A stretch of DNA of 64,000 bases, from NCBI GenBank assembly GCA_964600755.1, contig CAZRKQ010000039.1:421-64420 (forward strand), given 5' to 3'. The notes under the pieces were generated by a model. The model ran no database searches. It worked only from the letters and a program-made list of their open reading frames with translations, and was not told the origin of the DNA. This stretch comes from an uncultured Thiotrichaceae bacterium (lineage in GTDB: Bacteria; Pseudomonadota; Gammaproteobacteria; SZUA-229). Within the stretch, counting starts at the first letter, position 1; every line of letters begins with the position of its first letter. The position numbers and the translations under genes were made by a program. This document shows positions 1 through 64,000 of the stretch, one piece after another.

Positions 1-1043
1 AGCCGTGCCCAATGATAGGCGAGTGACGATTGCACAGGTTTGCCGTTGCTGACGGCCTTGAATTCTATGCGCTCTTTTTCAGCCAGGGGTGTGGTGAAGA
101 AATCGCAGTTATTGACACGGGCCAGTGGACCGACACGGTACCAGCCATTATCTGCACCAATGGCATCGATGAAGGGGAACTTCATGTAGCTCCAGTTCTT
201 CACGCCTTCCTTGATGTAATCTGCGTAACGGGTGTAATCTGCGTGATCAAAAATAATGTTGCCGTCTTTGTCTGTAGCGCGCAAACCGCCGTGGTAGATA
301 TCAAAGGCGCCATCACTGGCAATCATGCTGAGCATATTGCTGTCGATGGTTGCAAAGGCCATGTGATATTCAAGCTGTTCAAAAAAGATGCGCTTGATCA
401 GCGCGACGGCATCAACACTCCAACTGACGATCTGTTCAATATCTTTCAACAGGTAATCAATTTCTTCACGGTCCAGTGATTTGTTGACGCCGCCGGGAAT
501 TGCGCCGGTACCGTGAACGCGTTTACCCGCAGTGAGGCGGATGACTTCCTGGCCATACTTGCGCAGCAGCACACCCTGTATGGCGATTTCCGGGTGGTCT
601 TCTATTACCCCAACAATGTTGCGATGACGCACTTCATCATCAAAACCGAACAATAAATCAGGCGAGCACAGGTGAAAGAAATGCAGGGCGTGCGATTGCA
701 GCGTCTGGCCGAAGTGCATCAGGCGGCGTATCTTTTCTGCCGTGGGCGTAAGCTTCGATGTACCCACAAGCATGTCGGTCGCCTTGGCGGCAGCCAGGTG
801 ATGGCTGACAGGGCAGATGCCACACAGGCGTTGCACCAGTACCGGCAGTTCCCAGTAGGGGCGGCCCTGGATGAATTTTTCAAATCCACGGAACTCGACG
901 ATGTGCAGGCGCGCCTGCTTGATAAGATTGTTTTCATCCTGCAGCAGTGTGACCTTGCCGTGTCCTTCGACGCGGGTAAGCGGCTCGATCACTACGCGTT
1001 CGAGTTTTTCCGGGTTGTTGGCGGTTTCGAGTTCGTTATACAT
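1..1043 (-). CDS. hoxH: [NiFe] hydrogenase large subunit, NAD-reducing bidirectional type (HoxH); partial, C-terminus beyond window start
   Basis: Minus-strand translation from ATG at 1043 gives MYNELETANNPEKLERVVIEPLTRVEGHGKV...RLCGICPVSHHLAAA (N-terminal RxCGxCxxxH Ni-binding motif); GAGG SD 9 nt upstream; lies downstream of hoxY in the same orientation. Not in ORF track because it runs off the window. Confidence 0.8.
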   Translation of the reverse strand, partial: MYNELETANNPEKLERVVIEPLTRVEGHGKVTLLQDENNLIKQARLHIVEFRGFEKFIQGRPYWELPVLVQRLCGICPVSHHLAAAKATDMLVGTSKLTPTAEKIRRLMHFGQTLQSHALHFFHLCSPDLLFGFDDEVRHRNIVGVIEDHPEIAIQGVLLRKYGQEVIRLTAGKRVHGTGAIPGGVNKSLDREEIDYLLKDIEQIVSWSVDAVALIKRIFFEQLEYHMAFATIDSNMLSMIASDGAFDIYHGGLRATDKDGNIIFDHADYTRYADYIKEGVKNWSYMKFPFIDAIGADNGWYRVGPLARVNNCDFFTTPLAEKERIEFKAVSNGKPVQSSLAYHWAR

Positions 1044-1063
1044 CAAGTGGCCTCATACATATT

Positions 1064-1154
1064 CTATTACCGGTCATTCCCGCGGAAGCGGGAATCTGGT
1101 CTGCCAGCATTTAACAAGATTCAAGCTATAGATTTCCGCTTCCGCGGGAATGAC
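1064..1154. repeat. Two inverted copies of a 24-bp hairpin element (REP-like) in hoxY-hoxH spacer
   Basis: tcattcccgcggaagcgggaatc (1064-1086) and gatttccgcttccgcgggaatgacg (1130-1154) are reverse complements; each contains an 8-bp stem attcccgc/gcgggaat around a GGAA loop. Confidence 0.5.
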
Positions 1155-1188
1155 GTTTGTGGTGTGTTTACAATTTACCTGACTCTGC

Positions 1189-1728
1189 TTAATCATAATG
1201 AATCTGTTCATAGGGGAAGCTGATCGGTTTACCTTCGATCAGTTCTGTCAGGAATGTCCAGATGGTATCGCCTGATGGAGGGCAGCCGGGCAGGAAGTAA
1301 TCGATTTTAACTACTTCGTGTATCGGGTGCACCTTGTTCAGCAGCATGGGTATTTCCTTATCACTCGGTATCATCGGATTATCGACACCAATTCCATCAA
1401 CATAGGATTCTTCAAGACATTCTTTCAAGGTGAAACTGTTGCGCATGGCAGGTATGCCGCCATTGACCGCGCATGCACCGAATGACACCAGGATTTTGCA
1501 GTGCTTGCGAAACTCGAGCAGCACTTCCACGTTCTCGGCATTGGCAACACCACCTTCGATAATGCCGATGTCACAGTCGCTGACGGTTTTGATGTCAGTT
1601 ATTGGAGAACGGTCAAATTCCACTAGTTGCACCAGCTCAAGGATACGCTCATCAATATCAAGCAACGACATGTGACAACCGAAACAGCCGCAGAGTGATG
1701 CAGTGGCGACTTTTATTTTATCGGCCAT
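1189..1728 (-). CDS. hoxY: [NiFe] hydrogenase small subunit, NAD-reducing type (HoxY)
   Basis: 179 aa; MADKIKVATASLCGCFGCHMSLLD N-terminal Cys cluster typical of HoxY/bidirectional hydrogenase small subunits; GCPP motif near C-terminus. Confidence 0.85.
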   Translation of the reverse strand: MADKIKVATASLCGCFGCHMSLLDIDERILELVQLVEFDRSPITDIKTVSDCDIGIIEGGVANAENVEVLLEFRKHCKILVSFGACAVNGGIPAMRNSFTLKECLEESYVDGIGVDNPMIPSDKEIPMLLNKVHPIHEVVKIDYFLPGCPPSGDTIWTFLTELIEGKPISFPYEQIHYD

Positions 1729-1730
1729 GT

Positions 1731-2459
1731 TTACAGTTCCTCGTCCTGTTCGTGGGCGGCAACATCACCGACAACGCTGATTGGTTGCCTGTCATACAGG
1801 CGTTCACCGATGGGTTTGTCGTATCCCTGGTGCTTGGGCAGGATGGCGCCAACCGGGCAGACATGTGCTGCCTTGTCAGTCGCAGCAAAGCTGCTGTCAC
1901 CGAGTTTGCCGCTGGCTGAATTGATCACCAGGCGACTGTTGATGCTGCGGCCGTCGATGGCAAACACATTTTTATGATCAACGTCCCGACTGGCGCGTAC
2001 ACACAGTTCGCACAGGATACAGCGGTTAAAATCTATCACTGTATCTGCATGCGATGCATCCACACTTCTCTGTGGAAAAAAGTGCGTGAAATGCGGTGAC
2101 AACATGTTGGTGTAATAGGCAACAGCCTGCAACTGGCAGGCACCGCTTTTTTCACAGCCCGGGCACACATGGTTACCTTCGACAAACAACATTTGCAATA
2201 ACGCGCGTCGATCACTTATGATTTCATCTGAAGAGTTATCGACTTCGATATTTTCCATCGCCGGTTGCGTACAGGCTGAAACCTGTCTGCCATCGATATC
2301 AACGACACAGACGCGACAGCTGCCATGTGGGGTGAATTCGGGGTTATGACACAGGTGCGGAATATATTCTCCTGACCTTAATGCCGCATCCATAATGGTA
2401 TCGCCATCCTCAAAAGCAATGGTCTTGCCATCCAGTTTGAATGTCTTGTTACCACTCAT
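1731..2459 (-). CDS. hoxU: NAD-reducing hydrogenase diaphorase subunit HoxU (NuoG N-terminal-like 2Fe-2S/4Fe-4S protein)
   Basis: 242 aa; 2Fe-2S ferredoxin N-terminus (CHNPEFTPHGSCRVCVVDIDG) plus 4Fe-4S Cys clusters (CPGCEKSGACQLQ, CILCELCVRASR); 4-bp overlap with hoxF stop. Confidence 0.8.
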   Translation of the reverse strand: MSGNKTFKLDGKTIAFEDGDTIMDAALRSGEYIPHLCHNPEFTPHGSCRVCVVDIDGRQVSACTQPAMENIEVDNSSDEIISDRRALLQMLFVEGNHVCPGCEKSGACQLQAVAYYTNMLSPHFTHFFPQRSVDASHADTVIDFNRCILCELCVRASRDVDHKNVFAIDGRSINSRLVINSASGKLGDSSFAATDKAAHVCPVGAILPKHQGYDKPIGERLYDRQPISVVGDVAAHEQDEEL

Positions 2460-4240
2460 GACTTCGTTCCGATATGTGCGCCGGCATCATCTCGCCCGCT
2501 GATGTCGCGTGCATCCTGCAAGGCTGCATCAAGGTCGAAGGCAGGCTCATAGCCAGCATCGCCGAGGCGGGCCTGGTAAATATGCGGAAATTTTTCCAGG
2601 GTGTCGAGCATGGAGCTTGGCGCGGTTGTCCCCAGTCCGCAATGGCTGCTTGCGCGCATCAGCATGCCGATATTTCGTATTTCTCCAAGGTCATACTCTC
2701 CTGCATGACCAGCACATACCTTGTCGACCAGGTCTTTCATCAAGGAGCTGCCGACGCGACAGGGTGTGCAAAAGCCACAGCTTTCGTGGAGAAAAAAGTG
2801 GGCAAAATTCTGCACCATATCGAGCAGGTCTCTATCCTGGTTGAATACCATGAACGAACCGCCGGTGGATATATCTTCAAAGGCAATACTGCGCCCGAAC
2901 TCTCCCGCCGGGATCGCAACACCGGCAGCGCCGGCAACCTGTACCGCCTGGCTGTTATTTGCACCACAGTCCTGCAGGATATCCTGTATCGAAACGCCAA
3001 ACGGGTATTCATAAATACCGGGCTTTTCACAGTCGCCGCTGATACTGAGCAGCTTGGTGCCAGTTGACTGTTCGGTTCCCACGGAGCGAAACCAGTCAGC
3101 ACCATGAATTGCGATCAGCGCAGCAGCCATGAATGTTTCCACGTTATTCACCACGGTTGGCTTGTTTTGATAACCCTGCGTGACCGGGAAAGGCGGGCGT
3201 ATGCGCGGAATGCCGCGTTTACCTTCCAGCGATTCAATCAGCGATGATTCTTCACCGCAGATATAGGCACCAGCGCCCATATGAATCTCGATATCAAAAT
3301 CAAGGCCATCTTTACCAAGAATGTTCGTTCCAAGTAAACCTGCTTCGCGCCGCTGCTGCAGTACCTGTTTAAGTGGTGCACGCAGGTAACGGTATTCACC
3401 ACGTAAATAGAGATAACCTTTCGATGCGCCAATTACACCGGCACAAAGCGTCATGCCTTCAAATACCTGGTCGGCATAAGAGTCTAGCAGTACGCGGTCT
3501 TTAAACGTGCCCGGTTCGCCTTCATCAGCATTGCATACCACGTAATGTTGATCTGCTTCAGCCTGTTTACATAAACGCCACTTCATACCGGTTTTGAAAC
3601 CGGCTCCACCACGGCCGCGCAGGCCGGATGCTTCTATTTGTTCGAGCATGGCGTCATTGCCTTTATCGATGAGCGACCTCAGGGCATCGCCTTTACTCGA
3701 GTCGTCTGAAAGCAGGATATCGCGTCGCTGGATATTGTCTTCAACTTGAAAGAATTCTTCTGGCCATTGTTTAATGTCAACACCAGACTCAATCAGCCGG
3801 GCGATTGATTCAATACTGTTCTGGTCTAGCCTGGTGACCGTCCAGCCATTAATGAGCATGGCCGGGCCCTGGTCACACATGCCGGTGCAAGAAGTGAAAT
3901 CCACAGTGACACGTCCGTCTTTGCGTGGCTGACCGGGCGTGACTCCGAGTTTACTGCACAGGCTGGCCATTAACTCGCGGCTACCGAGCATGTGGTCGGT
4001 AATGCTGTCGCTAAACAGAATATCGTAGGTGCCGCGTGGCAAATCATGCAGGAAGGAGTAAAAGCCTATAACGCCTTTAATGTGCGCTTCGGTCAATGAC
4101 AGTTTTTCAGCCAGGATCTTGACAGCCTGTAGCGGGATACAGGAGTACTGGTACTGGATTTCATACAGATACTGCAACAAATGATCCGGACGGTTATTTG
4201 TTGAATCTGTAAGACTGGAAAGAAATTCATCAATGCTCAT
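2456..4240 (-). CDS. hoxF: NAD-reducing hydrogenase diaphorase subunit HoxF (NuoE+NuoF-like, FMN/NAD-binding)
   Basis: 594 aa; GRGGAGFKTGMKW FMN-site motif, NADH-binding glycine-rich loop, C-terminal 4Fe-4S motif ESCGFCTPCRVG; N-terminal NuoE-like thioredoxin-fold region. Confidence 0.85.
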   Translation of the reverse strand: MSIDEFLSSLTDSTNNRPDHLLQYLYEIQYQYSCIPLQAVKILAEKLSLTEAHIKGVIGFYSFLHDLPRGTYDILFSDSITDHMLGSRELMASLCSKLGVTPGQPRKDGRVTVDFTSCTGMCDQGPAMLINGWTVTRLDQNSIESIARLIESGVDIKQWPEEFFQVEDNIQRRDILLSDDSSKGDALRSLIDKGNDAMLEQIEASGLRGRGGAGFKTGMKWRLCKQAEADQHYVVCNADEGEPGTFKDRVLLDSYADQVFEGMTLCAGVIGASKGYLYLRGEYRYLRAPLKQVLQQRREAGLLGTNILGKDGLDFDIEIHMGAGAYICGEESSLIESLEGKRGIPRIRPPFPVTQGYQNKPTVVNNVETFMAAALIAIHGADWFRSVGTEQSTGTKLLSISGDCEKPGIYEYPFGVSIQDILQDCGANNSQAVQVAGAAGVAIPAGEFGRSIAFEDISTGGSFMVFNQDRDLLDMVQNFAHFFLHESCGFCTPCRVGSSLMKDLVDKVCAGHAGEYDLGEIRNIGMLMRASSHCGLGTTAPSSMLDTLEKFPHIYQARLGDAGYEPAFDLDAALQDARDISGRDDAGAHIGTKS

Positions 4241-4412
4241 GCGTAAAAGCCCGCTTGATTGACATCAGCAATATATTCATTAGCTCGCCTTGTTTTTTAT
4301 TATTCTGATTCTTCGTTCCTGAAGTATTTATAGAACGAAATACTAACATTTTTATTGTAATATCAAGAACCGAGCTTGTGTGCCTAATTTATACTCTGAT
4401 GGACTATTTATG

Positions 4413-4437
4413 TGTTGATCAGGATCAATCTTGATCC
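4413..4437. promoter_or_regulatory. FNR/CRP-family binding-site candidate upstream of hoxF
   Basis: TTGATcaggATCAA at 4415-4428 matches TTGAT-N4-ATCAA consensus exactly, overlapping a second half-site arrangement ATCAAtcTTGAT (4424-4435); ~175 bp upstream of hoxF start codon on the coding strand side. Confidence 0.4.
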
Positions 4438-4548
4438 GAATTAGTGCGCCTGTGCACAATTCTGCACATAAGTGGATTTGCTCGTCTCCAGCCCGGCGAT
4501 AATGACCAGCGTTGATTATACAGATTTCTTCTGATTTTATCGGCCTGA

Positions 4549-6204
<1,656 letters not shown>

Positions 6205-6270
6205 TTATCTCTGCAGGAAAAGTGTTAGTCGTGAATCAATAAGGCACATTCCATTCTTTAAAAATAATAA

Positions 6271-6397
6271 TTCACCGCAGAGGCGCAGAGGCGCTGAGAA
6301 AGAAATTGGGTTTTGTTTTGCGACTGACACATCATTGCAGTGAGCAAAGAAGAAGTTATAGAAGAAGTTACTGTCTTAACAATATTCCTCTGCGTCT
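6271..6397. repeat. MITE-like repeat, copy 1 (TIR ttcACCGCAGAGGCGCAGAGGCGC ... CCTCTGCGTCTCTGCGGTgaa)
   Basis: Terminal inverted repeats with internal tandem GCAGAGGC GCAGAGGC; left subterminal region ctgagaaagaaattgggttttgttttgcg shared with copies 2 and 6. Confidence 0.6.
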
Positions 6398-6429
6398 CTG
6401 CGGTGAAACATGTGTTTGTCTACGTTTAT

Positions 6430-6876
6430 TCAGTTGTCCTGCAGCACGCGTTCGTCGTATTCCGATTCGAAGAACAGCTTGTGCTTGGCTTCTTCCTTGG
6501 CTAGACCGACGAAGACTTCCTTCAGGTTGCTCTCGGGGATTTTTGCAGCCATGTCGCTGTAAAGTTCGAAGGCGGCGCGTTCTTTTTTCATGGCGACGAT
6601 CAGTGCATCCTGGTAGGAAATATCGTCGCTGGCATCGACTTCAACAAGATAGTCGGAAATTTTCAGGTCCAGTACTTCCTGTTCCGGTGTCAGTTCGCGA
6701 TCGCCGGTTTTTACTGCGAGCAAACGTTCCTTGTGGCGTTTCTCTTCTTCGGCAAATTCAAGCAGCAGTTGTTTCATGCCGGCTTTTTCAGCCCGCCCGG
6801 CAAGGTTTGCATAGAAGTCAGCCGCCTGCTGTTCCTGGTCAATTGCGTAATCAAGTATTTCATCAATGGTATTCAT
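6430..6876 (-). CDS. Rubrerythrin-family diiron protein (ferritin-like, no rubredoxin domain)
   Basis: 148 aa; two ExxH diiron motifs (EFAEEEKRH, LAKEEAKH) in four-helix-bundle spacing. Confidence 0.65.
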   Translation of the reverse strand: MNTIDEILDYAIDQEQQAADFYANLAGRAEKAGMKQLLLEFAEEEKRHKERLLAVKTGDRELTPEQEVLDLKISDYLVEVDASDDISYQDALIVAMKKERAAFELYSDMAAKIPESNLKEVFVGLAKEEAKHKLFFESEYDERVLQDN

Positions 6877-6897
6877 CGGTGTTCATCCCCCTGGTCT

Positions 6898-8709
6898 TTA
6901 TCTACCTGCTTGTGAATCGCTGTTAGTGTATGCGTCCGGGTTGAGGAAACGGTCAATGCCGCGCGCCGCGTGGTGGCCATCTTCGATTGCGCTGATGGCG
7001 TCGGCGATACGGTTGGCAACGTCGCCGCCAACAAAGATTTTTTGCAACGGCGTGTGCTGGTACTCACCCGGAGAAAACTTGCCCCATTCGATTGCAAGCT
7101 GTTCCTGTATCTCTTTGGAAAGAAAGTCGAGATCGCTGCCCTGGCCAATGGCCGAGATGATGCTGTCATAGCTTTGTTCATGCATGCGATCTTCCTGCAG
7201 CACCGGGCGCGGGCGGCCGCCTTTCGGGTCCTGCACCATTTCTGCCTCACCCCACTTGATCGTGACCTGGCTGGAATCCGCTGCGTTGACGATCTCGACC
7301 GGGATTGCCTGCGGTACGATGCTGCAGCCCTCTTCCTGTGACTCGTGGATTTCTTCAGTGTCTGCCGGCATATCGGCGATGCGGCGACGGTAGAGTATAG
7401 TGACATCCGCACCGAGGCGTCGTGAGACACGCGCGGCATCCATGGCGACATTGCCCCCGCCGATCACGGCGACTTTGTGGCCGATACCAGGATCGCGCCC
7501 GCTGGCGACATCGGCGAGTACCTGCAAACCTGACAGCACGCGCGGGTGGTCTTCACCCTGAATGCGCATGCTGGACGGTACCGACAGGCCAGTGGAGAGG
7601 AACACGGCATCGTAGTCCTGCAACAGTATCTCGAAGCTGATGTCTTTGCCAACCTGCGTGTTGTAATTCATGTCGACACCCAGTGAGACAATGTATTCAA
7701 TGTCCTTGTCAAGATCGGCATCCGGCAGGCGATAGCTTGGTACACCGTAGCGCAGCATGCCGCCGGCAGTTTTCTGTGCTTCAAAAACAGTCACAGCATG
7801 GCCTTGCTTGCGCAGGTAATAGGCAGCGCTGAGGCCGCCGGGACCGGCGCCGATGATGGCGACCTTGTGGCCGCTTTCATTAATCTCATCATTAAGTATG
7901 CGCCTGTAGTCATTTGCGTCGACCTGGTCGACGATAAAGCGTTTCAGCCAGCGGATTGCGACTGGCTCACCGAGGATGCCGACCGGGCATACGGATTCAC
8001 ACCTGCGAGTACAGATGCGGCCGCAGGTCGCCGGGAACGGATTGGTACGGTACATCAGCTGCAGGCCTTTTTCGTAGTCACCATCGCGGATGCTGTGGAT
8101 GTAGTCAGGAACATCCATGTGTGCCGGACAGGTGGCAACACAGATGCCGCACTCCACGCAGCGGTCGGCTTCTTTCTTTGCCTGCTCGATGCTGTAGCCT
8201 TTAGCGACTTCATCAAACGACTGTACGCTATCCTCCGGCGACAGCATCTCCATTTCGATGCGTTTGGGCGGGTAAAGGTGATAGTCATCCGCACGGCGGT
8301 AGCCATGCTCATTGTCCTGCCAGGGCTTGTCATCCACGCCCGCGGTGAAATGGAACTCGTCCGGGTCTTCGGTAAACCAGGCGTATTCATTGCTCATGCG
8401 CAACGAGGCTGCAGTACAGATGTCCACGCACAGGCCGCACCAGCAGCAGCGGCCATAATCGAAGCGCGGACGCAGGCCGCTGTCACCCGGGCGGCCTTCA
8501 AATTCTTCCACCGCTACCATATCGATGGCGTGGTTCTGGCAGATCGTGTGGCAACTGCCACAACCGATGCATTTTTCTGTAACGTTAATATGAAATCCGC
8601 GATAAGCCGGCGCGCCGGGCCGGTCGATGGTCGGGCGCATCGAGGTGTAGGGTTTCTCGAAGGCGCGCTGCCAGACAAAGAAGGGCGATAACAGGTCTCT
8701 TAAATTCAT
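6898..8709 (-). CDS. Fusion protein: NuoI/MbxN-like 2x[4Fe-4S] ferredoxin domain + additional 2x[4Fe-4S] + GltD/SudA-like FAD/NAD(P)H-binding oxidoreductase
   Basis: 603 aa; N-terminus CIGCGSCHTICQNHAI...CCWCGLCVDICTAASL (NuoI-type CxxCxxCxxxC pairs); second pair CVECGICVATCPAH / CGRICTRRCESVCPVG; then VAIIGAGPGGLSAAYYL and KVAVIGGGNVAMDAA dinucleotide-binding motifs typical of glutamate synthase small-subunit family. Confidence 0.7.
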   Translation of the reverse strand: MNLRDLLSPFFVWQRAFEKPYTSMRPTIDRPGAPAYRGFHINVTEKCIGCGSCHTICQNHAIDMVAVEEFEGRPGDSGLRPRFDYGRCCWCGLCVDICTAASLRMSNEYAWFTEDPDEFHFTAGVDDKPWQDNEHGYRRADDYHLYPPKRIEMEMLSPEDSVQSFDEVAKGYSIEQAKKEADRCVECGICVATCPAHMDVPDYIHSIRDGDYEKGLQLMYRTNPFPATCGRICTRRCESVCPVGILGEPVAIRWLKRFIVDQVDANDYRRILNDEINESGHKVAIIGAGPGGLSAAYYLRKQGHAVTVFEAQKTAGGMLRYGVPSYRLPDADLDKDIEYIVSLGVDMNYNTQVGKDISFEILLQDYDAVFLSTGLSVPSSMRIQGEDHPRVLSGLQVLADVASGRDPGIGHKVAVIGGGNVAMDAARVSRRLGADVTILYRRRIADMPADTEEIHESQEEGCSIVPQAIPVEIVNAADSSQVTIKWGEAEMVQDPKGGRPRPVLQEDRMHEQSYDSIISAIGQGSDLDFLSKEIQEQLAIEWGKFSPGEYQHTPLQKIFVGGDVANRIADAISAIEDGHHAARGIDRFLNPDAYTNSDSQAGR

Positions 8710-8747
8710 TGCATGACTCGTCTGAATACTGTGTTTGAAAAAACTAT

Positions 8748-8881
8748 TTCACCGCAGAGGCGCAGAGGCACTGAGAAAGATGTTGGTTTTTGTATTGCGG
8801 CCGACAGAACAGAGCAGCAAACAGATGTGAAATTACAATCGTATATAGCATTTCTCTGCGTCTCTGCGCCTCTGCGGTTAA
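8748..8881. repeat. MITE-like repeat, copy 2 (sits in the gap between NuoD-like gene and NuoI-GltD fusion gene)
   Basis: ttcACCGCAGAGGCGCAGAGGCAC ... CTCTGCGTCTCTGCGCCTCTGCGGTtaa; subterminal ctgagaaagatgttggtttttgtattgcgg homologous to copy 1. Confidence 0.6.
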
Positions 8882-8893
8882 TCATTTCATTCA

Positions 8894-10063
8894 TTAGCGT
8901 TCGATCTCCGGTGGATAGGTATGCAGCGATACCATCAGGCCGGCGATATCGGCGATGTTGGTGCCGCGCGCCAGGCGTTCCATCACGGCGATGGCGTGGG
9001 TGTAGCTGGGGCCGCGCACGTGTACGCGTCGTACATACTCGGTACCATCAGACACCATGTAGTAAGCGTACTCACCGCGGGTACACTCCGCCTTGACGTA
9101 GGTTTCGCCGGTCGGGATTTTCCAGTGCAGCACGTTGGGCATGTCTGCCTGGAACGGGCCGTCAGTCGGGGTATGGTCGAGGCACTGGCGGATCAGGCTG
9201 ATGCTCTGGCGGGTCTCCTGCAATCGACAGTAGGCGCGGCCGTAGGCATCGGACTCGTTGCCGCTGACAATATCGAAATCGAGCTGGTCATAGGCCAGGT
9301 AGGGCTCGTCCTTGCGCAGGTCGCGGGCGAAGCCGCAGGCGCGTGCATTGGGGCCGACAATGCCGTAGGGGTCGATCATGTCCGGCGTGATGATGCCAAG
9401 GCCTTTTGAGCGTGCCTTGAACACCGCGTTGTTGAACATCACGCGCTCGACCTGGTCGAGCAGCTTTTCGGCACCATCCATAATTTCACGTGCGCGTTGC
9501 TCGAATCCGTCCGGCAGACCGGCACGAACGCCGCCGGGCACGATATACATGTGGTAGATGCGGGCACCGGTCATTTCCTCGAACAGGTCAAGCACGTAGT
9601 CGCGATAGGCCAGGGTCCAGTTGGGCACAGTGTACTGGCCGAAAGCGCTGGCGAGACCACCTATCCACATCAGGAAGCTGGCGAGACGCATCAGCTCCAG
9701 GTTCATGGTGCGCAGCCAGACCGCGCGTTCCGGTACCTCGATGCCGCTGAGTTCCTCGACCGCGGCGGAGTACAGGTACTCGTTGAAAGTCGGTTCGGGT
9801 ACCGCGATGCGGCACACCACGGTGAAGTTCTGGATGTAGGTGCGCCTTTCCATCAGCTTTTCGAAACCACGGTGCAGGTAACCAACATGGGTCTTGCACT
9901 CGATAATAGTGTCACCGTCCAGCACCAGTTCCAGCGACATGTTGCCGGTTATGCCCGGGTGTTGTGGGCCTTGCCACAGCTTGACGTATTTACCCGAAGA
10001 CAGGTCAACCGGTTCGGGTTGCGGGAAATCCAGCGAGGCGGAATGGCCGGTTGACTGCGTCAT
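8894..10063 (-). CDS. NuoD / group-4 [NiFe] hydrogenase large-subunit homolog lacking Ni-binding cysteines (MbxL/Ehr-like)
   Basis: 389 aa; GPQHPG signature near N-terminus; no N-terminal RxCGxC and no C-terminal DPCxxC motifs (C-terminus ...GLMVSLHTYPPEIER); 4-bp overlap with upstream NuoC-like gene. Confidence 0.75.
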   Translation of the reverse strand: MTQSTGHSASLDFPQPEPVDLSSGKYVKLWQGPQHPGITGNMSLELVLDGDTIIECKTHVGYLHRGFEKLMERRTYIQNFTVVCRIAVPEPTFNEYLYSAAVEELSGIEVPERAVWLRTMNLELMRLASFLMWIGGLASAFGQYTVPNWTLAYRDYVLDLFEEMTGARIYHMYIVPGGVRAGLPDGFEQRAREIMDGAEKLLDQVERVMFNNAVFKARSKGLGIITPDMIDPYGIVGPNARACGFARDLRKDEPYLAYDQLDFDIVSGNESDAYGRAYCRLQETRQSISLIRQCLDHTPTDGPFQADMPNVLHWKIPTGETYVKAECTRGEYAYYMVSDGTEYVRRVHVRGPSYTHAIAVMERLARGTNIADIAGLMVSLHTYPPEIER

Positions 10064-10602
10064 TGTTCATCGCCTCCTCGGTTCGGGTACAGGTTTACTT
10101 TCATGTGTTCACGCGGCTCTTCACTGGAACGGCCCTCGCGGTGGCCGAAGCGTTCCTCGCTGAATTTCTTGGTATCGAACTCACGCCGCATCGGCGGGAT
10201 CTGGTCCCAGCCTTCCAGTACAAAATCCTCGTCCTGACGCGGGCTGCCAGGAAAGCGGATACCGTACGCCTCGCGCAGTTCACGCTGGTAGGTCCAGGCC
10301 TGGGCCCACAGGTGATGGATGGATACCATGTCTTCGCCATCGCGGCCGATATCAACATGAATGCTCAAGCTGTCTTTCCTGTCGTAGTTGTGCAGCATGT
10401 ATACCACGGTGAAGAGGCTGTCCTCGATGTAGTCGATGACGGTCATGAAATTGAGGTGCGTGTAACCTTCGCGGTCGCGCAATTCGCGGATCAGCGTCTC
10501 GGTCTTGTCTTTCGCCACTTTCAGTGTGGTCAGGCCGGGCTTAAGCTCGGTGATGTTGGTAACACCGAATTCGCGTTCCAGTCTTTCAAACATTGCACTC
10601 AT
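10060..10602 (-). CDS. NuoC (30 kDa subunit)-like protein (MbxK-like)
   Basis: 180 aa; position and size between NuoB- and NuoD-like genes; NuoC-type fold sequence features. Confidence 0.6.
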   Translation of the reverse strand: MSAMFERLEREFGVTNITELKPGLTTLKVAKDKTETLIRELRDREGYTHLNFMTVIDYIEDSLFTVVYMLHNYDRKDSLSIHVDIGRDGEDMVSIHHLWAQAWTYQRELREAYGIRFPGSPRQDEDFVLEGWDQIPPMRREFDTKKFSEERFGHREGRSSEEPREHMKVNLYPNRGGDEQ

Positions 10603-10622
10603 ATTTGTTCAGCCGTTGTTTG

Positions 10623-11255
10623 TTACCAGTTGTAATCGGGCATGTCCCAGTTTTTTATGACCTTCTTCTGGTTGGCCTTGTACCAGTCGAAGTTTTCGAC
10701 GTAACGGTTGGCACCATCGCAACGGCCCTGCTTGATTTTCTTCTGCAGTTCCATGATACCGGCCACCAGCACTTCCGGTCGCGGCATGCAACCGGTGATG
10801 TAGAGGTCAACCGGAATATACTGGTCGAACTGGTTAATGGTGTTGTAGCTGTCGAAATACATGCCGCCGTTGACCGGGCATATGCCGAGCGCAATCACAA
10901 ACTTGGGTCCCTGCATCTGTTCATAACTGCGAATGATGCGTTTCAGGGTTTTGACCGAGGCATAGCCACCGATGACGAACACCGATGACTGCCGCGGCGT
11001 CGGCCGCCCGGCGACGCCGAAACGGTTGGCATCGAAGCGCGCCGTCATCAACGGTCGCAACTCGATGGCGCCGCAACCGGTACCAAAGGCCAGTACCCAC
11101 AATGAATTCGCGCGCGCCCAGTTGGCGAAATCTTCCACCGCCTTGATCGGGTATGGCTCGTAGGCTTTGGGCCGAGCGTTACTGAACAACTGCTGTTCTT
11201 CTGCGGTCAGCCCGGCATTTTCCAGGGTGTCTTCTGTACTCAGACTTTTAATCAT
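10623..11255 (-). CDS. NuoB / hydrogenase small-subunit-like protein (MbxJ-like), only 3 of 4 cluster cysteines
   Basis: 210 aa; motifs FGTGCGAIE (single Cys where NuoB has CC), LGICPVNGG, TGCMPRPE. Confidence 0.75.
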   Translation of the reverse strand: MIKSLSTEDTLENAGLTAEEQQLFSNARPKAYEPYPIKAVEDFANWARANSLWVLAFGTGCGAIELRPLMTARFDANRFGVAGRPTPRQSSVFVIGGYASVKTLKRIIRSYEQMQGPKFVIALGICPVNGGMYFDSYNTINQFDQYIPVDLYITGCMPRPEVLVAGIMELQKKIKQGRCDGANRYVENFDWYKANQKKVIKNWDMPDYNW

Positions 11256-11266
11256 CTCGGGCCCTC

Positions 11267-12193
11267 TCAGGAAGTCAGCACCATCTGTGCGTATACAATT
11301 GACATTATCCCGATTAGGGTCGGGATTTTAAAGAAGAATCGAATCGCCTGGTCAACGCGAAAACGCGGGAAGGCGACACCGATAACGATTGCGACCATGT
11401 AGATCAGCCAGGTCTTGATCATCAGTTCGACCCAGCCCGTGGCGCCGCCAAAGAACAGGTTCATAAACAGCACCAGCTTGGTCGCACCGAACAGGGCGCG
11501 GTTTGTCTGCAACAGCGACAAATAAGCGCTGTGGAACTCCGTTGGCGGGCCGATGGGGATTTCCTGTGGCGCAAGAAAAACGTCGAACGGCGAGTAGCCG
11601 GTCATGCCGAGCAGGGCCAGCATCGCGGCCAGTGTCGCGACCCAGTTGGTGAACACGGTCCAGTTTTCCCAGCCACCCTGTTGCGCGGCGACGATCTCGG
11701 TGATCGACAGGGTATCGTACTGGATCACGATGGATATCACCGCCAGTGCAAACGGCACTTCGTAGGCGGTCATTTGCGATAAGCCGCGCGCAATTCCGAT
11801 GGCCGCGTAGGGGTGACCGCTTTCACCGGCACCCAGTGCCATACCGAGCTGGCCGAAGAACATGAAGTAGATCACCAGGAACAGGTCGCCGGCCATGCTG
11901 AAATTGGAGAAGGTGTCACTGCCATAGATCACCGGTATGAAAGCCAGGGTGCCGATGCCACCGGCGATGCGGAATACGGGGCCGAGGTAGAACATGATGC
12001 CGTGGCTGACGGCGGTGCGCTTGAACAGGTTTTTCAGGATGTTGATGAACGGTTGCGAATAGGGGATGCCGATGCGGCCCTGAACCTTGGCGATAATCCG
12101 CTCGATGAACGCGCCCACCAGCAGGCCGTAGCCCGTTACAATCAGCAGCGTGAGCGAAAAGTTACCGACTTTACCCAGCCATTCGACGATCAC
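11267..12193 (-). CDS. NuoH / HycD / MbxM-like membrane subunit
   Basis: 308 aa polytopic membrane protein with NuoH-family conserved loop segments (GRIGIPYSQPF..., PFDVFLAPQE). Confidence 0.7.
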   Translation of the reverse strand: MIVEWLGKVGNFSLTLLIVTGYGLLVGAFIERIIAKVQGRIGIPYSQPFINILKNLFKRTAVSHGIMFYLGPVFRIAGGIGTLAFIPVIYGSDTFSNFSMAGDLFLVIYFMFFGQLGMALGAGESGHPYAAIGIARGLSQMTAYEVPFALAVISIVIQYDTLSITEIVAAQQGGWENWTVFTNWVATLAAMLALLGMTGYSPFDVFLAPQEIPIGPPTEFHSAYLSLLQTNRALFGATKLVLFMNLFFGGATGWVELMIKTWLIYMVAIVIGVAFPRFRVDQAIRFFFKIPTLIGIMSIVYAQMVLTS

Positions 12194-15100
12194 TATCCGA
12201 GCCCTCCATTCACCAGCACCATGGCAACAAAAAACATCAGGATGAACAACGCGTAGGTCTGGCCGTTACCGTTGTAGAAAATCCGCAGTGATGAAGCCAG
12301 CGTGTGGCTCCATTCGGCAGCGGCGTTCCAGAAGGCAGTGGCGCGTGGTTTTACCAGGAAGCCGATGGCACGATCGTAGTGGGCGAAGAAGTGATAGGCA
12401 TAATGCGTATCTTCCGGACGGTGCGGACGCTCGGCGGCATAAACGATGTTGAACTGTTCGACTTTCTGGATTTTCAGGGTCAGCGATATCAACAGCAATA
12501 AAATCAGCGGCACCATCCAGACGCCGCCGACTATGGCCATGATCATCGGCGCATTCCAGTAACCATACTGTGTCTGCAAGGCAAAGCCTTCCCATACGAG
12601 TGCACCACCGAGCCACGGCGCAACTGCAGCAGACAGTGGATCGAGCAGCAGTTTCGGGTAAGCCGAGATCACCATGATGGCGGCGATCATGACGAACTGC
12701 GGCGCCAGCAGAATGGCCGGTGCTTCGCGCAGCCTGGCGTGTTCGAGTTTGCGCTGACCGAGGAACACGGTCTGCAGCAGGCGGAACATATAAAGGAAAG
12801 CCACGGCGCTGGAAAAGAACGCGAGGGCGGCGATCCAGTACCAGCCTTTCTCCATCAGGGCATTGAACAGCATCCATTTACCGCCGAAGCCGGTTAGCGG
12901 CGGTACACCGGACATGGCAATAATCGCAATCATGGTGAACACGAAAGTAAACGGCATGTTCTTGATCAGGCCACCCATCCTGTACATCATGCGTTCGTTG
13001 GTACGCAGTATGATGCCGGCGATGCTGAGAAAGAGGATGCCTTTGAACAGAAAATGGTTGACGGTCATGTACAGCGCCGACACCCAGCCAAGGTGGCTCA
13101 TCAGTGCGATGCCGGTAACAATATAACCCAGTTGCCCCATGCTGGAGTAGGCGACCAGGCGCTTGATGTCTTCCTGGAACACGGCCATCAATGCACCAAA
13201 GGTAGCGGTAAGGATACCGATCCAGCCGAGCACGTAGGCCGGATCGAGGCCGATGTCTGAACGAATGCCAAGCTGTGCTGCAATTAGTATAAGCCCGAAG
13301 ATACCGGCCTTGCTGACCACGGCAGAGAGTATCGCGGTAAAGTCATCGTCGGCTTCGGCGTAAGCGGCGGGCAGCCAGACGTGCACGCCAAAGCCACCCA
13401 TCTTGATGACAAAGCCGGCCGCGAGCAGGCTGAAGACGAGGCCGATGGAATCACCGCTGTTGCCGAGGTCCGACAGCAGCAGGCTACCGCTTGCAGCATA
13501 GGCGACCGCAAAACCGGCGAGGATGAAGTACGCCGAAGCGAGTGAGAACAGCAGGTAATTGAGCGCAGGTTTAACGCCCTCACGTCCCAGCGTAACCAGC
13601 AGGTAGGAACTCAGTGTCATCAGTTCCCAGCTGAAGAAAAACTCAAGTGACGTCTTCGCGCGTAACAGCGCAGCGAGTGACAGCAGCAGTACCGCGAGCA
13701 AGGGATAAAATCCCTTGCGGTCACCAGTGCGGTACATTGAAGCAATACTTACCAACAGGCCGCCACCAACCAGTAGATAGCTGAACAGCTGGTTTAAACC
13801 CTCGAGATCATTCGTCAACCAGAGGCCGCCCATACCAACAAAGACCAGCATTGGCAGACCCTTGAGGCGTGCGCAAAGACTGTCGATCAGCCACAGCATC
13901 AAGCCAGCAAGCAGCGGCAGGAACATGCCCGGGATATCGATACTCATTGTCATTGCCATGCCAGAGCCGATAGCGAACAACAGCAATACTGCAATAGCGA
14001 CCGGGGCCTGTTGCCAGAAACTGACGGCTGCCTCAGTCTGTGTTTCAGCCGTGCTGCTTTCATCTTGATGGCGTGCATAGCTGAACCAGCGGAACAGGTA
14101 GGCGGCTTCCAGCAGCGAGCCGATCAGTATCACGGCGATCCAGCCGTACTGCCCGCCACCGGCCAGCAGCATGACCAGCTCCCATTTTGCCCAGAAACCC
14201 GGGAACGGCGGCAGGCCGATCAGCGCAGCCATCATGATGCCGAGCAACAACAACAGGCCGGGGCGCCCGGCGATCGCGGACCAGTCTTTTATGTTCGAAC
14301 GATCAACCATGCCTGCAAGCCAGAACAGCCCAGCCTTGGCCAGCAGGTGGTTGATGAATAAACCACCGACGACGAGAGCCAGTTGTGATGAGGCATCCAG
14401 CTGTTGCAGCAGCGCTATTGCCAGCGTGAGCAGGCCCATCTGGCCAATGGATGAATAACCGAGCAGGCGCCTGGCATTGTCCTGCTTCAGGCCGATGATG
14501 TTGGAAAACAGGAAGGTGGCACCACCGACCAGTGCAATACTGGTCAGGTAATCGCTCATTAACGGCAGCAGTTTATAAAGCGCGAAAAACACACCGGCTG
14601 AAACGCCGACGGATATCAGGGAAGCGATGCCAGTGGGCGCCGTTTCGTACACATCCAGGCCCCAGCCGTTGGCGGGGTATGGCTTGAGTTCGATCAGCAG
14701 GCTGGTGAGCACGAACAGGGTTGCGATCAAACCGATGGGCCCGGTGATCAGTTCACGCTGTGCAATGATGTCGTCGATGTTCAGCGTGCCCGTCTGATAG
14801 TAGATGAAGATGGTGCCGAGCAGGTAGAATGCCGTTGCAACCGAAGTTGCAATGATGTACTTGAAACCGGCGGCCAGGACATTACCGGTGCGCTCCATGC
14901 CGATAAGGGCATAGGTTGCGATCGAGGTGATCTCGATGAAGATGAACAGGTTAAACAGGTCGCGGGTCATTATCATGCCGTTGATACCCATCACCATAAT
15001 CAGGTAAAGCAGCAGCGCCGAGGCATGCTGTTTCAGTGAAGGCAGGAAGTGCCATGCTGCCAGCAATGCAACGGTGTTCACTGCCAGCACAAAGCCACCT

Positions 15101-15363
15101 TCGAACAGGCCGAAGCGCAGGTTGATCGAAAACGGTGGTGCGACACCGGCAGTTTCGATATCGATAGCCGGTGCGCCGTTGACGATGGTTAGCAGGTTAA
15201 GTGCCGCGATTGCCACCATGGCGGCAAGTGCCATAAGAAATACCAGGATAGCCGAGCCACGATGTGCGCGGTCGAACAGCGGTACCAGGAAACCTGCACC
15301 CAGAGCGATGACATAGATGCCCAGTGGATGCAGCAGCACGTCTGTCAGAAATGTATTTACCAT
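12193..15363 (-). CDS. Fused tandem MrpD/NuoN-like antiporter subunits (MbxH-H' equivalent in one polypeptide)
   Basis: ORF 12193..15378 (1061 aa); two separate NuoL/M/N-family cores each with the SS(I/M)GQ(M/L)G signature (LLGYSSIGQMGLL and LVAYSSMGQLGYI); start likely MVNTF at 15363. Confidence 0.7.
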   Translation of the reverse strand: MVNTFLTDVLLHPLGIYVIALGAGFLVPLFDRAHRGSAILVFLMALAAMVAIAALNLLTIVNGAPAIDIETAGVAPPFSINLRFGLFEGGFVLAVNTVALLAAWHFLPSLKQHASALLLYLIMVMGINGMIMTRDLFNLFIFIEITSIATYALIGMERTGNVLAAGFKYIIATSVATAFYLLGTIFIYYQTGTLNIDDIIAQRELITGPIGLIATLFVLTSLLIELKPYPANGWGLDVYETAPTGIASLISVGVSAGVFFALYKLLPLMSDYLTSIALVGGATFLFSNIIGLKQDNARRLLGYSSIGQMGLLTLAIALLQQLDASSQLALVVGGLFINHLLAKAGLFWLAGMVDRSNIKDWSAIAGRPGLLLLLGIMMAALIGLPPFPGFWAKWELVMLLAGGGQYGWIAVILIGSLLEAAYLFRWFSYARHQDESSTAETQTEAAVSFWQQAPVAIAVLLLFAIGSGMAMTMSIDIPGMFLPLLAGLMLWLIDSLCARLKGLPMLVFVGMGGLWLTNDLEGLNQLFSYLLVGGGLLVSIASMYRTGDRKGFYPLLAVLLLSLAALLRAKTSLEFFFSWELMTLSSYLLVTLGREGVKPALNYLLFSLASAYFILAGFAVAYAASGSLLLSDLGNSGDSIGLVFSLLAAGFVIKMGGFGVHVWLPAAYAEADDDFTAILSAVVSKAGIFGLILIAAQLGIRSDIGLDPAYVLGWIGILTATFGALMAVFQEDIKRLVAYSSMGQLGYIVTGIALMSHLGWVSALYMTVNHFLFKGILFLSIAGIILRTNERMMYRMGGLIKNMPFTFVFTMIAIIAMSGVPPLTGFGGKWMLFNALMEKGWYWIAALAFFSSAVAFLYMFRLLQTVFLGQRKLEHARLREAPAILLAPQFVMIAAIMVISAYPKLLLDPLSAAVAPWLGGALVWEGFALQTQYGYWNAPMIMAIVGGVWMVPLILLLLISLTLKIQKVEQFNIVYAAERPHRPEDTHYAYHFFAHYDRAIGFLVKPRATAFWNAAAEWSHTLASSLRIFYNGNGQTYALFILMFFVAMVLVNGGLG

Positions 15364-15737
15364 TTCGACTCCGTGCACTCGTCAATCATCAGGGTCTTGC
15401 GTGCTTTATATATGCGTACTGCATATGACAGCATTACCGCGGTAACGCCGAGACCGATCACGATAGCGGTCAGCACCAGTGCTGATGGCACCGGGTCGAC
15501 CACGCGGTTGGCGGCTTCGGCCATGGGCACAGCATCATTGATGATCGGTGCCGTGCCGCCGGTAACGTAACCGATGGAAACCATGACCATGTGGATGCCG
15601 GTATCTGTCAGTGAGAAGCCGATGATCATGCGGATCATGTTGCGCTGCGTGAGCATGCCCCACAGGCCGACCAGCACCAGGCCAAGGCCGCTGCAAAGCA
15701 CAATCAGGGAAATCGGCAGGTCCGCGAGCAAACTCAT
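15357..15737 (-). CDS. MrpC / NuoK-like small membrane subunit
   Basis: 126 aa; LTQRNMIRMIIGFSLTDTGIHMVMVSIGY matches MrpC/NuoK RN(L/M)I(K/R)..IG.E pattern; 3 TM helices. Confidence 0.6.
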   Translation of the reverse strand: MSLLADLPISLIVLCSGLGLVLVGLWGMLTQRNMIRMIIGFSLTDTGIHMVMVSIGYVTGGTAPIINDAVPMAEAANRVVDPVPSALVLTAIVIGLGVTAVMLSYAVRIYKARKTLMIDECTESKW

Positions 15738-16474
15738 AACGGTCCGGTGTCCTCCTTGCGGAAGCGGTCGAGTACGGCGCTGAGCTCGAAACCGACCTTG
15801 AGGCCGACGAAAATATAGATCAGGGGTATAGCACCGGCGCTGAACAACGAGCCATAGCTGCCGAGGCCCATGATACGGTTGTCGAGGAAGCCCCCGGCCA
15901 GGAGCACGCCGAGTACGCCGACAACGACATAGCTGAAACCCGACAGTGATTCGATGATGGCGATCATCGTGCGGCTGATGTGTGATTCGGGCAATGCCAG
16001 CAACAGGAACATGGTGCCGGATGCGATGATCGCGCCACCCTGGAAGCCACCCCCGGGTGACAGGTGGCCATTGAGGAACACGTAGACGCCGAACAGGATC
16101 ACCATCGGCAGCAGCAGTTCAGTCGCAGTCTCGACGATCTCGCTGGCCGGCTTGTGCACACCCGCGGTTTCTTCCGCGCGGTCGCCCTGTTCAAGGTCTT
16201 CATCATCTTGCTTGCGACGGGTGCGGCGCAGCAGCAGGCCGACACCAGCGGCGGATATGAACAGTACGGTGACTTCACCCAGGGTGTCGAGACCGCGGTA
16301 GGTTACGACCACGGCAGTAACCAGGTTAGGTGCACCGAGTTCCTGCGGGCCATTTGCAGCGTAGTAATGACCGAGTTTGGACAACTCCGTGTTCTCGACG
16401 TAGTTCGAGGCGAGGTTGAAAAACACCATCGCCATCAGAAACAGCATCAGGAAGATGAAGATGCGTTTGATCAT
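15734..16474 (-). CDS. MrpB / MnhB-like membrane subunit
   Basis: 246 aa; NLVTAVVVTYRGLDTLGEV hallmark of MnhB/MrpA C-terminal domain. Confidence 0.65.
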   Translation of the reverse strand: MIKRIFIFLMLFLMAMVFFNLASNYVENTELSKLGHYYAANGPQELGAPNLVTAVVVTYRGLDTLGEVTVLFISAAGVGLLLRRTRRKQDDEDLEQGDRAEETAGVHKPASEIVETATELLLPMVILFGVYVFLNGHLSPGGGFQGGAIIASGTMFLLLALPESHISRTMIAIIESLSGFSYVVVGVLGVLLAGGFLDNRIMGLGSYGSLFSAGAIPLIYIFVGLKVGFELSAVLDRFRKEDTGPL

Positions 16475-16824
16475 TCAGCCTGCTCCTTTGCCTTTTCATC
16501 CTCATTACCGAGCTGGTCGATCACGGTTGTTTCGGTTTCACGGGTGCCAATGGTATGCGCCGCGCGTGCCAGCGCGTGCGATGACACCGGGTTGGTCAGC
16601 ATCACGAAGAAGATCAGGATGATGAGTTTCAGCGTCCATGTCGGATGCAGGAAAGCAATACCGATGAGGATCATGATGGTGCCGAGCGTGGTGGCCTTGG
16701 TGCCGGTCTGGATGCGGTTATAGGTGTCCGGCATGCGCAGCACACCCAGACCGGCCGAGAACAGGAACAGCGCACCGATGAGCAGGAACAGGTTACCGAC
16801 GATGTCAGCATAAAAATCGAACAT
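16471..16824 (-). CDS. MrpG / MnhG-like subunit
   Basis: Internal start MFDFYADIVGN... of ORF 16471..17169; GVLRMPDTYNRIQTGTKATTLG matches MnhG RLPDxYTRLHAxTKxxTLG; upstream part of the long ORF overlaps the neighbouring gene and reads as low-complexity. Confidence 0.6.
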   Translation of the reverse strand: MFDFYADIVGNLFLLIGALFLFSAGLGVLRMPDTYNRIQTGTKATTLGTIMILIGIAFLHPTWTLKLIILIFFVMLTNPVSSHALARAAHTIGTRETETTVIDQLGNEDEKAKEQAE

Positions 16825-16829
16825 GCCGC

Positions 16830-17081
16830 TCAGTCCCCGCCCTGCGTTTTGCGTATCGCGTAAAGAAAAATCATCGTGGTCAAACCCGAGCCGATCGAGG
16901 CTTCGGTCATGGCCACATCCGGTGCTGCCAGTACCACGTAGACCACGGACGCAAACAGGCTGGCGAGCCCCGCGCTGATGACAGCACTGAGCATGTTGTT
17001 GATTGTTACCGCCAGCAACCCGCTGATGAGGATGCCGGCGCAGAGCACGATAGTCAGCAGTGTTATTACAGGTATGGACAT
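16830..17081 (-). CDS. DUF4040 (MbhD / MrpA C-terminal-domain-like) small membrane protein
   Basis: 83 aa; LAAPDVAMTEASIGSGL matches the APDVAxTEAAVGAG motif of DUF4040. Confidence 0.5.
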   Translation of the reverse strand: MSIPVITLLTIVLCAGILISGLLAVTINNMLSAVISAGLASLFASVVYVVLAAPDVAMTEASIGSGLTTMIFLYAIRKTQGGD

Positions 17082-17089
17082 GACGTGAA

Positions 17090-17365
17090 TCAGATACCTT
17101 TTTCCAGGTAGCGGGCAACAGCCAGCACGCCGAGGAAGCTGAGCAGGCCATAGACCAGTGCCACGTCAAGGTAGATGAAGCGTTCCGCCTGGTGCGCGAG
17201 CAAGGCTATCAGCGCGATAGTGACGATCGTCAGCAGGTCGATCGCGACCACGCGATCGACCGTATCGGGACCGATCACGAGGCGGACGATACCGAAGACG
17301 ATGCTGAAAAAAATCAGCAGCGCTGAAATGATGATGGTGATTTCAGTCATGCCGGCTTCAGCCAT
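17090..17365 (-). CDS. MrpF / MnhF-like subunit
   Basis: 91 aa; VIGPDTVDRVVAIDLLTIV matches MnhF GPxxxDR(V/I)xAxD motif. Confidence 0.6.
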   Translation of the reverse strand: MAEAGMTEITIIISALLIFFSIVFGIVRLVIGPDTVDRVVAIDLLTIVTIALIALLAHQAERFIYLDVALVYGLLSFLGVLAVARYLEKGI

Positions 17366-17888
17366 AGATCACCTTCAGCAGTTTTTCGAAGCGGGCGGAG
17401 ATCTCTTCAGTAGCCGCCACCGGGTCAGTCGCGCTGACATTGATCCAGTGGATGAACAGGGAATCGTCTTTTATATCAACCACCAGAGTGCCCGGCGTCA
17501 ATGTGATGGAGTTGGCCAGGGCCAGACGGCCGATAGGGGATTTCAGCCTGGTCTTGATCTCGACAATACCGGGCTCGATATCGATACGAGGCGAGAACAC
17601 CAGTCGCATCACGTTAAGGTTGGCTTTTGTCAGTTCGATGAAAAACACACCCAGGTACACCAGGTAGTAGAAGAGCACTTTCGGTGACCAGCGAATGACA
17701 CTGTAGACCCGGGCGAAGGAAGCGAAAGCCAGCGCGATGGCAGCCGAGATTACAATACCTGCTAACAATGTGTCGTATGCAAGCGTGCCGTTGGCGATTA
17801 CCCAGATGAGCATCAGCGTCAGCCAGAGGTTGAGGAACTGCAGTGTTATATTTGTTGTTTTTTGCATCGGCAGCGAGTCTACTCTCAT
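17358..17888 (-). CDS. MrpE / MnhE-like subunit
   Basis: 176 aa; C-terminal-half hallmark LANSITLTPGTL of MnhE family. Confidence 0.65.
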   Translation of the reverse strand: MRVDSLPMQKTTNITLQFLNLWLTLMLIWVIANGTLAYDTLLAGIVISAAIALAFASFARVYSVIRWSPKVLFYYLVYLGVFFIELTKANLNVMRLVFSPRIDIEPGIVEIKTRLKSPIGRLALANSITLTPGTLVVDIKDDSLFIHWINVSATDPVAATEEISARFEKLLKVIYG

Positions 17889-17943
17889 GGCAGATTAAAT
17901 GAAATAATCTGCAAGGCATCTATAGTGTAAACACGCCATATTG

Positions 17944-18288
17944 TTAGCCCATAACCAAGGTTTCTATGACTTTATTGACCTGCATCAAATATATTTCTGC
18001 CCGCAGGACGACTGCAGCCTGAACTGATTGGCCATGAACGCATATCCAGCTTGCACCACAATAAATCGTGATGGTCCAATCGAGTGCAGAAACGCATGTC
18101 ACTGCCATCAAAAAAGCCCTTTCAGTATCAAATACAAGACCTGTGCCAATTATTTCTGAACTGAAAAACCACGAGGCATCAGTTACAACTGATGTGAATA
18201 ACTCTCTATCACCAGGTGTCATATCTTTGTAACAATTGAACAATGACATCCTGTAATATTCAGGGACGAAAAAGTAAATAGCGATCAT
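17944..18288 (-). CDS. Hypothetical protein upstream of the Mrp-Nuo operon
   Basis: 114-aa ORF, lower GC, no recognisable motif; may be spurious. Confidence 0.25.
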   Translation of the reverse strand: MIAIYFFVPEYYRMSLFNCYKDMTPGDRELFTSVVTDASWFFSSEIIGTGLVFDTERAFLMAVTCVSALDWTITIYCGASWICVHGQSVQAAVVLRAEIYLMQVNKVIETLVMG

Positions 18289-18404
18289 AGCCGTCTTTTT
18301 CTGTTACTGGGTTCATCTTGAATAAAATAAGACTGAATGAAAATGGCGTCATCTTCTTAGAGAGTAACTCCTGCATAGCAATCAACAACTGAGAACTAGG
18401 AATA

Positions 18405-19856
18405 ATGGAAAAGGCAGATATTGGTTTGATTGGACTGGCGGTAATGGGGCAGAACCTGGTTCTGAACATGGCCGACCATGGTTATCGTGTTGCAGTGTTC
18501 AACCGTACCAGCAGCAAGGTGGATGAGTTTATCAACGGGCCGGCAAAAGATAAAAATATCATCGGTACGTACGACCTGGCAGAGCTGGTGGCTGCACTGG
18601 AGAAACCGCGTAAGGTCATGTTGATGGTCAAGGCGGGCGAGGTAGTTGACCGGTTCATTGATCTGCTGTTGCATTTGCTCGAGCCGGGCGATGTCATTAT
18701 CGATGGCGGTAACTCATACTACCCGGACACCACACGACGCACTGCCTACCTTAGAGAAAACGATTTACGCTTTATCGGTACCGGTATTTCCGGCGGCGAA
18801 GAGGGTGCACGCCATGGGCCATCCATAATGCCGGGCGGCGACCCCGAGGCATGGCCGCTGGTAAAGGATATCTTCCAGTCAATTGCCGCAAAAGTCGATG
18901 GCGAGCCTTGCTGCCAGTGGGTCGGGCAGGATGGTGCCGGCCATTTCGTGAAGATGGTGCATAACGGTATCGAATACGGTGACATGCAACTGATCTGTGA
19001 AGCCTATGCGTTGATGGAGCATGCCCTGGGCATGGATTGCGAGCGCATGCATGAGGTATTCAAGCAATGGAACGCCGGCGTGCTGGATTCGTACCTGATC
19101 GAAATCACCGCCGATATACTCGCCATGAAAGATGAGGATGGCGAGCCGCTGCTCAATAAAATACTCGATACGGCGGGGCAGAAGGGCACCGGCAAGTGGA
19201 CCGGCATCAATGCCCTCGACCTCGGTGTGCCGCTGACCCTGATTGGCGAGGCCGTGTTTGCGCGCGTGCTGTCATCGTTAAAAGATGAACGCGTCCACGC
19301 GTCCGCCATCCTCGGGCCGCGCCCGGACCCTGTAGTCTCAGGCAGCGAGGAAGACAACATCATGGCCTTGCATGATGCCCTGTATGCTTCGAAAGTCATT
19401 TCCTATGCGCAGGGTTTCATGCTCATGCGCGAAGCGGCAAGGGAACAGGGCTGGGACCTCAACTATGGAGAAATTGCGTTGATGTGGCGCGGCGGCTGCA
19501 TCATCCGCAGCGCCTTCCTCGGTAATATCAAGACCGCCTACGATACCAATCCGCAACTGGAAAACCTGGCACTGGACACGTTTTTTGTCGATGCGCTCAA
19601 AGCGGCAGAAGCTGGCTGGCGCAAAGCCGTGACGCTGGCTGTAGCGAATGGCATTCCAGCACCCGCATTTGCCTCAGCCTTGTCGTACTTTGACGGCTAC
19701 CGCAGTGAACGTCTGCCCGCAAACCTGCTACAGGCCCAGCGCGACTACTTTGGCGCACATACTTATGAACGCGTTGACCGACCACGCGGTGAATTTTTCC
19801 ATACCGACTGGACCGGCAGCGGCGGCAAGGTTGCATCAACAACATACGATGTGTAA
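18405..19856 (+). CDS. gnd: 6-phosphogluconate dehydrogenase, decarboxylating
   Basis: 483 aa; GLIGLAVMGQNLVLNMADHG NADP-binding N-terminus and full-length Gnd architecture. Confidence 0.9.
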   Translation: MEKADIGLIGLAVMGQNLVLNMADHGYRVAVFNRTSSKVDEFINGPAKDKNIIGTYDLAELVAALEKPRKVMLMVKAGEVVDRFIDLLLHLLEPGDVIIDGGNSYYPDTTRRTAYLRENDLRFIGTGISGGEEGARHGPSIMPGGDPEAWPLVKDIFQSIAAKVDGEPCCQWVGQDGAGHFVKMVHNGIEYGDMQLICEAYALMEHALGMDCERMHEVFKQWNAGVLDSYLIEITADILAMKDEDGEPLLNKILDTAGQKGTGKWTGINALDLGVPLTLIGEAVFARVLSSLKDERVHASAILGPRPDPVVSGSEEDNIMALHDALYASKVISYAQGFMLMREAAREQGWDLNYGEIALMWRGGCIIRSAFLGNIKTAYDTNPQLENLALDTFFVDALKAAEAGWRKAVTLAVANGIPAPAFASALSYFDGYRSERLPANLLQAQRDYFGAHTYERVDRPRGEFFHTDWTGSGGKVASTTYDV

Positions 19857-19898
19857 TGCGAAGGGCCTGCTGCCAGTAGCTGCCTGGAATTAAGGTTG

Positions 19899-20147
19899 TT
19901 TAACCGCAGAGGCGCGGAGAATTATTATTCTAATTTCAGGAGCGGCTTTAGCCGCGAATACCTTGCTGATAGTCTATCACGGGCACTGAAGATGCCATCA
20001 TTCTTTTAATATTTATTACATCGTTCGCGTTTTTCGTGGACACACATTCTTATTAAACTTCTGGCGCAGTAGCCAGAGTGTTCGCGACTCAAGTCGCTTC
20101 TACGTTTACCAGTAACCAACTCTGCGCCTCCGCGCCTCTGCGGTTAA
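19899..20147. repeat. MITE-like repeat, copy 3 (longest, ~249 bp)
   Basis: ttAACCGCAGAGGCGCGGAGA ... TCTGCGCCTCCGCGCCTCTGCGGTTaa flanking a unique core; immediately downstream of gnd. Confidence 0.6.
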
Positions 20148-20257
20148 ACAACAGTATTTATTCGCTCACCTGGTGCCAAGGTGATAGTAAATGTTGATCT
20201 TGTAGCATTGGCCGTGCTTCAATACACGCTCTTCAGCTTTTCTCAAGGCAATGCTAT

Positions 20258-20710
20258 ATGACTGCTACTTCAATCATGGACCCCCATCCAACGGTGGTGA
20301 AGTCAACCGACATCATCAAAACCGCGATTGGTTATATCATGGATAATCGCTACAGAAACCTGCCTGTTGTCGATGATGACGGCCATTACCTGGGCAGCTT
20401 CGGCGTCACCTGCCTGCTGAAGAATGTTTTACCGAAAGCAGTGTTGATGAAGAAGGGTCTGACCAGTGTTCCATTCGTGCAGGAAACGCTGTCTGACCTG
20501 CACAACCGTTTGATCGAACTTGAAAACGAGCCTGTTTCCACGTGCATGAACACGGAAGCCCAAACTGTTCCGCCGGATATGCCACTGGTTCAAACACTGC
20601 TGATTCTCTATCAAAACAAGGACAGTCTACCCGTGGTTGAATCTGATAACGGCAAACTGCTGGGTGTGATTTCCTACTGGGATGCCGGCGAAAAAATCCT
20701 GTCGGCTTAG
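20258..20710 (+). CDS. CBS-domain pair protein
   Basis: 150 aa; two CBS-like segments (NLPVVDDDGHYLGSFGV..., SLPVVESDNGKLLGVIS). Confidence 0.7.
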   Translation: MTATSIMDPHPTVVKSTDIIKTAIGYIMDNRYRNLPVVDDDGHYLGSFGVTCLLKNVLPKAVLMKKGLTSVPFVQETLSDLHNRLIELENEPVSTCMNTEAQTVPPDMPLVQTLLILYQNKDSLPVVESDNGKLLGVISYWDAGEKILSA

Positions 20711-20721
20711 CGGAGAATATT

Positions 20722-22059
20722 ATGCACGAGGCACATCAGGCTTCGATTATCTTTGGCCTGGATCCGGTATGGTATGCAGGTGTACTCTTTATCCTGACTT
20801 ACACTTTAATCGTGGCCGAAAAACTGAATCGTGCCATTGTTGCAGTCAGTGCGGCCAGCCTGATGGTTGTCGGTGGTGTACTTACCCAGGAGGCGGCTGT
20901 ACAGGGCATCGATTTCAATACCATTGGCTTGCTCACCGGCATGATGGTCATTGTCGGTATATCGCGCAAATCGGGCGTGTTCCAGTACCTTGCAATCTGG
21001 TCTGCGAAGCAGGTTAAAGCTGACCCGTGGGGCATACTTGTTATGCTGGTGCTGGTGACGGCAGTGCTCTCGGCCTTGCTCGACAACGTCACCACCGTGT
21101 TGCTGATCGCACCGGTAACGCTGTTGATAACGGACGAGCTCAAGGTCAATGCCTATCCCTACCTGTTCGCCATGATCTTTGCATCCAATATCGGCGGTAC
21201 CGCAACATTGATTGGTGATCCCCCAAATATCATGATCGGCAGTGCAGTGGGATTAAGCTTTAATGATTTCATCATTAACCTTGCGCCAATTGCTTTTGTG
21301 ATCCTGATGATGTTTATTGTACCGCTTTACTTTTTCTGGGGGCGCAAGCTTGAGGCCAGCAGTGAAAGACGGCAAAAAGTCATGAACTACCGTGAAGCCG
21401 ACGCCATTACTGATCATCGACTGTTGAAGCAATCGCTGTTTGTGATCGCGATCGTGATCACCGGTTTCATTATGTCCCACTCAATAGGCGCGGAGCCGGC
21501 TACTATTGCCCTGTTCGGTGCAGCTTTGCTGCTGATATTGGATAACCTGCCACGCAATATTGAAGAGCAGTCCGAAAATGTTCACAAAAGTTTCAGTGAG
21601 GTTGAATGGACCACCATATTCTTTTTCATAGGCCTGTTCATCGTTGTCTATGGCGTAGAGACAGTCGGCATACTCGAAATACTGGCTGAACATGTTATCA
21701 GCCTGACAGGTGGCGATCTCGGTGTCACCGCACTCACAATACTCTGGGTGTCCGCTGTTGCCTCGGCTATTGTGGATAATATTCCATTTGTGGCGACCAT
21801 GATTCCACTGATAGAAAGTATGGCAACTGATTTTGGTGGTACCGAGCAACTGATGCCGTTGTGGTGGTCGCTTGCGCTTGGCGCATGTCTCGGTGGTAAC
21901 GGCAGTCTTATAGGCGCAAGTGCAAACCTGATTGTTGCGGGTTTTGCCGAGCGGTCAGGTCAGCCGATCCGTTTTCTGCCGTTCATGTTGATGGCATTCC
22001 CGTTGATGCTGGTATCCATAGCAGTTAGCACGGTGTATGTCTACTGGCGATTTTTATAG
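20722..22059 (+). CDS. ArsB/NhaD-superfamily permease (anion/Na+ transporter-like)
   Basis: 445 aa, ~12 TM; IGGTATLIGDPPNIMIGSAV and LGGNGSLIGASANLIV duplicated permease motifs typical of ArsB/NhaD/CitMHS fold. Confidence 0.65.
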   Translation: MHEAHQASIIFGLDPVWYAGVLFILTYTLIVAEKLNRAIVAVSAASLMVVGGVLTQEAAVQGIDFNTIGLLTGMMVIVGISRKSGVFQYLAIWSAKQVKADPWGILVMLVLVTAVLSALLDNVTTVLLIAPVTLLITDELKVNAYPYLFAMIFASNIGGTATLIGDPPNIMIGSAVGLSFNDFIINLAPIAFVILMMFIVPLYFFWGRKLEASSERRQKVMNYREADAITDHRLLKQSLFVIAIVITGFIMSHSIGAEPATIALFGAALLLILDNLPRNIEEQSENVHKSFSEVEWTTIFFFIGLFIVVYGVETVGILEILAEHVISLTGGDLGVTALTILWVSAVASAIVDNIPFVATMIPLIESMATDFGGTEQLMPLWWSLALGACLGGNGSLIGASANLIVAGFAERSGQPIRFLPFMLMAFPLMLVSIAVSTVYVYWRFL

Positions 22060-22101
22060 TTAATAACACGGCACTGAATAATAAGGAGTAAATCGCTGTT
22101 G

Positions 22102-24102
22102 TTAGTTTAAGTCCATGGTGGATTCCGGTTTTGTCCCTGCTTCGAATAATGTCATCGACCTGGGTTGGCATACGCGAGAGCAATACTGGTTGAGTTCATC
22201 ATAAAGCTGTTCTGCTTTATTCAGGTAGCGGCGTGAAAAATGGAATGGAACCAGGCGAGAAACTCCAGCTTGTGTGGCAATCTCACCACAGGCGCGCGTC
22301 GTTAAATGACCATTCTGTGTTGCATGGTCTACATCAGCTTCAACAAATGCGCTCTCGCAAAATAATGTATGCGCATGTTGTGCAAAGTGGATTAACTGCT
22401 GACGATTGTCTTGCGTGTCTGCAAGATCGGTGGCATACACCAGTTTTTTTCCGGGTGTTATCAGCACCAGTTCATCAGCCAGGGTGCCGGCGTATTCATA
22501 ACTTTCGTCAGGCAGCTGAATCGCTGCTGACAGATTGTTACTGAGCAACGCCTGTTTTAACTCGTTCAGCCAGGGTCCCGGATCAAGTCCGCGTGCCTTG
22601 AGTCGATCTTTGCGAATGTTAATCTGTTGGTCGGCTTTAAGTGCATAAGCAATTACCGGCGTACCCTGATGATCAAGTGTCAGGCCACGTATGCGAAAAC
22701 CTGTCTCAACAAGCAGTTCACCATTCACCGCTGTTTTTTCATTGAATAACTGCGCTTTAACATTGCCGGCCAGTAAACGAAAACATTTCAAGCGGTCGTT
22801 GTGTAGCTCCATCACCTCAAAGGCCGGAGCATTATTTTCTATACGATCCCACAGAATGCCTTGCAGAAAACCTGCAATATGTCGGGCCAGGCCTGGCGGG
22901 CCATAGAGCCGACACACCGGATAATCGCCTATGCGCGAACGTAATAACCAGAGAAAGCCGCTGATGTGATCCATATGTGCATGACTGATAAATACATCAG
23001 TTACCTGGTGCGCAATGCGTGCTGGCAGACGCCCACCATCACCCAGGTCAAACAACAAACTGCGTCGTTGATGGCGCATGCGCAGATGTAACAATGGATC
23101 ACCAAACACGCCATTAACCAACGCCACATCAACAGCGCCGACACGGCCGACGATGCGTGGGCCATTATTGACATCAATTGATGGCAGCACGTCGTTTGGC
23201 GGCAGATAGTCAAAGCGCTCGGCGGCATAAGGTTTTGCGGTTTCAATATAGCCATCTTGACTCCGTGCAGCATCACGTATCAACAGTGTGTCTGCGTCAC
23301 CTGCTACGCCTGAAAGCGTAACTGTCAACAAATCAGACTCAACATGCTCTACCTCGCCCATGGCTAAGGTACGATTCGTTTGCAACAAGGCTACCTGTTT
23401 ACCTGGCCAGGCGCTGGTTTCAGCTGGCAATGGCGGTGTACCGGTTACATTCAGCCTGGCAAGATCAAGTGTTTGCTCTGTCGCATTGGCCAGATAAGCA
23501 TCCCACTGCGCGGTGCGCTGCCGGGCCCGTACTCGTTTACCAGGCCGTTTCGCCTCGGTGGCTGCATTAACCACGAATACCTCTAGCGGCAATGCACATA
23601 ATTCCTCCAGCAGTGGCGGCGGCCGCCCAGGTGCAGTTAATGCCAGAATTACATCCACAGCTGTCGCTTCAACCAGTCCTTGAAGAAGCTCGCGTCCGGT
23701 GACACCGCGGACCACACCGGGTGCATCGATCAACGCCATACCGGCTGGCAACTGCTGTGCCAGTATTCTGGCTGCAGATACCAGGGGTAAACGAAAGCGT
23801 CCTGCATCTAATGTGCATAACGCTGCAATGTCGGCGACCTGCCAGTGATCATCTCGCCACACTGCTGTCGATACTGAACCAGGCACACCAAACGCCGGCG
23901 AACCGGGATCGGCGTTCAGACAACAACATGGGCGTTGCAAATCAAAAAGAACTTTCGCTAACTGCGCAGCTAATGTCGATTTACCAACACCCATTGGGCC
24001 GAACAGTAATACACGCCGGTCATGTTTCATCACCGTGTTGACAATATCTGCAGCATCCAGTGCCAGTACTGGCAAATCATCAACGGTCTTGCTGGTATTC
24101 AT
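22102..24102 (-). CDS. Fusion: Clp1/Grc3-like P-loop polynucleotide kinase domain + metallo-beta-lactamase-fold hydrolase domain
   Basis: 666 aa; N-terminus LLFGPMGVGKSTLAAQLAKVLFDLQRPCCCLNADPGSPAFGVPGSVS resembles Clp1 Walker A followed by LD.GQ...PG element, then IDAPGVVRG...VDVILAL; C-terminal half has MBL HxHxDH motif (ISHAHMDHISGF) and downstream His/Asp ligands. Confidence 0.55.
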   Translation of the reverse strand: MNTSKTVDDLPVLALDAADIVNTVMKHDRRVLLFGPMGVGKSTLAAQLAKVLFDLQRPCCCLNADPGSPAFGVPGSVSTAVWRDDHWQVADIAALCTLDAGRFRLPLVSAARILAQQLPAGMALIDAPGVVRGVTGRELLQGLVEATAVDVILALTAPGRPPPLLEELCALPLEVFVVNAATEAKRPGKRVRARQRTAQWDAYLANATEQTLDLARLNVTGTPPLPAETSAWPGKQVALLQTNRTLAMGEVEHVESDLLTVTLSGVAGDADTLLIRDAARSQDGYIETAKPYAAERFDYLPPNDVLPSIDVNNGPRIVGRVGAVDVALVNGVFGDPLLHLRMRHQRRSLLFDLGDGGRLPARIAHQVTDVFISHAHMDHISGFLWLLRSRIGDYPVCRLYGPPGLARHIAGFLQGILWDRIENNAPAFEVMELHNDRLKCFRLLAGNVKAQLFNEKTAVNGELLVETGFRIRGLTLDHQGTPVIAYALKADQQINIRKDRLKARGLDPGPWLNELKQALLSNNLSAAIQLPDESYEYAGTLADELVLITPGKKLVYATDLADTQDNRQQLIHFAQHAHTLFCESAFVEADVDHATQNGHLTTRACGEIATQAGVSRLVPFHFSRRYLNKAEQLYDELNQYCSRVCQPRSMTLFEAGTKPESTMDLN

Positions 24103-24292
24103 GCTATTCCGTCTTAAACGTATCGTTTAATTATCAGTTAATTGTACTTACATATTAAGCATACCGAATAAAAGGGGAGGAGGGTTTAAATAATGTCTAA
24201 TTTCACATAATGCTTGAATATTAATCCATCCGTTCACTTTATTATCCTGTTCTATATGAATAAACTGACGGAATAACACAAGGAGAATACAC

Positions 24293-24646
24293 ATGGAAGT
24301 TAAAGCCACGATCAAGCCGGGCCAGAATGGTACCAAGCGTTACACCAGGCAGTATGGAGACCAGCTCGTATGCGTCCGATACCGCTATGACAAACGCAGA
24401 CAGAAACGCCTGACAACCGTCGAACTCATCGTCTATGAGCAGGACTGGATCCAGGGAATAACCATACCACCCGATAAAATCGTACCCATAAGAATTGCCT
24501 ACGGCGAGACAGAATTAAGGGAAAAAGTAAAAGTAGCGGGTGCGTATTGGGACAGCAAGAAAAAATTCTGGAAGTTGAGCTTCAGGCTGGTGTATGCGCT
24601 TGGGTTGGAAAAGAGAATAATCGATGAATTTGATCATTTGGAATAA
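24293..24646 (+). CDS. Hypothetical small basic protein (possible cassette ORF)
   Basis: 117 aa; no motif recognised; AT-rich flanks; followed by AAAGTTAGCC motif at 24751. Confidence 0.4.
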   Translation: MEVKATIKPGQNGTKRYTRQYGDQLVCVRYRYDKRRQKRLTTVELIVYEQDWIQGITIPPDKIVPIRIAYGETELREKVKVAGAYWDSKKKFWKLSFRLVYALGLEKRIIDEFDHLE

Positions 24647-24818
24647 TACTAAAATAACTAATTTACATATAAAGATATTTAGTTACCATATTTAGAAATT
24701 GGATATATAGATGAATAAATTATTACTACTTTTAGAAACGTCCCATACTTAAAGTTAGCCGCTAAGCGTATTTCCTAATTGATGCCAAAAGGCACACATC
24801 TATGCTATCCTTTCCCAC

Positions 24819-25097
24819 ATGAAGCCCATTAATTGGAGTCCTGAAAAGAATCAACAACTTATAGAAGAGCGTGGCATTTCCTTTGAAGATGTTGTTTTCT
24901 ATTTACAGCAAGACGCACTATTAGATGATATTGAACATCCGAATGGAGATAAATATCCAAATCAGCGAATCTTTGTTATCAGCATTGATGATTACGTGCA
25001 CCTTGTTCCATATATTGAAGATCGAAAGGAAATATTTCTAAAGACAATCATACCTAGTAGAAAAGCTACAAAGCAGTATCTTGGAGAAGAGTCATGA
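24819..25097 (+). CDS. brnT: BrnT-family (DUF497) ribonuclease toxin
   Basis: 92 aa; INWSPEKNQQLIEERGISFEDV and C-terminal IIPSRKATKQYL match BrnT W(D/S)xxKNxxNxxxHGVSFEE ... IISARRATxxER pattern; 4-bp overlap with downstream antitoxin. Confidence 0.7.
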   Translation: MKPINWSPEKNQQLIEERGISFEDVVFYLQQDALLDDIEHPNGDKYPNQRIFVISIDDYVHLVPYIEDRKEIFLKTIIPSRKATKQYLGEES

Positions 25098-25414
25098 GCA
25101 AATCAAAACTTTCTAAAGAGGAAAAAGAAATTCTCAAAGATTTCGAGGCTGGTGAATTCAAATCGGTTCTTACATCAAAACGTAAAAAAGCGATTCAAGC
25201 CTCTGCAGAGGAAACCTTTAAAAAGGATAAACGAATCAATATTAGGATCTCGAGCCGTGATCTTGAGTCATTACAACGTAGAGCATTAGAAGAAGGTATA
25301 CCCTATCAAACTTTGGTATCTAGTGTTCTACATAAATATGTGTCAGGTAGTTTGCGTGATATAGCGGCTAACAAGGCGCTCAACAAGGATGTGCAAAAAA
25401 CGCGCACCCGTTAG
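25094..25414 (+). CDS. brnA: BrnA-family antitoxin (RHH/CopG-like)
   Basis: 106 aa; RISSRDLESLQRRALEEGIPYQTLVSSVLHKYVSG typical of BrnA C-terminal RHH region. Confidence 0.7.
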   Translation: MSKSKLSKEEKEILKDFEAGEFKSVLTSKRKKAIQASAEETFKKDKRINIRISSRDLESLQRRALEEGIPYQTLVSSVLHKYVSGSLRDIAANKALNKDVQKTRTR

Positions 25415-25428
25415 CTTAAACGTTAGGT
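25366..25428 (+). mobile_element. attC (59-base-element-like) recombination site, cassette boundary after brnTA
   Basis: GGCTAACAAGGCGCTCAACAAGGATGTGCAAAAAACGCGCACCCGTTAGCTTAAACGTTAGGT: RYYYAAC-like start, internal GC palindrome region, terminal GTTAGGT core (GTTRRRY); overlaps brnA 3' end as is common for cassettes; homologous to site at 26127-26189. Confidence 0.5.
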
Positions 25429-25478
25429 TTTTTATAAGAGTGTATTAAATTTTTTTAAGCAATAATGAGGGAAAAACG

Positions 25479-26099
25479 ATGAAATTATATTACTCCCCTG
25501 GCTCTGGCGCACTTGCTTCACACATCACCATTCGAGAACTGAACTTGGATGTAGATCTAATTAAAGTAGATGTTCAAGTTGAGAATAAAACAGAAACCGG
25601 GGATGATTATCATAATATCAACCCTAAAGATTATGTACCGTATCTGGCTATAGATTCAAATATCAATTTATCGGAAGGTGTAGCAATACTTCAATATTTA
25701 GCTGACCAAAACCCTGAAGGCAATATGACTCCGCTTGAAGGAACCCCAGAACGGTATCAACTTCAGGAATGGTTGACATTTATAGCTACAGAGCCTCAAC
25801 GAATTCTTGGTTCTTTCTTCATTCCAGATAATCTTACCGAAGCGGGACTCACGTTTGCGAAAAACAGATTGCATCATAGGCTGGCGATTATGGAAGATCG
25901 ACTTACTCAAAATGAATACCTCGCAGGAACAAATTACACAATAGCTGATGCATACGCATTTGCTATCTTGAATTGGATACCTGCTTTTAATCTTGATATT
26001 GATATAAGCGCCTACAAGAATCTTAGTATCTATTTGGACAAAATTAGACAGCGAGAAGCCGTTCAAACAGCTATGAAAGAAGAGGGATTGTTAGTGTAA
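25479..26099 (+). CDS. Glutathione S-transferase (cassette-borne)
   Basis: 206 aa; N-terminal thioredoxin-like GST fold (MKLYYSPGSGALASHI) and C-terminal alpha domain. Confidence 0.8.
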   Translation: MKLYYSPGSGALASHITIRELNLDVDLIKVDVQVENKTETGDDYHNINPKDYVPYLAIDSNINLSEGVAILQYLADQNPEGNMTPLEGTPERYQLQEWLTFIATEPQRILGSFFIPDNLTEAGLTFAKNRLHHRLAIMEDRLTQNEYLAGTNYTIADAYAFAILNWIPAFNLDIDISAYKNLSIYLDKIRQREAVQTAMKEEGLLV

Positions 26100-26126
26100 T
26101 CTACAATTATTTATGCGCGAGTCTAA

Positions 26127-26189
26127 ACCTAACAAATCACTCAACCGGACGCGCTATATAGCGCGCGCCCGTTAGCTCAACCGTTAGCG
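26127..26189 (+). mobile_element. attC (59-base-element-like) recombination site downstream of GST cassette
   Basis: ACCTAACAAATCACTCAACCGGACGCGCTATATAGCGCGCGCCCGTTAGCTCAACCGTTAGCG aligns block-by-block with the aadA1 59-be (GCCTAACAATTCGTTCAAGCCGACGCC...GCGCGGCTTAACTCAAGCGTTAGAT): inverse core ACCTAAC, central palindrome GCGCGCTATATAGCGCGC, terminal GTTAG core. Confidence 0.6.
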
Positions 26190-26283
26190 AGCAAAATTAG
26201 CGTCAAAATAAATCCGGGTCAGAGAGCAATTCGTTTTAATATAAAGATCAACAGCGCCTGGATCGATTGATTACTTTCTTTGG

Positions 26284-26320
26284 CAAAGACAAAAGCCCGC
26301 ATAAGCGGGCTTTTGTCTTG
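26284..26320. terminator. Strong hairpin between convergent GST cassette and minus-strand membrane-protein gene
   Basis: caaagacaaaagcccgc-ATAA-gcgggcttttgtcttg, 16-17 bp perfect stem; lies 15 bp beyond the stop of the minus-strand gene. Confidence 0.5.
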
Positions 26321-26336
26321 CAGAATGGCAAGTGAC

Positions 26337-27530
26337 TTAACTATTCAGGTGTCTGCCCGCCCAGTTGTCCGCTATGGCCTTGGCCGCATCTTTGCCGCCG
26401 AAACCAAACGCGAGTGCAATGGCGACTGCGATGCTGCCCAGGGTGAAGCCAAAGGCCATGTTGACGATATTATCCGCCAGGCCCATCGCTCTCAGGCCCA
26501 TTGCCAGCACGAGGCCGAGAATGGCGAAACGTGCGATATTGGCTATGCCGGCACTGCTGCTACTGGATAGCTTCTGGTAGGCGATATTACCGAGGAAATT
26601 ACCAATCACCAGGATAATACTGCCGACCAGGATGCCACCACCAAACTCGATCACGCGCGCGAATATAAGCGAGATCACTTCGATGCCTAGCACATTGACG
26701 GCAGCCGTTGCTGCAGCCAGCATCGAAAAGAACATGATGGTGCCGCCGATCAGTTTTGTCACGGTGAAGCTTTCCGAGAAAATGCCGCTGATTCCCGCTT
26801 TCTCGGGTAATGCATTGATATGCATACCATCGAGCAGGCTACTCAGGATGTGTATCACGAACTTGGTTACCAGGTAGGCGACCAGCATGATTATACCTGC
26901 GCCGATGATATTCGGAATGGCTGCCATCAGCTTTTCGATCATTGCCGATGCCGGTTCCGAGATAGCGGGTATGCTCAGCACGCCCAGTGCGGATACAGCA
27001 ATGGGCAACAGGATGATGATGAAAACAAAAGCGCTTCCGAGCCCGGATACTTTTATTTCGTTATTACCCGTCCTGGATGCAATTTGTTCGTCAACCTTGC
27101 CAAGCGCCATTGAAACCATGCCTGACACAAGCTTTGCGATGATCCAGCCGGCATAACCAATCACGCCTGCGCCGATAATGTTTGGCACGGCACTGGTGAA
27201 CTTGTTAACCATGTCCTTCAGCGGCTCGAGTACATCGGTGAGTCCGAAATATTGCAGCACCGCAATCAATAAGAATATGGTTAGTAAGGCTTTTACCAGT
27301 GACGCAATGGGTGAGGCAAAGTCCACTGATGAGCCATCCTCACTGGAACGGTACAGAAAACCCACTTTCTTGAGTACACGCGCGATAATTCCCGAGATAA
27401 TCTTTACAACAAAAAGACCGGCTATGAGTATGAGCAGACCAACTATTGCATGACCCAGTTGCCCGGAAACGGCAGGTCCGAGTGCTTCTGTTATCCTGTT
27501 TAAAGTTTCTTCAATCATTTCTTTCTCCAA
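26337..27530 (-). CDS. Polytopic membrane protein with repeated conserved-TM-helix motifs
   Basis: 397 aa; repeated IPNIIGAG(V/I)I...K(L/F)V modules reminiscent of the conserved TM helix repeat seen in MscS-related proteins. Confidence 0.45.
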   Translation of the reverse strand: MEKEMIEETLNRITEALGPAVSGQLGHAIVGLLILIAGLFVVKIISGIIARVLKKVGFLYRSSEDGSSVDFASPIASLVKALLTIFLLIAVLQYFGLTDVLEPLKDMVNKFTSAVPNIIGAGVIGYAGWIIAKLVSGMVSMALGKVDEQIASRTGNNEIKVSGLGSAFVFIIILLPIAVSALGVLSIPAISEPASAMIEKLMAAIPNIIGAGIIMLVAYLVTKFVIHILSSLLDGMHINALPEKAGISGIFSESFTVTKLIGGTIMFFSMLAAATAAVNVLGIEVISLIFARVIEFGGGILVGSIILVIGNFLGNIAYQKLSSSSSAGIANIARFAILGLVLAMGLRAMGLADNIVNMAFGFTLGSIAVAIALAFGFGGKDAAKAIADNWAGRHLNS

Positions 27531-27604
27531 TTTAAGACCGGGCGGTTAGTACTCCCGGCCTTTTTCATTGATCCACCATTTCTACCTTATGGCAATACGT
27601 TTCT

Positions 27605-28012
27605 TTAGTGGGTGACCATGGGCTCTATGTTTTTCGCCTGCTCGACCCAATTGCTTACCTTGCTAGTAGCGGGTGACACTTTGCACAAGTGCTTTACGCC
27701 GTTCACTTCAGCCATTTTTTCGGCCAGGTTGTCCGCATTGCGTGTACGAAGTTCCTTAACAGTGTCTACGCCGGCGCCTTCAAGCAGTTCTGCGAACTGC
27801 CCGGCAACACCGTTGATCCTGAACAGGTCGCACATGTTTACCCACTTGAGGATCATTTTCTCATTGAGCTCAGTCTTTTCTGCCAGCGCCTTGCGGCCCT
27901 TTTTGCTGGCACCTGCCTCGAGCAGGTTCATTGTTGTTTTGATGCCTGCCTCGTTTAACATGGCAGCGTATTTTGGACCTATACCTTCTATATCCTTAAT
28001 ATTTTTAGACAT
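27605..28012 (-). CDS. DUF4332-like helix-hairpin-helix protein
   Basis: 135 aa; two DIEGIGPKYAAMLNEAGIKT / INGVAGQFAELLEGAGVDTV HhH-like repeats. Confidence 0.4.
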   Translation of the reverse strand: MSKNIKDIEGIGPKYAAMLNEAGIKTTMNLLEAGASKKGRKALAEKTELNEKMILKWVNMCDLFRINGVAGQFAELLEGAGVDTVKELRTRNADNLAEKMAEVNGVKHLCKVSPATSKVSNWVEQAKNIEPMVTH

Positions 28013-29057
28013 TAGATATTCCTCTCTTTGGACTTATATTGTTTATAAAATTAGCTGAACAGATTTTTTGCCATAACCAGTGCACCATCACCGGGATTCT
28101 CTGTCAGTGAAGACAGTGTGTCAGTCACGCCAGAGCTGCTCACAAATAATTCTGATATGGTCGAAATAGTTGAGTTCATAACCCATACCATCGGTAGCAA
28201 CTATTACGATCGATGCTGTCTCTGGAAGAAACGATGCGGCCTGTTCTGTCGAGAAGCTCGCTGTGCTCAAAGCTTCAGTTAATGTTCCCGCATGCTCTTC
28301 AAATATCCGCCCGACTAATTCCATAGCCGTCTCCGTTAAATATTTTCAATTCAATAATGCAGGCTGTGGACAAATAATATGAACTCGCTAGTTGATACAC
28401 AATTGCCAGTCGTCATCGTTAACTATTGTTTACAATTAAGAATAAAAGGGATCAGACCCATTTACCAAGTCTAAGAAGAAGAAATCGGAGATTTATTCAA
28501 AAGCTTAATCACATTCTTGTCATTCCCACGAAAGTTGTATTCTAGAAATGCCTGTTAATGCGAGCTTTTTATTAGCCTTTACTAATTTGCATCACATAAT
28601 CGAAAGGAGTAAATAAGAAGAACACTTCTAATGCATAGAGATATTAAGGAGGGTGCGGAAATTGAATGGATATTAGCCAGGAAAACAATTTATTGTCATT
28701 TTTATAAATCTCGTTTTGGTCCCTGATGAAAATTAAATAATTGATTAAATTACACCACATTTACTTATATGCCCAAATGTCGTAAAACAAATACGACATT
28801 TGGGTCCTCTAATTAAAGTTAGCTGCATTGATAATCAGGCTGAAATTATATGAGCCATACAGAAATCCACAGGTCACATCGGGTAGGATGGTTACGCGCA
28901 GCAGTGCTAGGCGCTAACGGCAGGAGTAGGCCGAATATTTGGTGTAGTTGCATGATGTGGCATTTAATAAAAGCGCTCACGTCAATATACACAGCTAACA
29001 ATCGGGTCAAGTTGACACCAAAAAGCGGCGCAACTTACCCAAGACGTAAACCGTAAT

Positions 29058-29570
29058 ATGATAACGAGCAAAGTAATAATTGATGACGCAAAAATACTGA
29101 TAAAGCATGAATCTTGTTCAGGTCCCAGTTGGTGTCGAAATAAAGAGATATTCATCGAATCTAATAGCGCTGAAAAGAACACACTATCAACGATAAAATT
29201 CGATGATTATTTGGATATTTATATATTTTGGGAGTCGTTTACTTCAGCCACATCGGTAGAAGTACTTTATGTGCCAGAAACTGGAGTAATGTTTATTGGG
29301 GCGGGAACTGTAAGTGCTCGAATTAGCACAAAAGACAGTTCACTCCTGGATTCAGATGACGTATGTTTATTTTGGGGGTTTGATCGTCACAAAGAAAAAT
29401 ATGTGCTAGAAACTGGTGAATTGGAGTGTTTTTTATATAACCTCGAAGGTAAGAAAATATCAACTGCGGTTGTTGATCCCCCGTATGAAACAAAAATATT
29501 GGAAAAAGGAATTAATTTTGAATCAATTGTGTCAGGAAGCACTTGGCTACTATATGAAGAAAACGTCTAA
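29058..29570 (+). CDS. Hypothetical protein (AT-rich putative cassette ORF A)
   Basis: 170 aa; low GC; no recognisable motif; 37 bp upstream of ORF B (possible two-gene cassette). Confidence 0.4.
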   Translation: MITSKVIIDDAKILIKHESCSGPSWCRNKEIFIESNSAEKNTLSTIKFDDYLDIYIFWESFTSATSVEVLYVPETGVMFIGAGTVSARISTKDSSLLDSDDVCLFWGFDRHKEKYVLETGELECFLYNLEGKKISTAVVDPPYETKILEKGINFESIVSGSTWLLYEENV

Positions 29571-29607
29571 CAAGTCATTCAAAAGGACTAAACCTACCCT
29601 ATAAAAA

Positions 29608-30033
29608 ATGGCAGACATAAAAGATTTAGAAACCTGCAACTACTTTCCAGTCGATAGTGTAAGTTTACTGTTTGTTGGATGGTTGTCTGGGGGATCCGAC
29701 TACGAAACAGGAAAAGTAAGCGAGGACTTTTTCAATAGGCTTTGTGAGCTATCTCATAACCCATGGCAACCGGTTGTAAGCGCAGGCATGCATTTTTGTG
29801 AACTTTGCCAATTTAATCCACCGGCTTTCACAAAGAATATATTTATTCCATATAAAGGTGTCATATATGTAGCTCCAGAGGCAATTACTCACTATATAGC
29901 AGTGCATTGGTATATGCCGCCTGCTATTTTTATTGAAGCAGTTCTGGCGTGCCCTGAGATGCAAAGCATGGAATATAAAAAAGCCATTTTGCAAAACGGT
30001 GGCAGAGGGTTAGTAAAATCAATAAAGGTCTAA
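29608..30033 (+). CDS. Hypothetical Cys-rich protein (putative cassette ORF B)
   Basis: 141 aa; conserved-looking HFCELCQF segment; followed by attC-like sequence. Confidence 0.4.
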   Translation: MADIKDLETCNYFPVDSVSLLFVGWLSGGSDYETGKVSEDFFNRLCELSHNPWQPVVSAGMHFCELCQFNPPAFTKNIFIPYKGVIYVAPEAITHYIAVHWYMPPAIFIEAVLACPEMQSMEYKKAILQNGGRGLVKSIKV

Positions 30034-30044
30034 TAAGTACATTA

Positions 30045-30103
30045 ATTGCGCTCCCATTGGCCGCCGGACGCGCTACCGTGCGCCGCTTATGTAAACGTTA
30101 TGC
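30045..30103 (+). mobile_element. attC-like site (weaker), after ORF B
   Basis: ...ggccgCCGGACGCGCTAccgtgcgccgcttatgtaAACGTTATGC shares the CCGGACGCGCTA block and aaCGTTAnG terminus with attC at 26127-26189; left inverse core not obvious. Confidence 0.3.
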
Positions 30104-30167
30104 ACTGTAAATGATGACTAGAGTATTGTGGGCCACATTAGGATAACTACCACTTACCATATGTGCT

Positions 30168-30536
30168 ATGTTATTCCTTACGGAATGGCGATTGTTGGGT
30201 GGTCAGTATCCAAAAGTGGGCTATGGTATTTTTATGCTTGGGGCCGTTGTTAGTGTCGTAAATATGTATACCTCGTATCTGCGATATCCTGTCCATCGAG
30301 TACTGGGTAAATCTCGAGACAGCTATAAGCATGTTTCAGGATTCCCGCTGATTGGTGGGTTAGTGCTAATCGGTGCTTGGCTTTTACCGCAAAGCCTTTG
30401 GTTAAGTTTAGTAACCGCATTGTTAATGTTACTAGATACAGGGGGGGTATTTAGTGGTTTGTTGCTAAGGTTTGGGCTGATCCTTTTTTTTGGAGGAAGG
30501 AAAATGAATAACAAGTCATTCGTGTGGGACGTCTAA
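30168..30536 (+). CDS. Hypothetical small membrane protein (putative cassette ORF C)
   Basis: 122 aa, 3-4 predicted TM segments. Confidence 0.4.
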   Translation: MLFLTEWRLLGGQYPKVGYGIFMLGAVVSVVNMYTSYLRYPVHRVLGKSRDSYKHVSGFPLIGGLVLIGAWLLPQSLWLSLVTALLMLLDTGGVFSGLLLRFGLILFFGGRKMNNKSFVWDV

Positions 30537-30579
30537 AGCGCTGCGCGCTTTATCCGCCTCCACAATTCTAACGTTAGCT
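30531..30579 (+). mobile_element. attC-like site (weaker), after ORF C
   Basis: gtctAAAGCGCtgcGCGCTTTatccgcctccacaattctAACGTTAGCTg: central palindrome plus aaCGTTAGCT terminus as in the other sites. Confidence 0.3.
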
Positions 30580-30603
30580 GTTCTAAACTGTAGTAATTAA
30601 AAT

Positions 30604-30984
30604 ATGGACGAAAAAATTACATTCACCAATCACGATGATTATTTACTTGTTGGCATCACAGACAAGGTCATAACTGTTCAGCGCGCCCAGGAAATACTGG
30701 CTCGAATCGGGGAGGAGTGCGCTAGCCTGAAATGTAAGAAAGTTCTTCTAGATGAAATGTCTGTTGAGAAGCGAGAGGTTCCTCCAAATGAAATTAAAAA
30801 ACTGGCATTTGATCTTAAAAAAAACAAACTGAATAAAGTCTATATGGCATTTTTATGCCAACCTCATCTTATCGGTTATGATTCACACTTACTAAGTTTA
30901 TACACTTATATGACTGAATTTATAATCCAGCATTTCACCAATAAAGATAAAGCAATTAGCTGGCTTAATAAAAAAGATAGCTAA
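30604..30984 (+). CDS. Hypothetical protein (putative cassette ORF D)
   Basis: 126 aa; AT-rich; no confident motif. Confidence 0.4.
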   Translation: MDEKITFTNHDDYLLVGITDKVITVQRAQEILARIGEECASLKCKKVLLDEMSVEKREVPPNEIKKLAFDLKKNKLNKVYMAFLCQPHLIGYDSHLLSLYTYMTEFIIQHFTNKDKAISWLNKKDS

Positions 30985-31130
30985 CTATACATTTCTATAT
31001 TTATCGAATTTATATTAATAGCGCTTATATTAATGAAAACAGGCCGTGGCCACCGTATATTCAGGATGGTTAGTCGGGTATTCCACAGCAGTGCATTACA
31101 CTCAGTTGAACCGTATAGATATATAGCTTT

Positions 31131-31595
31131 ATGAGGTACTTGTTAATATCTTTTTTATCGCTCTTTCTTTCAGCTTGCGGCAGTTCTTCCTCCGACGTTA
31201 GTTCTAATCCATTAGCTGGCACCTGGTTAAGTAATTGTTATGAGTTGACGGATGAGAATGGATTATTTATTGCATATAAAATCAATAACCTGGTGATTGC
31301 AGGCGGCGAATATACATCGAACACTTCCGATTTTACGGATGTTAACTGTACTAATCCTGCTGGCGGCGCAGGCACACAAAATTCCACGTATACGTTAGGT
31401 GGGCAGGTCACTGCTTCTGACGGTGTTCAGGCACAGTGCATAACACTAATATCAGAGTATCTATTTTATGGACAACCTGTAACGATTACATATGAAGCTA
31501 TATTTCGAATTACCGGTGTTGAGCTTAATTTCGGAGGCTTTGTTAGTGGCCAGACTCCTTCACTTGATTACAGTGTTACCTACATCAAGCAGTGA
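31131..31595 (+). CDS. Predicted lipoprotein (putative cassette ORF E)
   Basis: 154 aa; signal peptide with lipobox LSAC-GSSSS. Confidence 0.5.
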   Translation: MRYLLISFLSLFLSACGSSSSDVSSNPLAGTWLSNCYELTDENGLFIAYKINNLVIAGGEYTSNTSDFTDVNCTNPAGGAGTQNSTYTLGGQVTASDGVQAQCITLISEYLFYGQPVTITYEAIFRITGVELNFGGFVSGQTPSLDYSVTYIKQ

Positions 31596-31692
31596 TGAGT
31601 GCGGCATTATCCCATAGGGCTGTAAGCGTAGATTTGATCTGATTCAGCTCTAGCTGGTTAATTTAGACAGGCTTTGAGCTATACATATATTC

Positions 31693-32079
31693 ATGCAATT
31701 TAAAACATTACATGTATATTATCTGGCTACGCCAGTGTTTTTTATTTTTTATTACTATTTTGATCTAAACCTGAGGCTGTCAATTCCCGGTGGACAGGAA
31801 TATTGGATGTACCTGTATTATATTGTTTGTTTTTTAGCCGGCTTTATAGCTTTTAACAATGTTATTACGGGTGCGGTTTTTTCGCTTATTGAAAGTTCAA
31901 TCAATATATTGTTGCTGTTACTGAGTGTTATGATGCCAGTAGTCGATCTTGCTCAGCACCCGATGGAAAATATTCGGATGAGCTTTGGCGTTCCCGAAAT
32001 AATCCATTTTTTAATTGCAGGTTCTATTCTGTTGCTCAGTTTTTATTCCAATCCATTAATATCCAAATATGAGGCTTGA
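31693..32079 (+). CDS. Hypothetical membrane protein (putative cassette ORF F)
   Basis: 128 aa; 3-4 hydrophobic helices; AT-rich. Confidence 0.35.
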   Translation: MQFKTLHVYYLATPVFFIFYYYFDLNLRLSIPGGQEYWMYLYYIVCFLAGFIAFNNVITGAVFSLIESSINILLLLLSVMMPVVDLAQHPMENIRMSFGVPEIIHFLIAGSILLLSFYSNPLISKYEA

Positions 32080-32284
32080 TGTCATACCATAAGGACGTGA
32101 TGAAAATGACTTGCCATTCACTATGGCATGGCTGCGTCGTCATGATCAATACGAAGACTGATACCGTCGTTGCATAACTCTGGCTAAACTATCCGGGAAT
32201 ATCTGAGTGTGGTAGTCAGTTGTAATGCTGTTGTTTAATTGTTCTAATAGTCTTATCCCATTCAGCTCGAAAAGGAAACAGGCC

Positions 32285-35200
32285 ATGCGCATGAAATGGG
32301 TTCTGATCTCGCTGTCTGCAGTTGTCCTGCTACCGGTTCTGCTGCTTGCTATTGTCCTGGTTTTTCTCGATAGTGCAGATCTCAGCCAACACCGCGATGT
32401 TATTGCCGAACAGGTCAGCAAGATAATTGGGCGGCAGTTAAGCCTGAACGGCGAACTCGACCTCCAGCTATCCGCGAGTCCTTCCATCACGATTACCAAC
32501 ATCGCCCTGGCCAACGCGGCATGGGCCGAACAACCTGAAATGCTGTCTGTGCAGCGCATCGAGGCAGAGATCGAACTGCCGCCCTTGCTGGACGGTAATC
32601 TCCATATCCCCCGCTTCCATGTTGCGGGCGTAAAGGCCTCGCTGGAAACCAGTGCCGATGGTAAGGGCAACTGGGTGCTGGCTGAACCGGATGAGACTGT
32701 TATCGAGGAAGATGATGCCGCCGTGGCTGGCGAGTTTAAATTGCCCTGGCTGGGTGACGTCAATGTCTCCGATGTTGTGTTTGCCTATCACGACGGCCAA
32801 ACAGGGCAAAGCGTTACGGCAACACTCGACAATGCCAAAGTCAGTGCGGTTGACCCGCAATCACCGACTGAATTCGACATCGTCGGGCAGGTGAACAACA
32901 ACCCGGTCGAGATCAATGGCAAGCTGGCGCTGCCGTCCGTGCTGGCAACAGGCAGCCTGGACATTCCCGTTGAGCTGCACGCGCAGGTGCTGGATATAAC
33001 GGCTGATGCAAGCGGTAGCATAACCGGTTCCGCGGAGTCACCTGCAATTGACCTGGGTGTTAAGGCCAATGCGGCCAACCTGAAACAACTGCGGCAGGTA
33101 TTTGGTGATGTTGTACCAGAGGTGCAACCCGTCAAGCTGGATATGGAAGTTAAAGGTGACCAGGGACAGCCGGTGTCATTCAAGCTCAATGCCATCGCCG
33201 GTAAAGGCAAGCTGGATACACAGTTAATGTTGCAGCGAGACGAGCCCAGACCGAATTTAACCGGCAGCGTGGATATCAGCGATGTTGACGTCGCGCGTCT
33301 GTGGGCACCGCTTTTAGCCGGTAAGCCAGGCAAGGCGACGACAACGGAGGCACAAGCCTCACCAATGACAACATCACAGCGACTGGATCAACCGCTACCT
33401 CTTGCATGGCTGAACACGTTTGACGCCGATGTCGTGTTATCTGCTGACAACATCAACCTGCCGCAGGTGCGCATAAAAAGTCTACATAGCCGCCTCATTG
33501 TTGACGACCGCCGCCTGAACATAGAAGAGTTGAAGCTGAGTACCGATGCCGGATCAGTTACGGCAGGTCTGATACTGAATGCCCGCGGCAAGCAACCTGA
33601 TGTGCAGCTCGATCTCAACACAACAACTGTTGCATTGGCCAGGCTGCAACCGCTTGCGGAGAACAAGCGCCTGGCTCACAGCGATGCAAAAGCTTCAATC
33701 TCCCTGACTGCCCAAGGTGACACCGTGGCGGCGCTGATCGAGAGCCTGCAGGGGAACGTGCTGCTGGATTACAACGATCAGAAACGCAAGGAAAAACTTT
33801 CGCTAAAGCTGATGCGAAAACCGCAAGTTAAAGGTGGCCAGCAACAGCCGGTGTCATTAACGCTCAACGCCATCGCCGCTAAAGGCAAGCTGGATTCGCA
33901 GCTAACGTTGCGGCGAGACGGGCCCAGGCCAAATATAACCGGCAGCGTGGATATCAGCGATGTTGACGTCGCGCGCCTACAGGCTTCGCTTTCTGCAAGC
34001 GAGCCAGGCAAGGCGACAACAACAGAGGCACAAGCCTCACCAATGACAACATCACAGCGACTGGATCAACCGATACCTGTTGCCTGGCTGAACACGTTTG
34101 ACGCCAATATCGTGTTATCAGCTAACAACATCAACTTGCCGCAGGCGCGCATAAAAAGCCTGCATAGCCGGTTCATTGTTGACGACCGCAATTTGAAAAT
34201 AGATGAGACAAAGCTGAGTACCGATGCCGGATCAGTTATGGCGGGGCTGCTACTGAACACCCGGGGTAAGAAACCGGATATACACCTTGATCTCAATACG
34301 ACAACTGTTGCGCTGGCCAAACTGCAACCGCTTGCAGCGAACAAGCGCCTGGCTCACAGCAATGCTGAAGCTGCAATCTCCCTCACTGCACAAGGTGAGA
34401 GCGTTGCGGCGCTGATAAAGAGCCTGCAGGGGAGCGTGCAACTGGACTACAACGATCAGCAACGTAAAGAAAAACTTTCGATAAACCTGACGCGTAAACC
34501 GGAAGAGAAAGCTGCAGGTAAGGCCCGGCTTGTTGTGGCTGCCAGTGGAAGCATCGATGGGCAACCGATTGAACTTAGCGGTAATATTATTCCACCCGCC
34601 GGATTTTTACTGAGAAAAAAACCTTACGAAATCGATCTTGCTTTGCAAGCCTTTGGCGTGACTGGCAAGGTAACTGGCACGGCGGCCGACCCCTATGCAT
34701 TGAACGGAATCGATCTTGCTGTTGAAGCGCACGCTGCTGACCTGGCTGGACTGCAGAAGGCATTTGGCAAAAGCGTACCAACAGTCGGCAAAACAGACGT
34801 AAGTACGCGTCTAACAATGCAGCAGTCGAAGCTGAAGCTGTCTAAATTGCAGGTCGGGCTTGGCGGTGGCCGTATTGACGGCTGGCTTGGAGTGGATACT
34901 TCGGCATCTATACCTGATGTACAGGCAGAACTCACATTCACAGATCTCGACCTCGACAAGTTGCTGCCAGCAGAAGACAAGCCGGCCGAAGCTAAGCAGG
35001 CCGCGAAACCTGAAAATGAAAGAGTTTTTTCCGATGCGCCGCTGCCGTTTGAAAGCCTGTCACGAGCAAACATTTCGGCGACACTGCGGGCCAACAACCT
35101 GGTGCGTAATAACAAGCGGCTAAAACAGGCCGAAATCAAAGTTGATTTAATAAACGGTAAACTCACTGCCTCATTACTCAAGGCTGCTTCAGTCCATGGT

Positions 35201-36160
35201 GAGCTTGTCGGTGTTTTTACAGTAGACACCAGCGGTAAGGGAAAACCGGGTGTGACGATCAAGTTTAAAGCGCCTCATATAGAACTGGGTGAATTACTTA
35301 CGGCAAGTGGCAGCACGGCTGCAGTCGAGGGCCCGTTGGTGGCAGATATTTTCCTGCAGGGGCAGGGCAACAGTGTAGCGCAACTCATGGCAACACTGAA
35401 TGGAAATGTACATCTACTGATGGAGCACGGTAGTGCCGACGCCAAGGCGCTTGATTTGTTCGTCGGTGGGCTAAGCGCAATGTTCGGCACCATTTTCGTA
35501 GACCAGTCATCAAAAACCCGGATTAATTGCGCTATCTGTGACCTGAAGATCGATAACGGCATGCTTATACCTCAGCTTGCATTACTCGACACCCAGTACT
35601 CCACGGTGTTCGTCGAAGGACAGGTCGATTTGAAACAGGAACAACTTGATATCACGGTTTCGCCGGAGGCCAAGGGTGTGACCCTGAGCGTGGCAGTGCC
35701 AGTACGTCTGCAAGGCAAGCTAAGCAAGCCGGGTATTGAGATCGAGAAAACCGGCGCGTTGATAAAAACTGGCCAGCTCTGGGCAACCGTAGCTTACCCG
35801 CCTGCTGCACTGGTCAAGTTTACCGACCTGGGTGGTGGCAAGCAGAATCCCTGCGTTTCAATGGTTGCCGAAAAAAGTAGTATGCCCATCGTAGAAGACA
35901 TCGGCAAGGCTGTGGGAGGTGCTGTTAAAGGTGTCGGCGGTGTTGTTAAAGATGTCGGCTCCGGTACCGGTGATGTGGTTAAAGATGTCGGCTCTGATGT
36001 CGGCGGAGCGGTTAAAGATGTCGGCTCGGGTCTTGGTGGTGCTGTTAAGGGTGTTGGCTCAGGATTAGGCAAGATCTTTGGCAAGGGGAAAGAAGATGCT
36101 GAATCAACGACAGCCACGGAGAACGATGACGAGGATGAAGACTTGTTCGACATGGACTAG
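32285..36160 (+). CDS. AsmA-family outer-membrane biogenesis protein (enlarged by internal duplication)
   Basis: ORF 32225..36160; likely start MRMKWVLISLSAVVLLPVLL at 32285 (AGGAAA SD); N-terminal TM anchor plus AsmA-type domain; 226-aa internal direct repeat; Gly/Val/Lys/Asp-rich periodic tail. Confidence 0.7.
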   Translation: MRMKWVLISLSAVVLLPVLLLAIVLVFLDSADLSQHRDVIAEQVSKIIGRQLSLNGELDLQLSASPSITITNIALANAAWAEQPEMLSVQRIEAEIELPPLLDGNLHIPRFHVAGVKASLETSADGKGNWVLAEPDETVIEEDDAAVAGEFKLPWLGDVNVSDVVFAYHDGQTGQSVTATLDNAKVSAVDPQSPTEFDIVGQVNNNPVEINGKLALPSVLATGSLDIPVELHAQVLDITADASGSITGSAESPAIDLGVKANAANLKQLRQVFGDVVPEVQPVKLDMEVKGDQGQPVSFKLNAIAGKGKLDTQLMLQRDEPRPNLTGSVDISDVDVARLWAPLLAGKPGKATTTEAQASPMTTSQRLDQPLPLAWLNTFDADVVLSADNINLPQVRIKSLHSRLIVDDRRLNIEELKLSTDAGSVTAGLILNARGKQPDVQLDLNTTTVALARLQPLAENKRLAHSDAKASISLTAQGDTVAALIESLQGNVLLDYNDQKRKEKLSLKLMRKPQVKGGQQQPVSLTLNAIAAKGKLDSQLTLRRDGPRPNITGSVDISDVDVARLQASLSASEPGKATTTEAQASPMTTSQRLDQPIPVAWLNTFDANIVLSANNINLPQARIKSLHSRFIVDDRNLKIDETKLSTDAGSVMAGLLLNTRGKKPDIHLDLNTTTVALAKLQPLAANKRLAHSNAEAAISLTAQGESVAALIKSLQGSVQLDYNDQQRKEKLSINLTRKPEEKAAGKARLVVAASGSIDGQPIELSGNIIPPAGFLLRKKPYEIDLALQAFGVTGKVTGTAADPYALNGIDLAVEAHAADLAGLQKAFGKSVPTVGKTDVSTRLTMQQSKLKLSKLQVGLGGGRIDGWLGVDTSASIPDVQAELTFTDLDLDKLLPAEDKPAEAKQAAKPENERVFSDAPLPFESLSRANISATLRANNLVRNNKRLKQAEIKVDLINGKLTASLLKAASVHGELVGVFTVDTSGKGKPGVTIKFKAPHIELGELLTASGSTAAVEGPLVADIFLQGQGNSVAQLMATLNGNVHLLMEHGSADAKALDLFVGGLSAMFGTIFVDQSSKTRINCAICDLKIDNGMLIPQLALLDTQYSTVFVEGQVDLKQEQLDITVSPEAKGVTLSVAVPVRLQGKLSKPGIEIEKTGALIKTGQLWATVAYPPAALVKFTDLGGGKQNPCVSMVAEKSSMPIVEDIGKAVGGAVKGVGGVVKDVGSGTGDVVKDVGSDVGGAVKDVGSGLGGAVKGVGSGLGKIFGKGKEDAESTTATENDDEDEDLFDMD
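33167..34522 (+). repeat. Tandem duplication (2 x 678 bp) inside asmA-like gene
   Basis: Unit 1 (33167-33844) and unit 2 (33845-34522) encode QPVS(F/L)(K/T)LNAIA(G/A)KGKLD(T/S)QL...NDQ(K/Q)RKEKLS at ~85-90% identity. Confidence 0.8.
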
Positions 36161-36270
36161 AACAGATTTATTGTGCGAAATGACATACAAAGTGTCGGTT
36201 GATTATGTTCCAGTTGCAGTCGTCGCAGGTATTTAATGTTTTACAGCATTTGAAACATTGACAGGTTAAC

Positions 36271-36659
36271 TTGAGTTGTGAATCCCTAATGAAAAATTTA
36301 ATTGCTATCAGCCTTATCTGTTCATTTTGGTCAGGCATGCTTTTGGCTGAGGAAGGTAGCTCGGCTTACACAAAAAGTCCTATGATCGAACCGGGAAAAT
36401 CTTACGAAGCCTGCATGAAGTTATCACCGGGCGACAAGCTGTACTATGAATTTACTTCCAGCGCTGATCTGCGTTTAACATCCACTATCATGAAGGCGAA
36501 GAAATACTTTATCCTGTGCCGGTAAAACTTATATCCTCGGAAAAAGCGGTATTTGCACCAGAATCGCCAAATCATTATTGCCTGATGTGGAAAAACCCGG
36601 CTCAGGAGGTGGTTGAACTCAAGCTTCGGTATCGAAAGCAGAGCGGCAATGTTATGTGA
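36271..36659 (+). pseudogene. Small secreted protein gene apparently interrupted by a -1 frameshift near 36470-36512
   Basis: Frame 1 ORF (signal peptide MKNLIAISLICSFWSGMLLA...) stops at 36525; overlapping frame 3 stays open from 36468 to 36659 and reads protein-like (IHYHEGEEILYPVPVKLISSEKAVFAPESPNHYCLMWKNPAQEVVELKLRYRKQSGNVM). Confidence 0.3.
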
Positions 36660-37150
36660 AATTCGGTGTCGCTTCGGTATTATCGCTTTATGCCGATAAC
36701 ATCCCTCAAATCAGCCTGTTCCAGCATTTTTCTGCCAGTAATTCTTGGTTGAATTGTGTCTAAATGCTTGGATTATCAGCATATTTTGGCTATTCTATAT
36801 ATTACTGGCAGAATCAAATATACCAAATCAAATCTTCGCACAGCACACGGGCGAGCGGCGATATGCCTGCCCGGGTTACAGGCTGGTTAATCTGCTACGG
36901 CTGATGATTACATCATGACCGGGATAGTAAAGTGTGCTGGGTCAAATCAGTGGATCACAAGTGGCTGTTAATGATACTTGCGTGTTTTCCGCTTCAATTG
37001 CACTAAAAATTTTTTTTCGAGAATTATCTGCTACACGTTACGGCCATACCATGCTTCTGAGCGGGTCTGTTCCGTACGGCTGATTTAAGAATTTAATGTA
37101 CCTGGTCAATCAGCTACCTGGTTAATAAGATCTTTGAGGAAAACAGAATC

Positions 37151-38221
37151 ATGAAGATACGTTTCATCCATACAGCAAGAACCTATATTATTGCTCTTTG
37201 CGCCCTGTTCATCTGTTCAGGCAGTATGGTATACGCCGATAAACCGCAGGAACTGGTGATAATTACCTGGTCTGATTACATAGATCCTGAATTAATCGAG
37301 AAATTCGAAGCGCGTTATAACGCAAAGGTCAAGTTCTCCTATTTTGAGTCTGATGAATTGCGCGATGACTTGCTGGTTGATACCGAAGGTGAAGGTTATG
37401 ATGTAATCTTGACCAACGGCAGTTCTATAAAGTTATATGCGATGCGCGGCTGGCTTGCTCCCATCACCGAGCAGGACGTACCGCAGAAGAAATACATCGA
37501 TCCTCGCTGGGCCAGTGCATTCCCCTACGCAGAAGAATACGCAGTACCGTATTTCTGGGGCACCGTGGGCATCGCCTACCGCAAGGACCTGGTTGAGCAG
37601 GACATCAGCCGCTGGAAAGATCTGCTCGATCCCGCGCCGGAGCTGCAGGGCAACATAGTGATGGTCAAGGATATCCGTGACCTGATGTCGGTGGCGCTGA
37701 AGAGCCTGGGACAGTCCATTAACTCCACTGAGATAAAAATGCTGGAGCAGGCGGAGAACCTGTTGATCAAGCAGAAACCGCATGTAAAGGATTATTCCTA
37801 TGTCGCAGTAACCGAGGGCTCATCACTGGTCAAAGGTGATGCTTTAGCAGCGTTGGCCTACAGCGGTGATGCACTGATGCTGGCGGAATATGACGAGAAC
37901 ATTGCGTATGTTGTGCCGGAAGAGGGCACCAATATCTGGATCGACTACCTGGTGGTGAGCAAGGCATCAAAAAGGCAAAAGCTGGCCATGGACTTTATCA
38001 ACTTTATTAATGAGGCGGAAAATGCAGCGCAGCTGGCCGAGTACGTGTACTACGCTTCACCCAACCTGGCGGCGGTAGAACACTTGCCAGAAGATTTTCT
38101 GAACGACCCGGTTATCTATCCCAGTCAGGCAGTAATCGACAACTCAGAGTTTTATCTTGAGCTGCCGCCACGTATCCGGAAACGCTATAACAGTATCCAG
38201 CCTCTGATTATCGGCCAGTAA
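37151..38221 (+). CDS. Periplasmic PotD/PotF-family polyamine-binding protein, NspS-like sensor partner
   Basis: 356 aa; signal peptide; PotD-family solute-binding fold; sits directly upstream of a periplasmic-domain GGDEF-EAL protein as in the V. cholerae nspS-mbaA pair. Confidence 0.7.
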   Translation: MKIRFIHTARTYIIALCALFICSGSMVYADKPQELVIITWSDYIDPELIEKFEARYNAKVKFSYFESDELRDDLLVDTEGEGYDVILTNGSSIKLYAMRGWLAPITEQDVPQKKYIDPRWASAFPYAEEYAVPYFWGTVGIAYRKDLVEQDISRWKDLLDPAPELQGNIVMVKDIRDLMSVALKSLGQSINSTEIKMLEQAENLLIKQKPHVKDYSYVAVTEGSSLVKGDALAALAYSGDALMLAEYDENIAYVVPEEGTNIWIDYLVVSKASKRQKLAMDFINFINEAENAAQLAEYVYYASPNLAAVEHLPEDFLNDPVIYPSQAVIDNSEFYLELPPRIRKRYNSIQPLIIGQ

Positions 38222-38249
38222 GGCATAGCGGTCCGAGCGACGGTCAGCA

Positions 38250-40796
38250 ATGAAACTGCAAAGCAAAATCCTGATGCTGGTGGTACCGCTGGTGGTACTG
38301 CCACTGGTATGGCTCGGCTGGATTGCCTACGTCAAACTGGGGGAAGTCTCGCGGCAAACTTCGCTGGAACAGATGAACACTGTGCTCGACCAGGTGGGCC
38401 GCAATGTAGTAAGCAACCTCGGGGTAACTAAAGCCAATATCAATCTGTTTGCCGCATCAAGCCTGCTGAAAAAGTATGTTCTCACAGAGGATGAATCCGT
38501 TCGCTACTCGCTGTTGCAATCGCCCTTGATGCGCCTGTTTGCCAGTTACCAGCATGCTTACCCGGAGTATTACGAACTGCGTATTTTGCTGCCGGACGGT
38601 TACGAGGATACCCGTTCCGTACTCACCCGTGTACCAAACAAGACGGAATTTGAAGCCGAAGCAATATTTTTCCAGCATTTGCATGAGTCTGATGATGAGC
38701 TGCACGATATGTACACGCTTAATGTTGATAACGGTGAACCCGTTCTGTACGTTGGCAGAAAACTGATATTGCGCGACGACAGTCAAGATCCGTTAGCTAC
38801 ACCAGCTGTGCTGCGCGGTTACCTGGTGATCAGCGCCAGCCTGGACTTTCTACAACAGCAGCTGGAAACGCAGCGAATTGGTAATAGCGGCTACCTGTTT
38901 GTTACCGACGATGCCGGTCAACCTTTGATACTTCCATCGGGGATGAGCGTGGGTGGCTTCGAACAACAGGAGTTCGCCCATATACTGGCGTCAACGATAG
39001 AAAATAATGTCTTGAAAACTCGATTCAATGGTGATGACGTGTACCTGAAAGGTCGTCAGCTGCACCATGATCTGAATCTGTTCGCGGTGCTACCTGAATC
39101 AGACTTGCATGCTGCCAGCCGTGAGCTTGGCACCCTGGTTACCGGTATTACGCTGTTGACAATCATTCTGGCGAGCCTGCTTGTTTTCTATGCAATCAAT
39201 CATATTCTGATTCATCCTATAAAGAAGCTGGTGAAAATGGCCCATGATATTGGTCATAGTCGCTTCGATATGAGATCGGGTATCACCAGTAATGACGAAA
39301 TCGGCGAACTGGCACACTCACTCGAGGCAATGAGCCGCAACCTGCAACAAACCACGGAACAGGTCAGCTATCTGGCCTACCGCGATGCACTGACTGGAAT
39401 GCCTAACCGGCGCATGTTCAAGGAATATCTCAAGCGTGCCCTTGCACATGCACACCGTTACCATACAGAACTTGCATTACTGTTTCTTGACCTTGACCAT
39501 TTCAAGCAGGTCAACGATACCCTGGGGCATCATGCCGGAGACATGCTGCTACAACAGTTGTCCGAGCGGCTCACGGAGTGTTTGCGTGATGAGGATGAGG
39601 TTTCACTGCAAAAATCAGACGACCCCGACGCTGCTCCACAGGACACGATCGCACGGCTTGGGGGTGACGAGTTCCTGATCCTGTTATCCGATATCAGAAG
39701 CCCGAGTGATTGCGCGAATGTTTCTGAGCGATTGCTGAAAATGCTTGCTAAACCTTTCGTTATCAATGAATTCGAATTTTTTATTACCAGCAGTATTGGT
39801 ATCAGTGTGTTTCCTGCCGATGGCAGGAATGTAGAGACACTGATCAAGAACGCGGACATCGCTATGTACCATGCCAAGGAACAAGGCCGTAATAACTACC
39901 AGTATTTCAATGAATCAATGAACCGGACGGCTGTTGAGCGTATGAACATGGAGAATGCATTACGCAAGGCCATCCAGAACCAGGAACTGATGCTCTATTA
40001 CCAGCCAAAAGTGGACCTGCATAGTGGTGGAATACAGGGCGTTGAGGCGCTGCTTCGCTGGCAGCACCCTGAGCTGGGCATGGTTCCACCCAAGAAATTC
40101 ATTTCGCTCGCCGAGGATTCAGGCCTGATCGTAGCGATCGGTGCATGGGTAATCAATGAAGCCACACAGCAGGTGAGGCGTTGGCAGGATGAGGGCATCG
40201 AGCTGAACATGTCGATCAATATTTCATCAGTACAGCTTCACAGGCAGAACATGGCGACTATTATTAAAGGCTATATTGAACAAAACAAATGCCGGGCTGA
40301 CCGCCTTGAGATCGAGTTGACCGAAACCAGCATGGTAGATGCTTACGAGAACGCGACCAGTTCACTTAACGATATTCGGTCACTCGGAGTGAAAATTTCG
40401 ATGGACGACTTCGGTACCGGCTATTCATCGTTCAGTTACCTTCGCAACCTGCCGGTAAATATTCTCAAGATTGATCGCAGTTTCGTGCGCGACATTACCA
40501 CTGACCATGAAGATGCAGCAATTGTTTCGGCAATACTTGCCATGGCTCACACGCTAAACCTGGTCGTGGTGGCAGAAGGTGTTGAAACCATCGAGCAGTT
40601 GGAATTCCTGCGTAGCCATAACTGTGACATCGTGCAGGGCTATCTATTCAGTCGGCCACTGCCGGAGCCTGAATTGCGACGATTTATTTCTAATCATAAA
40701 CTGCTTGACCAGTTGGACATGGAACTGTCACCGCATAAAAAATCAGGCAAGCATTCTCAGCTGGAACTGATTCGCAACAAAAAATCCTCTGATTAA
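38250..40796 (+). CDS. Membrane GGDEF-EAL c-di-GMP turnover protein with periplasmic sensor and HAMP domain (MbaA-like)
   Basis: 848 aa; TM-periplasmic domain-TM-HAMP; GGDEF domain (RLGGDEFLILL) and EAL domain (ELMLYYQPKV, DDFGTGYSS, E...KIDRSF). Confidence 0.8.
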   Translation: MKLQSKILMLVVPLVVLPLVWLGWIAYVKLGEVSRQTSLEQMNTVLDQVGRNVVSNLGVTKANINLFAASSLLKKYVLTEDESVRYSLLQSPLMRLFASYQHAYPEYYELRILLPDGYEDTRSVLTRVPNKTEFEAEAIFFQHLHESDDELHDMYTLNVDNGEPVLYVGRKLILRDDSQDPLATPAVLRGYLVISASLDFLQQQLETQRIGNSGYLFVTDDAGQPLILPSGMSVGGFEQQEFAHILASTIENNVLKTRFNGDDVYLKGRQLHHDLNLFAVLPESDLHAASRELGTLVTGITLLTIILASLLVFYAINHILIHPIKKLVKMAHDIGHSRFDMRSGITSNDEIGELAHSLEAMSRNLQQTTEQVSYLAYRDALTGMPNRRMFKEYLKRALAHAHRYHTELALLFLDLDHFKQVNDTLGHHAGDMLLQQLSERLTECLRDEDEVSLQKSDDPDAAPQDTIARLGGDEFLILLSDIRSPSDCANVSERLLKMLAKPFVINEFEFFITSSIGISVFPADGRNVETLIKNADIAMYHAKEQGRNNYQYFNESMNRTAVERMNMENALRKAIQNQELMLYYQPKVDLHSGGIQGVEALLRWQHPELGMVPPKKFISLAEDSGLIVAIGAWVINEATQQVRRWQDEGIELNMSINISSVQLHRQNMATIIKGYIEQNKCRADRLEIELTETSMVDAYENATSSLNDIRSLGVKISMDDFGTGYSSFSYLRNLPVNILKIDRSFVRDITTDHEDAAIVSAILAMAHTLNLVVVAEGVETIEQLEFLRSHNCDIVQGYLFSRPLPEPELRRFISNHKLLDQLDMELSPHKKSGKHSQLELIRNKKSSD

Positions 40797-40843
40797 GCAA
40801 GATTTACTGCAGCAGCCAAGCCGGGTGATATCGAGCAACGGGT

Positions 40844-42652
40844 TTATTTCTTTCGAGTTTTCTTCTTGCTGATTTTCTTCTTGCCTGTTTTCTTATGCCT
40901 GGTTTTTCGCTTCTTGCCTGCTTTGTTTTTATTACTGGCAGGTCGGGCTGGTTTTCCGCGGTTGCTTTTTTCTGTCAGTCGTGAAATCTTTAATTGCTGG
41001 CCCGCTACCCAGACATATTTCAAAATATTGAAAATTTCCCTGGGCATACCTTCCGGTAAATCGACCAGGCTATAGTCATCATGGATATTGATGCGTCCTA
41101 TGTATTGACTATCCATGCCCGCTTCATTAGCAATAGCGCCGACGATGTTGCCGGGCATAACATTATGATTATGGCCCACTTCTATGCGGAAACGCTCCAT
41201 GCCCTCTTCGACGGGTGACTCCTTTCCTGGAGCGCGATCATGTTCCTTGTGTGCCCGTTGTTTACGTGGTGGTCGCTCATCTCTGTCCCGGTTTTTATCT
41301 GCCCGGGTTTGACTGGTTTTGCGTTGTGCTTTTTTCTGCAGCAGGAAAGGGGTGTCACCTTGTAGCAGTTGGGCAAGGGCGGCGGCAACCTCTTCAGCAG
41401 GTACGTTATGTTCATGCTGATATTGTTCAATCAGCTGAGAAAAGAACCCTAAATCTTCAGACGCCAGGGTGTCGGTAATGCGCTGTTTGAATTTTGCGAT
41501 GCGCTTGTCGTTGATCAGCTCTGTTGAAGGCAGATCCATGATTTCGATCTTTTTCCTGGTGGCTTTCTCAATGGCGTTCAGCAAACGTTTTTCACGCGGT
41601 GCGACAAACAGGATGGCATCACCCTTGCGACCGGCACGGCCCGTGCGCCCGATTCGATGCACATAGGCTTCCGTGTCATAGGGGATATCGTAATTCACCA
41701 CATGGCTGATACGATCAACGTCGAGACCACGAGCAGCCACATCGGTGGCAACAATAATATCAAGCTTGCCATTTTTTAAGTTTGTTATGGTGCGTTCGCG
41801 CTGATTTTGCGGGATGTCGCCATTGAGTGGTGCCGAGGCATAACCGCGTGCTTCCAGTTTCTCGGATAACTCAACCGTGGCTGTTCTGGTGCGCACGAAA
41901 ACAAGCATGCCGTCAAACAGCTCGGCTTCAAGGATGCGAGTCAAAGCATCAAGTTTGTGTACACCGCTGACCGGCCAGAAGCGCTGGCGAATGGTTTCAA
42001 CCGTGGTGGTTTTGCTCTTGATGGTGATTTGTTCGGGTTTATTTAAATACGTTGTGGCAATACGACGAATCTGTTGTGGCATGGTGGCCGAGAACAGGGC
42101 AATCTGTCTGTTCGATGGTGTTTGTTCAAGTATCCACTCGACGTCCTCGATAAAACCCATGCGCAGCATTTCATCGGCTTCATCCAGCACCAGTGCTGTG
42201 AGCTTGTCCAGTTTCAATGTGCCACGACGCATATGATCCATCACGCGTCCGGGTGTGCCTACCACGACATGTACACCACGTTGCAGGGCGCGGATTTGTC
42301 CACGGTAATCCTGGCCGCCATAAACCGGTAATACGTGAAAACCTTTCATATGCGAGGCGTATTTCTGGAAGGCCTCAGCGACCTGGATAGCCAGTTCGCG
42401 TGTTGGTGCCAGTACCAGTACCTGGGGATCTTTTTGTTTTAAATCGAGGTTGCATAACAGCGGCAGGGCGAAGGCTGCAGTTTTACCGGTGCCGGTTTGT
42501 GCCTGGCCCAGAACATCCTTGCCTTGAAGTAACAACGGGATTGTTTGTGCCTGGATGGGTGAGGGCGTTTCATAGCCCACTTCATCCAGGACTGTCAGAA
42601 TGGATTTATTCAGCGCCAATTGATCGAACGCTGTTACCGTGTCGGTGATCAT
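40844..42652 (-). CDS. deaD: DEAD-box ATP-dependent RNA helicase DeaD/CsdA with Lys-rich C-terminal tail
   Basis: 602 aa; Q-motif, AQTGTGKT, DEAD (VLDEADEML), SAT, HRIGRTGRAG motifs; DbpA-like RNA-binding domain and poly-K tail. Confidence 0.85.
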   Translation of the reverse strand: MITDTVTAFDQLALNKSILTVLDEVGYETPSPIQAQTIPLLLQGKDVLGQAQTGTGKTAAFALPLLCNLDLKQKDPQVLVLAPTRELAIQVAEAFQKYASHMKGFHVLPVYGGQDYRGQIRALQRGVHVVVGTPGRVMDHMRRGTLKLDKLTALVLDEADEMLRMGFIEDVEWILEQTPSNRQIALFSATMPQQIRRIATTYLNKPEQITIKSKTTTVETIRQRFWPVSGVHKLDALTRILEAELFDGMLVFVRTRTATVELSEKLEARGYASAPLNGDIPQNQRERTITNLKNGKLDIIVATDVAARGLDVDRISHVVNYDIPYDTEAYVHRIGRTGRAGRKGDAILFVAPREKRLLNAIEKATRKKIEIMDLPSTELINDKRIAKFKQRITDTLASEDLGFFSQLIEQYQHEHNVPAEEVAAALAQLLQGDTPFLLQKKAQRKTSQTRADKNRDRDERPPRKQRAHKEHDRAPGKESPVEEGMERFRIEVGHNHNVMPGNIVGAIANEAGMDSQYIGRINIHDDYSLVDLPEGMPREIFNILKYVWVAGQQLKISRLTEKSNRGKPARPASNKNKAGKKRKTRHKKTGKKKISKKKTRKK

Positions 42653-42913
42653 GAGAAATACCTAAAAATGATGGATTGCATGGAGCGTCAAGGGTTAGCC
42701 GGAGGATCCTGATTGCCCCGTCTGCCGAGGAGTCGAGTCAAAGTCAGAAGGGTTGCTTAGTTTAACGGTTTATGTGTTATCTTGCATGCCTTATTTACAT
42801 ATAGCTTTATACGTATAACCGTGGTCTGATTGTATATATGCAGGTATTGATAGCACTAGTGGCTCTTATAGGCATGCTCCCACTTTTTAGCTCAGGGTAT
42901 GGTGTAACACACT

Positions 42914-43243
42914 ATGGCATTTGACGAAGGTCTGGCCCAGAGGTTGCGCGAGATTTTTGCAGAAAGAGACGATGTCGTGGAGAAGAGAATGTTCGGTGGC
43001 CTCGCGTTTATGCTGTCAGGAAATATGTGCTGCGGTGTCGTCGGAGACGAGCTTATGGCACGCGTCGGTCCAGAGCAGTACGAGTCGGCGTTAAAACATC
43101 CTTGTGCCCGTAAAATGGATTTCACCGGCAAGCCATTAAAGGGTTTCGTTTATGTGGCGTGCGAGGGCATTCAGTCAGATCAAGATCTTGAAGCCTGGGT
43201 GGGGCGCTGTGAGAAATTCGTGTGTTCACTGCCGTCGAAATAA
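42914..43243 (+). CDS. TfoX N-terminal domain protein
   Basis: 109 aa; MFGGLAFMLSGNMCCGVVGDELMARV matches TfoX_N MFGG.....G.MF pattern. Confidence 0.6.
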   Translation: MAFDEGLAQRLREIFAERDDVVEKRMFGGLAFMLSGNMCCGVVGDELMARVGPEQYESALKHPCARKMDFTGKPLKGFVYVACEGIQSDQDLEAWVGRCEKFVCSLPSK

Positions 43244-43316
43244 AGTGTGTCGCAGCTGATAACTTTGTTTAATAAGTTATATCACTCTCAACGCGAACTT
43301 CAGAATTCAATCAGGC

Positions 43317-43676
43317 ATGATTAAGCAAAAGGGACAATATTTCGGCACCGAGATAAACGAAGCCTGGTGGAAGCGCTACATGAAGGATAAATTGTTTGCG
43401 CGTGGAACTGGTGAGTATTGGTACGATGGCAATGCTTTCAATTTCAGGCGTTACCTGACGAAAGAGCCAATCGTACTTCACTTCAAGAATATCATAGAGC
43501 TGAAAACAGGTTACTGGCATGCAGGCAAATGGGGTGGCAGGCATCCGATAATAAAGTTCATCTGGGAACAAGATGGTATGAGATTGAGTTCAGGGTTTTT
43601 GCTCTACAGGCACAAGGATGTAACTGAAAATATGATCAGGGAATTTCAGGGATACATAAACGCCAATAGAAATTAA
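43317..43676 (+). CDS. Hypothetical protein
   Basis: 119 aa; Trp/Tyr-rich; no motif recognised. Confidence 0.35.
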   Translation: MIKQKGQYFGTEINEAWWKRYMKDKLFARGTGEYWYDGNAFNFRRYLTKEPIVLHFKNIIELKTGYWHAGKWGGRHPIIKFIWEQDGMRLSSGFLLYRHKDVTENMIREFQGYINANRN

Positions 43677-43707
43677 TCATTTCATTGTACTTTAAGGGCT
43701 TCGAGGA

Positions 43708-44484
43708 ATGGGTCGGCGACAAATCTTTATAAATCCCGGAAAATTGAAGTTTCTCCTGTTACCGCTGGCCCTCTCTTCATCTCAACTTATTGCTGGCAGC
43801 AATACCGCTTATATAAACGATATACCTGATTTTACTCAATCACACATCACTGGCTGGCAGACTGGCCACGGCGCTGAGTTTTGTGCTCCAGTGGTGGTAT
43901 CAAACTCATTGTTATGGATGACTGGTATGAGAGGCGAGCAGGCAGAACTGGCAAAACTGCTCGCATCCAGCAGGTATATGAATACGGATGTATGGAAGGG
44001 AACATCAACAGCAGGTATTCTGAGTGGTGTACATGCGATCGCCATGGATTTATTTGGCGACTATAAAAGCCTTGAATACCAGGGCTGGAAGAGGCACCCG
44101 GCTCGTTATTCAACCAGGATAACGGTACCGGATATTCACTGGATCACGCAAGGCATCGCAAAGGACACTGCTGTGTGGCTGAATGTCGGCTGGTACCAAT
44201 ACGACAGGCAACACGATATTTACCACCGGGTAGGCGGCCACTGGGTAACGCTCGTTGGTTATGATGACACTACGCTGATAATTCATGACCCGGCACCCAG
44301 GGCAGGGCAGCAGTTCGCCAACGAGTACGTTCATACGTCACACATTGAAGGTGGTGCACTGGATGACAGGGCAACAGGTTTGTATAAATCAGCAAGAGGC
44401 TACCTGTTATTAGGTAAAGGCATGCATATCAAGCCAGTTGCTGATGTTGCGATTGTCGATGGCGCAGTGAGGTTCAGACGATGA
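43708..44484 (+). CDS. Secreted papain-fold (C39-like) cysteine peptidase candidate
   Basis: 258 aa; signal peptide; Cys in GHGAEFCAPVVVSNSLLW, His in GGHWVTLVGYDD, followed by Asp (IHDP), in the Cys...His...Asp order of papain-like hydrolases. Confidence 0.45.
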   Translation: MGRRQIFINPGKLKFLLLPLALSSSQLIAGSNTAYINDIPDFTQSHITGWQTGHGAEFCAPVVVSNSLLWMTGMRGEQAELAKLLASSRYMNTDVWKGTSTAGILSGVHAIAMDLFGDYKSLEYQGWKRHPARYSTRITVPDIHWITQGIAKDTAVWLNVGWYQYDRQHDIYHRVGGHWVTLVGYDDTTLIIHDPAPRAGQQFANEYVHTSHIEGGALDDRATGLYKSARGYLLLGKGMHIKPVADVAIVDGAVRFRR

Positions 44485-44938
44485 TATATACAGCCGGCTG
44501 CAGAGACACAACAAGATTCAGGACCTGAAGACGGGCTCAATTTATACTGCTGCCTGCTCCGAATAGAATCCCGGGCGATATACCGTATGAGTTAAAGCTA
44601 TCGTCACCTTTCGTTACGCGATTAATGTCAATCACGTCAAGGCGTAACCTTGACTTGCCCTGCGCCAGGGCGACGCCCTATGCATATCCTGTGTCACTAA
44701 CCGCCCTGTTTACTATATAAACGGCAGAAGTATATGGAGATTGATATTAATCAATCACTTAAGAAATCGAATAAAAAGTACGAATTATTAGCGGGATTTT
44801 ATTCGTATTTAATCTCAAATATCTGTTTAGATGTGCTATATAAGTAATTGATAATTAAGCTTAAACTTTCTGGATATTTTTCCTTAATGACCTGGATTTG
44901 AACCAGATTGGGTCAGATAATCATCCAGTGCCGGGTAG

Positions 44939-45694
44939 TTGATAAGGAAACACATGAACAAAAACCATTTCAATTTAGTTCTGCTGGCAGCACTGGTGTC
45001 AGTGATCTTGCTGAGCTCTGCCTGGGAATTCTTTTTAGAAGATCTTTTTGGCCACGTTGTGGACCATGAACATGAGCCGGAAGATCTGCCGCGAAGGCTT
45101 GAATTTGTATTTTCAATTACTGTTTTCGTCGCACTTTCTCTGATCTTTCCAGCCATGGTGGGATACAAGCTGATTGATAACCAGAACATGTTGACTCAAA
45201 AGATCAAGTTGCTTTCAGAGGAAGACTATCTGACCAAACTAAGCAACAGAAGAAAAATACATGAAGTTATCGAAAATGAGATCTCCAGATCGAAACGCTA
45301 TAACAGTACTTTTGCGATCATCTTGCTGGATGTAGATAATTTCAAAACGACAAATGACAATTTTGGCCACAATGTTGGCGATCAAGTGCTCGTTGAACTC
45401 TCGGATATCATAAGGAGGACAATACGTGAATCCGATATCGCCAGTCGCTGGGGCGGCGAGGAATTTCTTGTCTTCTGTCCCCATACGAACGTTGATGGTG
45501 CCTTTGCATTAGCCGAGAAATTACGTACCAACATAGAAAGTAATGAATTTGATGATGTTGGTTATAAAACAGCCAGCTTTGGCGTTACCGACATAGAGCA
45601 CGGGGACACAGTAGAGAGATTAGTACACAGGGCGGATGAGGCCTTATATTCAGCAAAACATTCAGGCAAGAATATGGTGGTGGCAACAAAATAA
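44939..45694 (+). CDS. Membrane-anchored GGDEF diguanylate cyclase
   Basis: 251 aa; two N-terminal TM helices; GGDEF domain with intact GGEEF (RWGGEEFLVF) and RxxD-like I-site region. Confidence 0.8.
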   Translation: MIRKHMNKNHFNLVLLAALVSVILLSSAWEFFLEDLFGHVVDHEHEPEDLPRRLEFVFSITVFVALSLIFPAMVGYKLIDNQNMLTQKIKLLSEEDYLTKLSNRRKIHEVIENEISRSKRYNSTFAIILLDVDNFKTTNDNFGHNVGDQVLVELSDIIRRTIRESDIASRWGGEEFLVFCPHTNVDGAFALAEKLRTNIESNEFDDVGYKTASFGVTDIEHGDTVERLVHRADEALYSAKHSGKNMVVATK

Positions 45695-45978
45695 TTGCAC
45701 TTGTGTATTTAACAGCCTGGAAAAGTGCTGACATCCTGCCCGTTTACACCGCAGCTTCAGTCGAGCTGGTCTCTTTCCAGCTCACTATGATTGGCAATTA
45801 TCGCCAACCGTCACGGAAATTGATACAGGTCATTAAAATTAATAACATCTCCGCTATATTATTTATTGAAAATCATGCGAAATAATTAATGGTTTCCAGT
45901 TGTATATTCAAATACATCGGTACCAACAGGAGGCTATACCGTTCTGGGAGGATCATCAAATTATAAGGTGAGATTATT

Positions 45979-46314
45979 ATGGCACGTACTCCAAACCCCA
46001 TTATTGACAGCTGGTATCATCACACAGAAAAAGCACAAAGGTTCCTGGTAACAGCAATTGATGAGCATAGTGATACCGTTGAAATACAGTATTTCGATGG
46101 CACCCTGGATGAGATTGATCTTATAAACTGGTATGCCATGGATGTCGAACTTGTTGAGGCGCCCGAAGACTGGACCGGACCTGTTGATATCGAGGATTTG
46201 AGTTCGGTTGATGCAGAGATGAGTTCTGAAGACTGGGCAGCACCTTACAACGAGGAAATGGAAAAATCGCACGCGATTTCAAAGAAATTCGAAGTGCCTT
46301 ACGAAGACGAATAA
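45979..46314 (+). CDS. Hypothetical acidic protein
   Basis: 111 aa; highly acidic C-terminal half; no motif recognised. Confidence 0.35.
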   Translation: MARTPNPIIDSWYHHTEKAQRFLVTAIDEHSDTVEIQYFDGTLDEIDLINWYAMDVELVEAPEDWTGPVDIEDLSSVDAEMSSEDWAAPYNEEMEKSHAISKKFEVPYEDE

Positions 46315-46410
46315 TAAGATCGATTAATCAGCCGAGCTGGTCGCGCTTGATCTGATATTCATTGTCTGATTTTGACCAGCCGATATCACCCTGCGTGGAC
46401 ATTCACATAA

Positions 46411-46651
46411 GTCCACAGATGAACGCAGATAAACACAGATATTTTTATGCTACCACTCCTGTAAACACAGGAGTCCAGAGTCTTTATTAAACTACAAAAA
46501 GAAAAATGGTCCGCGAAAAACGCTAACAACGCAAACAACGCAAACAACACAAAAACATAACTAAAGATTTTAACGCCTTTCGCGTCCTTTGCGTTTTTCG
46601 CAGACAAATTACATGTTTAATATCTGTGTTTATCTGCGTTCATCTGTGGAT
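46411..46651. repeat. ~240-bp palindromic element with 31/32-bp terminal inverted repeats and nested inner inverted repeats
   Basis: gtccacagatgaacgcagataaacacagatat (46411-46442) vs atatctgtgtttatctgcgttcatctgtggat (46620-46651); inner pair ccgcgaaaaacgc / gcgtttttcgcag and aacgcaaa / tttgcgtt; CAAACAACG microrepeats in centre. Confidence 0.6.
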
Positions 46652-46659
46652 AAAAGTTT

Positions 46660-48108
46660 TTATATGTGTGTATTTGCGTCACTCTCGACTAGCCCGATAT
46701 CTTCATAGTTCTGTATGATCTTGCCAAGAGCAAGTACATAGGCAGCTGTACGAAAGTCTTTTATATCCGGGTATTGTTTCATTACTTCGCGGATATCCTG
46801 AAAAGCCATACGCATGGTGTCGTCAAGACCGGAACGCACAAGATCAAGTTCACTTGCACCGCTGACAATATTTTTACGTACCTGGTCATCCACTTTCCTG
46901 TCAGAAAGATTTTCCATTGCAGATAGCATCCGTTCGCCACGCATTTCATCATACTGGCGCTGTAAGCGTCCGAAGCGCATGTGCGATATGTTGCGCGTCC
47001 ATTCAAAGTACGAAACGGTTACACCGCCGACATTTGCGTAAACATCAGGCAAGACAGTTATTCCTCTTCTTCTCAGGATCTCGTCCGCTTCATACGTTAC
47101 CGGGCCATTGGCGCCTTCGACAAGCATCTTTGCCTTTATCTGCATGGCATTGCCTGCGTGTATCTGGGATTCCACAGCTGCGGGAATCAGGATGTCGCAT
47201 TCCATTTCAAGCGCGGCGCTTCCATTTGGCGAATATTTACCATCGGGGAAATCCTTCAAGCCACCTGTTTCAACATAATGCTGGCGTACGTCATGCACAT
47301 TCAGTCCATCATTGTTGGTGACTACGCCATCGCGCTCAATGATAGCGATAATTTTTGTATCGTGATCTTCTGAAAGTGATTTGGCGGTATGGAAGCCAAC
47401 ATTACCCAGGCCCTGCACAACGACACGTTGACTTGATAGCCCATCTGACAGGCCTGTCTTTGCCACAAGCTCTGGATGGTGAAAGAATTCCTGCAAAGCA
47501 TATTGAAGGCCTTTGCCGGTAGCTTCTACACGGCCGTGTACACCTCCGTGATTTAGTGGTTTGCCGGTAACGCATGCATCGTGATTCAATTCTTCAGGAA
47601 ACAGGGTCTTGTAGGTATCTGCAATCCACATCATCTCCCTTGATGAAGTACCCATGTCAGGTGCGGGGACATTGGTTGCAGGGTGAATAAAATCCTTTCG
47701 TGCGAGTTCGATAGTGAAACGCCGTGTTATTTCACGCAGTTCATGTTCGTCATAGTGATCGGGATCGATCATCAAACCGCCTTTTGCACCACCAAATGGA
47801 ATATCAGCTATAGCGCACTTATATGTCATGAGTGCAGCGAGTGCTTCGACTTCGTCCATGCATACAATGGGTGAGTAGCGCACTCCACCTTTAGCCGGCA
47901 GTCGATGTGCACTGTGAATTGCCCACCAGCCACTGATGACTTCGGTTCTGTGTTTTAGCTTTACCGGAAACTTGAGCTGCAATACGGCATTGCATGCCTT
48001 TACAACCCTGACTGCGTCCGGGCTCAATCCCATTGTGAGCGCGGCACGGTCGACCATAAGGTCGACACCCTCCCTGAAAGTCATGCTTTCTCGTTCAAAA
48101 CTGTTCAT
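46660..48108 (-). CDS. gdh: Glu/Leu/Phe/Val-family dehydrogenase (glutamate dehydrogenase-like)
   Basis: 482 aa; GGVRYSP and catalytic-Lys motif PFGGAKGG; Rossmann GLGNVG. Confidence 0.8.
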   Translation of the reverse strand: MNSFERESMTFREGVDLMVDRAALTMGLSPDAVRVVKACNAVLQLKFPVKLKHRTEVISGWWAIHSAHRLPAKGGVRYSPIVCMDEVEALAALMTYKCAIADIPFGGAKGGLMIDPDHYDEHELREITRRFTIELARKDFIHPATNVPAPDMGTSSREMMWIADTYKTLFPEELNHDACVTGKPLNHGGVHGRVEATGKGLQYALQEFFHHPELVAKTGLSDGLSSQRVVVQGLGNVGFHTAKSLSEDHDTKIIAIIERDGVVTNNDGLNVHDVRQHYVETGGLKDFPDGKYSPNGSAALEMECDILIPAAVESQIHAGNAMQIKAKMLVEGANGPVTYEADEILRRRGITVLPDVYANVGGVTVSYFEWTRNISHMRFGRLQRQYDEMRGERMLSAMENLSDRKVDDQVRKNIVSGASELDLVRSGLDDTMRMAFQDIREVMKQYPDIKDFRTAAYVLALGKIIQNYEDIGLVESDANTHI

Positions 48109-48292
48109 CTACGGTATATCCTGGCAATTCAATTATTGTCGCACAGACGGTGGCTAAAGGTGACTTTCAGTATTTATGTAATTTACCATGTCATGAAAAT
48201 GTATATTTCTTGATCGACATTGCTATATCAATACCAACATTCGTTAGAATACACTCTCACAGAAAACAGCAACAGGCAGGTTCCGGATCAGT

Positions 48293-51061
48293 ATGAGCAG
48301 TTCCCGGGTTACGGACAATAAAGACGTTGATCATGGCGCTGCGGCTGGTTTACTTCCTTCGGCACCACACGCGGTTCATGACGATGTCATCGTCAGGCAG
48401 TTGAATACCTCAACTCAGGGTATTACCACAGAAGAAGCAGAATCCAGGCTCGAGCTGTACGGTCCAAACAGCCTGCCTCGGTCAAAACCGCCAGCACTGG
48501 CAATGATATTTCTTTGTCAATTTGTAAGTCCGCTGATTTATGTCCTGGTCGCTGCGGCGATTTTTTCACTGGTAATACAGGAATGGTCGGATGCGGCCTT
48601 TATTACCGGCGTGTTGCTGATTAATGCCATCATCGGAACAATACAGGAATCTTCCGCCCAGCGAGCAGCCACTGCCTTGCAGCAACTCGTTACTACGCAG
48701 AGCCGGGTATTACGTGACGGTGATACATACGAAATCAATTCTGAGGACCTGGTGCCGGGCGACATTTTGTTACTGGAGTCAGGTGAAAAGATACCGGCAG
48801 ATGTACGCCTGCTATCCAGTCATGATCTTGAGGTTGACGAGTCATTGCTGACGGGTGAATCGGCTGCAGTGCTTAAAAAAGCGGGTGATGTGCTGCAGAT
48901 TGATACTTTCGTCGGCGATCGTCGCAATATGGTGTTTGCCGGAACCATGGTCAACCGCGGCAGGGGGAATGGTGTTGTGGTGGCTACTGCACTGTCAACT
49001 GAGCTCGGTAATATTGCTACCGAGGTTATCTCCGGTGAATCAGCGAAACCGCCATTGCTGGTTCGCATGGAAAGATTTACTCACAGAATAGCCATAATCG
49101 TAGGTCTCGCTGCATTATTAATGGCCGCCGTGTCTATTACCCGGGGCATGCCGTTTGCTGAAATATTCATGCTGGCGGTCGCGCTGGCTGTTTCTGTTAT
49201 ACCCGAAGGTTTGCCGGTCGCCCTCACGGTTGCACTTGCCATAGGTATGCGGCGAATGGCAAAACGAAACGTCATTATTCGCCGCCTGATTGCGGTTGAG
49301 TCTCTAGGCTCGTGTACCTACATAGCAACTGACAAGACCGGCACACTGACTGTAAACGAGCTGACAGCCAGGCGCATCCGCTTTCCAAATGGGGATAACT
49401 GGGAGATTACAGGTGAAGGTATGGTGCCAGTTGGAGATATTTTACCGCCGCATGAGTCGCACTCAGATGAAGAGAGGGTGCTACTGGAACGTTTGTGTCT
49501 TACATCAATACTGACTAATGACGGCTTTTTGGGGATGCATGATCATCAATGGAGACATTATGGTGATGCCGTAGATGTGTCCTTGCTGGTGATGGCGCAC
49601 AAGGCCGGTATCGTAAAAGCCAGGACGATCAATGATTTTCCCGAAGTGAGCACGATACCCTTTGAATCAGAGCGTCTGTTTTCAGCCAGTCTTAACCAGG
49701 TTGGAGACAGGCGCCGCATGTTTGTCAAAGGCGCCTTTGAGAAATTACTGCCGATGTGTGACAGCATGGCGCTGCCAGGTGAGGATGTGTCTATTGATAT
49801 CGCCAGTCTTGAACAGCAGGCAACTGAACTTGCCTGCCAGGGCTATCGCGTACTCGCGCTTGCGAGCAGCGATAAGGAGCCGCCAGCTGGCGAGGTGTTC
49901 GGTGAACAGCACTTACATGGCCTGACCTTGCTAGGCCTGGTTGGCATGATTGATCCCTTGCGCCCGGAAGCTAAAGAGGCGGTAGCAACCTGCCGCAATG
50001 CAGGTATCGAGGTGGCAATGGTTACCGGCGATCATCCGGCGACAGCGTTGGCAATTGCACAGGAACTGGGGCTGGCAAAACATGAAGCGCAAATTGTTAC
50101 GGGACCGCAGCTGCATGCCACAAGAACCGATGAAGAAGTTGATGAACTCACCCGGCGCGCACATGTTTTCGCACGCGTGGAACCCTCACAGAAACTCGAT
50201 ATAGTACGTTCGCTTCAGCGTAACGGACATTTCGTCGCGGTCAGCGGTGATGGTGCCAATGATGCGCCGGCATTAAAGGCAGCACAGGTTGGTGTAGCCA
50301 TGGGCAAAAGCGGCACTGATGTGGCACGCGAAACCGCAGAAATCATTATTACTGATGATAACTTCAATTCCATCGTATCCGGTGTAGAAGAGGGACGTAT
50401 ATCCTATTCAAACGTGCGCAAGGTCATATTTTTGCTGATCTCCACAGGTGCTGCTGAACTGGTGCTGTTCACGCTGGCCCTGTTCACAGGGCTTCCTTTA
50501 CCGTTGCTAGCGGTGCAGTTGCTGTGGCTTAACCTGGTCACCAATGGTATCCAGGATGTTGCTCTCGCATTCGAACCGGGTGAGGGCGATGAGTTACGGC
50601 AGCATCCACGTTCGCCCAAAGAATCGATTTTCAACCGTATGATGATCGAGCGTGTCATCAGCTCTGCGCTGGTGATAGGTATCGTCGCATTTTTCCTTTT
50701 CAGGACATTGCTAGATTGGGGCTATACCGTTGAGGAAGCGCGTAACAGTACTTTGCTACTGATGGTGCTGTTTGAGAATGTGCATGTGTTCAATTGTCGT
50801 TCAGAAACTCTGTCCGTATTCCGGCATAATCCGATGCGTAATCGCATACTCCTGTTTGGCACATTGACTGCGCAATTGATACACATCGGTGCAATGTATA
50901 CACCCTGGATCAGTGGTGTGCTCCGGATCCAGCCGGTGTCAATAGAACACTGGCTTGAACTGCTGGGGCTGGCATTGACTGTGACCATAGTAATGGAAAT
51001 TCACAAACTGTATTTATTGTTGTGCGGAAGAACAAATGCAAGGTATATATGTCCTTCATAG
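48293..51061 (+). CDS. P2-type cation-transporting P-type ATPase (Ca2+/Mg2+-type)
   Basis: 922 aa; DKTGTLT phosphorylation motif, TGD, GDGANDAPALK hinge, 10 TM segments. Confidence 0.85.
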   Translation: MSSSRVTDNKDVDHGAAAGLLPSAPHAVHDDVIVRQLNTSTQGITTEEAESRLELYGPNSLPRSKPPALAMIFLCQFVSPLIYVLVAAAIFSLVIQEWSDAAFITGVLLINAIIGTIQESSAQRAATALQQLVTTQSRVLRDGDTYEINSEDLVPGDILLLESGEKIPADVRLLSSHDLEVDESLLTGESAAVLKKAGDVLQIDTFVGDRRNMVFAGTMVNRGRGNGVVVATALSTELGNIATEVISGESAKPPLLVRMERFTHRIAIIVGLAALLMAAVSITRGMPFAEIFMLAVALAVSVIPEGLPVALTVALAIGMRRMAKRNVIIRRLIAVESLGSCTYIATDKTGTLTVNELTARRIRFPNGDNWEITGEGMVPVGDILPPHESHSDEERVLLERLCLTSILTNDGFLGMHDHQWRHYGDAVDVSLLVMAHKAGIVKARTINDFPEVSTIPFESERLFSASLNQVGDRRRMFVKGAFEKLLPMCDSMALPGEDVSIDIASLEQQATELACQGYRVLALASSDKEPPAGEVFGEQHLHGLTLLGLVGMIDPLRPEAKEAVATCRNAGIEVAMVTGDHPATALAIAQELGLAKHEAQIVTGPQLHATRTDEEVDELTRRAHVFARVEPSQKLDIVRSLQRNGHFVAVSGDGANDAPALKAAQVGVAMGKSGTDVARETAEIIITDDNFNSIVSGVEEGRISYSNVRKVIFLLISTGAAELVLFTLALFTGLPLPLLAVQLLWLNLVTNGIQDVALAFEPGEGDELRQHPRSPKESIFNRMMIERVISSALVIGIVAFFLFRTLLDWGYTVEEARNSTLLLMVLFENVHVFNCRSETLSVFRHNPMRNRILLFGTLTAQLIHIGAMYTPWISGVLRIQPVSIEHWLELLGLALTVTIVMEIHKLYLLLCGRTNARYICPS

Positions 51062-51108
51062 GGAAATATCAAATTCCGGCTTATAGATCACCTAACTCGG
51101 AGGATTCA

Positions 51109-51816
51109 ATGAACCACTCGACATCAAGACTGACCAGTAAACTAACTTACTGTATATTGAGCATCCTCATTATTGCCTCTATATCGCATGCGCAGGAGCG
51201 GAGTGTAAGTCCAGGCATCAATAGTTATTACCAGAACCCGGACTGGCAGCAATGGGTCAATACGTTTGAACGACCGGGCAGGGAAGTCTATGACAAACGC
51301 TATAACATTGTAGATGCTGCTGGAGTCAGGCCGGGTATGATAGTTGCTGATATCGGGGCCGGGACAGGTCTATTCACCCGCCTGTTTGCCGAAAGGGTCG
51401 AGCCTGAAGGCAGGGTATATGCAGTTGATATTTCGCGGCCATTTATCGAAAATATCCTGCGATCTACCCGCGAGCAGGGATTCACCAATGTTAAAGGCGT
51501 GGTTAACAGTCAACAAGACCTGATGCTGCCGCCGGCTACGATCGAGCTGGCATTTCTGGTCGATACCTACCATCATTTCGAGTACCCGGGCAGCATGCTG
51601 TCTTCAATCCATCAAGCCCTCCGTGCGGGCGGAACGCTCATTGTGATCGATTTCCGGCGTGATCCGCGGCACAGCTCCAGGTGGGTGATGGGTCACGTGC
51701 GTGCCGGTAAGGATATTGTAATTGATGAAATCACAAAAGCAGGCTTCCGCTTGATCGATGACAAACCCTTGCTGCGCACGAATTACTACCTGGTATTCAG
51801 CAAGCATGATGCATAA
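51109..51816 (+). CDS. Secreted class I SAM-dependent methyltransferase
   Basis: ORF 51022..51816 trimmed to MNHST start (GGAGG SD 7 nt upstream; avoids overlap with ATPase); signal peptide; motif I VADIGAGTGLF. Confidence 0.65.
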   Translation: MNHSTSRLTSKLTYCILSILIIASISHAQERSVSPGINSYYQNPDWQQWVNTFERPGREVYDKRYNIVDAAGVRPGMIVADIGAGTGLFTRLFAERVEPEGRVYAVDISRPFIENILRSTREQGFTNVKGVVNSQQDLMLPPATIELAFLVDTYHHFEYPGSMLSSIHQALRAGGTLIVIDFRRDPRHSSRWVMGHVRAGKDIVIDEITKAGFRLIDDKPLLRTNYYLVFSKHDA

Positions 51817-51990
51817 TCGTTTAATGTGAATGCCAATTTCAGTCTTGTGCAAGAACTTGTGGAATCGGTTGCAGGGGCCAGGTAGCCAATAATTTATCAA
51901 ATTTATGCTGTAGATCATGGCTGACCCAATAGCATTGATTTATGATGATCAGTTAAGAAATATCACTGTTACACCATGGGAGTGAAATGA

Positions 51991-52338
51991 ATGGCACCTA
52001 TTACTATCGAATTCAGCCTGAATACAGGCGACAGGGACTTCAAAGAAGATACTGTGGCCTTGCGTACTCCGGAAGAGCTTCTTGAATACGTTGCACCTGG
52101 CGGCGGTTGTGAGTCCATGCCGGATGATGTTGATGAAATACAGCTGGTGTTTCTTCCGCCTGAACATCCGAACAAGCAAAATCCGGTTGCAGATATTCGC
52201 GGAACGCTTCAGCTTGGCATAGTGTTTCTAACCGGCCCGCTTGCTGAAATCCTGCAAGCCTCAGAAGAAATCATCGATAAAGCCGGCCGCGGAGAACTTT
52301 CTGAATCGTTTCTAACGGTAATTGGCGCTAACGGATAG
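51991..52338 (+). CDS. Hypothetical protein
   Basis: 115 aa; no motif recognised. Confidence 0.35.
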   Translation: MAPITIEFSLNTGDRDFKEDTVALRTPEELLEYVAPGGGCESMPDDVDEIQLVFLPPEHPNKQNPVADIRGTLQLGIVFLTGPLAEILQASEEIIDKAGRGELSESFLTVIGANG

Positions 52339-52416
52339 TGGTTCAGACCTGACAGTTCTGTAGCCTGGATGAAGCGAAGCATATTCCAAGTATGATTCCG
52401 CTACTTAAGAATATTA

Positions 52417-52555
52417 TTCAACCGCAGAGGCGCGGAGACGCAGAAGCTATGGCAGGTATTCGTAGGAACGACTTTAGTCGCGAACATTAATAATTCGCGG
52501 TTAAAATCGCTCCTACAACAATTAACAACTCTGCGTCTCCGCGCCTCTGCGGTAA
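52417..52555. repeat. MITE-like repeat, copy 4
   Basis: ttcAACCGCAGAGGCGCGGAGACGCAG ... CTCTGCGTCTCCGCGCCTCTGCGGTaa. Confidence 0.6.
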
Positions 52556-52563
52556 ATCACATG

Positions 52564-53295
52564 TCAAGCTAATTTCCTTAACGAATCAAAAACGTCAGTT
52601 TGCAGCTCGTAGCCGGATTTTTGCATGGCTTCAAGGATCAGTTCCACCAGTTGAACACGATCATAACGGTCGGAGTTCAAAACAAGATCATAGGATAGTG
52701 GATCGTCTATATCGGTGTCATACAATTTCTTGATATATTCAGCGCGTTCCTGGTCAACGTCGTGTGCTTTCTGTTTTGCTTCTTCAAAGCTGATATTCTC
52801 TTCTTCGGCAACACGCTCGGCGCATTTAACGGGGCTGCCTACAATTCGAACACGGAAAGCCCTGTCCGGACCAAGAATCAAATTTGCACCGCGACCAATA
52901 ATGACACCACCTCTGAGGGAGATAGAGAACACCGTTTTAACCAGGTATTTGTAATAGTCTTCATAATTGAAGGTGTCTTTATGAATTAGCGCTTCCCACC
53001 AGTGCTTGTCGATATGGCTGATATGTTCATCGAGAACCCGCACAAGCTCCTCGTCAATATCCGCACGTCGAGCCACTTCCTGAAGGATATAACGGTCACA
53101 ACAGCGCACTTCCAGGGTGTCTGCCAGCAGCTGAGCAACTTCCTTACCCAGTGCGCCATAATTTCGTGAAACTGTTACCACATGGGTTTTTGACTTGTCC
53201 CATGTCCGCCGCGCTTTAATGGCTGCAATAGCATGTTCTTCCTGTAATTGTGCAGTAACCAGGGCCTCTATCAGGCGGTCCGCATTACATCTCAT
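52564..53295 (-). CDS. Cytidylate kinase-like family protein
   Basis: 243 aa; VVTVSRNYGALGKEVAQLLA resembles the ITISRQYGSGG N-terminal motif of the cytidylate_kin2 family. Confidence 0.55.
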   Translation of the reverse strand: MRCNADRLIEALVTAQLQEEHAIAAIKARRTWDKSKTHVVTVSRNYGALGKEVAQLLADTLEVRCCDRYILQEVARRADIDEELVRVLDEHISHIDKHWWEALIHKDTFNYEDYYKYLVKTVFSISLRGGVIIGRGANLILGPDRAFRVRIVGSPVKCAERVAEEENISFEEAKQKAHDVDQERAEYIKKLYDTDIDDPLSYDLVLNSDRYDRVQLVELILEAMQKSGYELQTDVFDSLRKLA

Positions 53296-53517
53296 GTTCA
53301 GATTCCTTGGTAGATATAGCTATTAATTTTAGCATCAATGGCTGCGGCCTTTATTGCTGTATGCACTACGATTGAGCAGCAGTCCATGGCTGTGATCTAT
53401 ATAGGTGCGATTTAAATAAGTATGTGTCTGTAACTAATTGATTTCCTGTTGTATCAAGTTGGCATCAATCCTGCTTTCACTAATAGCAATACATACATAT
53501 TTATTCGAGGTAGTGCT

Positions 53518-54633
53518 ATGTCAACCGGTAGCAGTCACGGTTACCTGCCTTCAGGTCGATACATTGTCAATCACGACATCATGCGTTGTACAGCTGATGG
53601 TGTAGTTGGTAACCATCTTTACTCAGGCCGAGCCCTGGGTCTTACCGAGCCGGATGATTTCATTCAGTTGAATCCTCAACTCAAACCCCTGTGGAGAGAT
53701 ATTACCAGGCACTATCGCCGTGTTGGCCTGAGCCATAGCGAGAACGTTATCTGGGATGTTGATATTTGCGAATTGTCTCTGCATAAGGGTTTTACGCCAT
53801 CTGTTTTTTACTTTGGTCCGGAAGAGGCGAGCGTGTGGGAAGATCCTGCCTGGGTCGATGCGGTTGAATATATCAACTCGAAGAATAATTTTATGGCATT
53901 GGCCGAAGAGCTTGGAATTGAAGTACCTCAGACGCATTGCTACAACAGTGTAGATGAAATCTCCGAGTATGAAATTGTGTCACTGAATATGCCCTGTTAT
54001 CTAAAAGCTGCCATTTCAGTATCGGGGGTTGGTATCTATCGATGTGCAAACCGTGAAGAACTGCGTGATGCTATCGACAAGTTTGATGCTGATGTGCCAG
54101 TACAGGTGCAGGAAGAAATTAAAACCGGTCTTTTTCTCAATCTTCAGTATCGTGTCATAGATGACAGGCTGGTACGACTCGCGGTCAGTGAACAGATACT
54201 TGAGGGTTGTGCCCATCAAGGCAATCGTTTTCCGTCAGGCTATGAGCCCTGGGACGCCATCGAACCGATGGCCCGGTGGCTCAAGGATAATGGGATTAAA
54301 GGTATCTTCGCTTTTGATGTGGCCGTAGTAGACACGCCGAGTGGCCTGCGATTTCCCGCAATTGAATGTAACCCCAGATTTAATGGCGCATCCTACCCAA
54401 CAGTCATTGCACAGAAACTGGATATTCCTGAATGGACGGCGCGCACATTCAAAACCAGGCACCGGAAGCTGTCCGATATTGACCTGAATGATATTGAATA
54501 TGATATGAAAACCGGTGAAGGCCTGGTGATCGTGAACTGGGGCACCTTGCTGGAAGGTAAACTGGTTCTGTTGCTTGCAGGCTCGCCTGAGTACCAGCAG
54601 GCTCTGCTGGACGAACTGGAGCACCGCCTTTAA
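53518..54633 (+). CDS. ATP-grasp fold protein
   Basis: ORF 53449..54633 trimmed to MSTGSS start (GAGG SD); KAAISVSGVGIYRC Gly-rich loop and AIECNPRFNG metal/ATP motif typical of ATP-grasp ligases. Confidence 0.5.
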   Translation: MSTGSSHGYLPSGRYIVNHDIMRCTADGVVGNHLYSGRALGLTEPDDFIQLNPQLKPLWRDITRHYRRVGLSHSENVIWDVDICELSLHKGFTPSVFYFGPEEASVWEDPAWVDAVEYINSKNNFMALAEELGIEVPQTHCYNSVDEISEYEIVSLNMPCYLKAAISVSGVGIYRCANREELRDAIDKFDADVPVQVQEEIKTGLFLNLQYRVIDDRLVRLAVSEQILEGCAHQGNRFPSGYEPWDAIEPMARWLKDNGIKGIFAFDVAVVDTPSGLRFPAIECNPRFNGASYPTVIAQKLDIPEWTARTFKTRHRKLSDIDLNDIEYDMKTGEGLVIVNWGTLLEGKLVLLLAGSPEYQQALLDELEHRL

Positions 54634-54731
54634 CCCGCATTTCACACCAGCGGGCGAGATGCGGGTTAACAGGCAATTATGCTGCGGATATGTGAAAATA
54701 CTCGCGTTAAAGAATTCTACAAGCATAACAA

Positions 54732-55673
54732 ATGAGCAAGAAAGGAACCTATTCACTGATGGTGCACGGTGGGGCCGGCGCACTCGATAACGTCAAAGAC
54801 AATAAAACCGCACTTCGATATCTCGAGAGTATTCGCAGAATCCTCGAACACGGCCGCGAGGTTATGGTTCTGGGTGGTTCAGCTCTGCAGGCCGTTGAAG
54901 CCTGTGCCAGCCTGCTCGAAGACGACCCGGTATTTAATGCTGGCTGTGGCTCGGTGCTGAATGAATACGGCAAGGTTGAAATGGATGCCGCCATCATGGA
55001 CGGCCGCGACCTTGCTGCCGGTGCTGTTGCTGCCGTAGATAATATAGCCAACCCTGTCCAGCTGGCTCGCCTGGTAATGACCGAAAGCGAACACGTCATG
55101 CTGATTTCTGAAGGCGCCATGCGATTTGCCGATCACTGTGGCATGGAACGCGTACCGGAAGATTATTTTTATACGCCTGAGCGTATTGAACAGCTTCACC
55201 AGGCCCGTCTGCAGCACAAGATCATGCTTGATCATGACGATACCGAAGAGGACAGTGAAGACCAGAAATACGGCACTATAGGCGCAATAGCTCGCGACCC
55301 TGATGGCAACCTGGCTGCTGCTACATCGACGGGCGGCATAGTCAACAAGCGCATGGGCAGGGTGGGTGATTCGCCTATTGTCGGTGCAGGTGTGTATGCA
55401 GACAATGAAACCTGCGCAGTCTCAGCCACGGGATTTGGTGAAGATTTCATGCGTTCAGTTATTTCAAAAACTATTTCGGATTTCATCTACATGAAAGGCA
55501 TGGATGCAGAGCGGGCAACAGCAGCCGGCATCGAATACCTGGTGCGTAAAGTACAGGGTCGCGGTGGCGTGATTGTGATCGATAATGCTGGCAATTGCGC
55601 CAGCCGATTCACCACGAAAAAAATGATCCATGGCTGGATAGAGAAGGGCGGAGAAGCCAGCTGTAGTTTTTAA
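54732..55673 (+). CDS. Isoaspartyl peptidase / L-asparaginase (Ntn-hydrolase, plant-type asparaginase family)
   Basis: 313 aa; MVHGGAGAL N-terminus; autoproteolytic nucleophile region GTIGAIARD; GDSPIVGAG. Confidence 0.8.
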   Translation: MSKKGTYSLMVHGGAGALDNVKDNKTALRYLESIRRILEHGREVMVLGGSALQAVEACASLLEDDPVFNAGCGSVLNEYGKVEMDAAIMDGRDLAAGAVAAVDNIANPVQLARLVMTESEHVMLISEGAMRFADHCGMERVPEDYFYTPERIEQLHQARLQHKIMLDHDDTEEDSEDQKYGTIGAIARDPDGNLAAATSTGGIVNKRMGRVGDSPIVGAGVYADNETCAVSATGFGEDFMRSVISKTISDFIYMKGMDAERATAAGIEYLVRKVQGRGGVIVIDNAGNCASRFTTKKMIHGWIEKGGEASCSF

Positions 55674-55732
55674 GTGCAGCCGTTCCTGCGCCTCGTTTAT
55701 AATGGGCCGTATTCATTTGTTTCGATTATTCC

Positions 55733-57316
55733 ATGAATGCGAACGACAAAGATCAGCCAGTGCTAATCAGGTCTTTACTGAAGCCTGATGTCTATGACCA
55801 TCTGGTAGCAAATATTCAGCTTATCGAAACCCATATCTCCTGGATCATCCTGACCGGCGAATATGCTTACAAAATAAAAAAACCGATTGATCTTGGCTTT
55901 CTGGATTTTTCCACACTCGAAAAACGCCTGTTTTGTTGTAATGAGGAATTGCGGCTAAATAGCCGATTGGCAGCAGAAATCTACCTGGATGTAGTTTCCA
56001 TCTCAGGCACCCGGGAACTGCCGGTGCTGCACGGTACTGATGACGTGATTGAATACGCCATCAAGATGGTGCAGTTTCCCCAGCAGGCACAACTGGATAA
56101 CATGCTTGAGAATGGCGAACTCGGAAAACCACATATGGATGCCATTGCAAGGCTGGTGGCAGAATTTCATCAAACGACAGACATTGCTGCTGAAGACAGC
56201 AACTTTGGTGATCCCGATCACGTATACCAGCCTGTTGCAGAAAACTTCATCCAGATAAGACAGCATCTGCATACAAATAAATACAATGATCAGCTTGCCC
56301 AACTGGAAGGCTGGAGCAAGGCAGCATTTAATTTATTAAGGCCGATATTTGAACAACGCAAACGTGACGGTTTTATTCGCGAATGTCATGGTGACATGCA
56401 TTTGCGCAACCTGGTCTGGTTCAATGGCAGGCCGCTTGCGTTTGATTGCCTTGAATTCAATCCGGCATTGCGCTGGATCGATACACTGTCTGAAGTTGCA
56501 TTCCTGGTTATGGATTTGCAGGATAGAGAGCAGCCGCAACTTGCACATAGATTTCTGAATACTTATCTTGAACAATGCGGTGACTATCAGGGCATGCGGG
56601 TATTTAACTTTTACCTGGCATACCGTGCCCTTGTTCGAGCCAAGGTCGATGCCATCAGGGCGGGACAGCAGGGCATAACAGATGCAGAGAGGCGCGAGGC
56701 TGAGAATGAATGTTTTGCCTACCTTGATCTGGCCCGATCTTACACTGAGCCTGTAAAGCCGAAGCTGATTATCACTCGCGGTTTGTCCGCATCAGGCAAG
56801 AGCACAATGACCCAGCCTTTAGTTGAATTAGCTGGTGCGATTCGTATCCGCTCTGATGTCGAACGCAAAAGACTGTTTGGAATTCACCCTGACACTGACA
56901 GCAAGGAAGAGATTGGCGAAGGTATCTATTCAGTTAAGGCAGGGAAAAAAACCTATGCAAAACTCAGGCTTGTGGCAGAGAAGGTACTTGAAGCTGGTTT
57001 TACAGTCATAATAGATGCTGCATTTCTCAAGTATGAACAGCGGCAGCCATTCCGGGAACTGGCATATCAACAACAGGTACCGTTTATTATTCTGGAATTT
57101 ACCGCTTCTGCCGAAACGCTGCGCCAGCGCATTAAGGCCAGAACACAAGATGTATCCGATGCGGATCTGTCAATACTCGAACACCAGCTTGCCACTGCAA
57201 CACCATTGCATGATACAGAAATATCCAGTTTGATTAAAATTGATACTGAGGCAGATTTTGATGCAGCCAACTTGCTTGAACAAATAAAGACATTCTCAGG
57301 TAATGATGGTGCATAG
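55733..57316 (+). CDS. Bifunctional aminoglycoside-phosphotransferase-like kinase domain + P-loop (AAA_33-like) ATP-binding domain protein
   Basis: 527 aa; APH-like N-terminal region with HGDMHLRN catalytic loop; C-terminal Walker A LSASGKST. Confidence 0.6.
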   Translation: MNANDKDQPVLIRSLLKPDVYDHLVANIQLIETHISWIILTGEYAYKIKKPIDLGFLDFSTLEKRLFCCNEELRLNSRLAAEIYLDVVSISGTRELPVLHGTDDVIEYAIKMVQFPQQAQLDNMLENGELGKPHMDAIARLVAEFHQTTDIAAEDSNFGDPDHVYQPVAENFIQIRQHLHTNKYNDQLAQLEGWSKAAFNLLRPIFEQRKRDGFIRECHGDMHLRNLVWFNGRPLAFDCLEFNPALRWIDTLSEVAFLVMDLQDREQPQLAHRFLNTYLEQCGDYQGMRVFNFYLAYRALVRAKVDAIRAGQQGITDAERREAENECFAYLDLARSYTEPVKPKLIITRGLSASGKSTMTQPLVELAGAIRIRSDVERKRLFGIHPDTDSKEEIGEGIYSVKAGKKTYAKLRLVAEKVLEAGFTVIIDAAFLKYEQRQPFRELAYQQQVPFIILEFTASAETLRQRIKARTQDVSDADLSILEHQLATATPLHDTEISSLIKIDTEADFDAANLLEQIKTFSGNDGA

Positions 57317-57373
57317 ATATTTCTGTGCAGCTTTATTTTAATTGATTATTATTGCCAGTTATTTATAGGGGAT

Positions 57374-57558
57374 TTTACCGCAGAGGCGCAGAGGCGCAGA
57401 GAAAATACATGATGTGTTTATAGCCGCTGAAGTTAATTTTCTTATTAAGATAGGAAACACTAATAAACGTCTGTTATGTACTATTTATCTGCTGCTGTAC
57501 GAGTAAAGTCATAATAGTTGGCGCAACAATTTTAATATCTCAGCGCCTCTGCGGTTAA
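57374..57558. repeat. MITE-like repeat, copy 5
   Basis: tttACCGCAGAGGCGCAGAGGCGCAGAG ... CAGCGCCTCTGCGGTtaa (right arm shortened). Confidence 0.55.
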
Positions 57559-57592
57559 TATATTTGCTGAATATTACGAAAAATAGCTTAGT

Positions 57593-58258
57593 ATGAATCC
57601 GCAAAAACAAAATGCACGCCTGCTAGTATTTATCCTGGCTCTTGTACTGCTGCTGGTGGTGGTGCATGTCGGTATTATCAGTATAACTTTCAGTAAACTG
57701 GGGCTTACCCGGGAGTCTGCATTTGTATTACTGTTCTGCTCATTGTTCGGTAGCCTTATAAATATTCCGCTGTTTACCATTAAATCGAAGACGACGATTA
57801 AGGTGCGAGATACTTACATACCTGGATATTTGCGTCCGTACCTGCAGCATCTGAGCGGGAGAACGTTAATAGCAGTTAATGTTGGCGGCTGTCTGATCCC
57901 GTTGCTGTTCTCTATTTACCTGTTTTCAACCCAGCCTCTTATGCTGTATGAAATTCTGCCTGGTATATTGCTGGTGACGCTGATCAGCTATGTTTACAGT
58001 TTTCCAGTCAAGGGCACAGGAATTGGTATGCCGATGCTGATCGCGCCATTGTTTGCTGCAATCATTGCAATAATTATCAACGATGAGTTGAGCGCTCCGC
58101 TTGCCTACATTAGTGGTACGATGGGTGTGCTGGTCGGTGCCGATTTGTTAAATTTCAGGCACGTTTCAAATATGGGAGCGATGGTTGCGTCAATTGGCGG
58201 TGCGGGTACATTCGACGGTATATTCATGACCGGAATACTTGCGGTATTGCTTGCTTGA
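57593..58258 (+). CDS. DUF1614-like polytopic membrane protein
   Basis: 221 aa; 5-6 TM; C-terminal SIGGAGTFDGIFMTG motif. Confidence 0.4.
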   Translation: MNPQKQNARLLVFILALVLLLVVVHVGIISITFSKLGLTRESAFVLLFCSLFGSLINIPLFTIKSKTTIKVRDTYIPGYLRPYLQHLSGRTLIAVNVGGCLIPLLFSIYLFSTQPLMLYEILPGILLVTLISYVYSFPVKGTGIGMPMLIAPLFAAIIAIIINDELSAPLAYISGTMGVLVGADLLNFRHVSNMGAMVASIGGAGTFDGIFMTGILAVLLA

Positions 58259-58289
58259 TGCACGGCATCAATAAACAAAGGAGGAAAAA

Positions 58290-59273
58290 ATGATTTCTAG
58301 ACGCCAGCTTGGTAATAAGGGGCCAGAGGTTGGCTGTCTTGGCTATGGCGCGATGGTGCTGGAAGGTCTCTATGGGAGTGTTGATGAAGCACAGGCAATT
58401 GCAACGATACAGCACGCGCTTGATCTTGGCATGGATTTCATTGATACGGCGGATGCTTATGGTGCCGGGCACAATGAGTCGCTAATAGCCAGAGCAATTA
58501 AAGGTCGCCGGGATGATGCGTTTATCTGCACCAAGTTTGGCATTGTTTACGATGAAAACGAAACAGGTAGTGAACTGCAGACAGGCTGGGGTTTTTCATT
58601 AAAGATAAATGGCACACCTTCGTATGTCAAAAAATCACTGGAGCTCAGTCGCTCCAGGCTTGGTGTCGATATTATTGACCTGTGGTATGCACACTCCCCG
58701 GATCCCTCTATACCCATTGAAGAAACAGTCGGCGCCATGGCTGAATGTGTACAGGCAGGTGATGTTAGTTATCTCGGTTTATGCAATGTGTCAGCCGATG
58801 AGGTCAGGCGTGCCAATGCGGTTCACCCAATTGCCGCAGTACAATATGAGTATTCTTTATGGCGACGAGAAGTCGAAGCGACGCTACTGCCAACTTTGCG
58901 CGAACTGGGAATCGCCCTGGTCCCATGGTCACCGCTTGGTGGCGGGTTTTTGACAGGCGAGGTCAAGTCATTAGCTGAAGACGACTTTCGTCAAAACAAT
59001 CCTCGATATACTGGTGACAATCTTGATATCAACAGGGACAGGTTCGCGCCACTGATGCAACTAGCGAAAGATTTCAGGATAACGCCGGCTCAACTGGCAC
59101 TATCCTGGTTGTTGCATCAGGGTGAGGATATTATTCCTATTCCCGGTACTCGCAAGCCTGAACGGCTTGAAGAGAATGCGGCATCAGCAAACGTTCAACT
59201 GGATGCCGAGACGCTCGCACAAATTGACGAAATAGCACCAGCCGGACTGGCTGAAGGCGCCACATTGTTATAA
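58290..59273 (+). CDS. Aldo/keto reductase
   Basis: 327 aa; LDLGMDFIDTADAYGAG and downstream AKR catalytic tetrad positions. Confidence 0.8.
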   Translation: MISRRQLGNKGPEVGCLGYGAMVLEGLYGSVDEAQAIATIQHALDLGMDFIDTADAYGAGHNESLIARAIKGRRDDAFICTKFGIVYDENETGSELQTGWGFSLKINGTPSYVKKSLELSRSRLGVDIIDLWYAHSPDPSIPIEETVGAMAECVQAGDVSYLGLCNVSADEVRRANAVHPIAAVQYEYSLWRREVEATLLPTLRELGIALVPWSPLGGGFLTGEVKSLAEDDFRQNNPRYTGDNLDINRDRFAPLMQLAKDFRITPAQLALSWLLHQGEDIIPIPGTRKPERLEENAASANVQLDAETLAQIDEIAPAGLAEGATLL

Positions 59274-59288
59274 CAAAACCGATTCAAT

Positions 59289-59696
59289 ATGCAGGAAACA
59301 ATCACATTACAGACCCATCAGCGTGAAATACTGATTGATATTACGCCACTGGTCGAAGCGCTTGTGCAACAGAGTGGTGTTGCATATGGCCTGGTGAATG
59401 TCTACGCACAGGGTGCAACGGCCGCTATTATGATTCAGGAAAACTGGGACGAAAGCATACAAACCGATGTGGTGAATTTGCTGCGAAAAATGATACCCAA
59501 GGGTGTATGGCTGCATGATGCACAGGATGGAAATGGTGATTCACATCTGAAATCCGGTCTCGTAGGGCCTTCTGAAACCATACCCATTATAGAAGGCCGC
59601 CTGGGTTTGTCTACATGGCAGAATGTTTTCTTTTGCGAGTTTGATGGTCCAAGAAGTGACCGCCGTGTGTTATGTACAATCATTTCAGATGAATGA
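59289..59696 (+). CDS. yjbQ: YjbQ-family protein (UPF0047, secondary thiamine-phosphate synthase-like)
   Basis: 135 aa; DGNGDSHLKSGLVGPSETIPIIEGRLGLSTWQNVF matches YjbQ conserved core. Confidence 0.7.
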   Translation: MQETITLQTHQREILIDITPLVEALVQQSGVAYGLVNVYAQGATAAIMIQENWDESIQTDVVNLLRKMIPKGVWLHDAQDGNGDSHLKSGLVGPSETIPIIEGRLGLSTWQNVFFCEFDGPRSDRRVLCTIISDE

Positions 59697-60093
59697 TACC
59701 AGGCGTAAAGATACATCTATAAAGGAATTTGTTCGAGAGCACCTGGGCTGCGCCTGCCCTGATGAGGTGTTCGAGGATATCACTGTAACTGAGCAATCCG
59801 GTATATTTTCATCTGCAAATACCGTGTATGAAATAGGCGGGCGTTTATTCGTAGCCGTATTTGCTCCTGAAGACTGGCATGACATGGCCAGCCATCTTGG
59901 CAAGCTTGTTAATGCCGGAAAGCAGTATCGCGATCTTCATGGTTATAATCGCTTTCGCCTGGTAATAGCCACTAACGGTCATGATGCAACAAGAGACCTG
60001 CAGTTGGTGTTCGATAGCCTGCCAAACATAGACGAGAAAACACATCTGCATGTAATCACACCGGAGTTATTGCCCTGGCATGCAGACGCATGA
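59689..60093 (+). CDS. Hypothetical protein
   Basis: Internal start MNDTRRK of ORF 59623..60093, 8-bp overlap with yjbQ stop; 134 aa; no motif recognised. Confidence 0.35.
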   Translation: MNDTRRKDTSIKEFVREHLGCACPDEVFEDITVTEQSGIFSSANTVYEIGGRLFVAVFAPEDWHDMASHLGKLVNAGKQYRDLHGYNRFRLVIATNGHDATRDLQLVFDSLPNIDEKTHLHVITPELLPWHADA

Positions 60094-61588
60094 TCTATCG
60101 CGAAGATACAGGGCGGCGGGTGAGGCCGTAAAAGGCTGGGTGTTATACCAGGACTACGAACTGGTATCGTGGTTATTTCTACGCCTGCTGGGCATTATCT
60201 ACCTGATTGCTTTTGCGTCGCTGCTGGTACAGATCCAGGGGCTGGTCGGCGAGCAGGGTATATTGCCCGTGGCGGACCTGCTGGCGTACGCAGCCGCCGA
60301 GACTGGAAGTGAACGCTATTACAGACTACCAACCATCTTCTGGTTAGCTCACAGTAATATCGCGCTTGTTGGTGCAACTGTTTACGGTTGTATTGTCTCA
60401 CTTCAGATTCTTTTCAACTGGTGGCAACGACCTGCATTAATCATCGCGTTTATACTTTATCTTTCGTTATTCAATATCTGTCAGCCTTTTCTGCATTTTC
60501 AGTGGGACGGGTTATTGCTGGAAGCCGGCTTCCTGGCTATTTTTCTCGGGTCGCGCTCGGGTATTATTATATGGCTGTTTCGCTGGCTGCTATTCAAGCT
60601 ACGCTTCATGTCAGGACTGTCCAAGCTGACAAGCGGTGATCCGGCATGGTCGGGATTGACTGCGTTAAATACCTACTTTGAGGTCCAGCCATTGCCCAAC
60701 CCGTTGGCATGGTATGTTCATCAATTACCCGAGTTCGTACTGCGTTCAGCTACTGCGGCGACCCTGGTCATTGAAATTCTGGTGCCCTTTATGATGTTCA
60801 TGCCGCGGCGTTGGCGCTTTGCAGCAGCGTGGATCACGATCTTCTGGCAGGTACTTATTATTCTTACCAGTAATCATAACTGGATAAACTTGCTGACAAT
60901 CGCGCTGTGCCTGTTTTTATTTGATGACAGGGCGCTACGTCATGTTATGCCGGCAAGGCTGCAGCCATCGATTCTGATCGTGCAGGTACGTGACAAGTTG
61001 GTCATTCAATTGCGTACTGCATCTATTGCCATAATGGCTGCAATTATACTTGTTGTCAGTTTTGCGCAGCTCTGGATGCTGTCAACAGGACAGACTACAG
61101 GCGGCAGCGCGGGCAAAATGCTTGAACATATGGACGCGTACCGGGTGGTGAACATGTATCACGTGTTCCCGACGATGACAACAGAGAGAATCGAACTTGA
61201 ACTATCGGGCTCTATTGATGGCAAAGAGTGGAAGACGTACCGTTTCAGGTATAAACCCGGCTACCTTGATGAGCGGCCGCGGCTTGTTATGCCGCACCAG
61301 CCCAGGCTTGACTGGCAGATGTGGTTTGTAACTTTGCATGCCAAACACTTGCCCTGGTTTGAGGAGTTCTTATATGCCCTGCTGGATAATTCACCTGATG
61401 TAATAGCATTGCTGGATAACAACCCATTTCCTGACGAAGCCCCGCGATACATCAATGTAGATGCATATAAATATACCTTCACAACGCCTGAACAAAGGCT
61501 GCAGTCAGGAAACTGGTGGAACCGCGAAGCGCTGGGCCCGTTTTTACCAATGCCTGGCGTTATGCGTACTACGCAAGATGCGTATTAA
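60080..61588 (+). CDS. Lipase maturation factor (LMF)-family membrane protein
   Basis: 502 aa; N-terminal multi-TM region with HFQWDGLLLEAGFLAIFL motif characteristic of LMF1-like proteins. Confidence 0.55.
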   Translation: MQTHDLSRRYRAAGEAVKGWVLYQDYELVSWLFLRLLGIIYLIAFASLLVQIQGLVGEQGILPVADLLAYAAAETGSERYYRLPTIFWLAHSNIALVGATVYGCIVSLQILFNWWQRPALIIAFILYLSLFNICQPFLHFQWDGLLLEAGFLAIFLGSRSGIIIWLFRWLLFKLRFMSGLSKLTSGDPAWSGLTALNTYFEVQPLPNPLAWYVHQLPEFVLRSATAATLVIEILVPFMMFMPRRWRFAAAWITIFWQVLIILTSNHNWINLLTIALCLFLFDDRALRHVMPARLQPSILIVQVRDKLVIQLRTASIAIMAAIILVVSFAQLWMLSTGQTTGGSAGKMLEHMDAYRVVNMYHVFPTMTTERIELELSGSIDGKEWKTYRFRYKPGYLDERPRLVMPHQPRLDWQMWFVTLHAKHLPWFEEFLYALLDNSPDVIALLDNNPFPDEAPRYINVDAYKYTFTTPEQRLQSGNWWNREALGPFLPMPGVMRTTQDAY

Positions 61589-61610
61589 TAGGGATAATAT
61601 TTTAAGTTAA

Positions 61611-61795
61611 TTTACCGCAGAGACGCAGAGGCGCCGAGAAATAAATTTTGTTTTTTATGTAATAAAGCTTTACCCGTAAAGCACCAGATAAATATTACAT
61701 AACTAAGGTATATTAGTTTCCTTCCTTCTTCAGGATTGTAAATACCATTAGCCTTTAAAAATTATTCTATTATTTCTCTGCGTCTCTGCGGTGAA
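61611..61795. repeat. MITE-like repeat, copy 6
   Basis: tttACCGCAGAGACGCAGAGGCGCC ... TCTCTGCGTCTCTGCGGTgaa; subterminal gagaaataaattttgtttttt related to copies 1 and 2. Confidence 0.6.
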
Positions 61796-61913
61796 AAATA
61801 GTTGTGCAGGATGCGTATAAATAGAAACTGTATATGTAATAAATATATACGCAATTAGGCAGAGTCTGCAAAGGAGTATATATCCATGCCATGAAAAACA
61901 TTTATAAATTATA

Positions 61914-63998
61914 TTATTTGGTTTTTAATACGGGTTGACTCATCCAGGCGAGAGCATAGAGCAGGATTGCGCTCAGCATAACACCACTAAAGCCTATTTC
62001 GATGGCCAGCAAGATGGCCAGTATTGCGCTCAGTACCGATGCGCAGCCATTGATGCCCCAGGCCCATGGCATCAGTTGCGGGTCGTTATGGCGTGTTCCG
62101 GTCAGCCCAAGTGGAAACGGCATGCCCATAACAAAAGCCAGTGGTGCTGCAAGCAGAATTGCTGCAGCTATTCGCAAGGGTTCATTCATGGACATAATAA
62201 AATCAGTTAAAAGCGGGAGAGCGAAGATATAAACCAGTGTGATGATTGCAATCAAGGTAACTGACCGGCTTAACATTTTCTGAACAATCAGAAGTGGAGA
62301 AGAAGCTATTTTGTGTTGTACATAAAGGCTGCCAAGGCCGGAAAAAATAAGGAATGCACACAGTGTAGCCGCAACAGCATATAGAGGCTGACTCAGTATG
62401 AGGGTGAATTTCTGAATAAAGGCAAGTTCAATGAATAAAAATCCAAGTCCAAGGCTGACAAAGTAGATCACGATGTTCCTGCGTTCTGCTAACTTCGAAG
62501 ACTTGTCTCGCCTGACAAATGCCAGAGGTAGCAAGATGAGTACTACGGCTGCAATGATTGCCTGCAGCATGGTAAATAGCAAGGTAGGGTAGCCAACATC
62601 GATCATTGCAATACCGCCACGACCGGAAATGCTGAGCAGTTCCGGAAGGCTTGACCATTTAAATGTGTTATTAAAATAAGGATTATCGTCAGTTACTGAC
62701 TTGATGTTGTATTTGTAGTTATTAATAAAATCTTTCGAGGATGTTGACAGTAATGACGTTGCTGCCATGTAGTAGATGGGTTGCTGTAATAATTGAAAGC
62801 GATTGACCTCGTCTGCTTTAACGTCTGGCAGCCAGGCAAGGTCAAATGCGCGTGCCGTGCTGAAATCTCTAATACGTTTTATTTCGTCTTTGGCAAGGGC
62901 GCCGTTCTTGATGATGAGTGTTGCTGTATTCCAGCTTCTGATCCATGCAATGTTATTGCCTGGATCATCAAAGCCGGATCTTCCCAGGGCCTCAACAGCA
63001 GTCGCGAACAAGCGCAGGTTTCCACGTGCCGGGGTACTGGTCCAGAATGTAATTGATAGCAGGCCATCAGGCTCGAGCAGGCCCAAGTATTTCTCGAGTG
63101 CCTCGATTGTAAAATTGTATGACGTCGCCAGTGCATGTACACCTGCAGCGCCACCACTTGATCCGCCGGGAACACCAGTTACGATAATGTTATATTTTTC
63201 ATCGCTGGACGCGGCATAACCGCGCGGCGAGATGATATGAAAACTGATGCGTTCTTTAATATGTTCCCAGCCAAAGTACTCTGCGTAGTCCTCGGTAATC
63301 AGTTTTGTCAGCAGTGTGTCGGATTCCACCGCATCAATCTGAGCGGCGTTATGCAACGTCGCTTGAAGCAGTTCGTTACCGGTCGATGAGCCGAGCACCA
63401 GGACTTTTTGCGGTGAGTCGTGAATATGATAGGGCAAAACCGAACTCATATAGTCCTGGTAAACAAGAGAATCCGTATTGTTGCGTTGATCAATCGTGGT
63501 CATTTCATCACCGTCGCGGAATACGGCGAGTTGATCAGGTGTTCCCGACGGGCTCAGCAGACTCATGCCTGGAGCGTTGCGCAAAGGTATATCTTTGCTT
63601 TCGACAACATCTACCTGTGAAATTGAATTTGAATGGCGCTGGAGATGCTCAGTGCCATTTATCAGCAAAACCTGTTCAAGCCCCTTGTATTCTGACAGGC
63701 GTAATTCAAACCAGTCGGCAGGTGCAAATATTATGATTACAGTCAAAAGCACCAGCAATGAACTGACAAGCATGCGACCAAGGCAGGCTAATTTATGAAT
63801 TGCAAGCAGGCCTGCAACAATACCAAGGACACCGAGAATTCGCAGCACCGCATCCGGTGGCAGGAACTGCAACAGCAGTAGAATCGCAATGGCGCCAATA
63901 CCGGCACCAATCAGGTCGACACCATAAACCAGGGCAATGCGGTCACTATAACGTGCCATAGTCAGTGCAATCGCATTTGCAACAAAGAAAAACGGCAA
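61914..63998 (-). CDS. Spermidine-synthase-like (PABS-fold) membrane protein, probably N-terminally truncated by window end
   Basis: 694+ aa; central class I MTase-like PABS region (VLVLGSSTGNEL...IIVTGVPGG) flanked by multiple TM helices; ORF reaches within 2 nt of the window edge. Confidence 0.5.
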   Translation of the reverse strand: MPFFFVANAIALTMARYSDRIALVYGVDLIGAGIGAIAILLLLQFLPPDAVLRILGVLGIVAGLLAIHKLACLGRMLVSSLLVLLTVIIIFAPADWFELRLSEYKGLEQVLLINGTEHLQRHSNSISQVDVVESKDIPLRNAPGMSLLSPSGTPDQLAVFRDGDEMTTIDQRNNTDSLVYQDYMSSVLPYHIHDSPQKVLVLGSSTGNELLQATLHNAAQIDAVESDTLLTKLITEDYAEYFGWEHIKERISFHIISPRGYAASSDEKYNIIVTGVPGGSSGGAAGVHALATSYNFTIEALEKYLGLLEPDGLLSITFWTSTPARGNLRLFATAVEALGRSGFDDPGNNIAWIRSWNTATLIIKNGALAKDEIKRIRDFSTARAFDLAWLPDVKADEVNRFQLLQQPIYYMAATSLLSTSSKDFINNYKYNIKSVTDDNPYFNNTFKWSSLPELLSISGRGGIAMIDVGYPTLLFTMLQAIIAAVVLILLPLAFVRRDKSSKLAERRNIVIYFVSLGLGFLFIELAFIQKFTLILSQPLYAVAATLCAFLIFSGLGSLYVQHKIASSPLLIVQKMLSRSVTLIAIITLVYIFALPLLTDFIMSMNEPLRIAAAILLAAPLAFVMGMPFPLGLTGTRHNDPQLMPWAWGINGCASVLSAILAILLAIEIGFSGVMLSAILLYALAWMSQPVLKTK

Positions 63999-64000
63999 GG

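Follow-up and report, generated by a model that had tools for sequence, protein, structure and literature searches.

What are the six short inverted repeats that lie between the genes of a Thiotrichales-like gammaproteobacterium, and what could have spread them? An initial annotation of the stretch of DNA analysed here (64 kb, referred to as the window) had proposed six copies of an undescribed MITE-like repeat family, and all six were found in place. The reading developed below, to which a probability of about one half is assigned, is that the six loci are gene-less miniature hairpin cassettes and that a small nuclease of the GxxExxY family is the candidate enzyme acting on them in trans, the copies being non-autonomous passengers. 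A search of the window with ACCGCAGAGGCGCAGAG (up to 3 mismatches) gave 17 matches against 0.12 expected from shuffles; 12 are arm tips, forming six plus/minus pairs, and the other 5 are word-shifted matches within the arms. The same repeat families (D2, D4-D8; I2, I7, I19) were recovered by a repeat search of the window. The limits first given for the copies needed little change; the end of copy 1 had been set at 6397, which cut off the right arm, and the refined end is 6407. TTN/NAA is counted as part of the inverted repeat in the refined limits (Table 1).

Table 1. Hairpin elements of the window and their component parts
Feature	Position	Strand	Arms or units	Basis	Neighbouring genes
Copy 1, ORF-less hairpin	6271..6407	.	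left 6271-6298, TTCACCGCAGAGGCGCAGAGGCGCTGAG; right 6387-6407, CCTCTGCGTCTCTGCGGTGAA	arms, Pfam neighbours, fold	PGM 4549-6183 (-); rubrerythrin 6430-6876 (-)
Copy 2, ORF-less hairpin	8748..8881	.	left 8748-8775; right 8854-8881, three words	repeats D8, I2; fold	Fer4/Pyr_redox 6898-8709 (-); Complex1_49kDa 8894-10063 (-)
Copy 3, composite	19900..20147	.	outer arms 19900-19919 and 20120-20147; inverted repeat reaches 19888-20159	repeats I7, I1	6PGD; CBS
REP-like pair in loop of copy 3	19937-19958; 20081-20103		CAGGAGCGGCTTTAGCCGCGAA; TTCGCGACTCAAGTCGCTTCTAC		
Copy 4, composite	52418..52556	.	52418-52444 and 52530-52556, 24/24 complementary	repeat I19	convergent genes either side
REPIN-like hairpin in loop of copy 4	52462-52516		GTAGGAACGACTTTAGTCGCGAA...TTCGCGGTTAAAATCGCTCCTAC		
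Copy 5, ORF-less hairpin	57374..57558	.	left 57374-57401, three words; right 57539-57558, two words		AAA_33/APH; DUF1614
Copy 6, ORF-less hairpin	61611..61795	.	61611-61638 and 61776-61795		convergent: 60080-61588 (+); 61914-63998 (-)
Related nested hairpins, other words	46412..46650	.	outer arms TCCACAGATGAACGCAGATAAACACAGATATT, 46412-46443 and 46619-46650, 32/32 complementary	repeats I4, I17	
Inner hairpin of the related element	46504-46610		CGCGAAAAACGC/CGCAAACAACGC words		

The window hairpins are 130-250 bp long and have no gene inside. Terminal inverted repeats with a tandem duplication had been described for them, and the arms are indeed 20-28 bp long and consist of TTN-ACC followed by two or three tandem words, CGC(A/G/T)GAG, at 8-nt spacing. 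In the family as a whole a cassette has two inverted arms of ~25-30 bp around a variable loop, and each arm reads TT(N)ACC, to which 7-nt words of the type C(G/A)C(N)(R)AG are added in tandem, 1-3 nt apart and mostly three in number. What the loop holds differs: non-coding DNA of 10-200 bp in some cases, a further hairpin element or a REPIN in others, and a single GxxExxY gene in a form of 430-580 bp. The arm definition, TTN-ACC(G/A)C and then two or more C(G/A)CN(R)AG words in tandem, with the two arms in inverted orientation at a distance of 50-600 bp, fits all six copies. Complementarity between arms is 0.57-0.67 at positions -1 to -3 and drops to a background of 0.23-0.45 farther out, alike in the short and the ORF-bearing forms; the inverted repeat stops 3 nt outside ACC. 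Copies 1, 2 and 6 have in common the subterminal GAGAAA..TTGTTTT block that had been noticed, and copy 2 is 77% identical to copy 1 over 102 nt. Elements nest in one another's loops. REPIN-like GTAGGAGCG...CGCTCCTAC hairpins of this genome are nested in the loops of copies 3 and 4, and these units are a separate family, distinct from the arms. Composite copies of arms plus REPIN occur at these two window loci and in another gammaproteobacterial MAG, and the loci L007 and L113, both from one MAG, have a common interior.

Pfam matches on the neighbours place all six copies between real genes, in agreement with the intergenic position first proposed; the scan of window ORFs took in the 24-36 kb region and the genes flanking five of the six copies. 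The stop codon of at least one neighbouring gene lies 8-79 bp from each copy. The arms create spurious ORFs, as had been suspected for 8713..9096 (+); both this ORF and 6306..6926 (+) are antisense to real genes. In related strains the copies are likewise intergenic and not inside coding sequence. Copies 2-5 are carried by all close strains, orthologues of copy 4 are present in L120 and L122, and strains whose flanks or neighbouring proteins are ~86-99% identical keep copies at the same intergenic sites. The loops are replaced between strains, not conserved. The number of words changes between close strains: at copy 5 in strain L124 the left arm has one word fewer and the right arm one word more, an 8-bp gain and loss between 99%-identical strains. 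In L122 the spacer at the site of copy 5 is 42 bp long and the element is absent. No clean empty site was recovered among relatives, the distant ones having other family members at the site or being too diverged to align, and mobility is for that reason inferred, not observed. Two of the four contigs recovered for the gene upstream of copy 4 end ~150-160 bp beyond that gene, near copy 4.

The motif reaches far beyond the window. The same 17-mer was found in many phyla, in isolates and in IMG/VR contigs: it is present in at least 119 genome stretches, with plus/minus pairs 52-560 bp apart in 53 of 119 loci, and arms are abundant on the IMG/VR (viral) contigs. The phyla include Proteobacteria, Chloroflexota, Cyanobacteria, Acidobacteriota, Bacteroidota, Planctomycetota, Verrucomicrobiota, Firmicutes, Armatimonadota, Gemmatimonadota and candidate phyla. 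That arms so nearly identical recur across phyla and on phage contigs speaks for horizontal spread and against a local function. A 17-nt end common to Proteobacteria, Cyanobacteria, Chloroflexota, Firmicutes, Bacteroidota and phage contigs implies either frequent horizontal spread or a recognising factor that is very broadly available. The hairpin-cassette family appears to be undescribed, as had been claimed: no published description matched the exact arm sequences or keywords, the small dispersed repeats (SDRs) of Nostoc being compared by description only, and the literature keyed on GxxExxY, PDDEXK_3, 23S_rRNA_IVP or Uma2 contains no description of these repeats.

Could the copies be host-useful RNA or DNA structures under selection and not mobile DNA? 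As such they might act as 3'-end stabilisers, RNase III processing sites, attenuators or terminators, or small-RNA genes. We consider this quite improbable, and it would be compatible with a mobile origin. The nearness of every window copy to a stop codon and the persistence of copies at the same sites among strains speak for it, and the stems are very stable, copies 1, 2 and 4 folding into long hairpins with z-scores of -6 to -12.6. Cassette-borne GxxExxY genes are co-oriented with their neighbours (47:15 upstream, 37:10 downstream), which is given little weight because adjacent bacterial genes usually show about this ratio. Against host use stand the replacement of loops between strains and the recurrence of near-identical arms across phyla and in phage contigs, together with the results of the RNA searches. 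Rfam gave no match in the whole window at gathering thresholds; the only match at E<=1, to a snoRNA around copies 1-2, was far below threshold and is ascribed to chance, and a tRNA/tmRNA search returned nothing relevant. An intrinsic terminator was rejected, as no U-tract follows the stem; TT(C/A) stands before it and (G/T)AA after it on either strand, and flanks of the TTN...NAA type are the reverse of a bidirectional terminator. Arm mismatches of the G.U type and the A.C type are balanced (20 vs 25), so that nothing shows selection on a one-strand RNA stem. Integron attC sites were also rejected: copy 3 reads GTTTAAC...GTTAAAC by chance, the other five do not, and the copies are dispersed among housekeeping genes. 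A 23S rRNA intervening sequence was rejected because the window copies lie between protein genes, and no locus holds two different conserved 23S rRNA motifs, the matches being chance occurrences of two short motifs.

If the hairpin cassettes are mobile, MITEs are one known model, and Correia/NEMIS of Neisseria and Nezha of cyanobacteria are bacterial examples of them. The six copies resemble them in having terminal inverted repeats, a length of 100-250 bp, no ORF, an intergenic position, variable cores and a longer ORF-bearing form. As classical MITEs, many dispersed copies would be internal-deletion derivatives of a DDE insertion sequence with the same ends, and some tips, TGAACCGC...GCGGTTCA, do form a TG...CA end that resembles IS3-type ends. 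However, no target-site duplication was detected in 133 elements (offsets 0-5, k=2-8), identical flanks being no more frequent than expected from shuffles, and the six window copies show none either. The search for an IS or DDE transposase with these ends was likewise negative: a transposase was seen within arm pairs in none of 119 genome loci and none of 120 viral loci, a limited sample. Arm pairs more than 700 bp apart gave no IS-like long version: they came either from separate elements that happen to be neighbours, as on the two sides of an Asn-tRNA synthetase gene (L193), or from an IS fragment lying in a loop (L171), the one DDE fragment seen, which belongs to an unrelated IS. The ORF-bearing form is only ~430-580 bp long and encodes a 120-aa protein of nuclease fold, not a transposase, and the arms cross phyla. 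The MITE-like label of the initial annotation is thus not borne out in the classical sense, and we regard such an origin as very improbable.

REP-type elements, also considered in the initial annotation, are a second model. REPINs are REP doublets that form hairpins and occur with RAYT transposases (Bertels and Rainey 2011, PMC3116915). The cassettes are like them in being short, extragenic, hairpin-forming inverted doublets without target-site duplication that can be used as blocks of composite repeats; REPINs, too, reach a high copy number, with tens to hundreds per genome, and are regarded as non-autonomous elements that depend on a small protein of nuclease type outside the DDE class. That RAYT, an IS200-like tyrosine transposase, mobilises the arms is nevertheless scarcely probable. 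The arms are tandem 7-nt words, not palindromes themselves, and have no GTAG-headed palindromic unit. Their sequence is common to several phyla, whereas REPs are lineage-specific and co-evolve within a lineage. No transposase was found among the Pfam-scanned window ORFs, and no RAYT there or beside the arms. The candidate protein of the cassettes has a PD-(D/E)XK fold, not the HUH/Y1 transposase fold, and lies inside the hairpin, whereas RAYT is flanked by REPs. Genuine REPIN-like hairpins do occur in copies 3 and 4, but as the separate nested family described above.

The argument for the hairpin-cassette reading rests on the longer form. A search for an autonomous partner had been suggested as a check, and it was productive: a longer form with the same arms exists, but it carries the GxxExxY protein and not a transposase. 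In this form, tightly 430-580 bp in length as opposed to 50-250 bp for the ORF-less form, the arms surround a PD-(D/E)XK protein of ~120 aa (TIGR04256/PF13366), and the full element has no other content between the arms. Clustering of the ORFs of arm loci gave one recurrent arm-enclosed protein, PF13366/TIGR04256; the other recurrent neighbours belong to common families only (FtsX, CheA, SDR, epimerase, TPR, kinase). Every one of the six GxxExxY genes found in the genome sample lies between arms, two of the six being pseudogenes. Metagenomic GxxExxY genes were sampled blind to context; 73 had enough flank, and in about two thirds of these an arm stands on either side. Isolates with an arm-bracketed gene include Bacteroides finegoldii, Sphingomonas parapaucimobilis, where it lies between fabD and fabG, and Gemmatirosa. 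The arm words vary (CGCAGAG, CACAGAG, CACGGAG, CGCCGAG), yet both arms change in concert. The arms in the window are indistinguishable from those around GxxExxY genes (e.g. L106, L050, L096, L130). A tblastn search of the window and of ~100 kb from related strains gave no GxxExxY-like sequence, and since the loops are also too short the window copies are assigned to the ORF-less form.

The GxxExxY family has been listed as of unknown function (PMC3424549). In the database search every one of the 8000 candidates scored was significant; a fold search with the protein succeeded, and a sequence search of the PDB gave no match. The catalytic residues are intact, and nuclease activity is the sole activity that the element is predicted to encode. 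To our knowledge no activity of GxxExxY has been reported. The GxxExxY nuclease is the leading candidate for the mobiliser of the cassettes.

Is the nuclease the mobiliser, or has it only settled in the hairpins? The arms may themselves be an autonomous unit or a preferred landing pad, with GxxExxY as mere cargo. The hairpins would then be spread or generated by a host-encoded or still unseen enzyme, and small selfish genes (GxxExxY, Uma2, the 23S-IVS protein, phage morons) would settle in the loops, either because these are insertion hot spots or because the stem provides RNA processing and expression. Diverse genes are indeed found within arms: a Uma2 nuclease gene in Nodularia, ordinary phage ORFs and, between analogous arms built of different words, a 23S_rRNA_IVP gene (L116), so that GxxExxY may be a passenger. 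Other elements and REPINs nest in loops as well, and viral contigs have arms without GxxExxY, a pattern-based scan of the IMG/VR contigs having found no GxxExxY and no GxxExxY or IVP relatives having been confirmed there. GxxExxY similarity does not co-vary with the type of arm word (0.585 within and 0.575 between types; 63 of 1000 permutations reach this, which is not significant). 'Inside-out' arm pairs were also seen and were counted against the GxxExxY-cassette explanation. The cargo explanation is opposed by the share of blind-sampled genes that lie in arms, around elements that hold nothing else, by the absence of any other recurrent neighbour gene, and by the only self-encoded activity being a nuclease with intact catalytic residues; we consider it rather unlikely. 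Single arms just upstream of long ORFs are no commoner than at random positions.

Under the hairpin-cassette reading, the cassettes would be selfish DNA, with arms plus loop as the unit that passes from genome to genome and also spreads inside a genome. The GxxExxY protein from full-length copies would act in trans on the arms, its target probably being the extruded hairpin or cruciform near the conserved TTN-ACC tip. Movement or copying may follow a cut-and-repair, homing-like route that leaves no duplication, and the window copies would be non-autonomous passengers of this nuclease. In transcripts the arms may pair, and by analogy with the 23S rRNA intervening sequences that RNase III cuts, the long stem would separate the loop from the host mRNA. 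Such separation in RNA would explain the tolerance of cassettes inside operons and just 3' of genes.

Three further systems share parts of this design. Intervening sequences interrupt 23S rRNA, and some encode a 23S_rRNA_IVP or four-helix-bundle protein (PMC11270868). Like the cassettes, they have an inverted-end stem, an optional loop ORF of ~120 aa, ORF-less and ORF-bearing versions, and a sporadic distribution attributed to horizontal transfer; unlike them, the window copies and all loci examined lie outside rRNA genes, and the main cargo is GxxExxY and not a four-helix-bundle protein. The SDRs of Nostoc and relatives, attributed to work of Elhai et al. in 2008, are reportedly very small, hairpin-capable, nested repeats of 21-27 nt units with no known enzyme, described for cyanobacteria only. 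By description, and not by sequence, they resemble the cassettes in being very small, hairpin-capable and nested. Homing endonuclease genes, free-standing or intron-borne, include PD-(D/E)XK types such as I-Ssp6803I. Both they and the cassettes have a small nuclease gene as their sole content, show no target-site duplication, often turn up as pseudogenes and have derivatives that lack the ORF, but the cassettes have no intron, intein or defined homing site and are enclosed by long inverted arms.

Bacterial intergenic regions are shaped by small hairpin repeats, among them REPs, REPINs and MITEs, and each such family known to us keeps to one lineage and has a transposase tied to it. The link to GxxExxY offers a testable function for a very large protein family and suggests a reason why GxxExxY genes occur in multiple copies. 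It is possible, though doubtful, that the cassettes are a new class of mobile element found across most bacterial phyla and phages, with ends in which arrays of 7-nt words homogenise themselves, and that the ~120 aa PD-(D/E)XK protein GxxExxY moves them with no duplication of the target. If this were true, the large uncharacterised GxxExxY family (thousands of database clusters) would gain a function, and a mechanistic tie to the 23S rRNA intervening sequences and four-helix-bundle proteins would follow. If the stem is processed in RNA, operon cassettes such as fabD-GxxExxY-fabG in Sphingomonas would add a new case of a self-insulating selfish gene. On the practical side, the arms break short-read assemblies and, once defined, could be masked or annotated. 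One more structure in the window, the related nested hairpins of Table 1, does not count among the six copies; its architecture is the same, but its tip and words differ.

The six repeats of the window are ORF-less members of a hairpin-cassette family that crosses phyla, and the ORF-bearing form of this family carries a minimal PD-(D/E)XK protein. Direct reading, motif counting and repeat finding, which recovered the same families independently, agree on six dispersed inverted-repeat copies where the initial annotation had placed them, and its limits hold apart from the end of copy 1, which is 6407 and not 6397. In all six copies the left end reads TT(N)ACCGCAGAG(G/A)CGC(A/G)GAG and the right end is its reverse complement, with 80-190 bp of unrelated sequence between them. 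When three mismatches or fewer are allowed, the 17-mer ACCGCAGAGGCGCAGAG has 17 matches in the window, where shuffles that preserve dinucleotides predict 0.12. Twelve are arm tips (six +/- pairs) and five are offset by a single 8-nt word. Identity between copies 1 and 2 is 77% over 102 nt, and sequence comparison bears out the subterminal block reported for copies 1, 2 and 6. Copies 1, 2 and 4 were folded, and each is predicted to form a long hairpin (z-scores -6 to -12.6). All copies are intergenic, as had been claimed, with real genes on either side by Pfam (PGM, rubrerythrin, Fer4/Pyr_redox, Complex1_49kDa subunit, 6PGD, CBS, cytidylate-kinase-like, AAA_33/APH, DUF1614) and the stop codon of at least one neighbour 8-79 bp from every copy. 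The ORFs across the copies, 6306..6926(+) and 8713..9096(+), were rightly suspected; they lie antisense to real genes and are artefacts.

It had been asked whether the motif is confined to the window. It is not, as paired arms occur in many phyla and in IMG/VR contigs. A scan with ACCGCAGAGRCGCRGAG of one genome per species matched at least 119 stretches. By our own estimate a few hundred chance matches to a single 17-mer are expected in 596 Gb, and a Bordetella match in coding sequence (L030) is an example. Paired arms, unlike single 17-mers, are not expected by chance; +/- pairs 52-560 bp apart, with the anatomy of the window copies, are present in 53 of the 119 listed loci. Hosts among the listed loci include beta-, gamma-, alpha- and deltaproteobacteria, Chloroflexota, Cyanobacteria, Acidobacteriota, Bacteroidota, Planctomycetota, Verrucomicrobiota, Firmicutes (Heliomicrobium), Armatimonadota, Gemmatimonadota and candidate phyla. 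Since arms are found in isolates (Fischerella PCC 7414, Nodularia UHCC 0506, Bacteroides finegoldii, Sphingomonas parapaucimobilis, Gemmatirosa kalamazoonensis, Candidatus Thiodictyon syntrophicum and a Nostoc plasmid), MAG contamination cannot explain the spread. IMG/VR gave at least 120 matching stretches; the matches listed include 44 loci that between them have 64 paired elements. In the isolate Segetibacter sp. 3557_3, five same-strand repeats starting GGTGAACAGCCTTTTACCGCAGAGACGCAGAGGAATACACGCAGAGG, 110-740 bp apart and with no inverted partner, make up an array of direct repeats built with this arm sequence. Two Nostoc MAGs have lone left arms directly upstream of start codons, of genes judged by eye to be xseB-like and APH/AAA-type, with the purine-rich final arm word where a ribosome-binding site is expected. 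A bulk test of single arms upstream of ORFs showed no enrichment over random positions.

The anatomy of the family was derived from about 200 paired elements. Three words per arm are commonest (3+3 in 150 of 205 elements), and sister variants of the word are CACAGAG, CACGGAG, CGCCGAG, CGCGGAG, CGCAAAG, CGCGAAG and CACGAAG. Both arms usually use the same kind of word (identical word pairs 52% within versus 28% between elements). The inverted repeat reaches exactly three bases beyond ACC (consensus TT(C/A)ACC ... GGT(G/T)AA), complementarity being 0.57-0.67 at -1 to -3 and at background further out. The stem is preceded by T and followed by A, the opposite of a terminator, and no Rfam family was matched. 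The defining tests of a classical MITE failed, with no target-site duplication in 133 elements (offsets 0-5, lengths 2-8) and no transposase between the arm pairs of the listed loci; so did those of a REPIN/RAYT or REP/BIME-type element, the arms having no REP unit and no lineage specificity. 'Inside-out' pairs, in which a right arm is followed 18-65 bp on by a matching left arm, have no outer partners nearby; in Fischerella such a pair places the right arm after one gene's stop and the left arm before the next ATG.

The lengths of paired elements are bimodal (50-250 bp and 400-600 bp). All six window copies are of the short class, with arms indistinguishable from those of the long class. The ORFs of the 119 listed loci were clustered in search of a recurrent neighbour. 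Large clusters were common families, and one small cluster lay inside arm pairs, matching Pfam PF13366 (PDDEXK_3; 1e-40) and NCBIfam TIGR04256 'GxxExxY protein' (1e-40 to 1e-44). A longer partner with the same ends, which had been proposed as a search, thus exists; it is not an IS, and the arm pairs of the 119 listed loci enclose no transposase. The Thermomicrobiales element (L106) reads ctcACCGCAGAGGCGCAGAGGGCGCAGAG - 33 nt - ATG...(124 aa)...TAA - 19 nt - TCTCTGCGCCCTCTGCGTCTCTGCGGTgaa, with the same arrangement in Scytonema (L050), Planctomycetia (L088, CACAGAG words) and Pseudomonadota (L096) and pseudogenised forms in L024 and L110. Arms bracket six of six GxxExxY genes in this sample. 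From the protein side, 80 metagenomic GxxExxY loci were chosen blind to context. Flanks of 90 bp or more were available for 73; of these, 47 show an ungapped inverted repeat, about the same number have the two-word arm pattern on both sides, and element length is tightly 430-580 bp. A pattern-based scan of IMG/VR found no GxxExxY. The genes are co-oriented with their neighbours (47:15 and 37:10), which is close to the norm for adjacent bacterial genes, and some sit within operons (fabD-GxxExxY-fabG in Sphingomonas, radA-GxxExxY in Bacteroides). The CGCGAAG-armed cassette of S. parapaucimobilis YK209, in the orientation of fabD and fabG in this fatty-acid synthesis operon, is a convenient cultured system for RNA processing and mobility.

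We infer that the cassettes are selfish and mobile. GxxExxY may be the enzyme acting on the arms, which would pair in RNA and so separate the loop from host transcripts. A complication is that, with respect to the ORF strand, G.U-like and A.C-like mismatches are equally common in the arms. The main rival makes GxxExxY a passenger, with the same anatomy and a vehicle moved by something else. GxxExxY similarity does not vary with arm word type, and arms flank other cargo. In Nodularia sp. UHCC 0506 they enclose a Uma2 (DUF820) nuclease gene, and the two sides, GAACCGCCAAG... and ...CTCTGCGCCTCTGCGGTTC, differ in word type. In IMG/VR matching arms surround single ordinary small phage genes without an assigned function (phrog_322, 6978, 1009, 427), and in at least one viral pair idiosyncratic spacers common to both arms mark them as true partners. 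The 57.6-kb viral contig IMGVR_UViG_3300035696_003035 has at least five arm matches. A Draconibacterium MAG has a 23S_rRNA_IVP gene (four-helix-bundle; PF05635, E 3.5e-24) between arms of tandem GGGTTAC / GGGTTCC words, the right arm encoding the final 11 codons. 23S rRNA intervening sequences are cleaved by RNase III, horizontally transferred and may carry this gene (PMC11270868); the likeness lies in the proposed RNA pairing of arms that sets a loop apart. No description of the arm sequences or of the GxxExxY-arm association was found in the literature searched, but database curators may have recorded repeats near GxxExxY genes in family descriptions. The closest described elements are REPINs, bacterial MITEs, rRNA intervening sequences and cyanobacterial SDRs (Elhai et al. 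2008), and the family is therefore placed among small hairpin repeats of the non-autonomous kind. It has a fair probability of being a class of its own, mobilised by an enzyme of a new type.

Related strains were compared at syntenic loci (DNA identity 97-99.9% for L120, L123, L124, L128 and L129 and 83-98% for L127; protein identity 84-86% for L121 and L122). For the window P-type ATPase, a protein from 'Thiotrichales bacterium' CP070838.1 (2.8 Mb) shows 84% identity, and metagenome contigs give matches of 98-100%. In L124, a 99%-identical strain, the left arm of copy 5 has one 8-nt word less and the right arm one more. In L127, with flanks 88-98% identical, different family members occupy the copy-1 and copy-2 sites, one being a composite of CACAGAG arms and a REPIN. 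In L120 the copy-5 interior is unalignable by blastn beside flanks 97% identical. Element sites are therefore stable and their contents are replaced quickly. The copy-4 site of the Thiotrichales genome (L121) has a CGCGAA/CGCAAA-word hairpin, which is similar to the nested hairpins at window 46412-46650. No clean empty site was found among these loci; all strains examined other than L122 carry the copies, and at the copy-5 site of L122 the spacer is just 42 bp long, but L122 is too divergent for an alignment. An RNA element with a host function alone is a poor fit to the cross-phylum identity and to this loop turnover, although the transcripts of neighbouring genes could quite possibly feel a secondary effect.

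Elements are frequently nested in the loops of others (L001, L017, L020, L067, and the window at 46412-46650). One composite design, in which outer arms surround a REPIN-like hairpin GTAGGAGCG...CGCTCCTAC, is common to copy 3, copy 4, the L122 orthologue of copy 4 and an element of a gammaproteobacterial MAG that is unrelated (L027), and two loci of one Chloroflexota MAG (L007, L113) have a common interior. Together with the likeness of copies 1, 2 and 6, these observations support spread of the short form as a unit. The GTAGGAGCG / GTGGGAGCG heads resemble Pseudomonas-type REP. The REPIN-like hairpins in loops, and a reversed nesting order in Thiodictyon, suggest that a RAYT system is also active in these gammaproteobacteria.

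Coordinates of the elements and other features (L plus number, fetched locus from another genome, metagenome or IMG/VR contig)
Locus	Position	Feature
Window	6271-6407	Copy 1
Window	8748-8881	Copy 2
Window	19900-20147	Copy 3
Window	52418-52556	Copy 4
Window	57374-57558	Copy 5
Window	61611-61795	Copy 6
Window	19937-19958	GTAGGAGCG / GTGGGAGCG REP/REPIN-like hairpin in CGCAGAG loop
Window	20081-20103	Same
Window	52462-52516	Same
L127	about 12420-12500	GTAGGAGCG / GTGGGAGCG hairpin, copy-2 site (reverse-complement alignment)
L027	about 3065-3150	GTAGGAGCG / GTGGGAGCG hairpin
L342 (Thiodictyon plasmid)	1460-1640	GTAGGAGCG / GTGGGAGCG hairpin
L342	1502-1570	Inside-out pair
L073	1030-1170	Inside-out pair
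L076	4625-4700	Inside-out pair
L219 (IMG/VR)	9468-9881	Arms around phage gene
L249 (IMG/VR)		Same
L271 (IMG/VR)		Same
L260 (IMG/VR)	2120-2494	Same
L221 (IMG/VR)	5563-6188	Same
L308 (IMG/VR)	4336-5296	Same
L115 (Nodularia)	3594-4468	Uma2 cassette
L116 (Draconibacterium)	1-480	23S_rRNA_IVP cassette
L340 (YK209, NZ_CP155749.1)	482837-483265	fabD-fabG cassette
L117 (Segetibacter)	4786-6700	Direct-repeat array
L039 (Nostoc)	4951	Lone left arm
L060 (Nostoc)	about 2300	Lone left arm
L121	about 14040-14130	Hairpin at copy-4 site
Window	48293-51061	P-type ATPase
Window	46504-46610	Inner hairpin of 46412-46650
Window	1073-1154	Inverted pair of 25-nt units
Window	32225-36160	AsmA-family gene
Window	35899-36060	33-bp tandem repeats
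Window	33147-34124	Recurring 300-nt segment
Window	24000-32000	Low-G+C region
Window	38179-38195	17-mer GAAACGCTATAACAGTA
Window	45292-45308	17-mer GAAACGCTATAACAGTA
Window	51294	Third copy of the 17-mer, 82%

Other repeats are present in the window. At 46412-46650 a perfect 32-bp inverted repeat TCCACAGATGAACGCAGATAAACACAGATATT surrounds a second hairpin of CGCGAAAAACGC/CGCAAACAACGC words; the plan is that of the six copies and the words are different. Two inverted 25-nt units GTCATTCCCGCGGAAGCGGGAATCT, 32 nt apart and each a small palindrome ATTCCCGC-GGAA-GCGGGAAT, resemble a REPIN-type doublet from a further family. The AsmA-family gene (1311 aa) has four 33-bp tandem repeats and a 300-nt segment that recurs 678 nt downstream at 88% identity. 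The region of 38-40% G+C (about 50% elsewhere) holds small ORFs, including a CopG-antitoxin-like protein and DUF7919, and no transposase was found in it; it may be an acquired island. Two exact copies of the 17-mer GAAACGCTATAACAGTA are present, and a third copy is imperfect.

Follow-up and report, generated by a model that had tools for sequence, protein, structure and literature searches.

An operon predicted to encode a bacterial MBS/Mbx-type complex with an NADPH-binding flavoprotein fused to its ferredoxin-docking subunit

Gene content and layout of the operon

What lies at this locus? Along the minus strand of the window—the whole 64,000-nucleotide stretch analyzed here—13 closely packed genes run from 17888 to 6430, each with a Pfam match in a profile search: seven Mrp-type membrane genes, homologs of NuoH, NuoB, NuoC, and NuoD, a NuoI::NfnB/GltD fusion, and a rubrerythrin-like gene. 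The 13-gene Mbx/Mbs-type operon proposed in the initial annotation, with rubrerythrin as the closing gene, was thus recovered in full. An mrpE/mbsA-like gene (MnhE; 17358–17888; Pfam MNHE, 2e-39) comes first and leads the same gene order in 40+ loci. It is followed by mrpF/mbsB-like (17090–17365; MrpF_PhaF, 3e-18), mbhD/mbsD-like (DUF4040; 16830–17081; MbhD, 3e-19), and mrpG/mbsC-like genes (MnhG; 16471–16824, with the start set at ATG 16824; PhaG_MnhG_YufB, 5e-26). By order comparison, the mbhD-like gene precedes mrpG here, whereas it follows mrpG in Thermosipho, Cloacimonadota, and Melioribacteraceae. The membrane genes continue with an mrpB/mbsE-like gene carrying MbhE and MnhB domains (15734–16474; MnhB, 4e-22; MbhE, 5e-10), an mrpC/nuoK/mbsG-like gene (15357–15737; Oxidored_q2, 7e-23), and a fused mbsH-mbsH' gene (12193–15378) whose 1061-aa product joins two MrpD/antiporter-like pump subunits and has two Proton_antipo_M domains. 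Next are the nuoH/mbsM-like membrane anchor (11267–12193; NADHdh, 5e-48) and the nuoB/mbsJ-like (10623–11255), nuoC/mbsK-like (10060–10602; Complex1_30kDa, 1e-21), and nuoD/mbsL-like (8894–10063; 389 aa) genes. The fusion gene (6898–8709; 603 aa; Fer4_7, Fer4_20, and Pyr_redox_2) and the rubrerythrin-like gene (6430–6876; Rubrerythrin, 5e-13) complete the operon.

Neighboring genes overlap by up to 22 nt or stand up to 21 nt apart; only nuoD and the fusion gene are spaced more widely, by 184 bp. This gap holds a REP/MITE-like palindromic repeat (8752–8877, no strand assigned) that folds to -60 kcal/mol (z = -4.0). The window has six copies of it, all intergenic, where 0.04 matches were expected. 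Among related loci the spacing is usually 8–20 bp; only the closest relatives (L001, L034, and L038) have a gap of ~200 bp, and in L001 it contains the same element. We therefore attribute the 184 bp to insertion of the repeat.

The fusion protein begins with a NuoI/MbsN-type 2x[4Fe-4S] domain (Cys 47–57 and 88–98), continues with a Fer4_20 2x[4Fe-4S] domain (Cys 184–194 and 229–241), and retains intact Rossmann motifs for FAD (GAGPGG) and NAD(P)H (GGGNVA). Residues 6–115 match chain N of Pyrococcus furiosus MBS (6u8y_N, 5e-18), residues 150–600 match NfnB (4ylf_B, 1e-83), and a single NCBIfam model (NF010590/PRK13984) covers the full length. An Arg-rich "LYRRR" stretch lies behind the second Rossmann strand; from this motif we infer a preference for NADPH over NADH. 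The gene is under strong purifying selection (dN/dS 0.05–0.07). These matches support the proposal that a fusion to an NfnB/GltD-type NAD(P)H flavoprotein fills the MbsN/NuoI slot, as the initial annotation had suggested.

Could the 603-aa gene instead encode the small subunit of a conventional glutamate synthase, or an FAD oxidoreductase acting on its own, and neighbor the Mrp/Nuo cluster by chance? Its homologs are named "glutamate synthase (NADPH/NADH) small chain" (JGI) or "FAD-dependent oxidoreductase" (NCBI), and the wide gap to nuoD might be read the same way. However, wherever a related locus includes upstream DNA, nuoD precedes this gene, at 47% to 94% identity and across five phyla, and because this position is kept we regard it as an operon member. 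The gap, moreover, is a peculiarity of the closest relatives, the operon has no NuoI gene other than the fusion's N-terminal domain, and gltB was not found nearby. Synteny thus rules out a separate unit, and we give the chance-neighbor explanation next to no weight.

Relationship to MBS and the predicted active site

Is the complex closer to complex I, to the Mbh hydrogenase, or to MBS? For every subunit tested, the best PDB match was a chain of P. furiosus MBS (6U8Y). The NuoD homolog matched 6u8y_L at 1.5e-95 (complex I, ~1e-66; Mbh, 1e-37), the NuoB homolog 6u8y_J at 5e-63 (complex I, 2e-38; Mbh, 3e-24), and the NuoH homolog 6u8y_M at 7e-41 (NDH-1, 4e-16). In the 1061-aa protein, residues 24–323 match 6u8y_H (2e-54) and residues 470–1054 match 6u8y_X, that is, MbsH' (1e-60); the two are fused in all gammaproteobacterial and Cloacimonadota loci, whereas Thermosipho has two genes. 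By homology, then, the encoded complex is of the MBS/Mbx type, as the initial annotation held, and belongs to this branch of the complex-I superfamily as a bacterial representative. Its predicted Mrp-type ion-translocating membrane arm is complete, with MbsH and MbsH' fused, and the MbsM/J/K/L peripheral module is present.

The NuoD homolog had been described as cysteine-free and not a hydrogenase. The second part holds, since all four NiFe ligands are gone (RIC→RIA87, E90, DNC→HTY383, and E386); the first was loosely worded, as six other cysteines are present (56, 84, 243, 279, 294, and 327). The same residues occupy these positions in 37 related genomes, which excludes a sequencing error that might have hidden CxxC ligands. 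In the NuoB homolog the tandem-Cys N2 motif is absent, and the only three cysteines kept (C61, C126, and C156) are the equivalents of C28, C93, and C123, the ligands of the catalytic proximal [4Fe-4S] cluster of MBS, whose role in that complex has been described (PMC7684303). The resulting G-C-C-C pattern is invariant in 42 loci. [quoted passage not shown] The two MbsL cysteines, in contrast, are retained in Thermosipho, Cloacimonadota, and Melioribacteraceae, while the MbsJ C25 equivalent is present in Thermosipho and absent from the other two.

These residues bear directly on whether the complex might be an NADPH-specific analogue of complex I that passes pentose-phosphate NADPH to the quinone pool and pumps ions in an aerobic or microaerobic gammaproteobacterium. 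Gammaproteobacteria possess quinones, the reaction would be strongly exergonic, linkage to zwf and gnd suits NADPH oxidation, and the NuoD homolog scores 412 bits against NF004739 (cut-off 360), an NCBIfam model named "NADH-quinone oxidoreductase subunit D." Yet Thr39 and Val88 stand in place of the quinone-head ligands His38 and Tyr87, as in MBS, and the N2 tandem cysteines are missing, leaving just three ligands. Each tested subunit is much nearer MBS than complex I/NDH-1, a candidate FNR-type box (below) suggests expression at low oxygen, and the same architecture occurs in Thermotogae, reported in the cited literature to lack quinones. We consider quinone reduction rather unlikely.

NfnB-type modules exchange electrons with ferredoxin in Nfn, which lends some appeal to the original Mbx model: reduced ferredoxin is oxidized, the fused flavoprotein reduces NAD(P)+, and ions are pumped in an Rnf-like manner. 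This is the published view of Mesotoga Mbx and of an mbx-like operon of exactly the present type, which Degli Esposti took in 2015 as a ferredoxin:NAD(P)+ oxidoreductase (PMC4758237). However, later work on archaeal Mbx showed it to be a sulfane reductase (MBS), and here the fusion occupies the ferredoxin-docking subunit. Complex-I-type coupling sits at the NuoB/NuoD/NuoH substrate site, which a ferredoxin-to-FAD path confined to the peripheral arm's tip would bypass, and the strictly conserved three-Cys open cluster would be left without a role. This model therefore appears improbable.

As that 2015 account shows, the layout had already been described from genomes, so the initial view of an undescribed architecture does not stand: Thermosipho carries the same operon, PRK13984 models the fusion, and a Thermotoga "13-subunit MBX" is found in several papers. 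Other carriers of the family are fermentative Thermotogae, Cloacimonadota, and Spirochaetia, and many host genomes are labeled Chromatiaceae, Ectothiorhodospiraceae, Thiogranum, or Thiotrichales. Judged on sequence, the operon is an intact bacterial counterpart of the sulfur-reducing MBS/Mbx known from archaea, with the ferredoxin-docking subunit fused to an NADPH-binding flavoprotein. New here are the NuoB three-Cys pattern, the loss of dispensable cysteines, the missing quinone ligands, the linkage to zwf, gnd, tal, or pgm, and the FNR-type box.

Candidate regulatory sites and conserved neighbors

By consensus matching, a candidate FNR/CRP-family box, TTGATGCAGGTCAA (17975–17988, minus strand), lies 100 bp upstream of the mrpE ATG. 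The window contains three distinct FNR-type sites (five strand matches; 0.4 expected), and of 37 sequences (the present window and 36 related loci), 12 carry a box 79–143 bp upstream, where the background rate is 0.04 per 400 bp. A second, perfect FNR-type box stands upstream of the neighboring Hox hydrogenase genes. A candidate sigma-54-like motif, TGGCAC-N5-TTGT (18134–18148, minus strand; ~260 bp upstream of mrpE), also a consensus match, stood out as a conserved block when gnd-mrpE intergenic regions were aligned; the window and five related loci have it.

Both flanking genes are conserved neighbors: divergent gnd (6-phosphogluconate dehydrogenase; 18405–19856, plus strand; Pfam 6PGD, 9e-131) and, downstream on the operon's strand, pgm (phosphoglucomutase; 4549–6183, minus strand; Pfam PGM domains), which is found downstream of the rubrerythrin-like gene in 12 loci. 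At least one of zwf, gnd, tal, and pgm falls inside the sampled flank at 23 of 40 loci, and the arrangements number five or more. Neither the window nor the 51 loci showed a sulfur-metabolism gene linked to the operon.

A possible route from NADPH to sulfane sulfur

What might such a complex do? We tentatively propose an anaerobically induced, ion-translocating NADPH:sulfane-sulfur oxidoreductase, a reading that we hold to be close to, but not quite, probable. Low oxygen would probably turn on expression via an FNR-type regulator. NADPH, probably generated when Zwf and Gnd oxidize glucose-6-phosphate as storage carbohydrate is broken down under anoxia, would reduce the FAD, and single electrons would pass through the fusion's four [4Fe-4S] clusters to the proximal cluster on the NuoB/MbsJ homolog. 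Because only three cysteines hold that cluster, one iron would be free, as in P. furiosus MBS, and the substrate reduced at the open cluster would be a sulfane-sulfur compound (polysulfide or persulfide), not quinone or protons, with the reaction powering H+/Na+ translocation via the Mrp arm. The proposal draws support from the MBS kinship of each tested subunit; the kept three-Cys pattern and loss of MBS-dispensable cysteines; the missing quinone ligands and N2 motif; the same operon in Thermotogae; the intact FAD and NAD(P)H motifs with the "LYRRR" stretch; and the zwf/gnd/tal/pgm linkage and FNR-type boxes. It is weakened by the lack of linked sulfur-metabolism genes in the window and the 51 loci, by the need to postulate a cytoplasm-facing polysulfide pool in mesophilic Gammaproteobacteria, and by the adjacency to NADPH-producing enzymes, which would also fit NADPH homeostasis in either direction. 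The driving force from NADPH to polysulfide is also small, roughly 60 mV under standard conditions, so it could drive ion pumping only marginally unless favored by cellular ratios.

Such a small span should make the reaction reversible, and an ion gradient could then push electrons uphill onto NADP+ from sulfide or polysulfide, so that sulfur-oxidizing chemolithoautotrophs would gain NADPH for fixing carbon. The many hosts with Chromatiaceae, Ectothiorhodospiraceae, Thiogranum, or Thiotrichales labels, and clustering with other NADPH-supplying enzymes, would suit this direction. However, the FNR-type box and the pgm and Hox hydrogenase neighbors point to anoxic catabolism rather than autotrophy, fermentative lineages also hold the family, and sulfur-oxidation genes are not linked. 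Reverse operation thus seems decidedly improbable.

Under the proposed NADPH:sulfane-sulfur activity, the ferritin-fold diiron rubrerythrin-like protein may be an accessory that shields the oxygen-sensitive open cluster. It has two ExxH motifs (at residues 45 and 129) and no rubredoxin domain. Its gene comes after the fusion in Thermosipho and in the gammaproteobacterial loci, with the exception of a Methylococcales locus (L036), where it lies upstream.

What does the operon encode, and which characterized enzyme does it most resemble?

Composition and kinship of the operon

Pfam resolves 13 consecutive minus-strand genes between 17888 and 6430, as the initial annotation had described, and Pfam together with cysteine and nucleotide motifs confirms the motifs of its fusion protein. 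In gene order, the products are MnhE, MrpF, MbhD (DUF4040), MnhG, MbhE+MnhB, and a NuoK/MnhC-like protein; a 1061-aa protein with two Proton_antipo_M domains; NuoH, NuoB, NuoC, and NuoD; and, at the tail, a 603-aa iron-sulfur flavoprotein followed by a 148-aa rubrerythrin-family protein. Mrp-type genes (A-G), two MrpD-like pump subunits, and homologs of NuoH, NuoB, NuoC, NuoD, and NuoI are thus combined in one operon, with Pfam matches for all 12 complex genes. Neighboring genes overlap by up to 22 nt or stand at most 21 nt apart, except for the 184 bp between nuoD (8894-10063, minus strand) and the gene for the 603-aa protein (6898-8709, minus strand). Pfam found neither a NuoE/F/G input module nor a NuoA/J/L/M/N membrane arm among the genes at 6430-17888. 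The gene order is kept in 40 or more loci, and the mesophilic gammaproteobacterial version is widespread, with 51 species-level genomes and, at a threshold of 78% identity or above, over 120 protein clusters. Two short ORFs without Pfam matches, one of 62 aa overlying a repeat element (8706-8894) and one of 114 aa overlying the promoter region (17944-18288), were treated as spurious.

For the NuoD, NuoB, NuoH, paired MrpD, and NuoI domains, the best match in the PDB was a chain of the membrane-bound sulfane reductase of Pyrococcus furiosus (MBS, formerly Mbx; 6U8Y), by a margin of 20-30 orders of magnitude. NuoD matched at 1.5e-95, compared with about 1e-66 for complex I and 1e-37 for the hydrogenase Mbh, its placement among these relatives being one of comparative bit scores; NuoB matched at 5e-63 (vs. 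2e-38 for complex I and 3e-24) and NuoH at 7e-41 (vs. 4e-16). The two halves of the 1061-aa protein matched MbsH (2e-54) and MbsH' (1e-60), and residues 6-115 of the 603-aa protein matched MbsN (5e-18). Because MBS chains are the best solved relatives of the subunits compared, the complex is a bacterial MBS/Mbx-type enzyme, with its ferredoxin-accepting subunit fused to an NfnB/GltD-type NAD(P)H flavoprotein.

The subunit set is identical to that of P. furiosus MBS and the gene order nearly so. Both systems have a NuoD homolog without a NiFe site, a NuoB homolog with a shortened loop and a three-Cys proximal [4Fe-4S] cluster, and an Mrp-type Na+/H+ module with two antiporter-like pumps. However, archaeal MbsN is a free 2x[4Fe-4S] ferredoxin-accepting subunit, whereas the window's MbsN domain is part of a flavoprotein; MbsH and MbsH' are joined in the window operon; mbhD and mrpG are swapped; and a rubrerythrin-like gene has been added, in a mesophilic bacterial host. 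Traits particular to the lineage are a joined H-H' gene, the swapped mbhD and mrpG, the missing vestigial cysteines, a repeat insertion, and linkage to pentose-phosphate genes.

Is this architecture new? The initial annotation did not recognize it as a described complex, a view that does not hold: mbx-like (MBX) operons of Thermotogae and proteobacteria were published by Degli Esposti in 2015 (PMC4758237), with a gltD-related flavoprotein at the NuoI position, so that comparative genomics has already described the architecture. NCBIfam NF010590 (PRK13984, "putative oxidoreductase," 611 positions) models the fusion, covering residues 3-591 at 685 bits, under its equivalog cut-off of 946. Among the 50%-identity representatives, all of which were searched, we recovered about a dozen full-length fusion clusters, among them Thermosipho melanesiensis ABR31076, which is 45% identical over its full length. 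The Thermosipho operon is identical in content, its NuoI::GltD-type fusion having the same architecture and the same position as last complex gene before a rubrerythrin-like tail. It differs in that H and H' are two genes, mrpG precedes mbhD as in archaea, all three vestigial cysteines are kept, and the nucleotide-site motif is SLERTYEE where the window has LYRRRIAD. A Rex-like regulator also lies upstream of it, whereas gammaproteobacterial loci have an FNR-type box and pentose-phosphate neighbors; this redox-sensing regulator (Put_DNA-bind_N + CoA_binding; 475-1104 in the Thermosipho locus, L052) is divergent and directly upstream of the operon.

The "13-subunit MBX" of Thermotoga maritima is treated in the literature as a possible sulfur reductase; the transcript of the first gene, mbxA, rises 4.4-fold upon S0 addition (PMC9431562), the sole indirect sign that complexes like that of the window may couple polysulfide/dimethyltrisulfide (DMTS) reduction to ion translocation. 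Within the reach of our literature search, which some possibly relevant subscription papers lay beyond, we found no biochemical characterization of any bacterial member. Bacterial Mbx-like complexes have been seen in genomes for years, and the findings here would not surprise a specialist; the window presents a widespread, mesophilic gammaproteobacterial version, which may express more easily than those of hyperthermophiles and makes the clade a tractable route to bacterial MBX function.

Ligand sites of the NuoD and NuoB homologs

The absence of all four NiFe-ligating cysteines from the NuoD homolog, noted from the sequence at the outset, was borne out. In an alignment to P. furiosus MbsL (6u8y_L), A87 lies opposite C85 and Y383 opposite C385, the remaining two NiFe positions are E90 and E386, and the six cysteines of the protein sit away from the ligand positions. 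We considered a sequencing error masking CxxC ligands and ruled it out: 37 related, independent genomes share C84, A87, E90, Y383, and E386, and the loss is therefore a fixed trait of the clade. Group 4 [NiFe] hydrogenases (Mbh, Ech, and FHL) share ancestry and a modular layout with the complex, but carry these cysteines in their L1 (RxCGxC) and L2 (DPCxxC) motifs, and similarity to them is far lower (2e-30 to FHL).

How does the pattern of cysteine loss compare with experiment? The first and third NiFe cysteines are vestigial in NuoD of mbx-like operons, and PMC4758237 treats them as a typical trait, not as one needed for function. They are absent from the window and 37 gammaproteobacterial loci but kept, as equivalents of C85 and C385, in Thermosipho, Cloacimonadota, and Melioribacteraceae; the equivalent of MbsJ C25 is kept in Thermosipho, with Gly in its place in Cloacimonadota and Melioribacteraceae. 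In the gammaproteobacterial clade, all three cysteines that are dispensable in MBS have been lost, a natural pattern that agrees with MBS mutagenesis. If the complex is a sulfane-sulfur reductase, as proposed below, this natural loss of all non-ligand cysteines would independently confirm the model in which the iron-sulfur cluster is itself the catalyst.

In MBS, the proximal [4Fe-4S] cluster is held by only three cysteines (MbsJ C28, C93, and C123), and its free iron is the proposed site of polysulfide reduction (PMC7684303). The NuoB homolog aligns to 6u8y_J without gaps, conserves TGCG, GxCP, and GCMPRPE, and retains exactly three ligands, C61, C126, and C156, and has Gly where MbsJ has C25; the resulting G-C-C-C pattern does not vary across 42 loci. 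GTGCG replaces the ACCA of complex I, and the tandem-Cys N2 motif is absent. By its sequence, then, the predicted proximal cluster of the window's NuoB is MBS-like, with three cysteines and a shortened loop. An older model, ferredoxin:NAD(P)+ oxidoreduction, appears in a published scheme in which Mesotoga Mbx is drawn as a ferredoxin:NADP+ oxidoreductase; under that model, neither the conserved open cluster nor the coupling site would have a substrate.

Could the acceptor be quinone instead? Since the hosts presumably have quinones, an NADPH:quinone oxidoreductase is the main alternative. [quoted passage not shown] Aligned to 2fug_4, Nqo4 His38 (T. thermophilus numbering) becomes Thr39 and Tyr87 becomes Val88, so that the ligands of the quinone head are missing. 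The fourth cluster ligand is missing as well, and the same architecture occurs in Thermotogae, for which a published study reports no quinones; all three points speak against a quinone acceptor.

The NuoI::NfnB/GltD fusion and the operon tail

The N-terminus of the 603-aa protein carries a NuoI-type CxxCxxCxxxC pair (Cys 47-57 and 88-98), followed by a Fer4_20 domain (Pfam, 1.5e-29) with two more cluster motifs (Cys 184-194 and 229-241) and a Pyr_redox_2 domain (Pfam, 7e-29) with the FAD motif GAGPGG and the nucleotide motif GGGNVA. Over residues 150-600, T. maritima NfnB (4ylf_B, 1e-83) and related NADPH modules are stronger matches than GltD (2e-49). Like NfnB and the GltD/SudA/DPD-type NADPH flavoproteins, the module has a two-cluster Fer4_20 domain and FAD and NAD(P)H Rossmann folds. 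Unlike them, it has no NfnA or GltB partner encoded nearby in the window and is joined to a complex-I-type subunit; because of this fusion, its clusters presumably connect to a membrane complex, not to a synthase or ferredoxin.

Does the fusion gene belong to the operon? The proposal that it fills the NuoI slot was upheld. A scan with one genome per species found 51 loci encoding a relative, and in every locus with upstream DNA the gene lies directly after nuoD in the same gene order, usually across a gap of 8-20 bp. The database name of its homologs, a glutamate synthase subunit, is excluded by this synteny, and no gltB was found in the window flanks or the 51 loci. The wider gap of ~200 bp occurs only in the window and its closest relatives (L001, L034, and L038). 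What fills it in the window is a palindromic repeat element whose terminal inverted repeats start CCGCAGAGGCGCAGAG; L001 has this element in the corresponding gap. In the lineage bearing the insertion, strong purifying selection acts on the fusion gene (dN/dS 0.05-0.07). Synteny, the repeat-element origin of the gap, and this dN/dS together rule out a separate unit. The sequence of the window thus shows the cofactor motifs, an MBS-type catalytic module, an Mrp-type membrane arm, and a fusion gene that is an operon member.

The repeat family, composed at its terminal inverted repeats of GCGCAGAG-type octamers, has six copies in the window (17 pattern matches vs. 0.04 expected). These REP/MITE-like palindromes of 126-240 bp are all intergenic (6275-6403, 8752-8877, 19904-20143, 52422-52552, 57378-57554, and 61615-61791), one of them inside the operon. 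The element has a folding energy of -60 kcal/mol. A scan for intrinsic terminators inside the operon gave a site count equal to the shuffle expectation and none at the nuoD/fusion gap; because a T-run lies 9 nt after the hairpin, partial termination there may nonetheless occur.

The rubrerythrin-like gene reported to follow the fusion is indeed present (Pfam Rubrerythrin, 5e-13): it starts 21 bp past the fusion gene and ends the operon. Its product keeps two ExxH motifs and is only distantly related to solved ferritin-like proteins; the gene is absent from the Cloacimonadota, Melioribacteraceae, and Spirochaetia loci. We considered and set aside a purely speculative scheme in which the NfnB-type FAD bifurcates electrons and the diiron protein serves as the high-potential branch. 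Most simply, the rubrerythrin-like protein is an accessory protectant.

Genomic neighbors and proposed function

How do the genes around the operon relate to its possible role? At least one of gnd, zwf, tal, and pgm lies in the sampled flank of 23 of the 40 loci with more than 3 kb of flank, a fraction that is indicative and not a probability, because sampling upstream of the operon reached only ~1 kb and the loci are related by descent. We saw at least five pentose-phosphate arrangements: divergent gnd upstream with pgm downstream, as in the window (gnd at 18405-19856, plus strand; pgm at 4549-6183, minus strand); zwf directly upstream; tal-zwf-gnd downstream; zwf-gnd downstream; and gnd upstream with zwf downstream. 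Besides the window flanks, these genes recur beside the operon in related loci L014, L025, L027, L028, L029, L031, L037, and L048, for example with tal 38 bp or zwf 52 bp downstream of the rubrerythrin-like gene, or zwf 350-470 bp upstream of mrpE. Genes for sulfur metabolism were not found in the window or the locus flanks.

An FNR/CRP-type box, TTGATGCAGGTCAA, lies at 17975-17988, 100 bp upstream of mrpE; it is a consensus match only. Of 37 sequences (the window and 36 related loci), 12 have a comparable box 79-143 bp upstream; the background rate is 0.04 per 400 bp. The divergent gnd/mrpE intergenic region (17889-18404) has conserved blocks in the window and in L001, L004, L010, L013, L033, L034, and L035. 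These leader blocks, all consensus matches only, are a sigma-54-like TGGCAC-N5-TTGT (18134-18148), a TGCAC-N27-GTGCA palindrome, and the FNR-type box. The minus strand at 1-4240 encodes an NAD-reducing [NiFe] hydrogenase: fused HoxE/F (2456-4240), HoxU (1731-2459), HoxY (1189-1728), and the start of HoxH, which leaves the window. The NuoE/F-like gene of the window is this HoxE/F and so part of the Hox cluster. A perfect FNR-type palindrome, TTGATCAGGATCAA, at 4415-4428 stands 175 bp upstream of the hoxEF-U-Y genes, again as a consensus match. Together, pgm, the gnd/zwf and Hox hydrogenase neighbors, and the FNR-type boxes suggest that the operon functions when storage carbohydrate is broken down under anoxia.

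Which reaction might the complex catalyze? NAD(P)H would reduce the FAD of the fusion, NADPH being favored as donor because of an LYRRR stretch after the second Rossmann strand and the zwf/gnd neighbors. Electrons would then pass through the four [4Fe-4S] clusters of the fusion to the three-Cys cluster, which would reduce a sulfane-sulfur compound at the NuoB/D/H interface, and this reduction would drive ion translocation. Because electron transfer from NADPH to polysulfide offers little driving force, the reaction may lie close to equilibrium and could be reversible. We tentatively propose, as a possible rather than a probable reading, that in sediment Gammaproteobacteria, many labeled as sulfur-oxidizer lineages, the complex is an NADPH-specific, ion-pumping sulfane-sulfur reductase, possibly reversible and then acting as a sulfide:NADP+ oxidoreductase. 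Through it, intracellular polysulfide or persulfide could be respired with Zwf/Gnd NADPH from stored carbohydrate when oxygen is gone.

If true, this would be an energy-conserving link from the pentose-phosphate pathway to sulfur reduction, of a kind previously unmeasured. The proposal predicts NADPH:polysulfide activity and induction by anoxia for the window operon. Should the prediction hold, an NADPH-driven, energy-conserving sulfur reductase would be added to the anaerobic physiology of abundant sediment bacteria, and the complex would supply another intermediate between Mrp-hydrogenases and complex I.

Elsewhere in the window, two large ORFs have no Pfam match at E ≤ 1e-5 (694 aa, 61914-63998, minus strand; 394 aa, 53449-54633, plus strand). 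Two low-GC stretches (24001-26000 and 28001-32000; 0.38-0.40 vs. about 0.50 elsewhere), which hold only short ORFs and a GST gene, may be acquired DNA. In a 666-aa protein (22102-24102, minus strand), the N-terminus is a CLP1-type P-loop (polynucleotide kinase-like) domain and the C-terminus is of the RNase Z/metallo-beta-lactamase type.

Follow-up and report, generated by a model that had tools for sequence, protein, structure and literature searches.

The window, that is, the whole 64,000-nucleotide stretch of DNA that was analysed, contained a gene that encodes a Clp1-like kinase fused to an RNase Z-like metallo-beta-lactamase (MBL) domain in one polypeptide. The gene is a single ORF of 666 aa with an ATG start and a stop codon at 22102-22104 (Table 1), and its motif and domain matches were far beyond chance. 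The motifs that an earlier note on this DNA had read from the letters, GPMGVGKST, LNADPGSPAFGVPG, IDAPG, and HxHxDH, were all present in the translation of the minus-strand ORF. There is a roughly even chance that the protein acts as a bifunctional RNA-end enzyme, combining a 5'-OH kinase with a remover of 3' ends or 2',3'-cyclic phosphates.

Table 1. Positions of the fusion gene, its domains and motifs, and its upstream region in the window.
Feature	Position	Strand	Evidence
Complete ORF, fusion of Clp1-like kinase and RNase Z-like MBL, 666 aa	22102..24102	-	ORF list, profiles, homologues
Clp1-family P-loop polynucleotide-kinase core, residues ~10-205	23488..24075	-	Pfam CLP1_P, Foldseek, pLDDT ~85
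Walker A GPMGVGKST, residues 35-43	23974..24000	-	Translation; K41 in 50/58 deep members
Walker-B-like LNADPGSPAFGVPG, residues 62-75	23878..23919	-	Alignment to Clp1 D-x-G-Q; D65 in 54/58
Clasp-like IDAPGVVRG, residues 125-133	23704..23730	-	Aligned to Clp1 INTCGW with Val for Trp (provisional register)
Arg-rich lid RPGKRVRARQRTAQW, residues 186-200	23503..23547	-	R192 in 52/58, R196 in 56/58, W200 in 52/58
Beta-rich domain C-terminal to P-loop, residues 206-290	23233..23487	-	Covered when aligned structurally to Clp1 (~300 columns)
Predicted disordered inter-domain linker, residues 291-317	23152..23232	-	pLDDT <50
RNase Z-like metallo-beta-lactamase domain, residues 318-650	22153..23151	-	Profiles, Foldseek
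HxHxDH zinc-binding motif (HAHMDH, residues 374-379; H374, H376, D378, H379)	22966..22983	-	58/58
RNase Z flexible arm (exosite), GP motif, RGLDPGPWLNELKQ, residues ~495-546	22465..22620	-	Alignment to E. coli RNase Z arm
Remaining MBL metal/catalytic motifs D559 (YATD), E583 (FCES), H599 (GHLT), H621 (PFHFSRR)	22228..22437	-	57-58/58
Divergent intergenic region upstream of fusion gene	24103..24292	.	Sequence inspection

The proposal that one bacterial polypeptide carries both domains was borne out in a large family. A relative was found in 269 GTDB species, mostly sulfur-oxidising and methanotrophic Gammaproteobacteria; cultured hosts, namely Methylobacter and Methylomicrobium, exist. At ≥60% identity there were at least 120 full-length homologues, all with both domains, and full-length members reached down to ~31% identity. 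Deep conservation was assessed with 57 full-length representatives at 50% clustering, and residue counts are given over 58 members. A frameshift, a misassembly, or a read-through of two adjacent genes could give an apparent fusion, and in one relative (L092) the halves lay on two separate ORFs that overlap. However, the identical 666-aa product was present on three independent assemblies, and half-length matches were mostly fragments on short contigs; apparent standalone halves at high identity were likewise mostly fragments. An artefact is refuted by the distribution, and its probability is close to nil. In L092 the cause is a frameshift or, alternatively, a true split with the halves still adjacent. 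Bacterial Clp1 has been called extremely rare (14 of 1,543 species), with proteins of 333 ± 74 aa for which a lactamase domain was never mentioned (Saito et al., 2019; PMC6777427). No paper describing a Clp1-RNase Z fusion was found in a full-text literature search; the RNA-repair survey of Burroughs and Aravind (2016) lay outside its scope, and an earlier mention there is possible.

The N-terminal half (approximately residues 10-290) is a Clp1-family P-loop kinase by sequence and fold, as the earlier note had proposed, and kinase activity is predicted for it. This half scored 53.5 bits with Pfam CLP1_P (PF16575), against a gathering cutoff of 26.6 (E = 3.4e-14). Foldseek searches with the predicted structure matched the Clp1-type fold, comprising the P-loop and a C-terminal beta domain, in human CLP1 within TSEN (8hmy_E, 1.8e-12), C. 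elegans Clp1 with RNA (4ohy_A, 3.6e-12), Grc3 (7y18_B, 1e-9), and NOL9 (9dun_A, 6e-6). Each of these matches spanned ~290-350 alignment columns, and the best P-loop fold matches were all Clp1, Grc3, or NOL9. A profile search against PDB sequences mostly returned generic Walker A matches (RecA, p97, and midasin), among which C. elegans Clp1 alone matched residues 28-85, including the Walker B/DPG segment (E = 2e-4). Because sequence alone was weak in that search, Pfam and structure were used to identify the kinase half. The earlier note had named beforehand two identities that would speak against its reading, a small-molecule kinase for this half and a hydroxyacylglutathione hydrolase-type MBL for the other. 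Both were examined and neither was found; shikimate kinase matched only at E = 0.006 and on Walker A alone.

The motifs of the kinase half were conserved at ~85-95% across the 58 members. The Walker A pattern GxxxxGK[ST] was present at G35-T43, and its lysine was missing from ~8 of the 58. Asp65, which aligns with the Asp of the Clp1 D-x-G-Q motif, is the putative catalytic base, and an Arg-containing lid is present. Two positions that contact RNA in Clp1 differ, and this counts against a role in end healing. The Gln of DxGQ (position 68) is Ser in the window protein and Gln in 15/58 relatives, and the clasp segment has Val where the Clp1 clasp motif (T-x-G-W) has its RNA-stacking Trp, in a register that is provisional. 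Otherwise the protein resembles Clp1, Nol9, and Grc3 in the order of its P-loop and beta domain and in having Walker A, the D-x-G Asp, the Arg lid, and, in that provisional register, a P/T-x-G clasp position; it differs in lacking the eukaryotic N-terminal domain and in its fusion to an MBL nuclease.

The C-terminal half is RNase Z-like and not of the glyoxalase II type, a distinction already drawn in the earlier note and confirmed here by both profiles and fold. It matched NCBIfam PRK02126 'ribonuclease Z' at 284.3 bits (E = 1.2e-84; cutoff 315), TIGR02651 at 98.2 bits, below the curated RNase Z cutoff of 293, and Pfam Lactamase_B_2 (E = 5.4e-12). Other fusion members scored 270-275 on PRK02126, whereas the standalone proteins P0237 and P0241 passed the cutoff at 371-375 bits; the MBL domain is closely related to the PRK02126 subfamily or forms a sister group to it. 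The nearest solved fold was RNase Z, with the B. subtilis RNase Z-tRNA complex as the top Foldseek match (2fk6_A, E = 3e-14), followed by 4gcw_A (8.6e-13), ELAC2 (9ey0, 1.9e-9), and ELAC1 (3zwf, 2e-9). PhnP and a phosphodiesterase that degrades cyclic nucleotides also gave weak matches. Besides the residues listed in Table 1, H478 was kept in 57-58/58 members, and HST-like (GHLT) and HEAT-like (FCES) motifs were present. The arm aligns, over lkaRGldPGPwlneLKqa, to the flexible arm of E. coli RNase Z, with its GP motif kept in 51/58 members and G509, W511, L515, and K516 conserved. The domain thereby shares the MBL fold, HxHxDH with the further H, D, H, and H, GHLT, FCES, and the GP arm with short-form RNase Z (B. 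subtilis RNase Z, E. coli RNase BN/ZiPD, ELAC1, and rice TMS5). It differs in its ~320-residue N-terminal extension with the kinase and in the canonical N-terminal PxKxRN region, which is unmatched because the TIGR02651 match begins only at model position 25; no PxKxRN is visible in the local sequence NGVFGDPLLHLR. The linker between the two halves is ~27 residues long, and with a pTM of 0.46 the inter-domain geometry was not predictable.

The fusion gene is usually monocistronic and lies on the chromosomal backbone. A conserved-operon analysis of 80 loci gave no conserved partner, the neighbourhood being unconserved in ~90% of loci, and no ligase family or RtcB was recurrent within 8 kb on each side in 78 loci. 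RtcA, an RNA 3'-phosphate cyclase, occurred within two genes of the fusion gene, and never further, in 6/78 loci; these six are distinct, come from at least five lineages, and differ in arrangement. RtcA was absent from the window itself and from the vicinity of the gene in ~90% of loci. The RtcA-linked loci recall RtcA/RtcB operons, from which they differ in that neither the RtcB ligase nor the RtcR regulator stood alongside RtcA. THUMP-domain proteins were a minority neighbour (3), forming an operon with RtcA and the fusion gene in L090/L091 and occurring also in L049 and L077, and a SixA-like phosphatase was adjacent in four loci. L049 and L027 had Prim-Pol neighbours, and five loci had a PolX-like HHH_8 protein. 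The flanks of L001 contained PEP-utilising, pyruvate-kinase-like, and pst genes. Neighbours of the GGDEF-EAL, nitroreductase, PGA_cap (with signal peptide), and CheR-like kinds were regarded as incidental or left unexplained. The window contained no tRNA gene and no Rfam family, and all nine distinct tRNA genes in relatives' loci encode CCA. PADLOC and PHROGs gave only generic P-loop and MBL matches, and thus no link to defence systems or phages. A sigma-70-like hexamer pair at 24158-24130 (minus strand) upstream of the fusion gene was not above chance.

The location of the gene at the edge of a cassette array, as the earlier note had described it, is plausible. The segment at 24.1-32.2 kb of the window has a GC content of 0.38-0.40 against ~0.50, and its ORFs are small; it includes the toxin-antitoxin pair BrnT/BrnA, and four of its ORFs are followed by attC-like AACGTTAG ends, a recurrence seen by eye. 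On the other hand, a crude attC search with folding thresholds returned nothing convincing, and no integrase was identified. The fusion gene was rejected as an integron cassette: its GC content of 0.51 is backbone-like, compared with 0.38 in the adjacent segment, and across 269 species it is a conserved chromosomal gene whose flanks vary.

The earlier note had proposed a role in RNA repair or processing, which fits the sporadic RtcA and THUMP neighbours, and had further proposed that the enzyme cleaves RNA and then phosphorylates the new 5' end. Such a coupled activity, in the manner of Las1-Grc3, is suggested by the presence of a nuclease and a kinase in one polypeptide and by Grc3 and NOL9 (of Las1-Grc3 and LAS1L-NOL9) and CLP1 (of TSEN-CLP1) among the structural matches. 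However, metal-dependent hydrolysis by MBL nucleases of the RNase Z type leaves a 5'-phosphate and a 3'-OH, and the cut therefore offers nothing for the kinase, which makes the coupling chemically unlikely. Las1 and TSEN, which leave a 5'-OH, are metal-independent enzymes, and RtcA, the neighbour that recurs, works on 3'-phosphate ends from other nucleases. This part of the proposal is thus unlikely, and the most likely substrates of the kinase are 5'-OH ends that are produced by other, metal-independent RNases. The comparison with CPSF73 and Clp1 is loose; Las1-Grc3, TSEN-CLP1, ELAC1/TMS5 in their cyclic-phosphatase role, and end healing by Pnkp and Trl1 are closer.

The protein might instead be a housekeeping nuclease of the RNase Z/BN type for tRNA or mRNA 3' processing or decay, in which the Clp1-like domain is regulatory, RNA-binding, or a scaffold rather than a kinase. 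Yeast Clp1 is catalytically inactive, the MBL residues are conserved at 100% against ~85-95% for the kinase motifs, 8 of 58 members lack the Walker A lysine, the clasp Trp appears to be absent, and the gene is mostly monocistronic on the backbone. This is nevertheless rather improbable: conservation of Asp65, the putative catalytic residue, and of the arginines in the lid is high (>90% on the whole), canonical trailer removal is not required because the tRNA genes in relatives' loci encode CCA, and end chemistry is indicated by the neighbours RtcA, THUMP, and phosphatase. A kinase and phosphodiesterase for nucleotides or small molecules (for example 2',3'-cNMP or, as with PhnP, phosphoribosyl cyclic phosphate) or for DNA ends appears very improbable. 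The weak phosphodiesterase and PhnP matches, the Prim-Pol and PolX-like neighbours, and the flanks of L001 are in its favour, and archaeal and Thermus Clp1 phosphorylate DNA as well as RNA (PMC6777427). The best sequence and fold matches, however, were by a wide margin tRNA-bound RNase Z and RNA-bound Clp1, the tRNA-binding flexible arm is retained, and the small-molecule neighbours were not recurrent.

Healing of RNA ends is therefore the explanation that we prefer, and the substrate is most likely an RNA, probably tRNA, that is broken or unfinished and is tidied at both ends. With ATP as the donor, the Clp1-family domain would phosphorylate the 5'-OH ends of polynucleotides, and the disordered linker would tether it to a binuclear-zinc phosphodiesterase of the RNase Z type. 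With its tRNA-binding arm, the MBL domain may take off a 2',3'-cyclic phosphate, a 3' trailer, or damaged 3' nucleotides and so leave a clean 3'-OH. The 5'-OH and 2',3'-cyclic-phosphate ends would come from metal-independent ribonucleases such as toxins and stress RNases, and not from its own MBL domain. Short-form RNase Z is the analogy by which the protein is probably a homodimer that acts on tRNA or tRNA-like RNAs, and the resulting 5'-phosphate and 3'-OH ends would suit CCA re-addition, ATP-dependent ligation, or 5'-phosphate-stimulated decay. We infer the substrate, both activities, dimerisation, and the healing role from intact catalytic motifs, folds, conservation, and the occasional RtcA, THUMP, and SixA-like linkage. 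Against this explanation stand the RNase Z scores below both curated cutoffs, the unmatched PxKxRN region, the members that lack the Walker A lysine, the unpredictable inter-domain geometry, and a neighbourhood that varies in ~90% of loci and shows no recurrent ligase or RtcB. Both activities have precedents, since Thermus scotoductus Clp1 is a bacterial RNA 5'-kinase (PMC6777427) and short-form RNase Z (ELAC1 and TMS5) is a tRNA 2',3'-cyclic phosphatase (PMC10275265, PMC11897441). Furthermore, with one soluble polypeptide to study and cultured hosts available, the hypothesis is directly testable.

At the level of architecture, with the activities predicted here, the fusion resembles T4 Pnkp, bacterial Pnkp (with Hen1), and fungal and plant Trl1, which also combine a 5'-OH kinase and a 3'-end phosphoesterase in one polypeptide. 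In known end-healing enzymes the kinase is of the T4-PNK type and its partner is a HAD, calcineurin-like, or 2H phosphoesterase, whereas both domains of the fusion come from unrelated families (Clp1-type and MBL) and there is no ligase domain. Las1-Grc3 (LAS1L-NOL9) and TSEN-CLP1 share the physical coupling of a Clp1-family kinase to an RNA endonuclease. In these machines, however, the HEPN protein Las1 and TSEN are separate, metal-independent subunits that leave 5'-OH and 2',3'-cyclic-phosphate ends, while the fusion contains a covalently joined, metal-dependent MBL domain that is expected to leave a 5'-phosphate. It is possible, although doubtful, that the family represents an unrecognised fourth end-healing architecture, in which a bacterial tRNA/RNA repair enzyme would treat both ends of a single break or acceptor stem, one with its Clp1-type kinase and the other with its RNase Z-type domain as a 2',3'-cyclic phosphatase or 3' trimmer, with help from RtcA, THUMP, and SixA-like proteins in some lineages. 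RtcA would then funnel 3'-phosphate ends into 2',3'-cyclic phosphates, and THUMP would serve as a tRNA-binding partner.

The presence of the fusion family alone in 269 GTDB species indicates that the rarity ascribed to Clp1 in bacteria would need revision. If the fourth architecture is real, this family would restore or license RNAs that have been damaged by ribotoxins or stress RNases, and it would be a bacterial counterpart of the tRNA recycling by ELAC1/TMS5. The Clp1-kinase/RNase Z fusion would then constitute an independent evolutionary solution to the two-ended chemical problem that is solved by Pnkp and Trl1.

The fusion is encoded by one ORF that runs from 24102 to 22102 on the minus strand, opens with ATG, specifies 666 aa, and closes with a stop codon at 22102-22104. 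The earlier note had proposed a single polypeptide, and each motif that it quoted was present in the translation. It had also likened the N-terminal half to Clp1, Nol9, and Grc3, which both profile and structure bore out. Pfam CLP1_P matched this half with 53.5 bits (gathering score 26.6; E = 3.4e-14). All other P-loop families matched Walker A alone and stayed under cutoff, including the GPN-loop family ATP_bind_1 and shikimate kinase (E of about 0.006), which had been checked as an alternative. The AlphaFold2 pLDDT was about 85 over residues 10-290, and Foldseek searches of the PDB with the kinase half retrieved human CLP1 of the TSEN complex (8hmy_E, E = 1.8e-12), C. elegans Clp1 with bound RNA and nucleotide (4ohy and its relatives, about 4e-12) along with the yeast enzyme, and finally Grc3 and NOL9. 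These alignments spanned about 290-350 columns each and therefore covered both the P-loop core and the downstream beta domain; the first non-Clp1 P-loop match had E = 7e-4 (probability 0.38). In a profile-to-sequence alignment, a lead rather than proof, four kinase motifs of human CLP1 and the fusion paired individually: Walker A with Walker A, ELDVGQGSVSIPGT with NADPGSPAFGVPGS, INTCGWVKG with IDAPGVVRG, and the Arg-rich lid with RPGKRVRARQRTAQW. Judged by this provisional alignment, the fusion seems to depart from canonical Clp1 at two residues that contact RNA, with Val for the clasp Trp and Ser for the Gln of DxGQ; the canonical Gln occurs at this position in 15 of the 58 members of the deep alignment.

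The assignment of the C-terminal half to the MBL fold likewise held, and among the types that the note had listed it was RNase Z-like. Its top PDB sequence matches were E. coli RNase Z/ZiPD, human ELAC1, and B. subtilis RNase Z, and its top Foldseek matches were B. subtilis RNase Z-tRNA complexes (3e-14), ELAC1, and ELAC2. The alignment with E. coli RNase Z takes in the GP-motif flexible arm, which in RNase Z is an exosite that grips tRNA. NCBIfam PRK02126, a "ribonuclease Z" subfamily, matched residues 324-643 end to end with 284 bits (cutoff 315), and the equivalog model TIGR02651 gave 98 bits (cutoff 293) with a match beginning at model position 25. Fusion members consistently scored 270-284 bits on PRK02126, whereas standalone proteins (328-337 aa; P0237 of a Planctomycetota MAG is one) exceeded the cutoff at 371-375 bits; judged by these scores, the fusion MBL domain is apparently closely related to, or a sister group of, the standalone subfamily, which is itself far from canonical RNase Z. 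Because it falls below the curated RNase Z cutoffs and appears to depart from Clp1 at two RNA-contact positions, the protein should be described as Clp1-like plus RNase Z-like, an equivalog of neither. The relative orientation of the two domains is not predictable, since the AlphaFold2 model had a pTM of 0.46 and a disordered linker (residues 291-317).

Full-length homologues at ≥60% identity number at least 120; all carry both Pfam domains, under automated names such as "Clp1/GlmU family protein", "ATP/GTP-binding protein", and "ribonuclease BN / polynucleotide 5'-kinase". With each GTDB species represented by one genome, a scan detected a relative in 269 genomes, most of them Gammaproteobacteria (Chromatiales, Thioalkalispiraceae, Ectothiorhodospiraceae, Sedimenticola, Thiodiazotropha, and Methylococcaceae, the last including cultured Methylobacter and Methylomicrobium), with a few in Desulfobulbia, Nitrospinota, and Nitrospiraceae. 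HMMER, run exhaustively on 1.84 billion cluster representatives, yielded 348 matches at E ≤ 1e-30, among them full-length fusions with as little as about 31% identity. High-identity half-length matches were mostly fragments. In an alignment of the window protein with 57 representatives (n = 58), the MBL ligands and catalytic residues D352, H374, H376, D378, H379, H478, D559, E583, H599, H621, S623, and R625 were kept in 57-58 members; the kinase residues were kept in 50 (K41), 54 (D65), 55 (P128), 52 (G129), 48 (R132), 52 (R192), 56 (R196), and 52 (W200). This conservation indicates purifying selection on both domains; it is absolute in the MBL domain and holds in most lineages for the kinase. 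In one relative's locus (L092), which retains the CBS and CitMHS neighbours of the window, two adjacent ORFs that overlap by 56 nt encode the kinase half (310 aa, on two contigs) and the MBL half (368 aa) separately, either a frameshifted pseudogene or a genuine split.

Coordinates of features in the window and in loci of relatives
Feature	Position	Strand	Location
Walker A GPMGVGKST	residues 35-43	(-)	fusion, translation
LNADPGSPAFGVPG	residues 62-75	(-)	fusion, translation
IDAPGVVRG	residues 125-133	(-)	fusion, translation
HAHMDH	residues 374-379	(-)	fusion, translation
CBS-domain and CitMHS/ArsB-type transporter genes	20258-22059		window
117-aa ORF	24293-24646	(+)	window
BrnT/BrnA toxin-antitoxin pair	24819-25414		low-GC segment
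GST	25479-26099		low-GC segment
Mechanosensitive-channel-like gene, normal GC	26337-27530	(-)	breaks up low-GC segment
DUF7919 protein	29608-30033		low-GC segment
Mrp/NADH-quinone-type antiporter subunit, 1061 aa			backbone
6-phosphogluconate dehydrogenase	18405-19856		backbone
AsmA-family protein, 1311 aa			backbone
RtcA, THUMP protein, fusion	1623-5324		L090
SixA-like, THUMP, Prim-Pol, fusion, CheR-type genes	5537-10879	co-directional	L049
DUF6763 protein (c7)	1746-2084; 11316-11621; 2631-2981		L010; L089; L092 (also L011, L012)
Split kinase and MBL ORFs	3488-5471		L092

The fusion gene is solitary in the window and convergent with the CBS-domain and transporter genes. A 117-aa ORF without Pfam match or annotation diverges from it and stands beside an identical fusion gene on three independent assemblies. 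No operon partner was conserved across 78 non-redundant loci: the upstream gene was divergent in 38 and close and co-directional in only 20, and flanks were dissimilar even between fusions at 82% identity. RtcA, the RNA 3'-phosphate cyclase (RTC and RTC_insert domains, 249 bits), lay near the fusion gene in 6 distinct loci, always within two genes and in varying orientations; the fusions of these loci are mutually only 51-63% identical, one pair excepted, and by a rough reckoning fewer than 0.1 such loci were expected by chance. In L090, and in the same arrangement in L091, RtcA is followed by a THUMP-domain protein of 179 aa (24.4 bits, cutoff 20.6) and then by the fusion, the genes lying about 50 bp apart. 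This apparent three-gene operon lacks RtcB, and a standalone THUMP protein adjoining RtcA is itself unusual. L049 and L077 likewise have homologues of this THUMP protein beside the fusion, and a SixA-like His_Phos_1 phosphatase adjoins the fusion in 4 distinct loci. Neither RtcB nor another ligase recurred among the neighbours in the 78 loci, and PADLOC and PHROGs returned nothing specific for the fusion.

The gene run of L049, with its small Prim-Pol (PF09250 and PriCT_1, 261 aa), may be an extended nucleic-acid end-processing module; L027 also has the Prim-Pol near its fusion, and in L014, too, the CheR-like SAM methyltransferase gene follows directly downstream. A small acidic DUF6763 protein (about 100-115 aa) occurs near the fusion in at least six loci, twice directly upstream on the same strand. 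A nitroreductase-family protein (c2; 11 of 80 loci) is often divergent and directly upstream, and a CapA-like PGA_cap metallophosphatase with a signal peptide (c5; 7 of 80) is directly upstream and co-directional in four; neither is explained by an RNA-end model. DsrC adjoins the fusion of an 82%-identity relative (L086, L087), in keeping with a gammaproteobacterial host that oxidises sulfur.

The GC content of the fusion gene (0.51) is like that of the chromosomal backbone on its left. On its right side, 24100-32220 has a GC of 0.38-0.40 (vs. about 0.50) and small, mostly co-directional ORFs, several without a Pfam match. AACGTTAG[G/C]-type ends follow four of these ORFs (near 25422, 26183, 30094, and 30571); the copies of a 26-nt direct repeat lie at 25401 and 26162. 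The segment is consistent with an integron-like cassette array without an adjacent integrase (CALIN-like). The surrounding backbone (12193-19856 and 32225-36160) holds ordinary housekeeping genes.

RNase Z and other MBL nucleases hydrolyse phosphodiesters to 3'-OH and 5'-phosphate, so that a kinase would be superfluous at the MBL domain's own cut. This established enzymology weakens the earlier proposal that the fusion cleaves RNA and then phosphorylates the new 5' end, which now appears decidedly unlikely. Clp1-family kinases elsewhere partner the metal-independent nucleases Las1 and TSEN, whose products carry 5'-OH and 2',3'-cyclic phosphate. The short-form RNases Z ELAC1 and rice TMS5 strip the 2',3'-cyclic phosphate from ΔCCA-tRNA, after which the CCA-adding enzyme can rebuild the tRNA end (PMC10275265, PMC11897441), and Thermus scotoductus Clp1 is a proven bacterial RNA 5'-kinase (PMC6777427). 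On these grounds, the most coherent reading is that the fusion may be a two-ended RNA end-healing or processing enzyme. The kinase would convert 5'-OH to 5'-phosphate ends, and the RNase Z domain, steered by its flexible arm to a tRNA-like structure, would restore 3'-OH at a blocked or extended 3' end. RtcA could supply 3'-phosphate ends to the pathway as 2',3'-cyclic phosphates, THUMP could aid acceptor-end recognition, and the SixA-like phosphatase could strip a leftover monoester.

Another reading, considered unlikely, is a housekeeping RNase Z/BN whose Clp1 domain would bind nucleotide without catalysis. It would agree with a conservation that is absolute in the MBL domain and only high in the kinase, and with the apparent lack of the clasp Trp. 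All nine distinct tRNA genes within the relatives' loci, a small sample, encode the CCA end, which suggests that RNase Z trailer removal on CCA-less precursors is dispensable in these organisms. Action on a non-RNA substrate, to which a few loci with Prim-Pol and PolX-like HhH neighbours and a weak likeness to PhnP and cNMP phosphodiesterase might point, is very improbable; PhnP, PqqB, and cAMP phosphodiesterase scored far below RNase Z in fold comparisons of the MBL half. An assembly artefact is practically inconceivable, being ruled out by the distribution of the fusion.

Both domains of the end-healing candidate are well-known superfamilies that annotation pipelines already label. Their combination is absent from the survey of Clp1, which reports bacterial Clp1 proteins of 333±74 aa (PMC6777427), and "lactamase" appears nowhere in its text. 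Full-text literature searching found no description of a Clp1-RNase Z fusion, and an earlier mention is possible, e.g., in Burroughs and Aravind (2016). The end-healing enzymes Pnkp and Trl1 follow the same logic, but their domain families are unrelated. By its predicted function, the fusion is a clean candidate, open to testing, for a bacterial RNA end-healing enzyme of new architecture.
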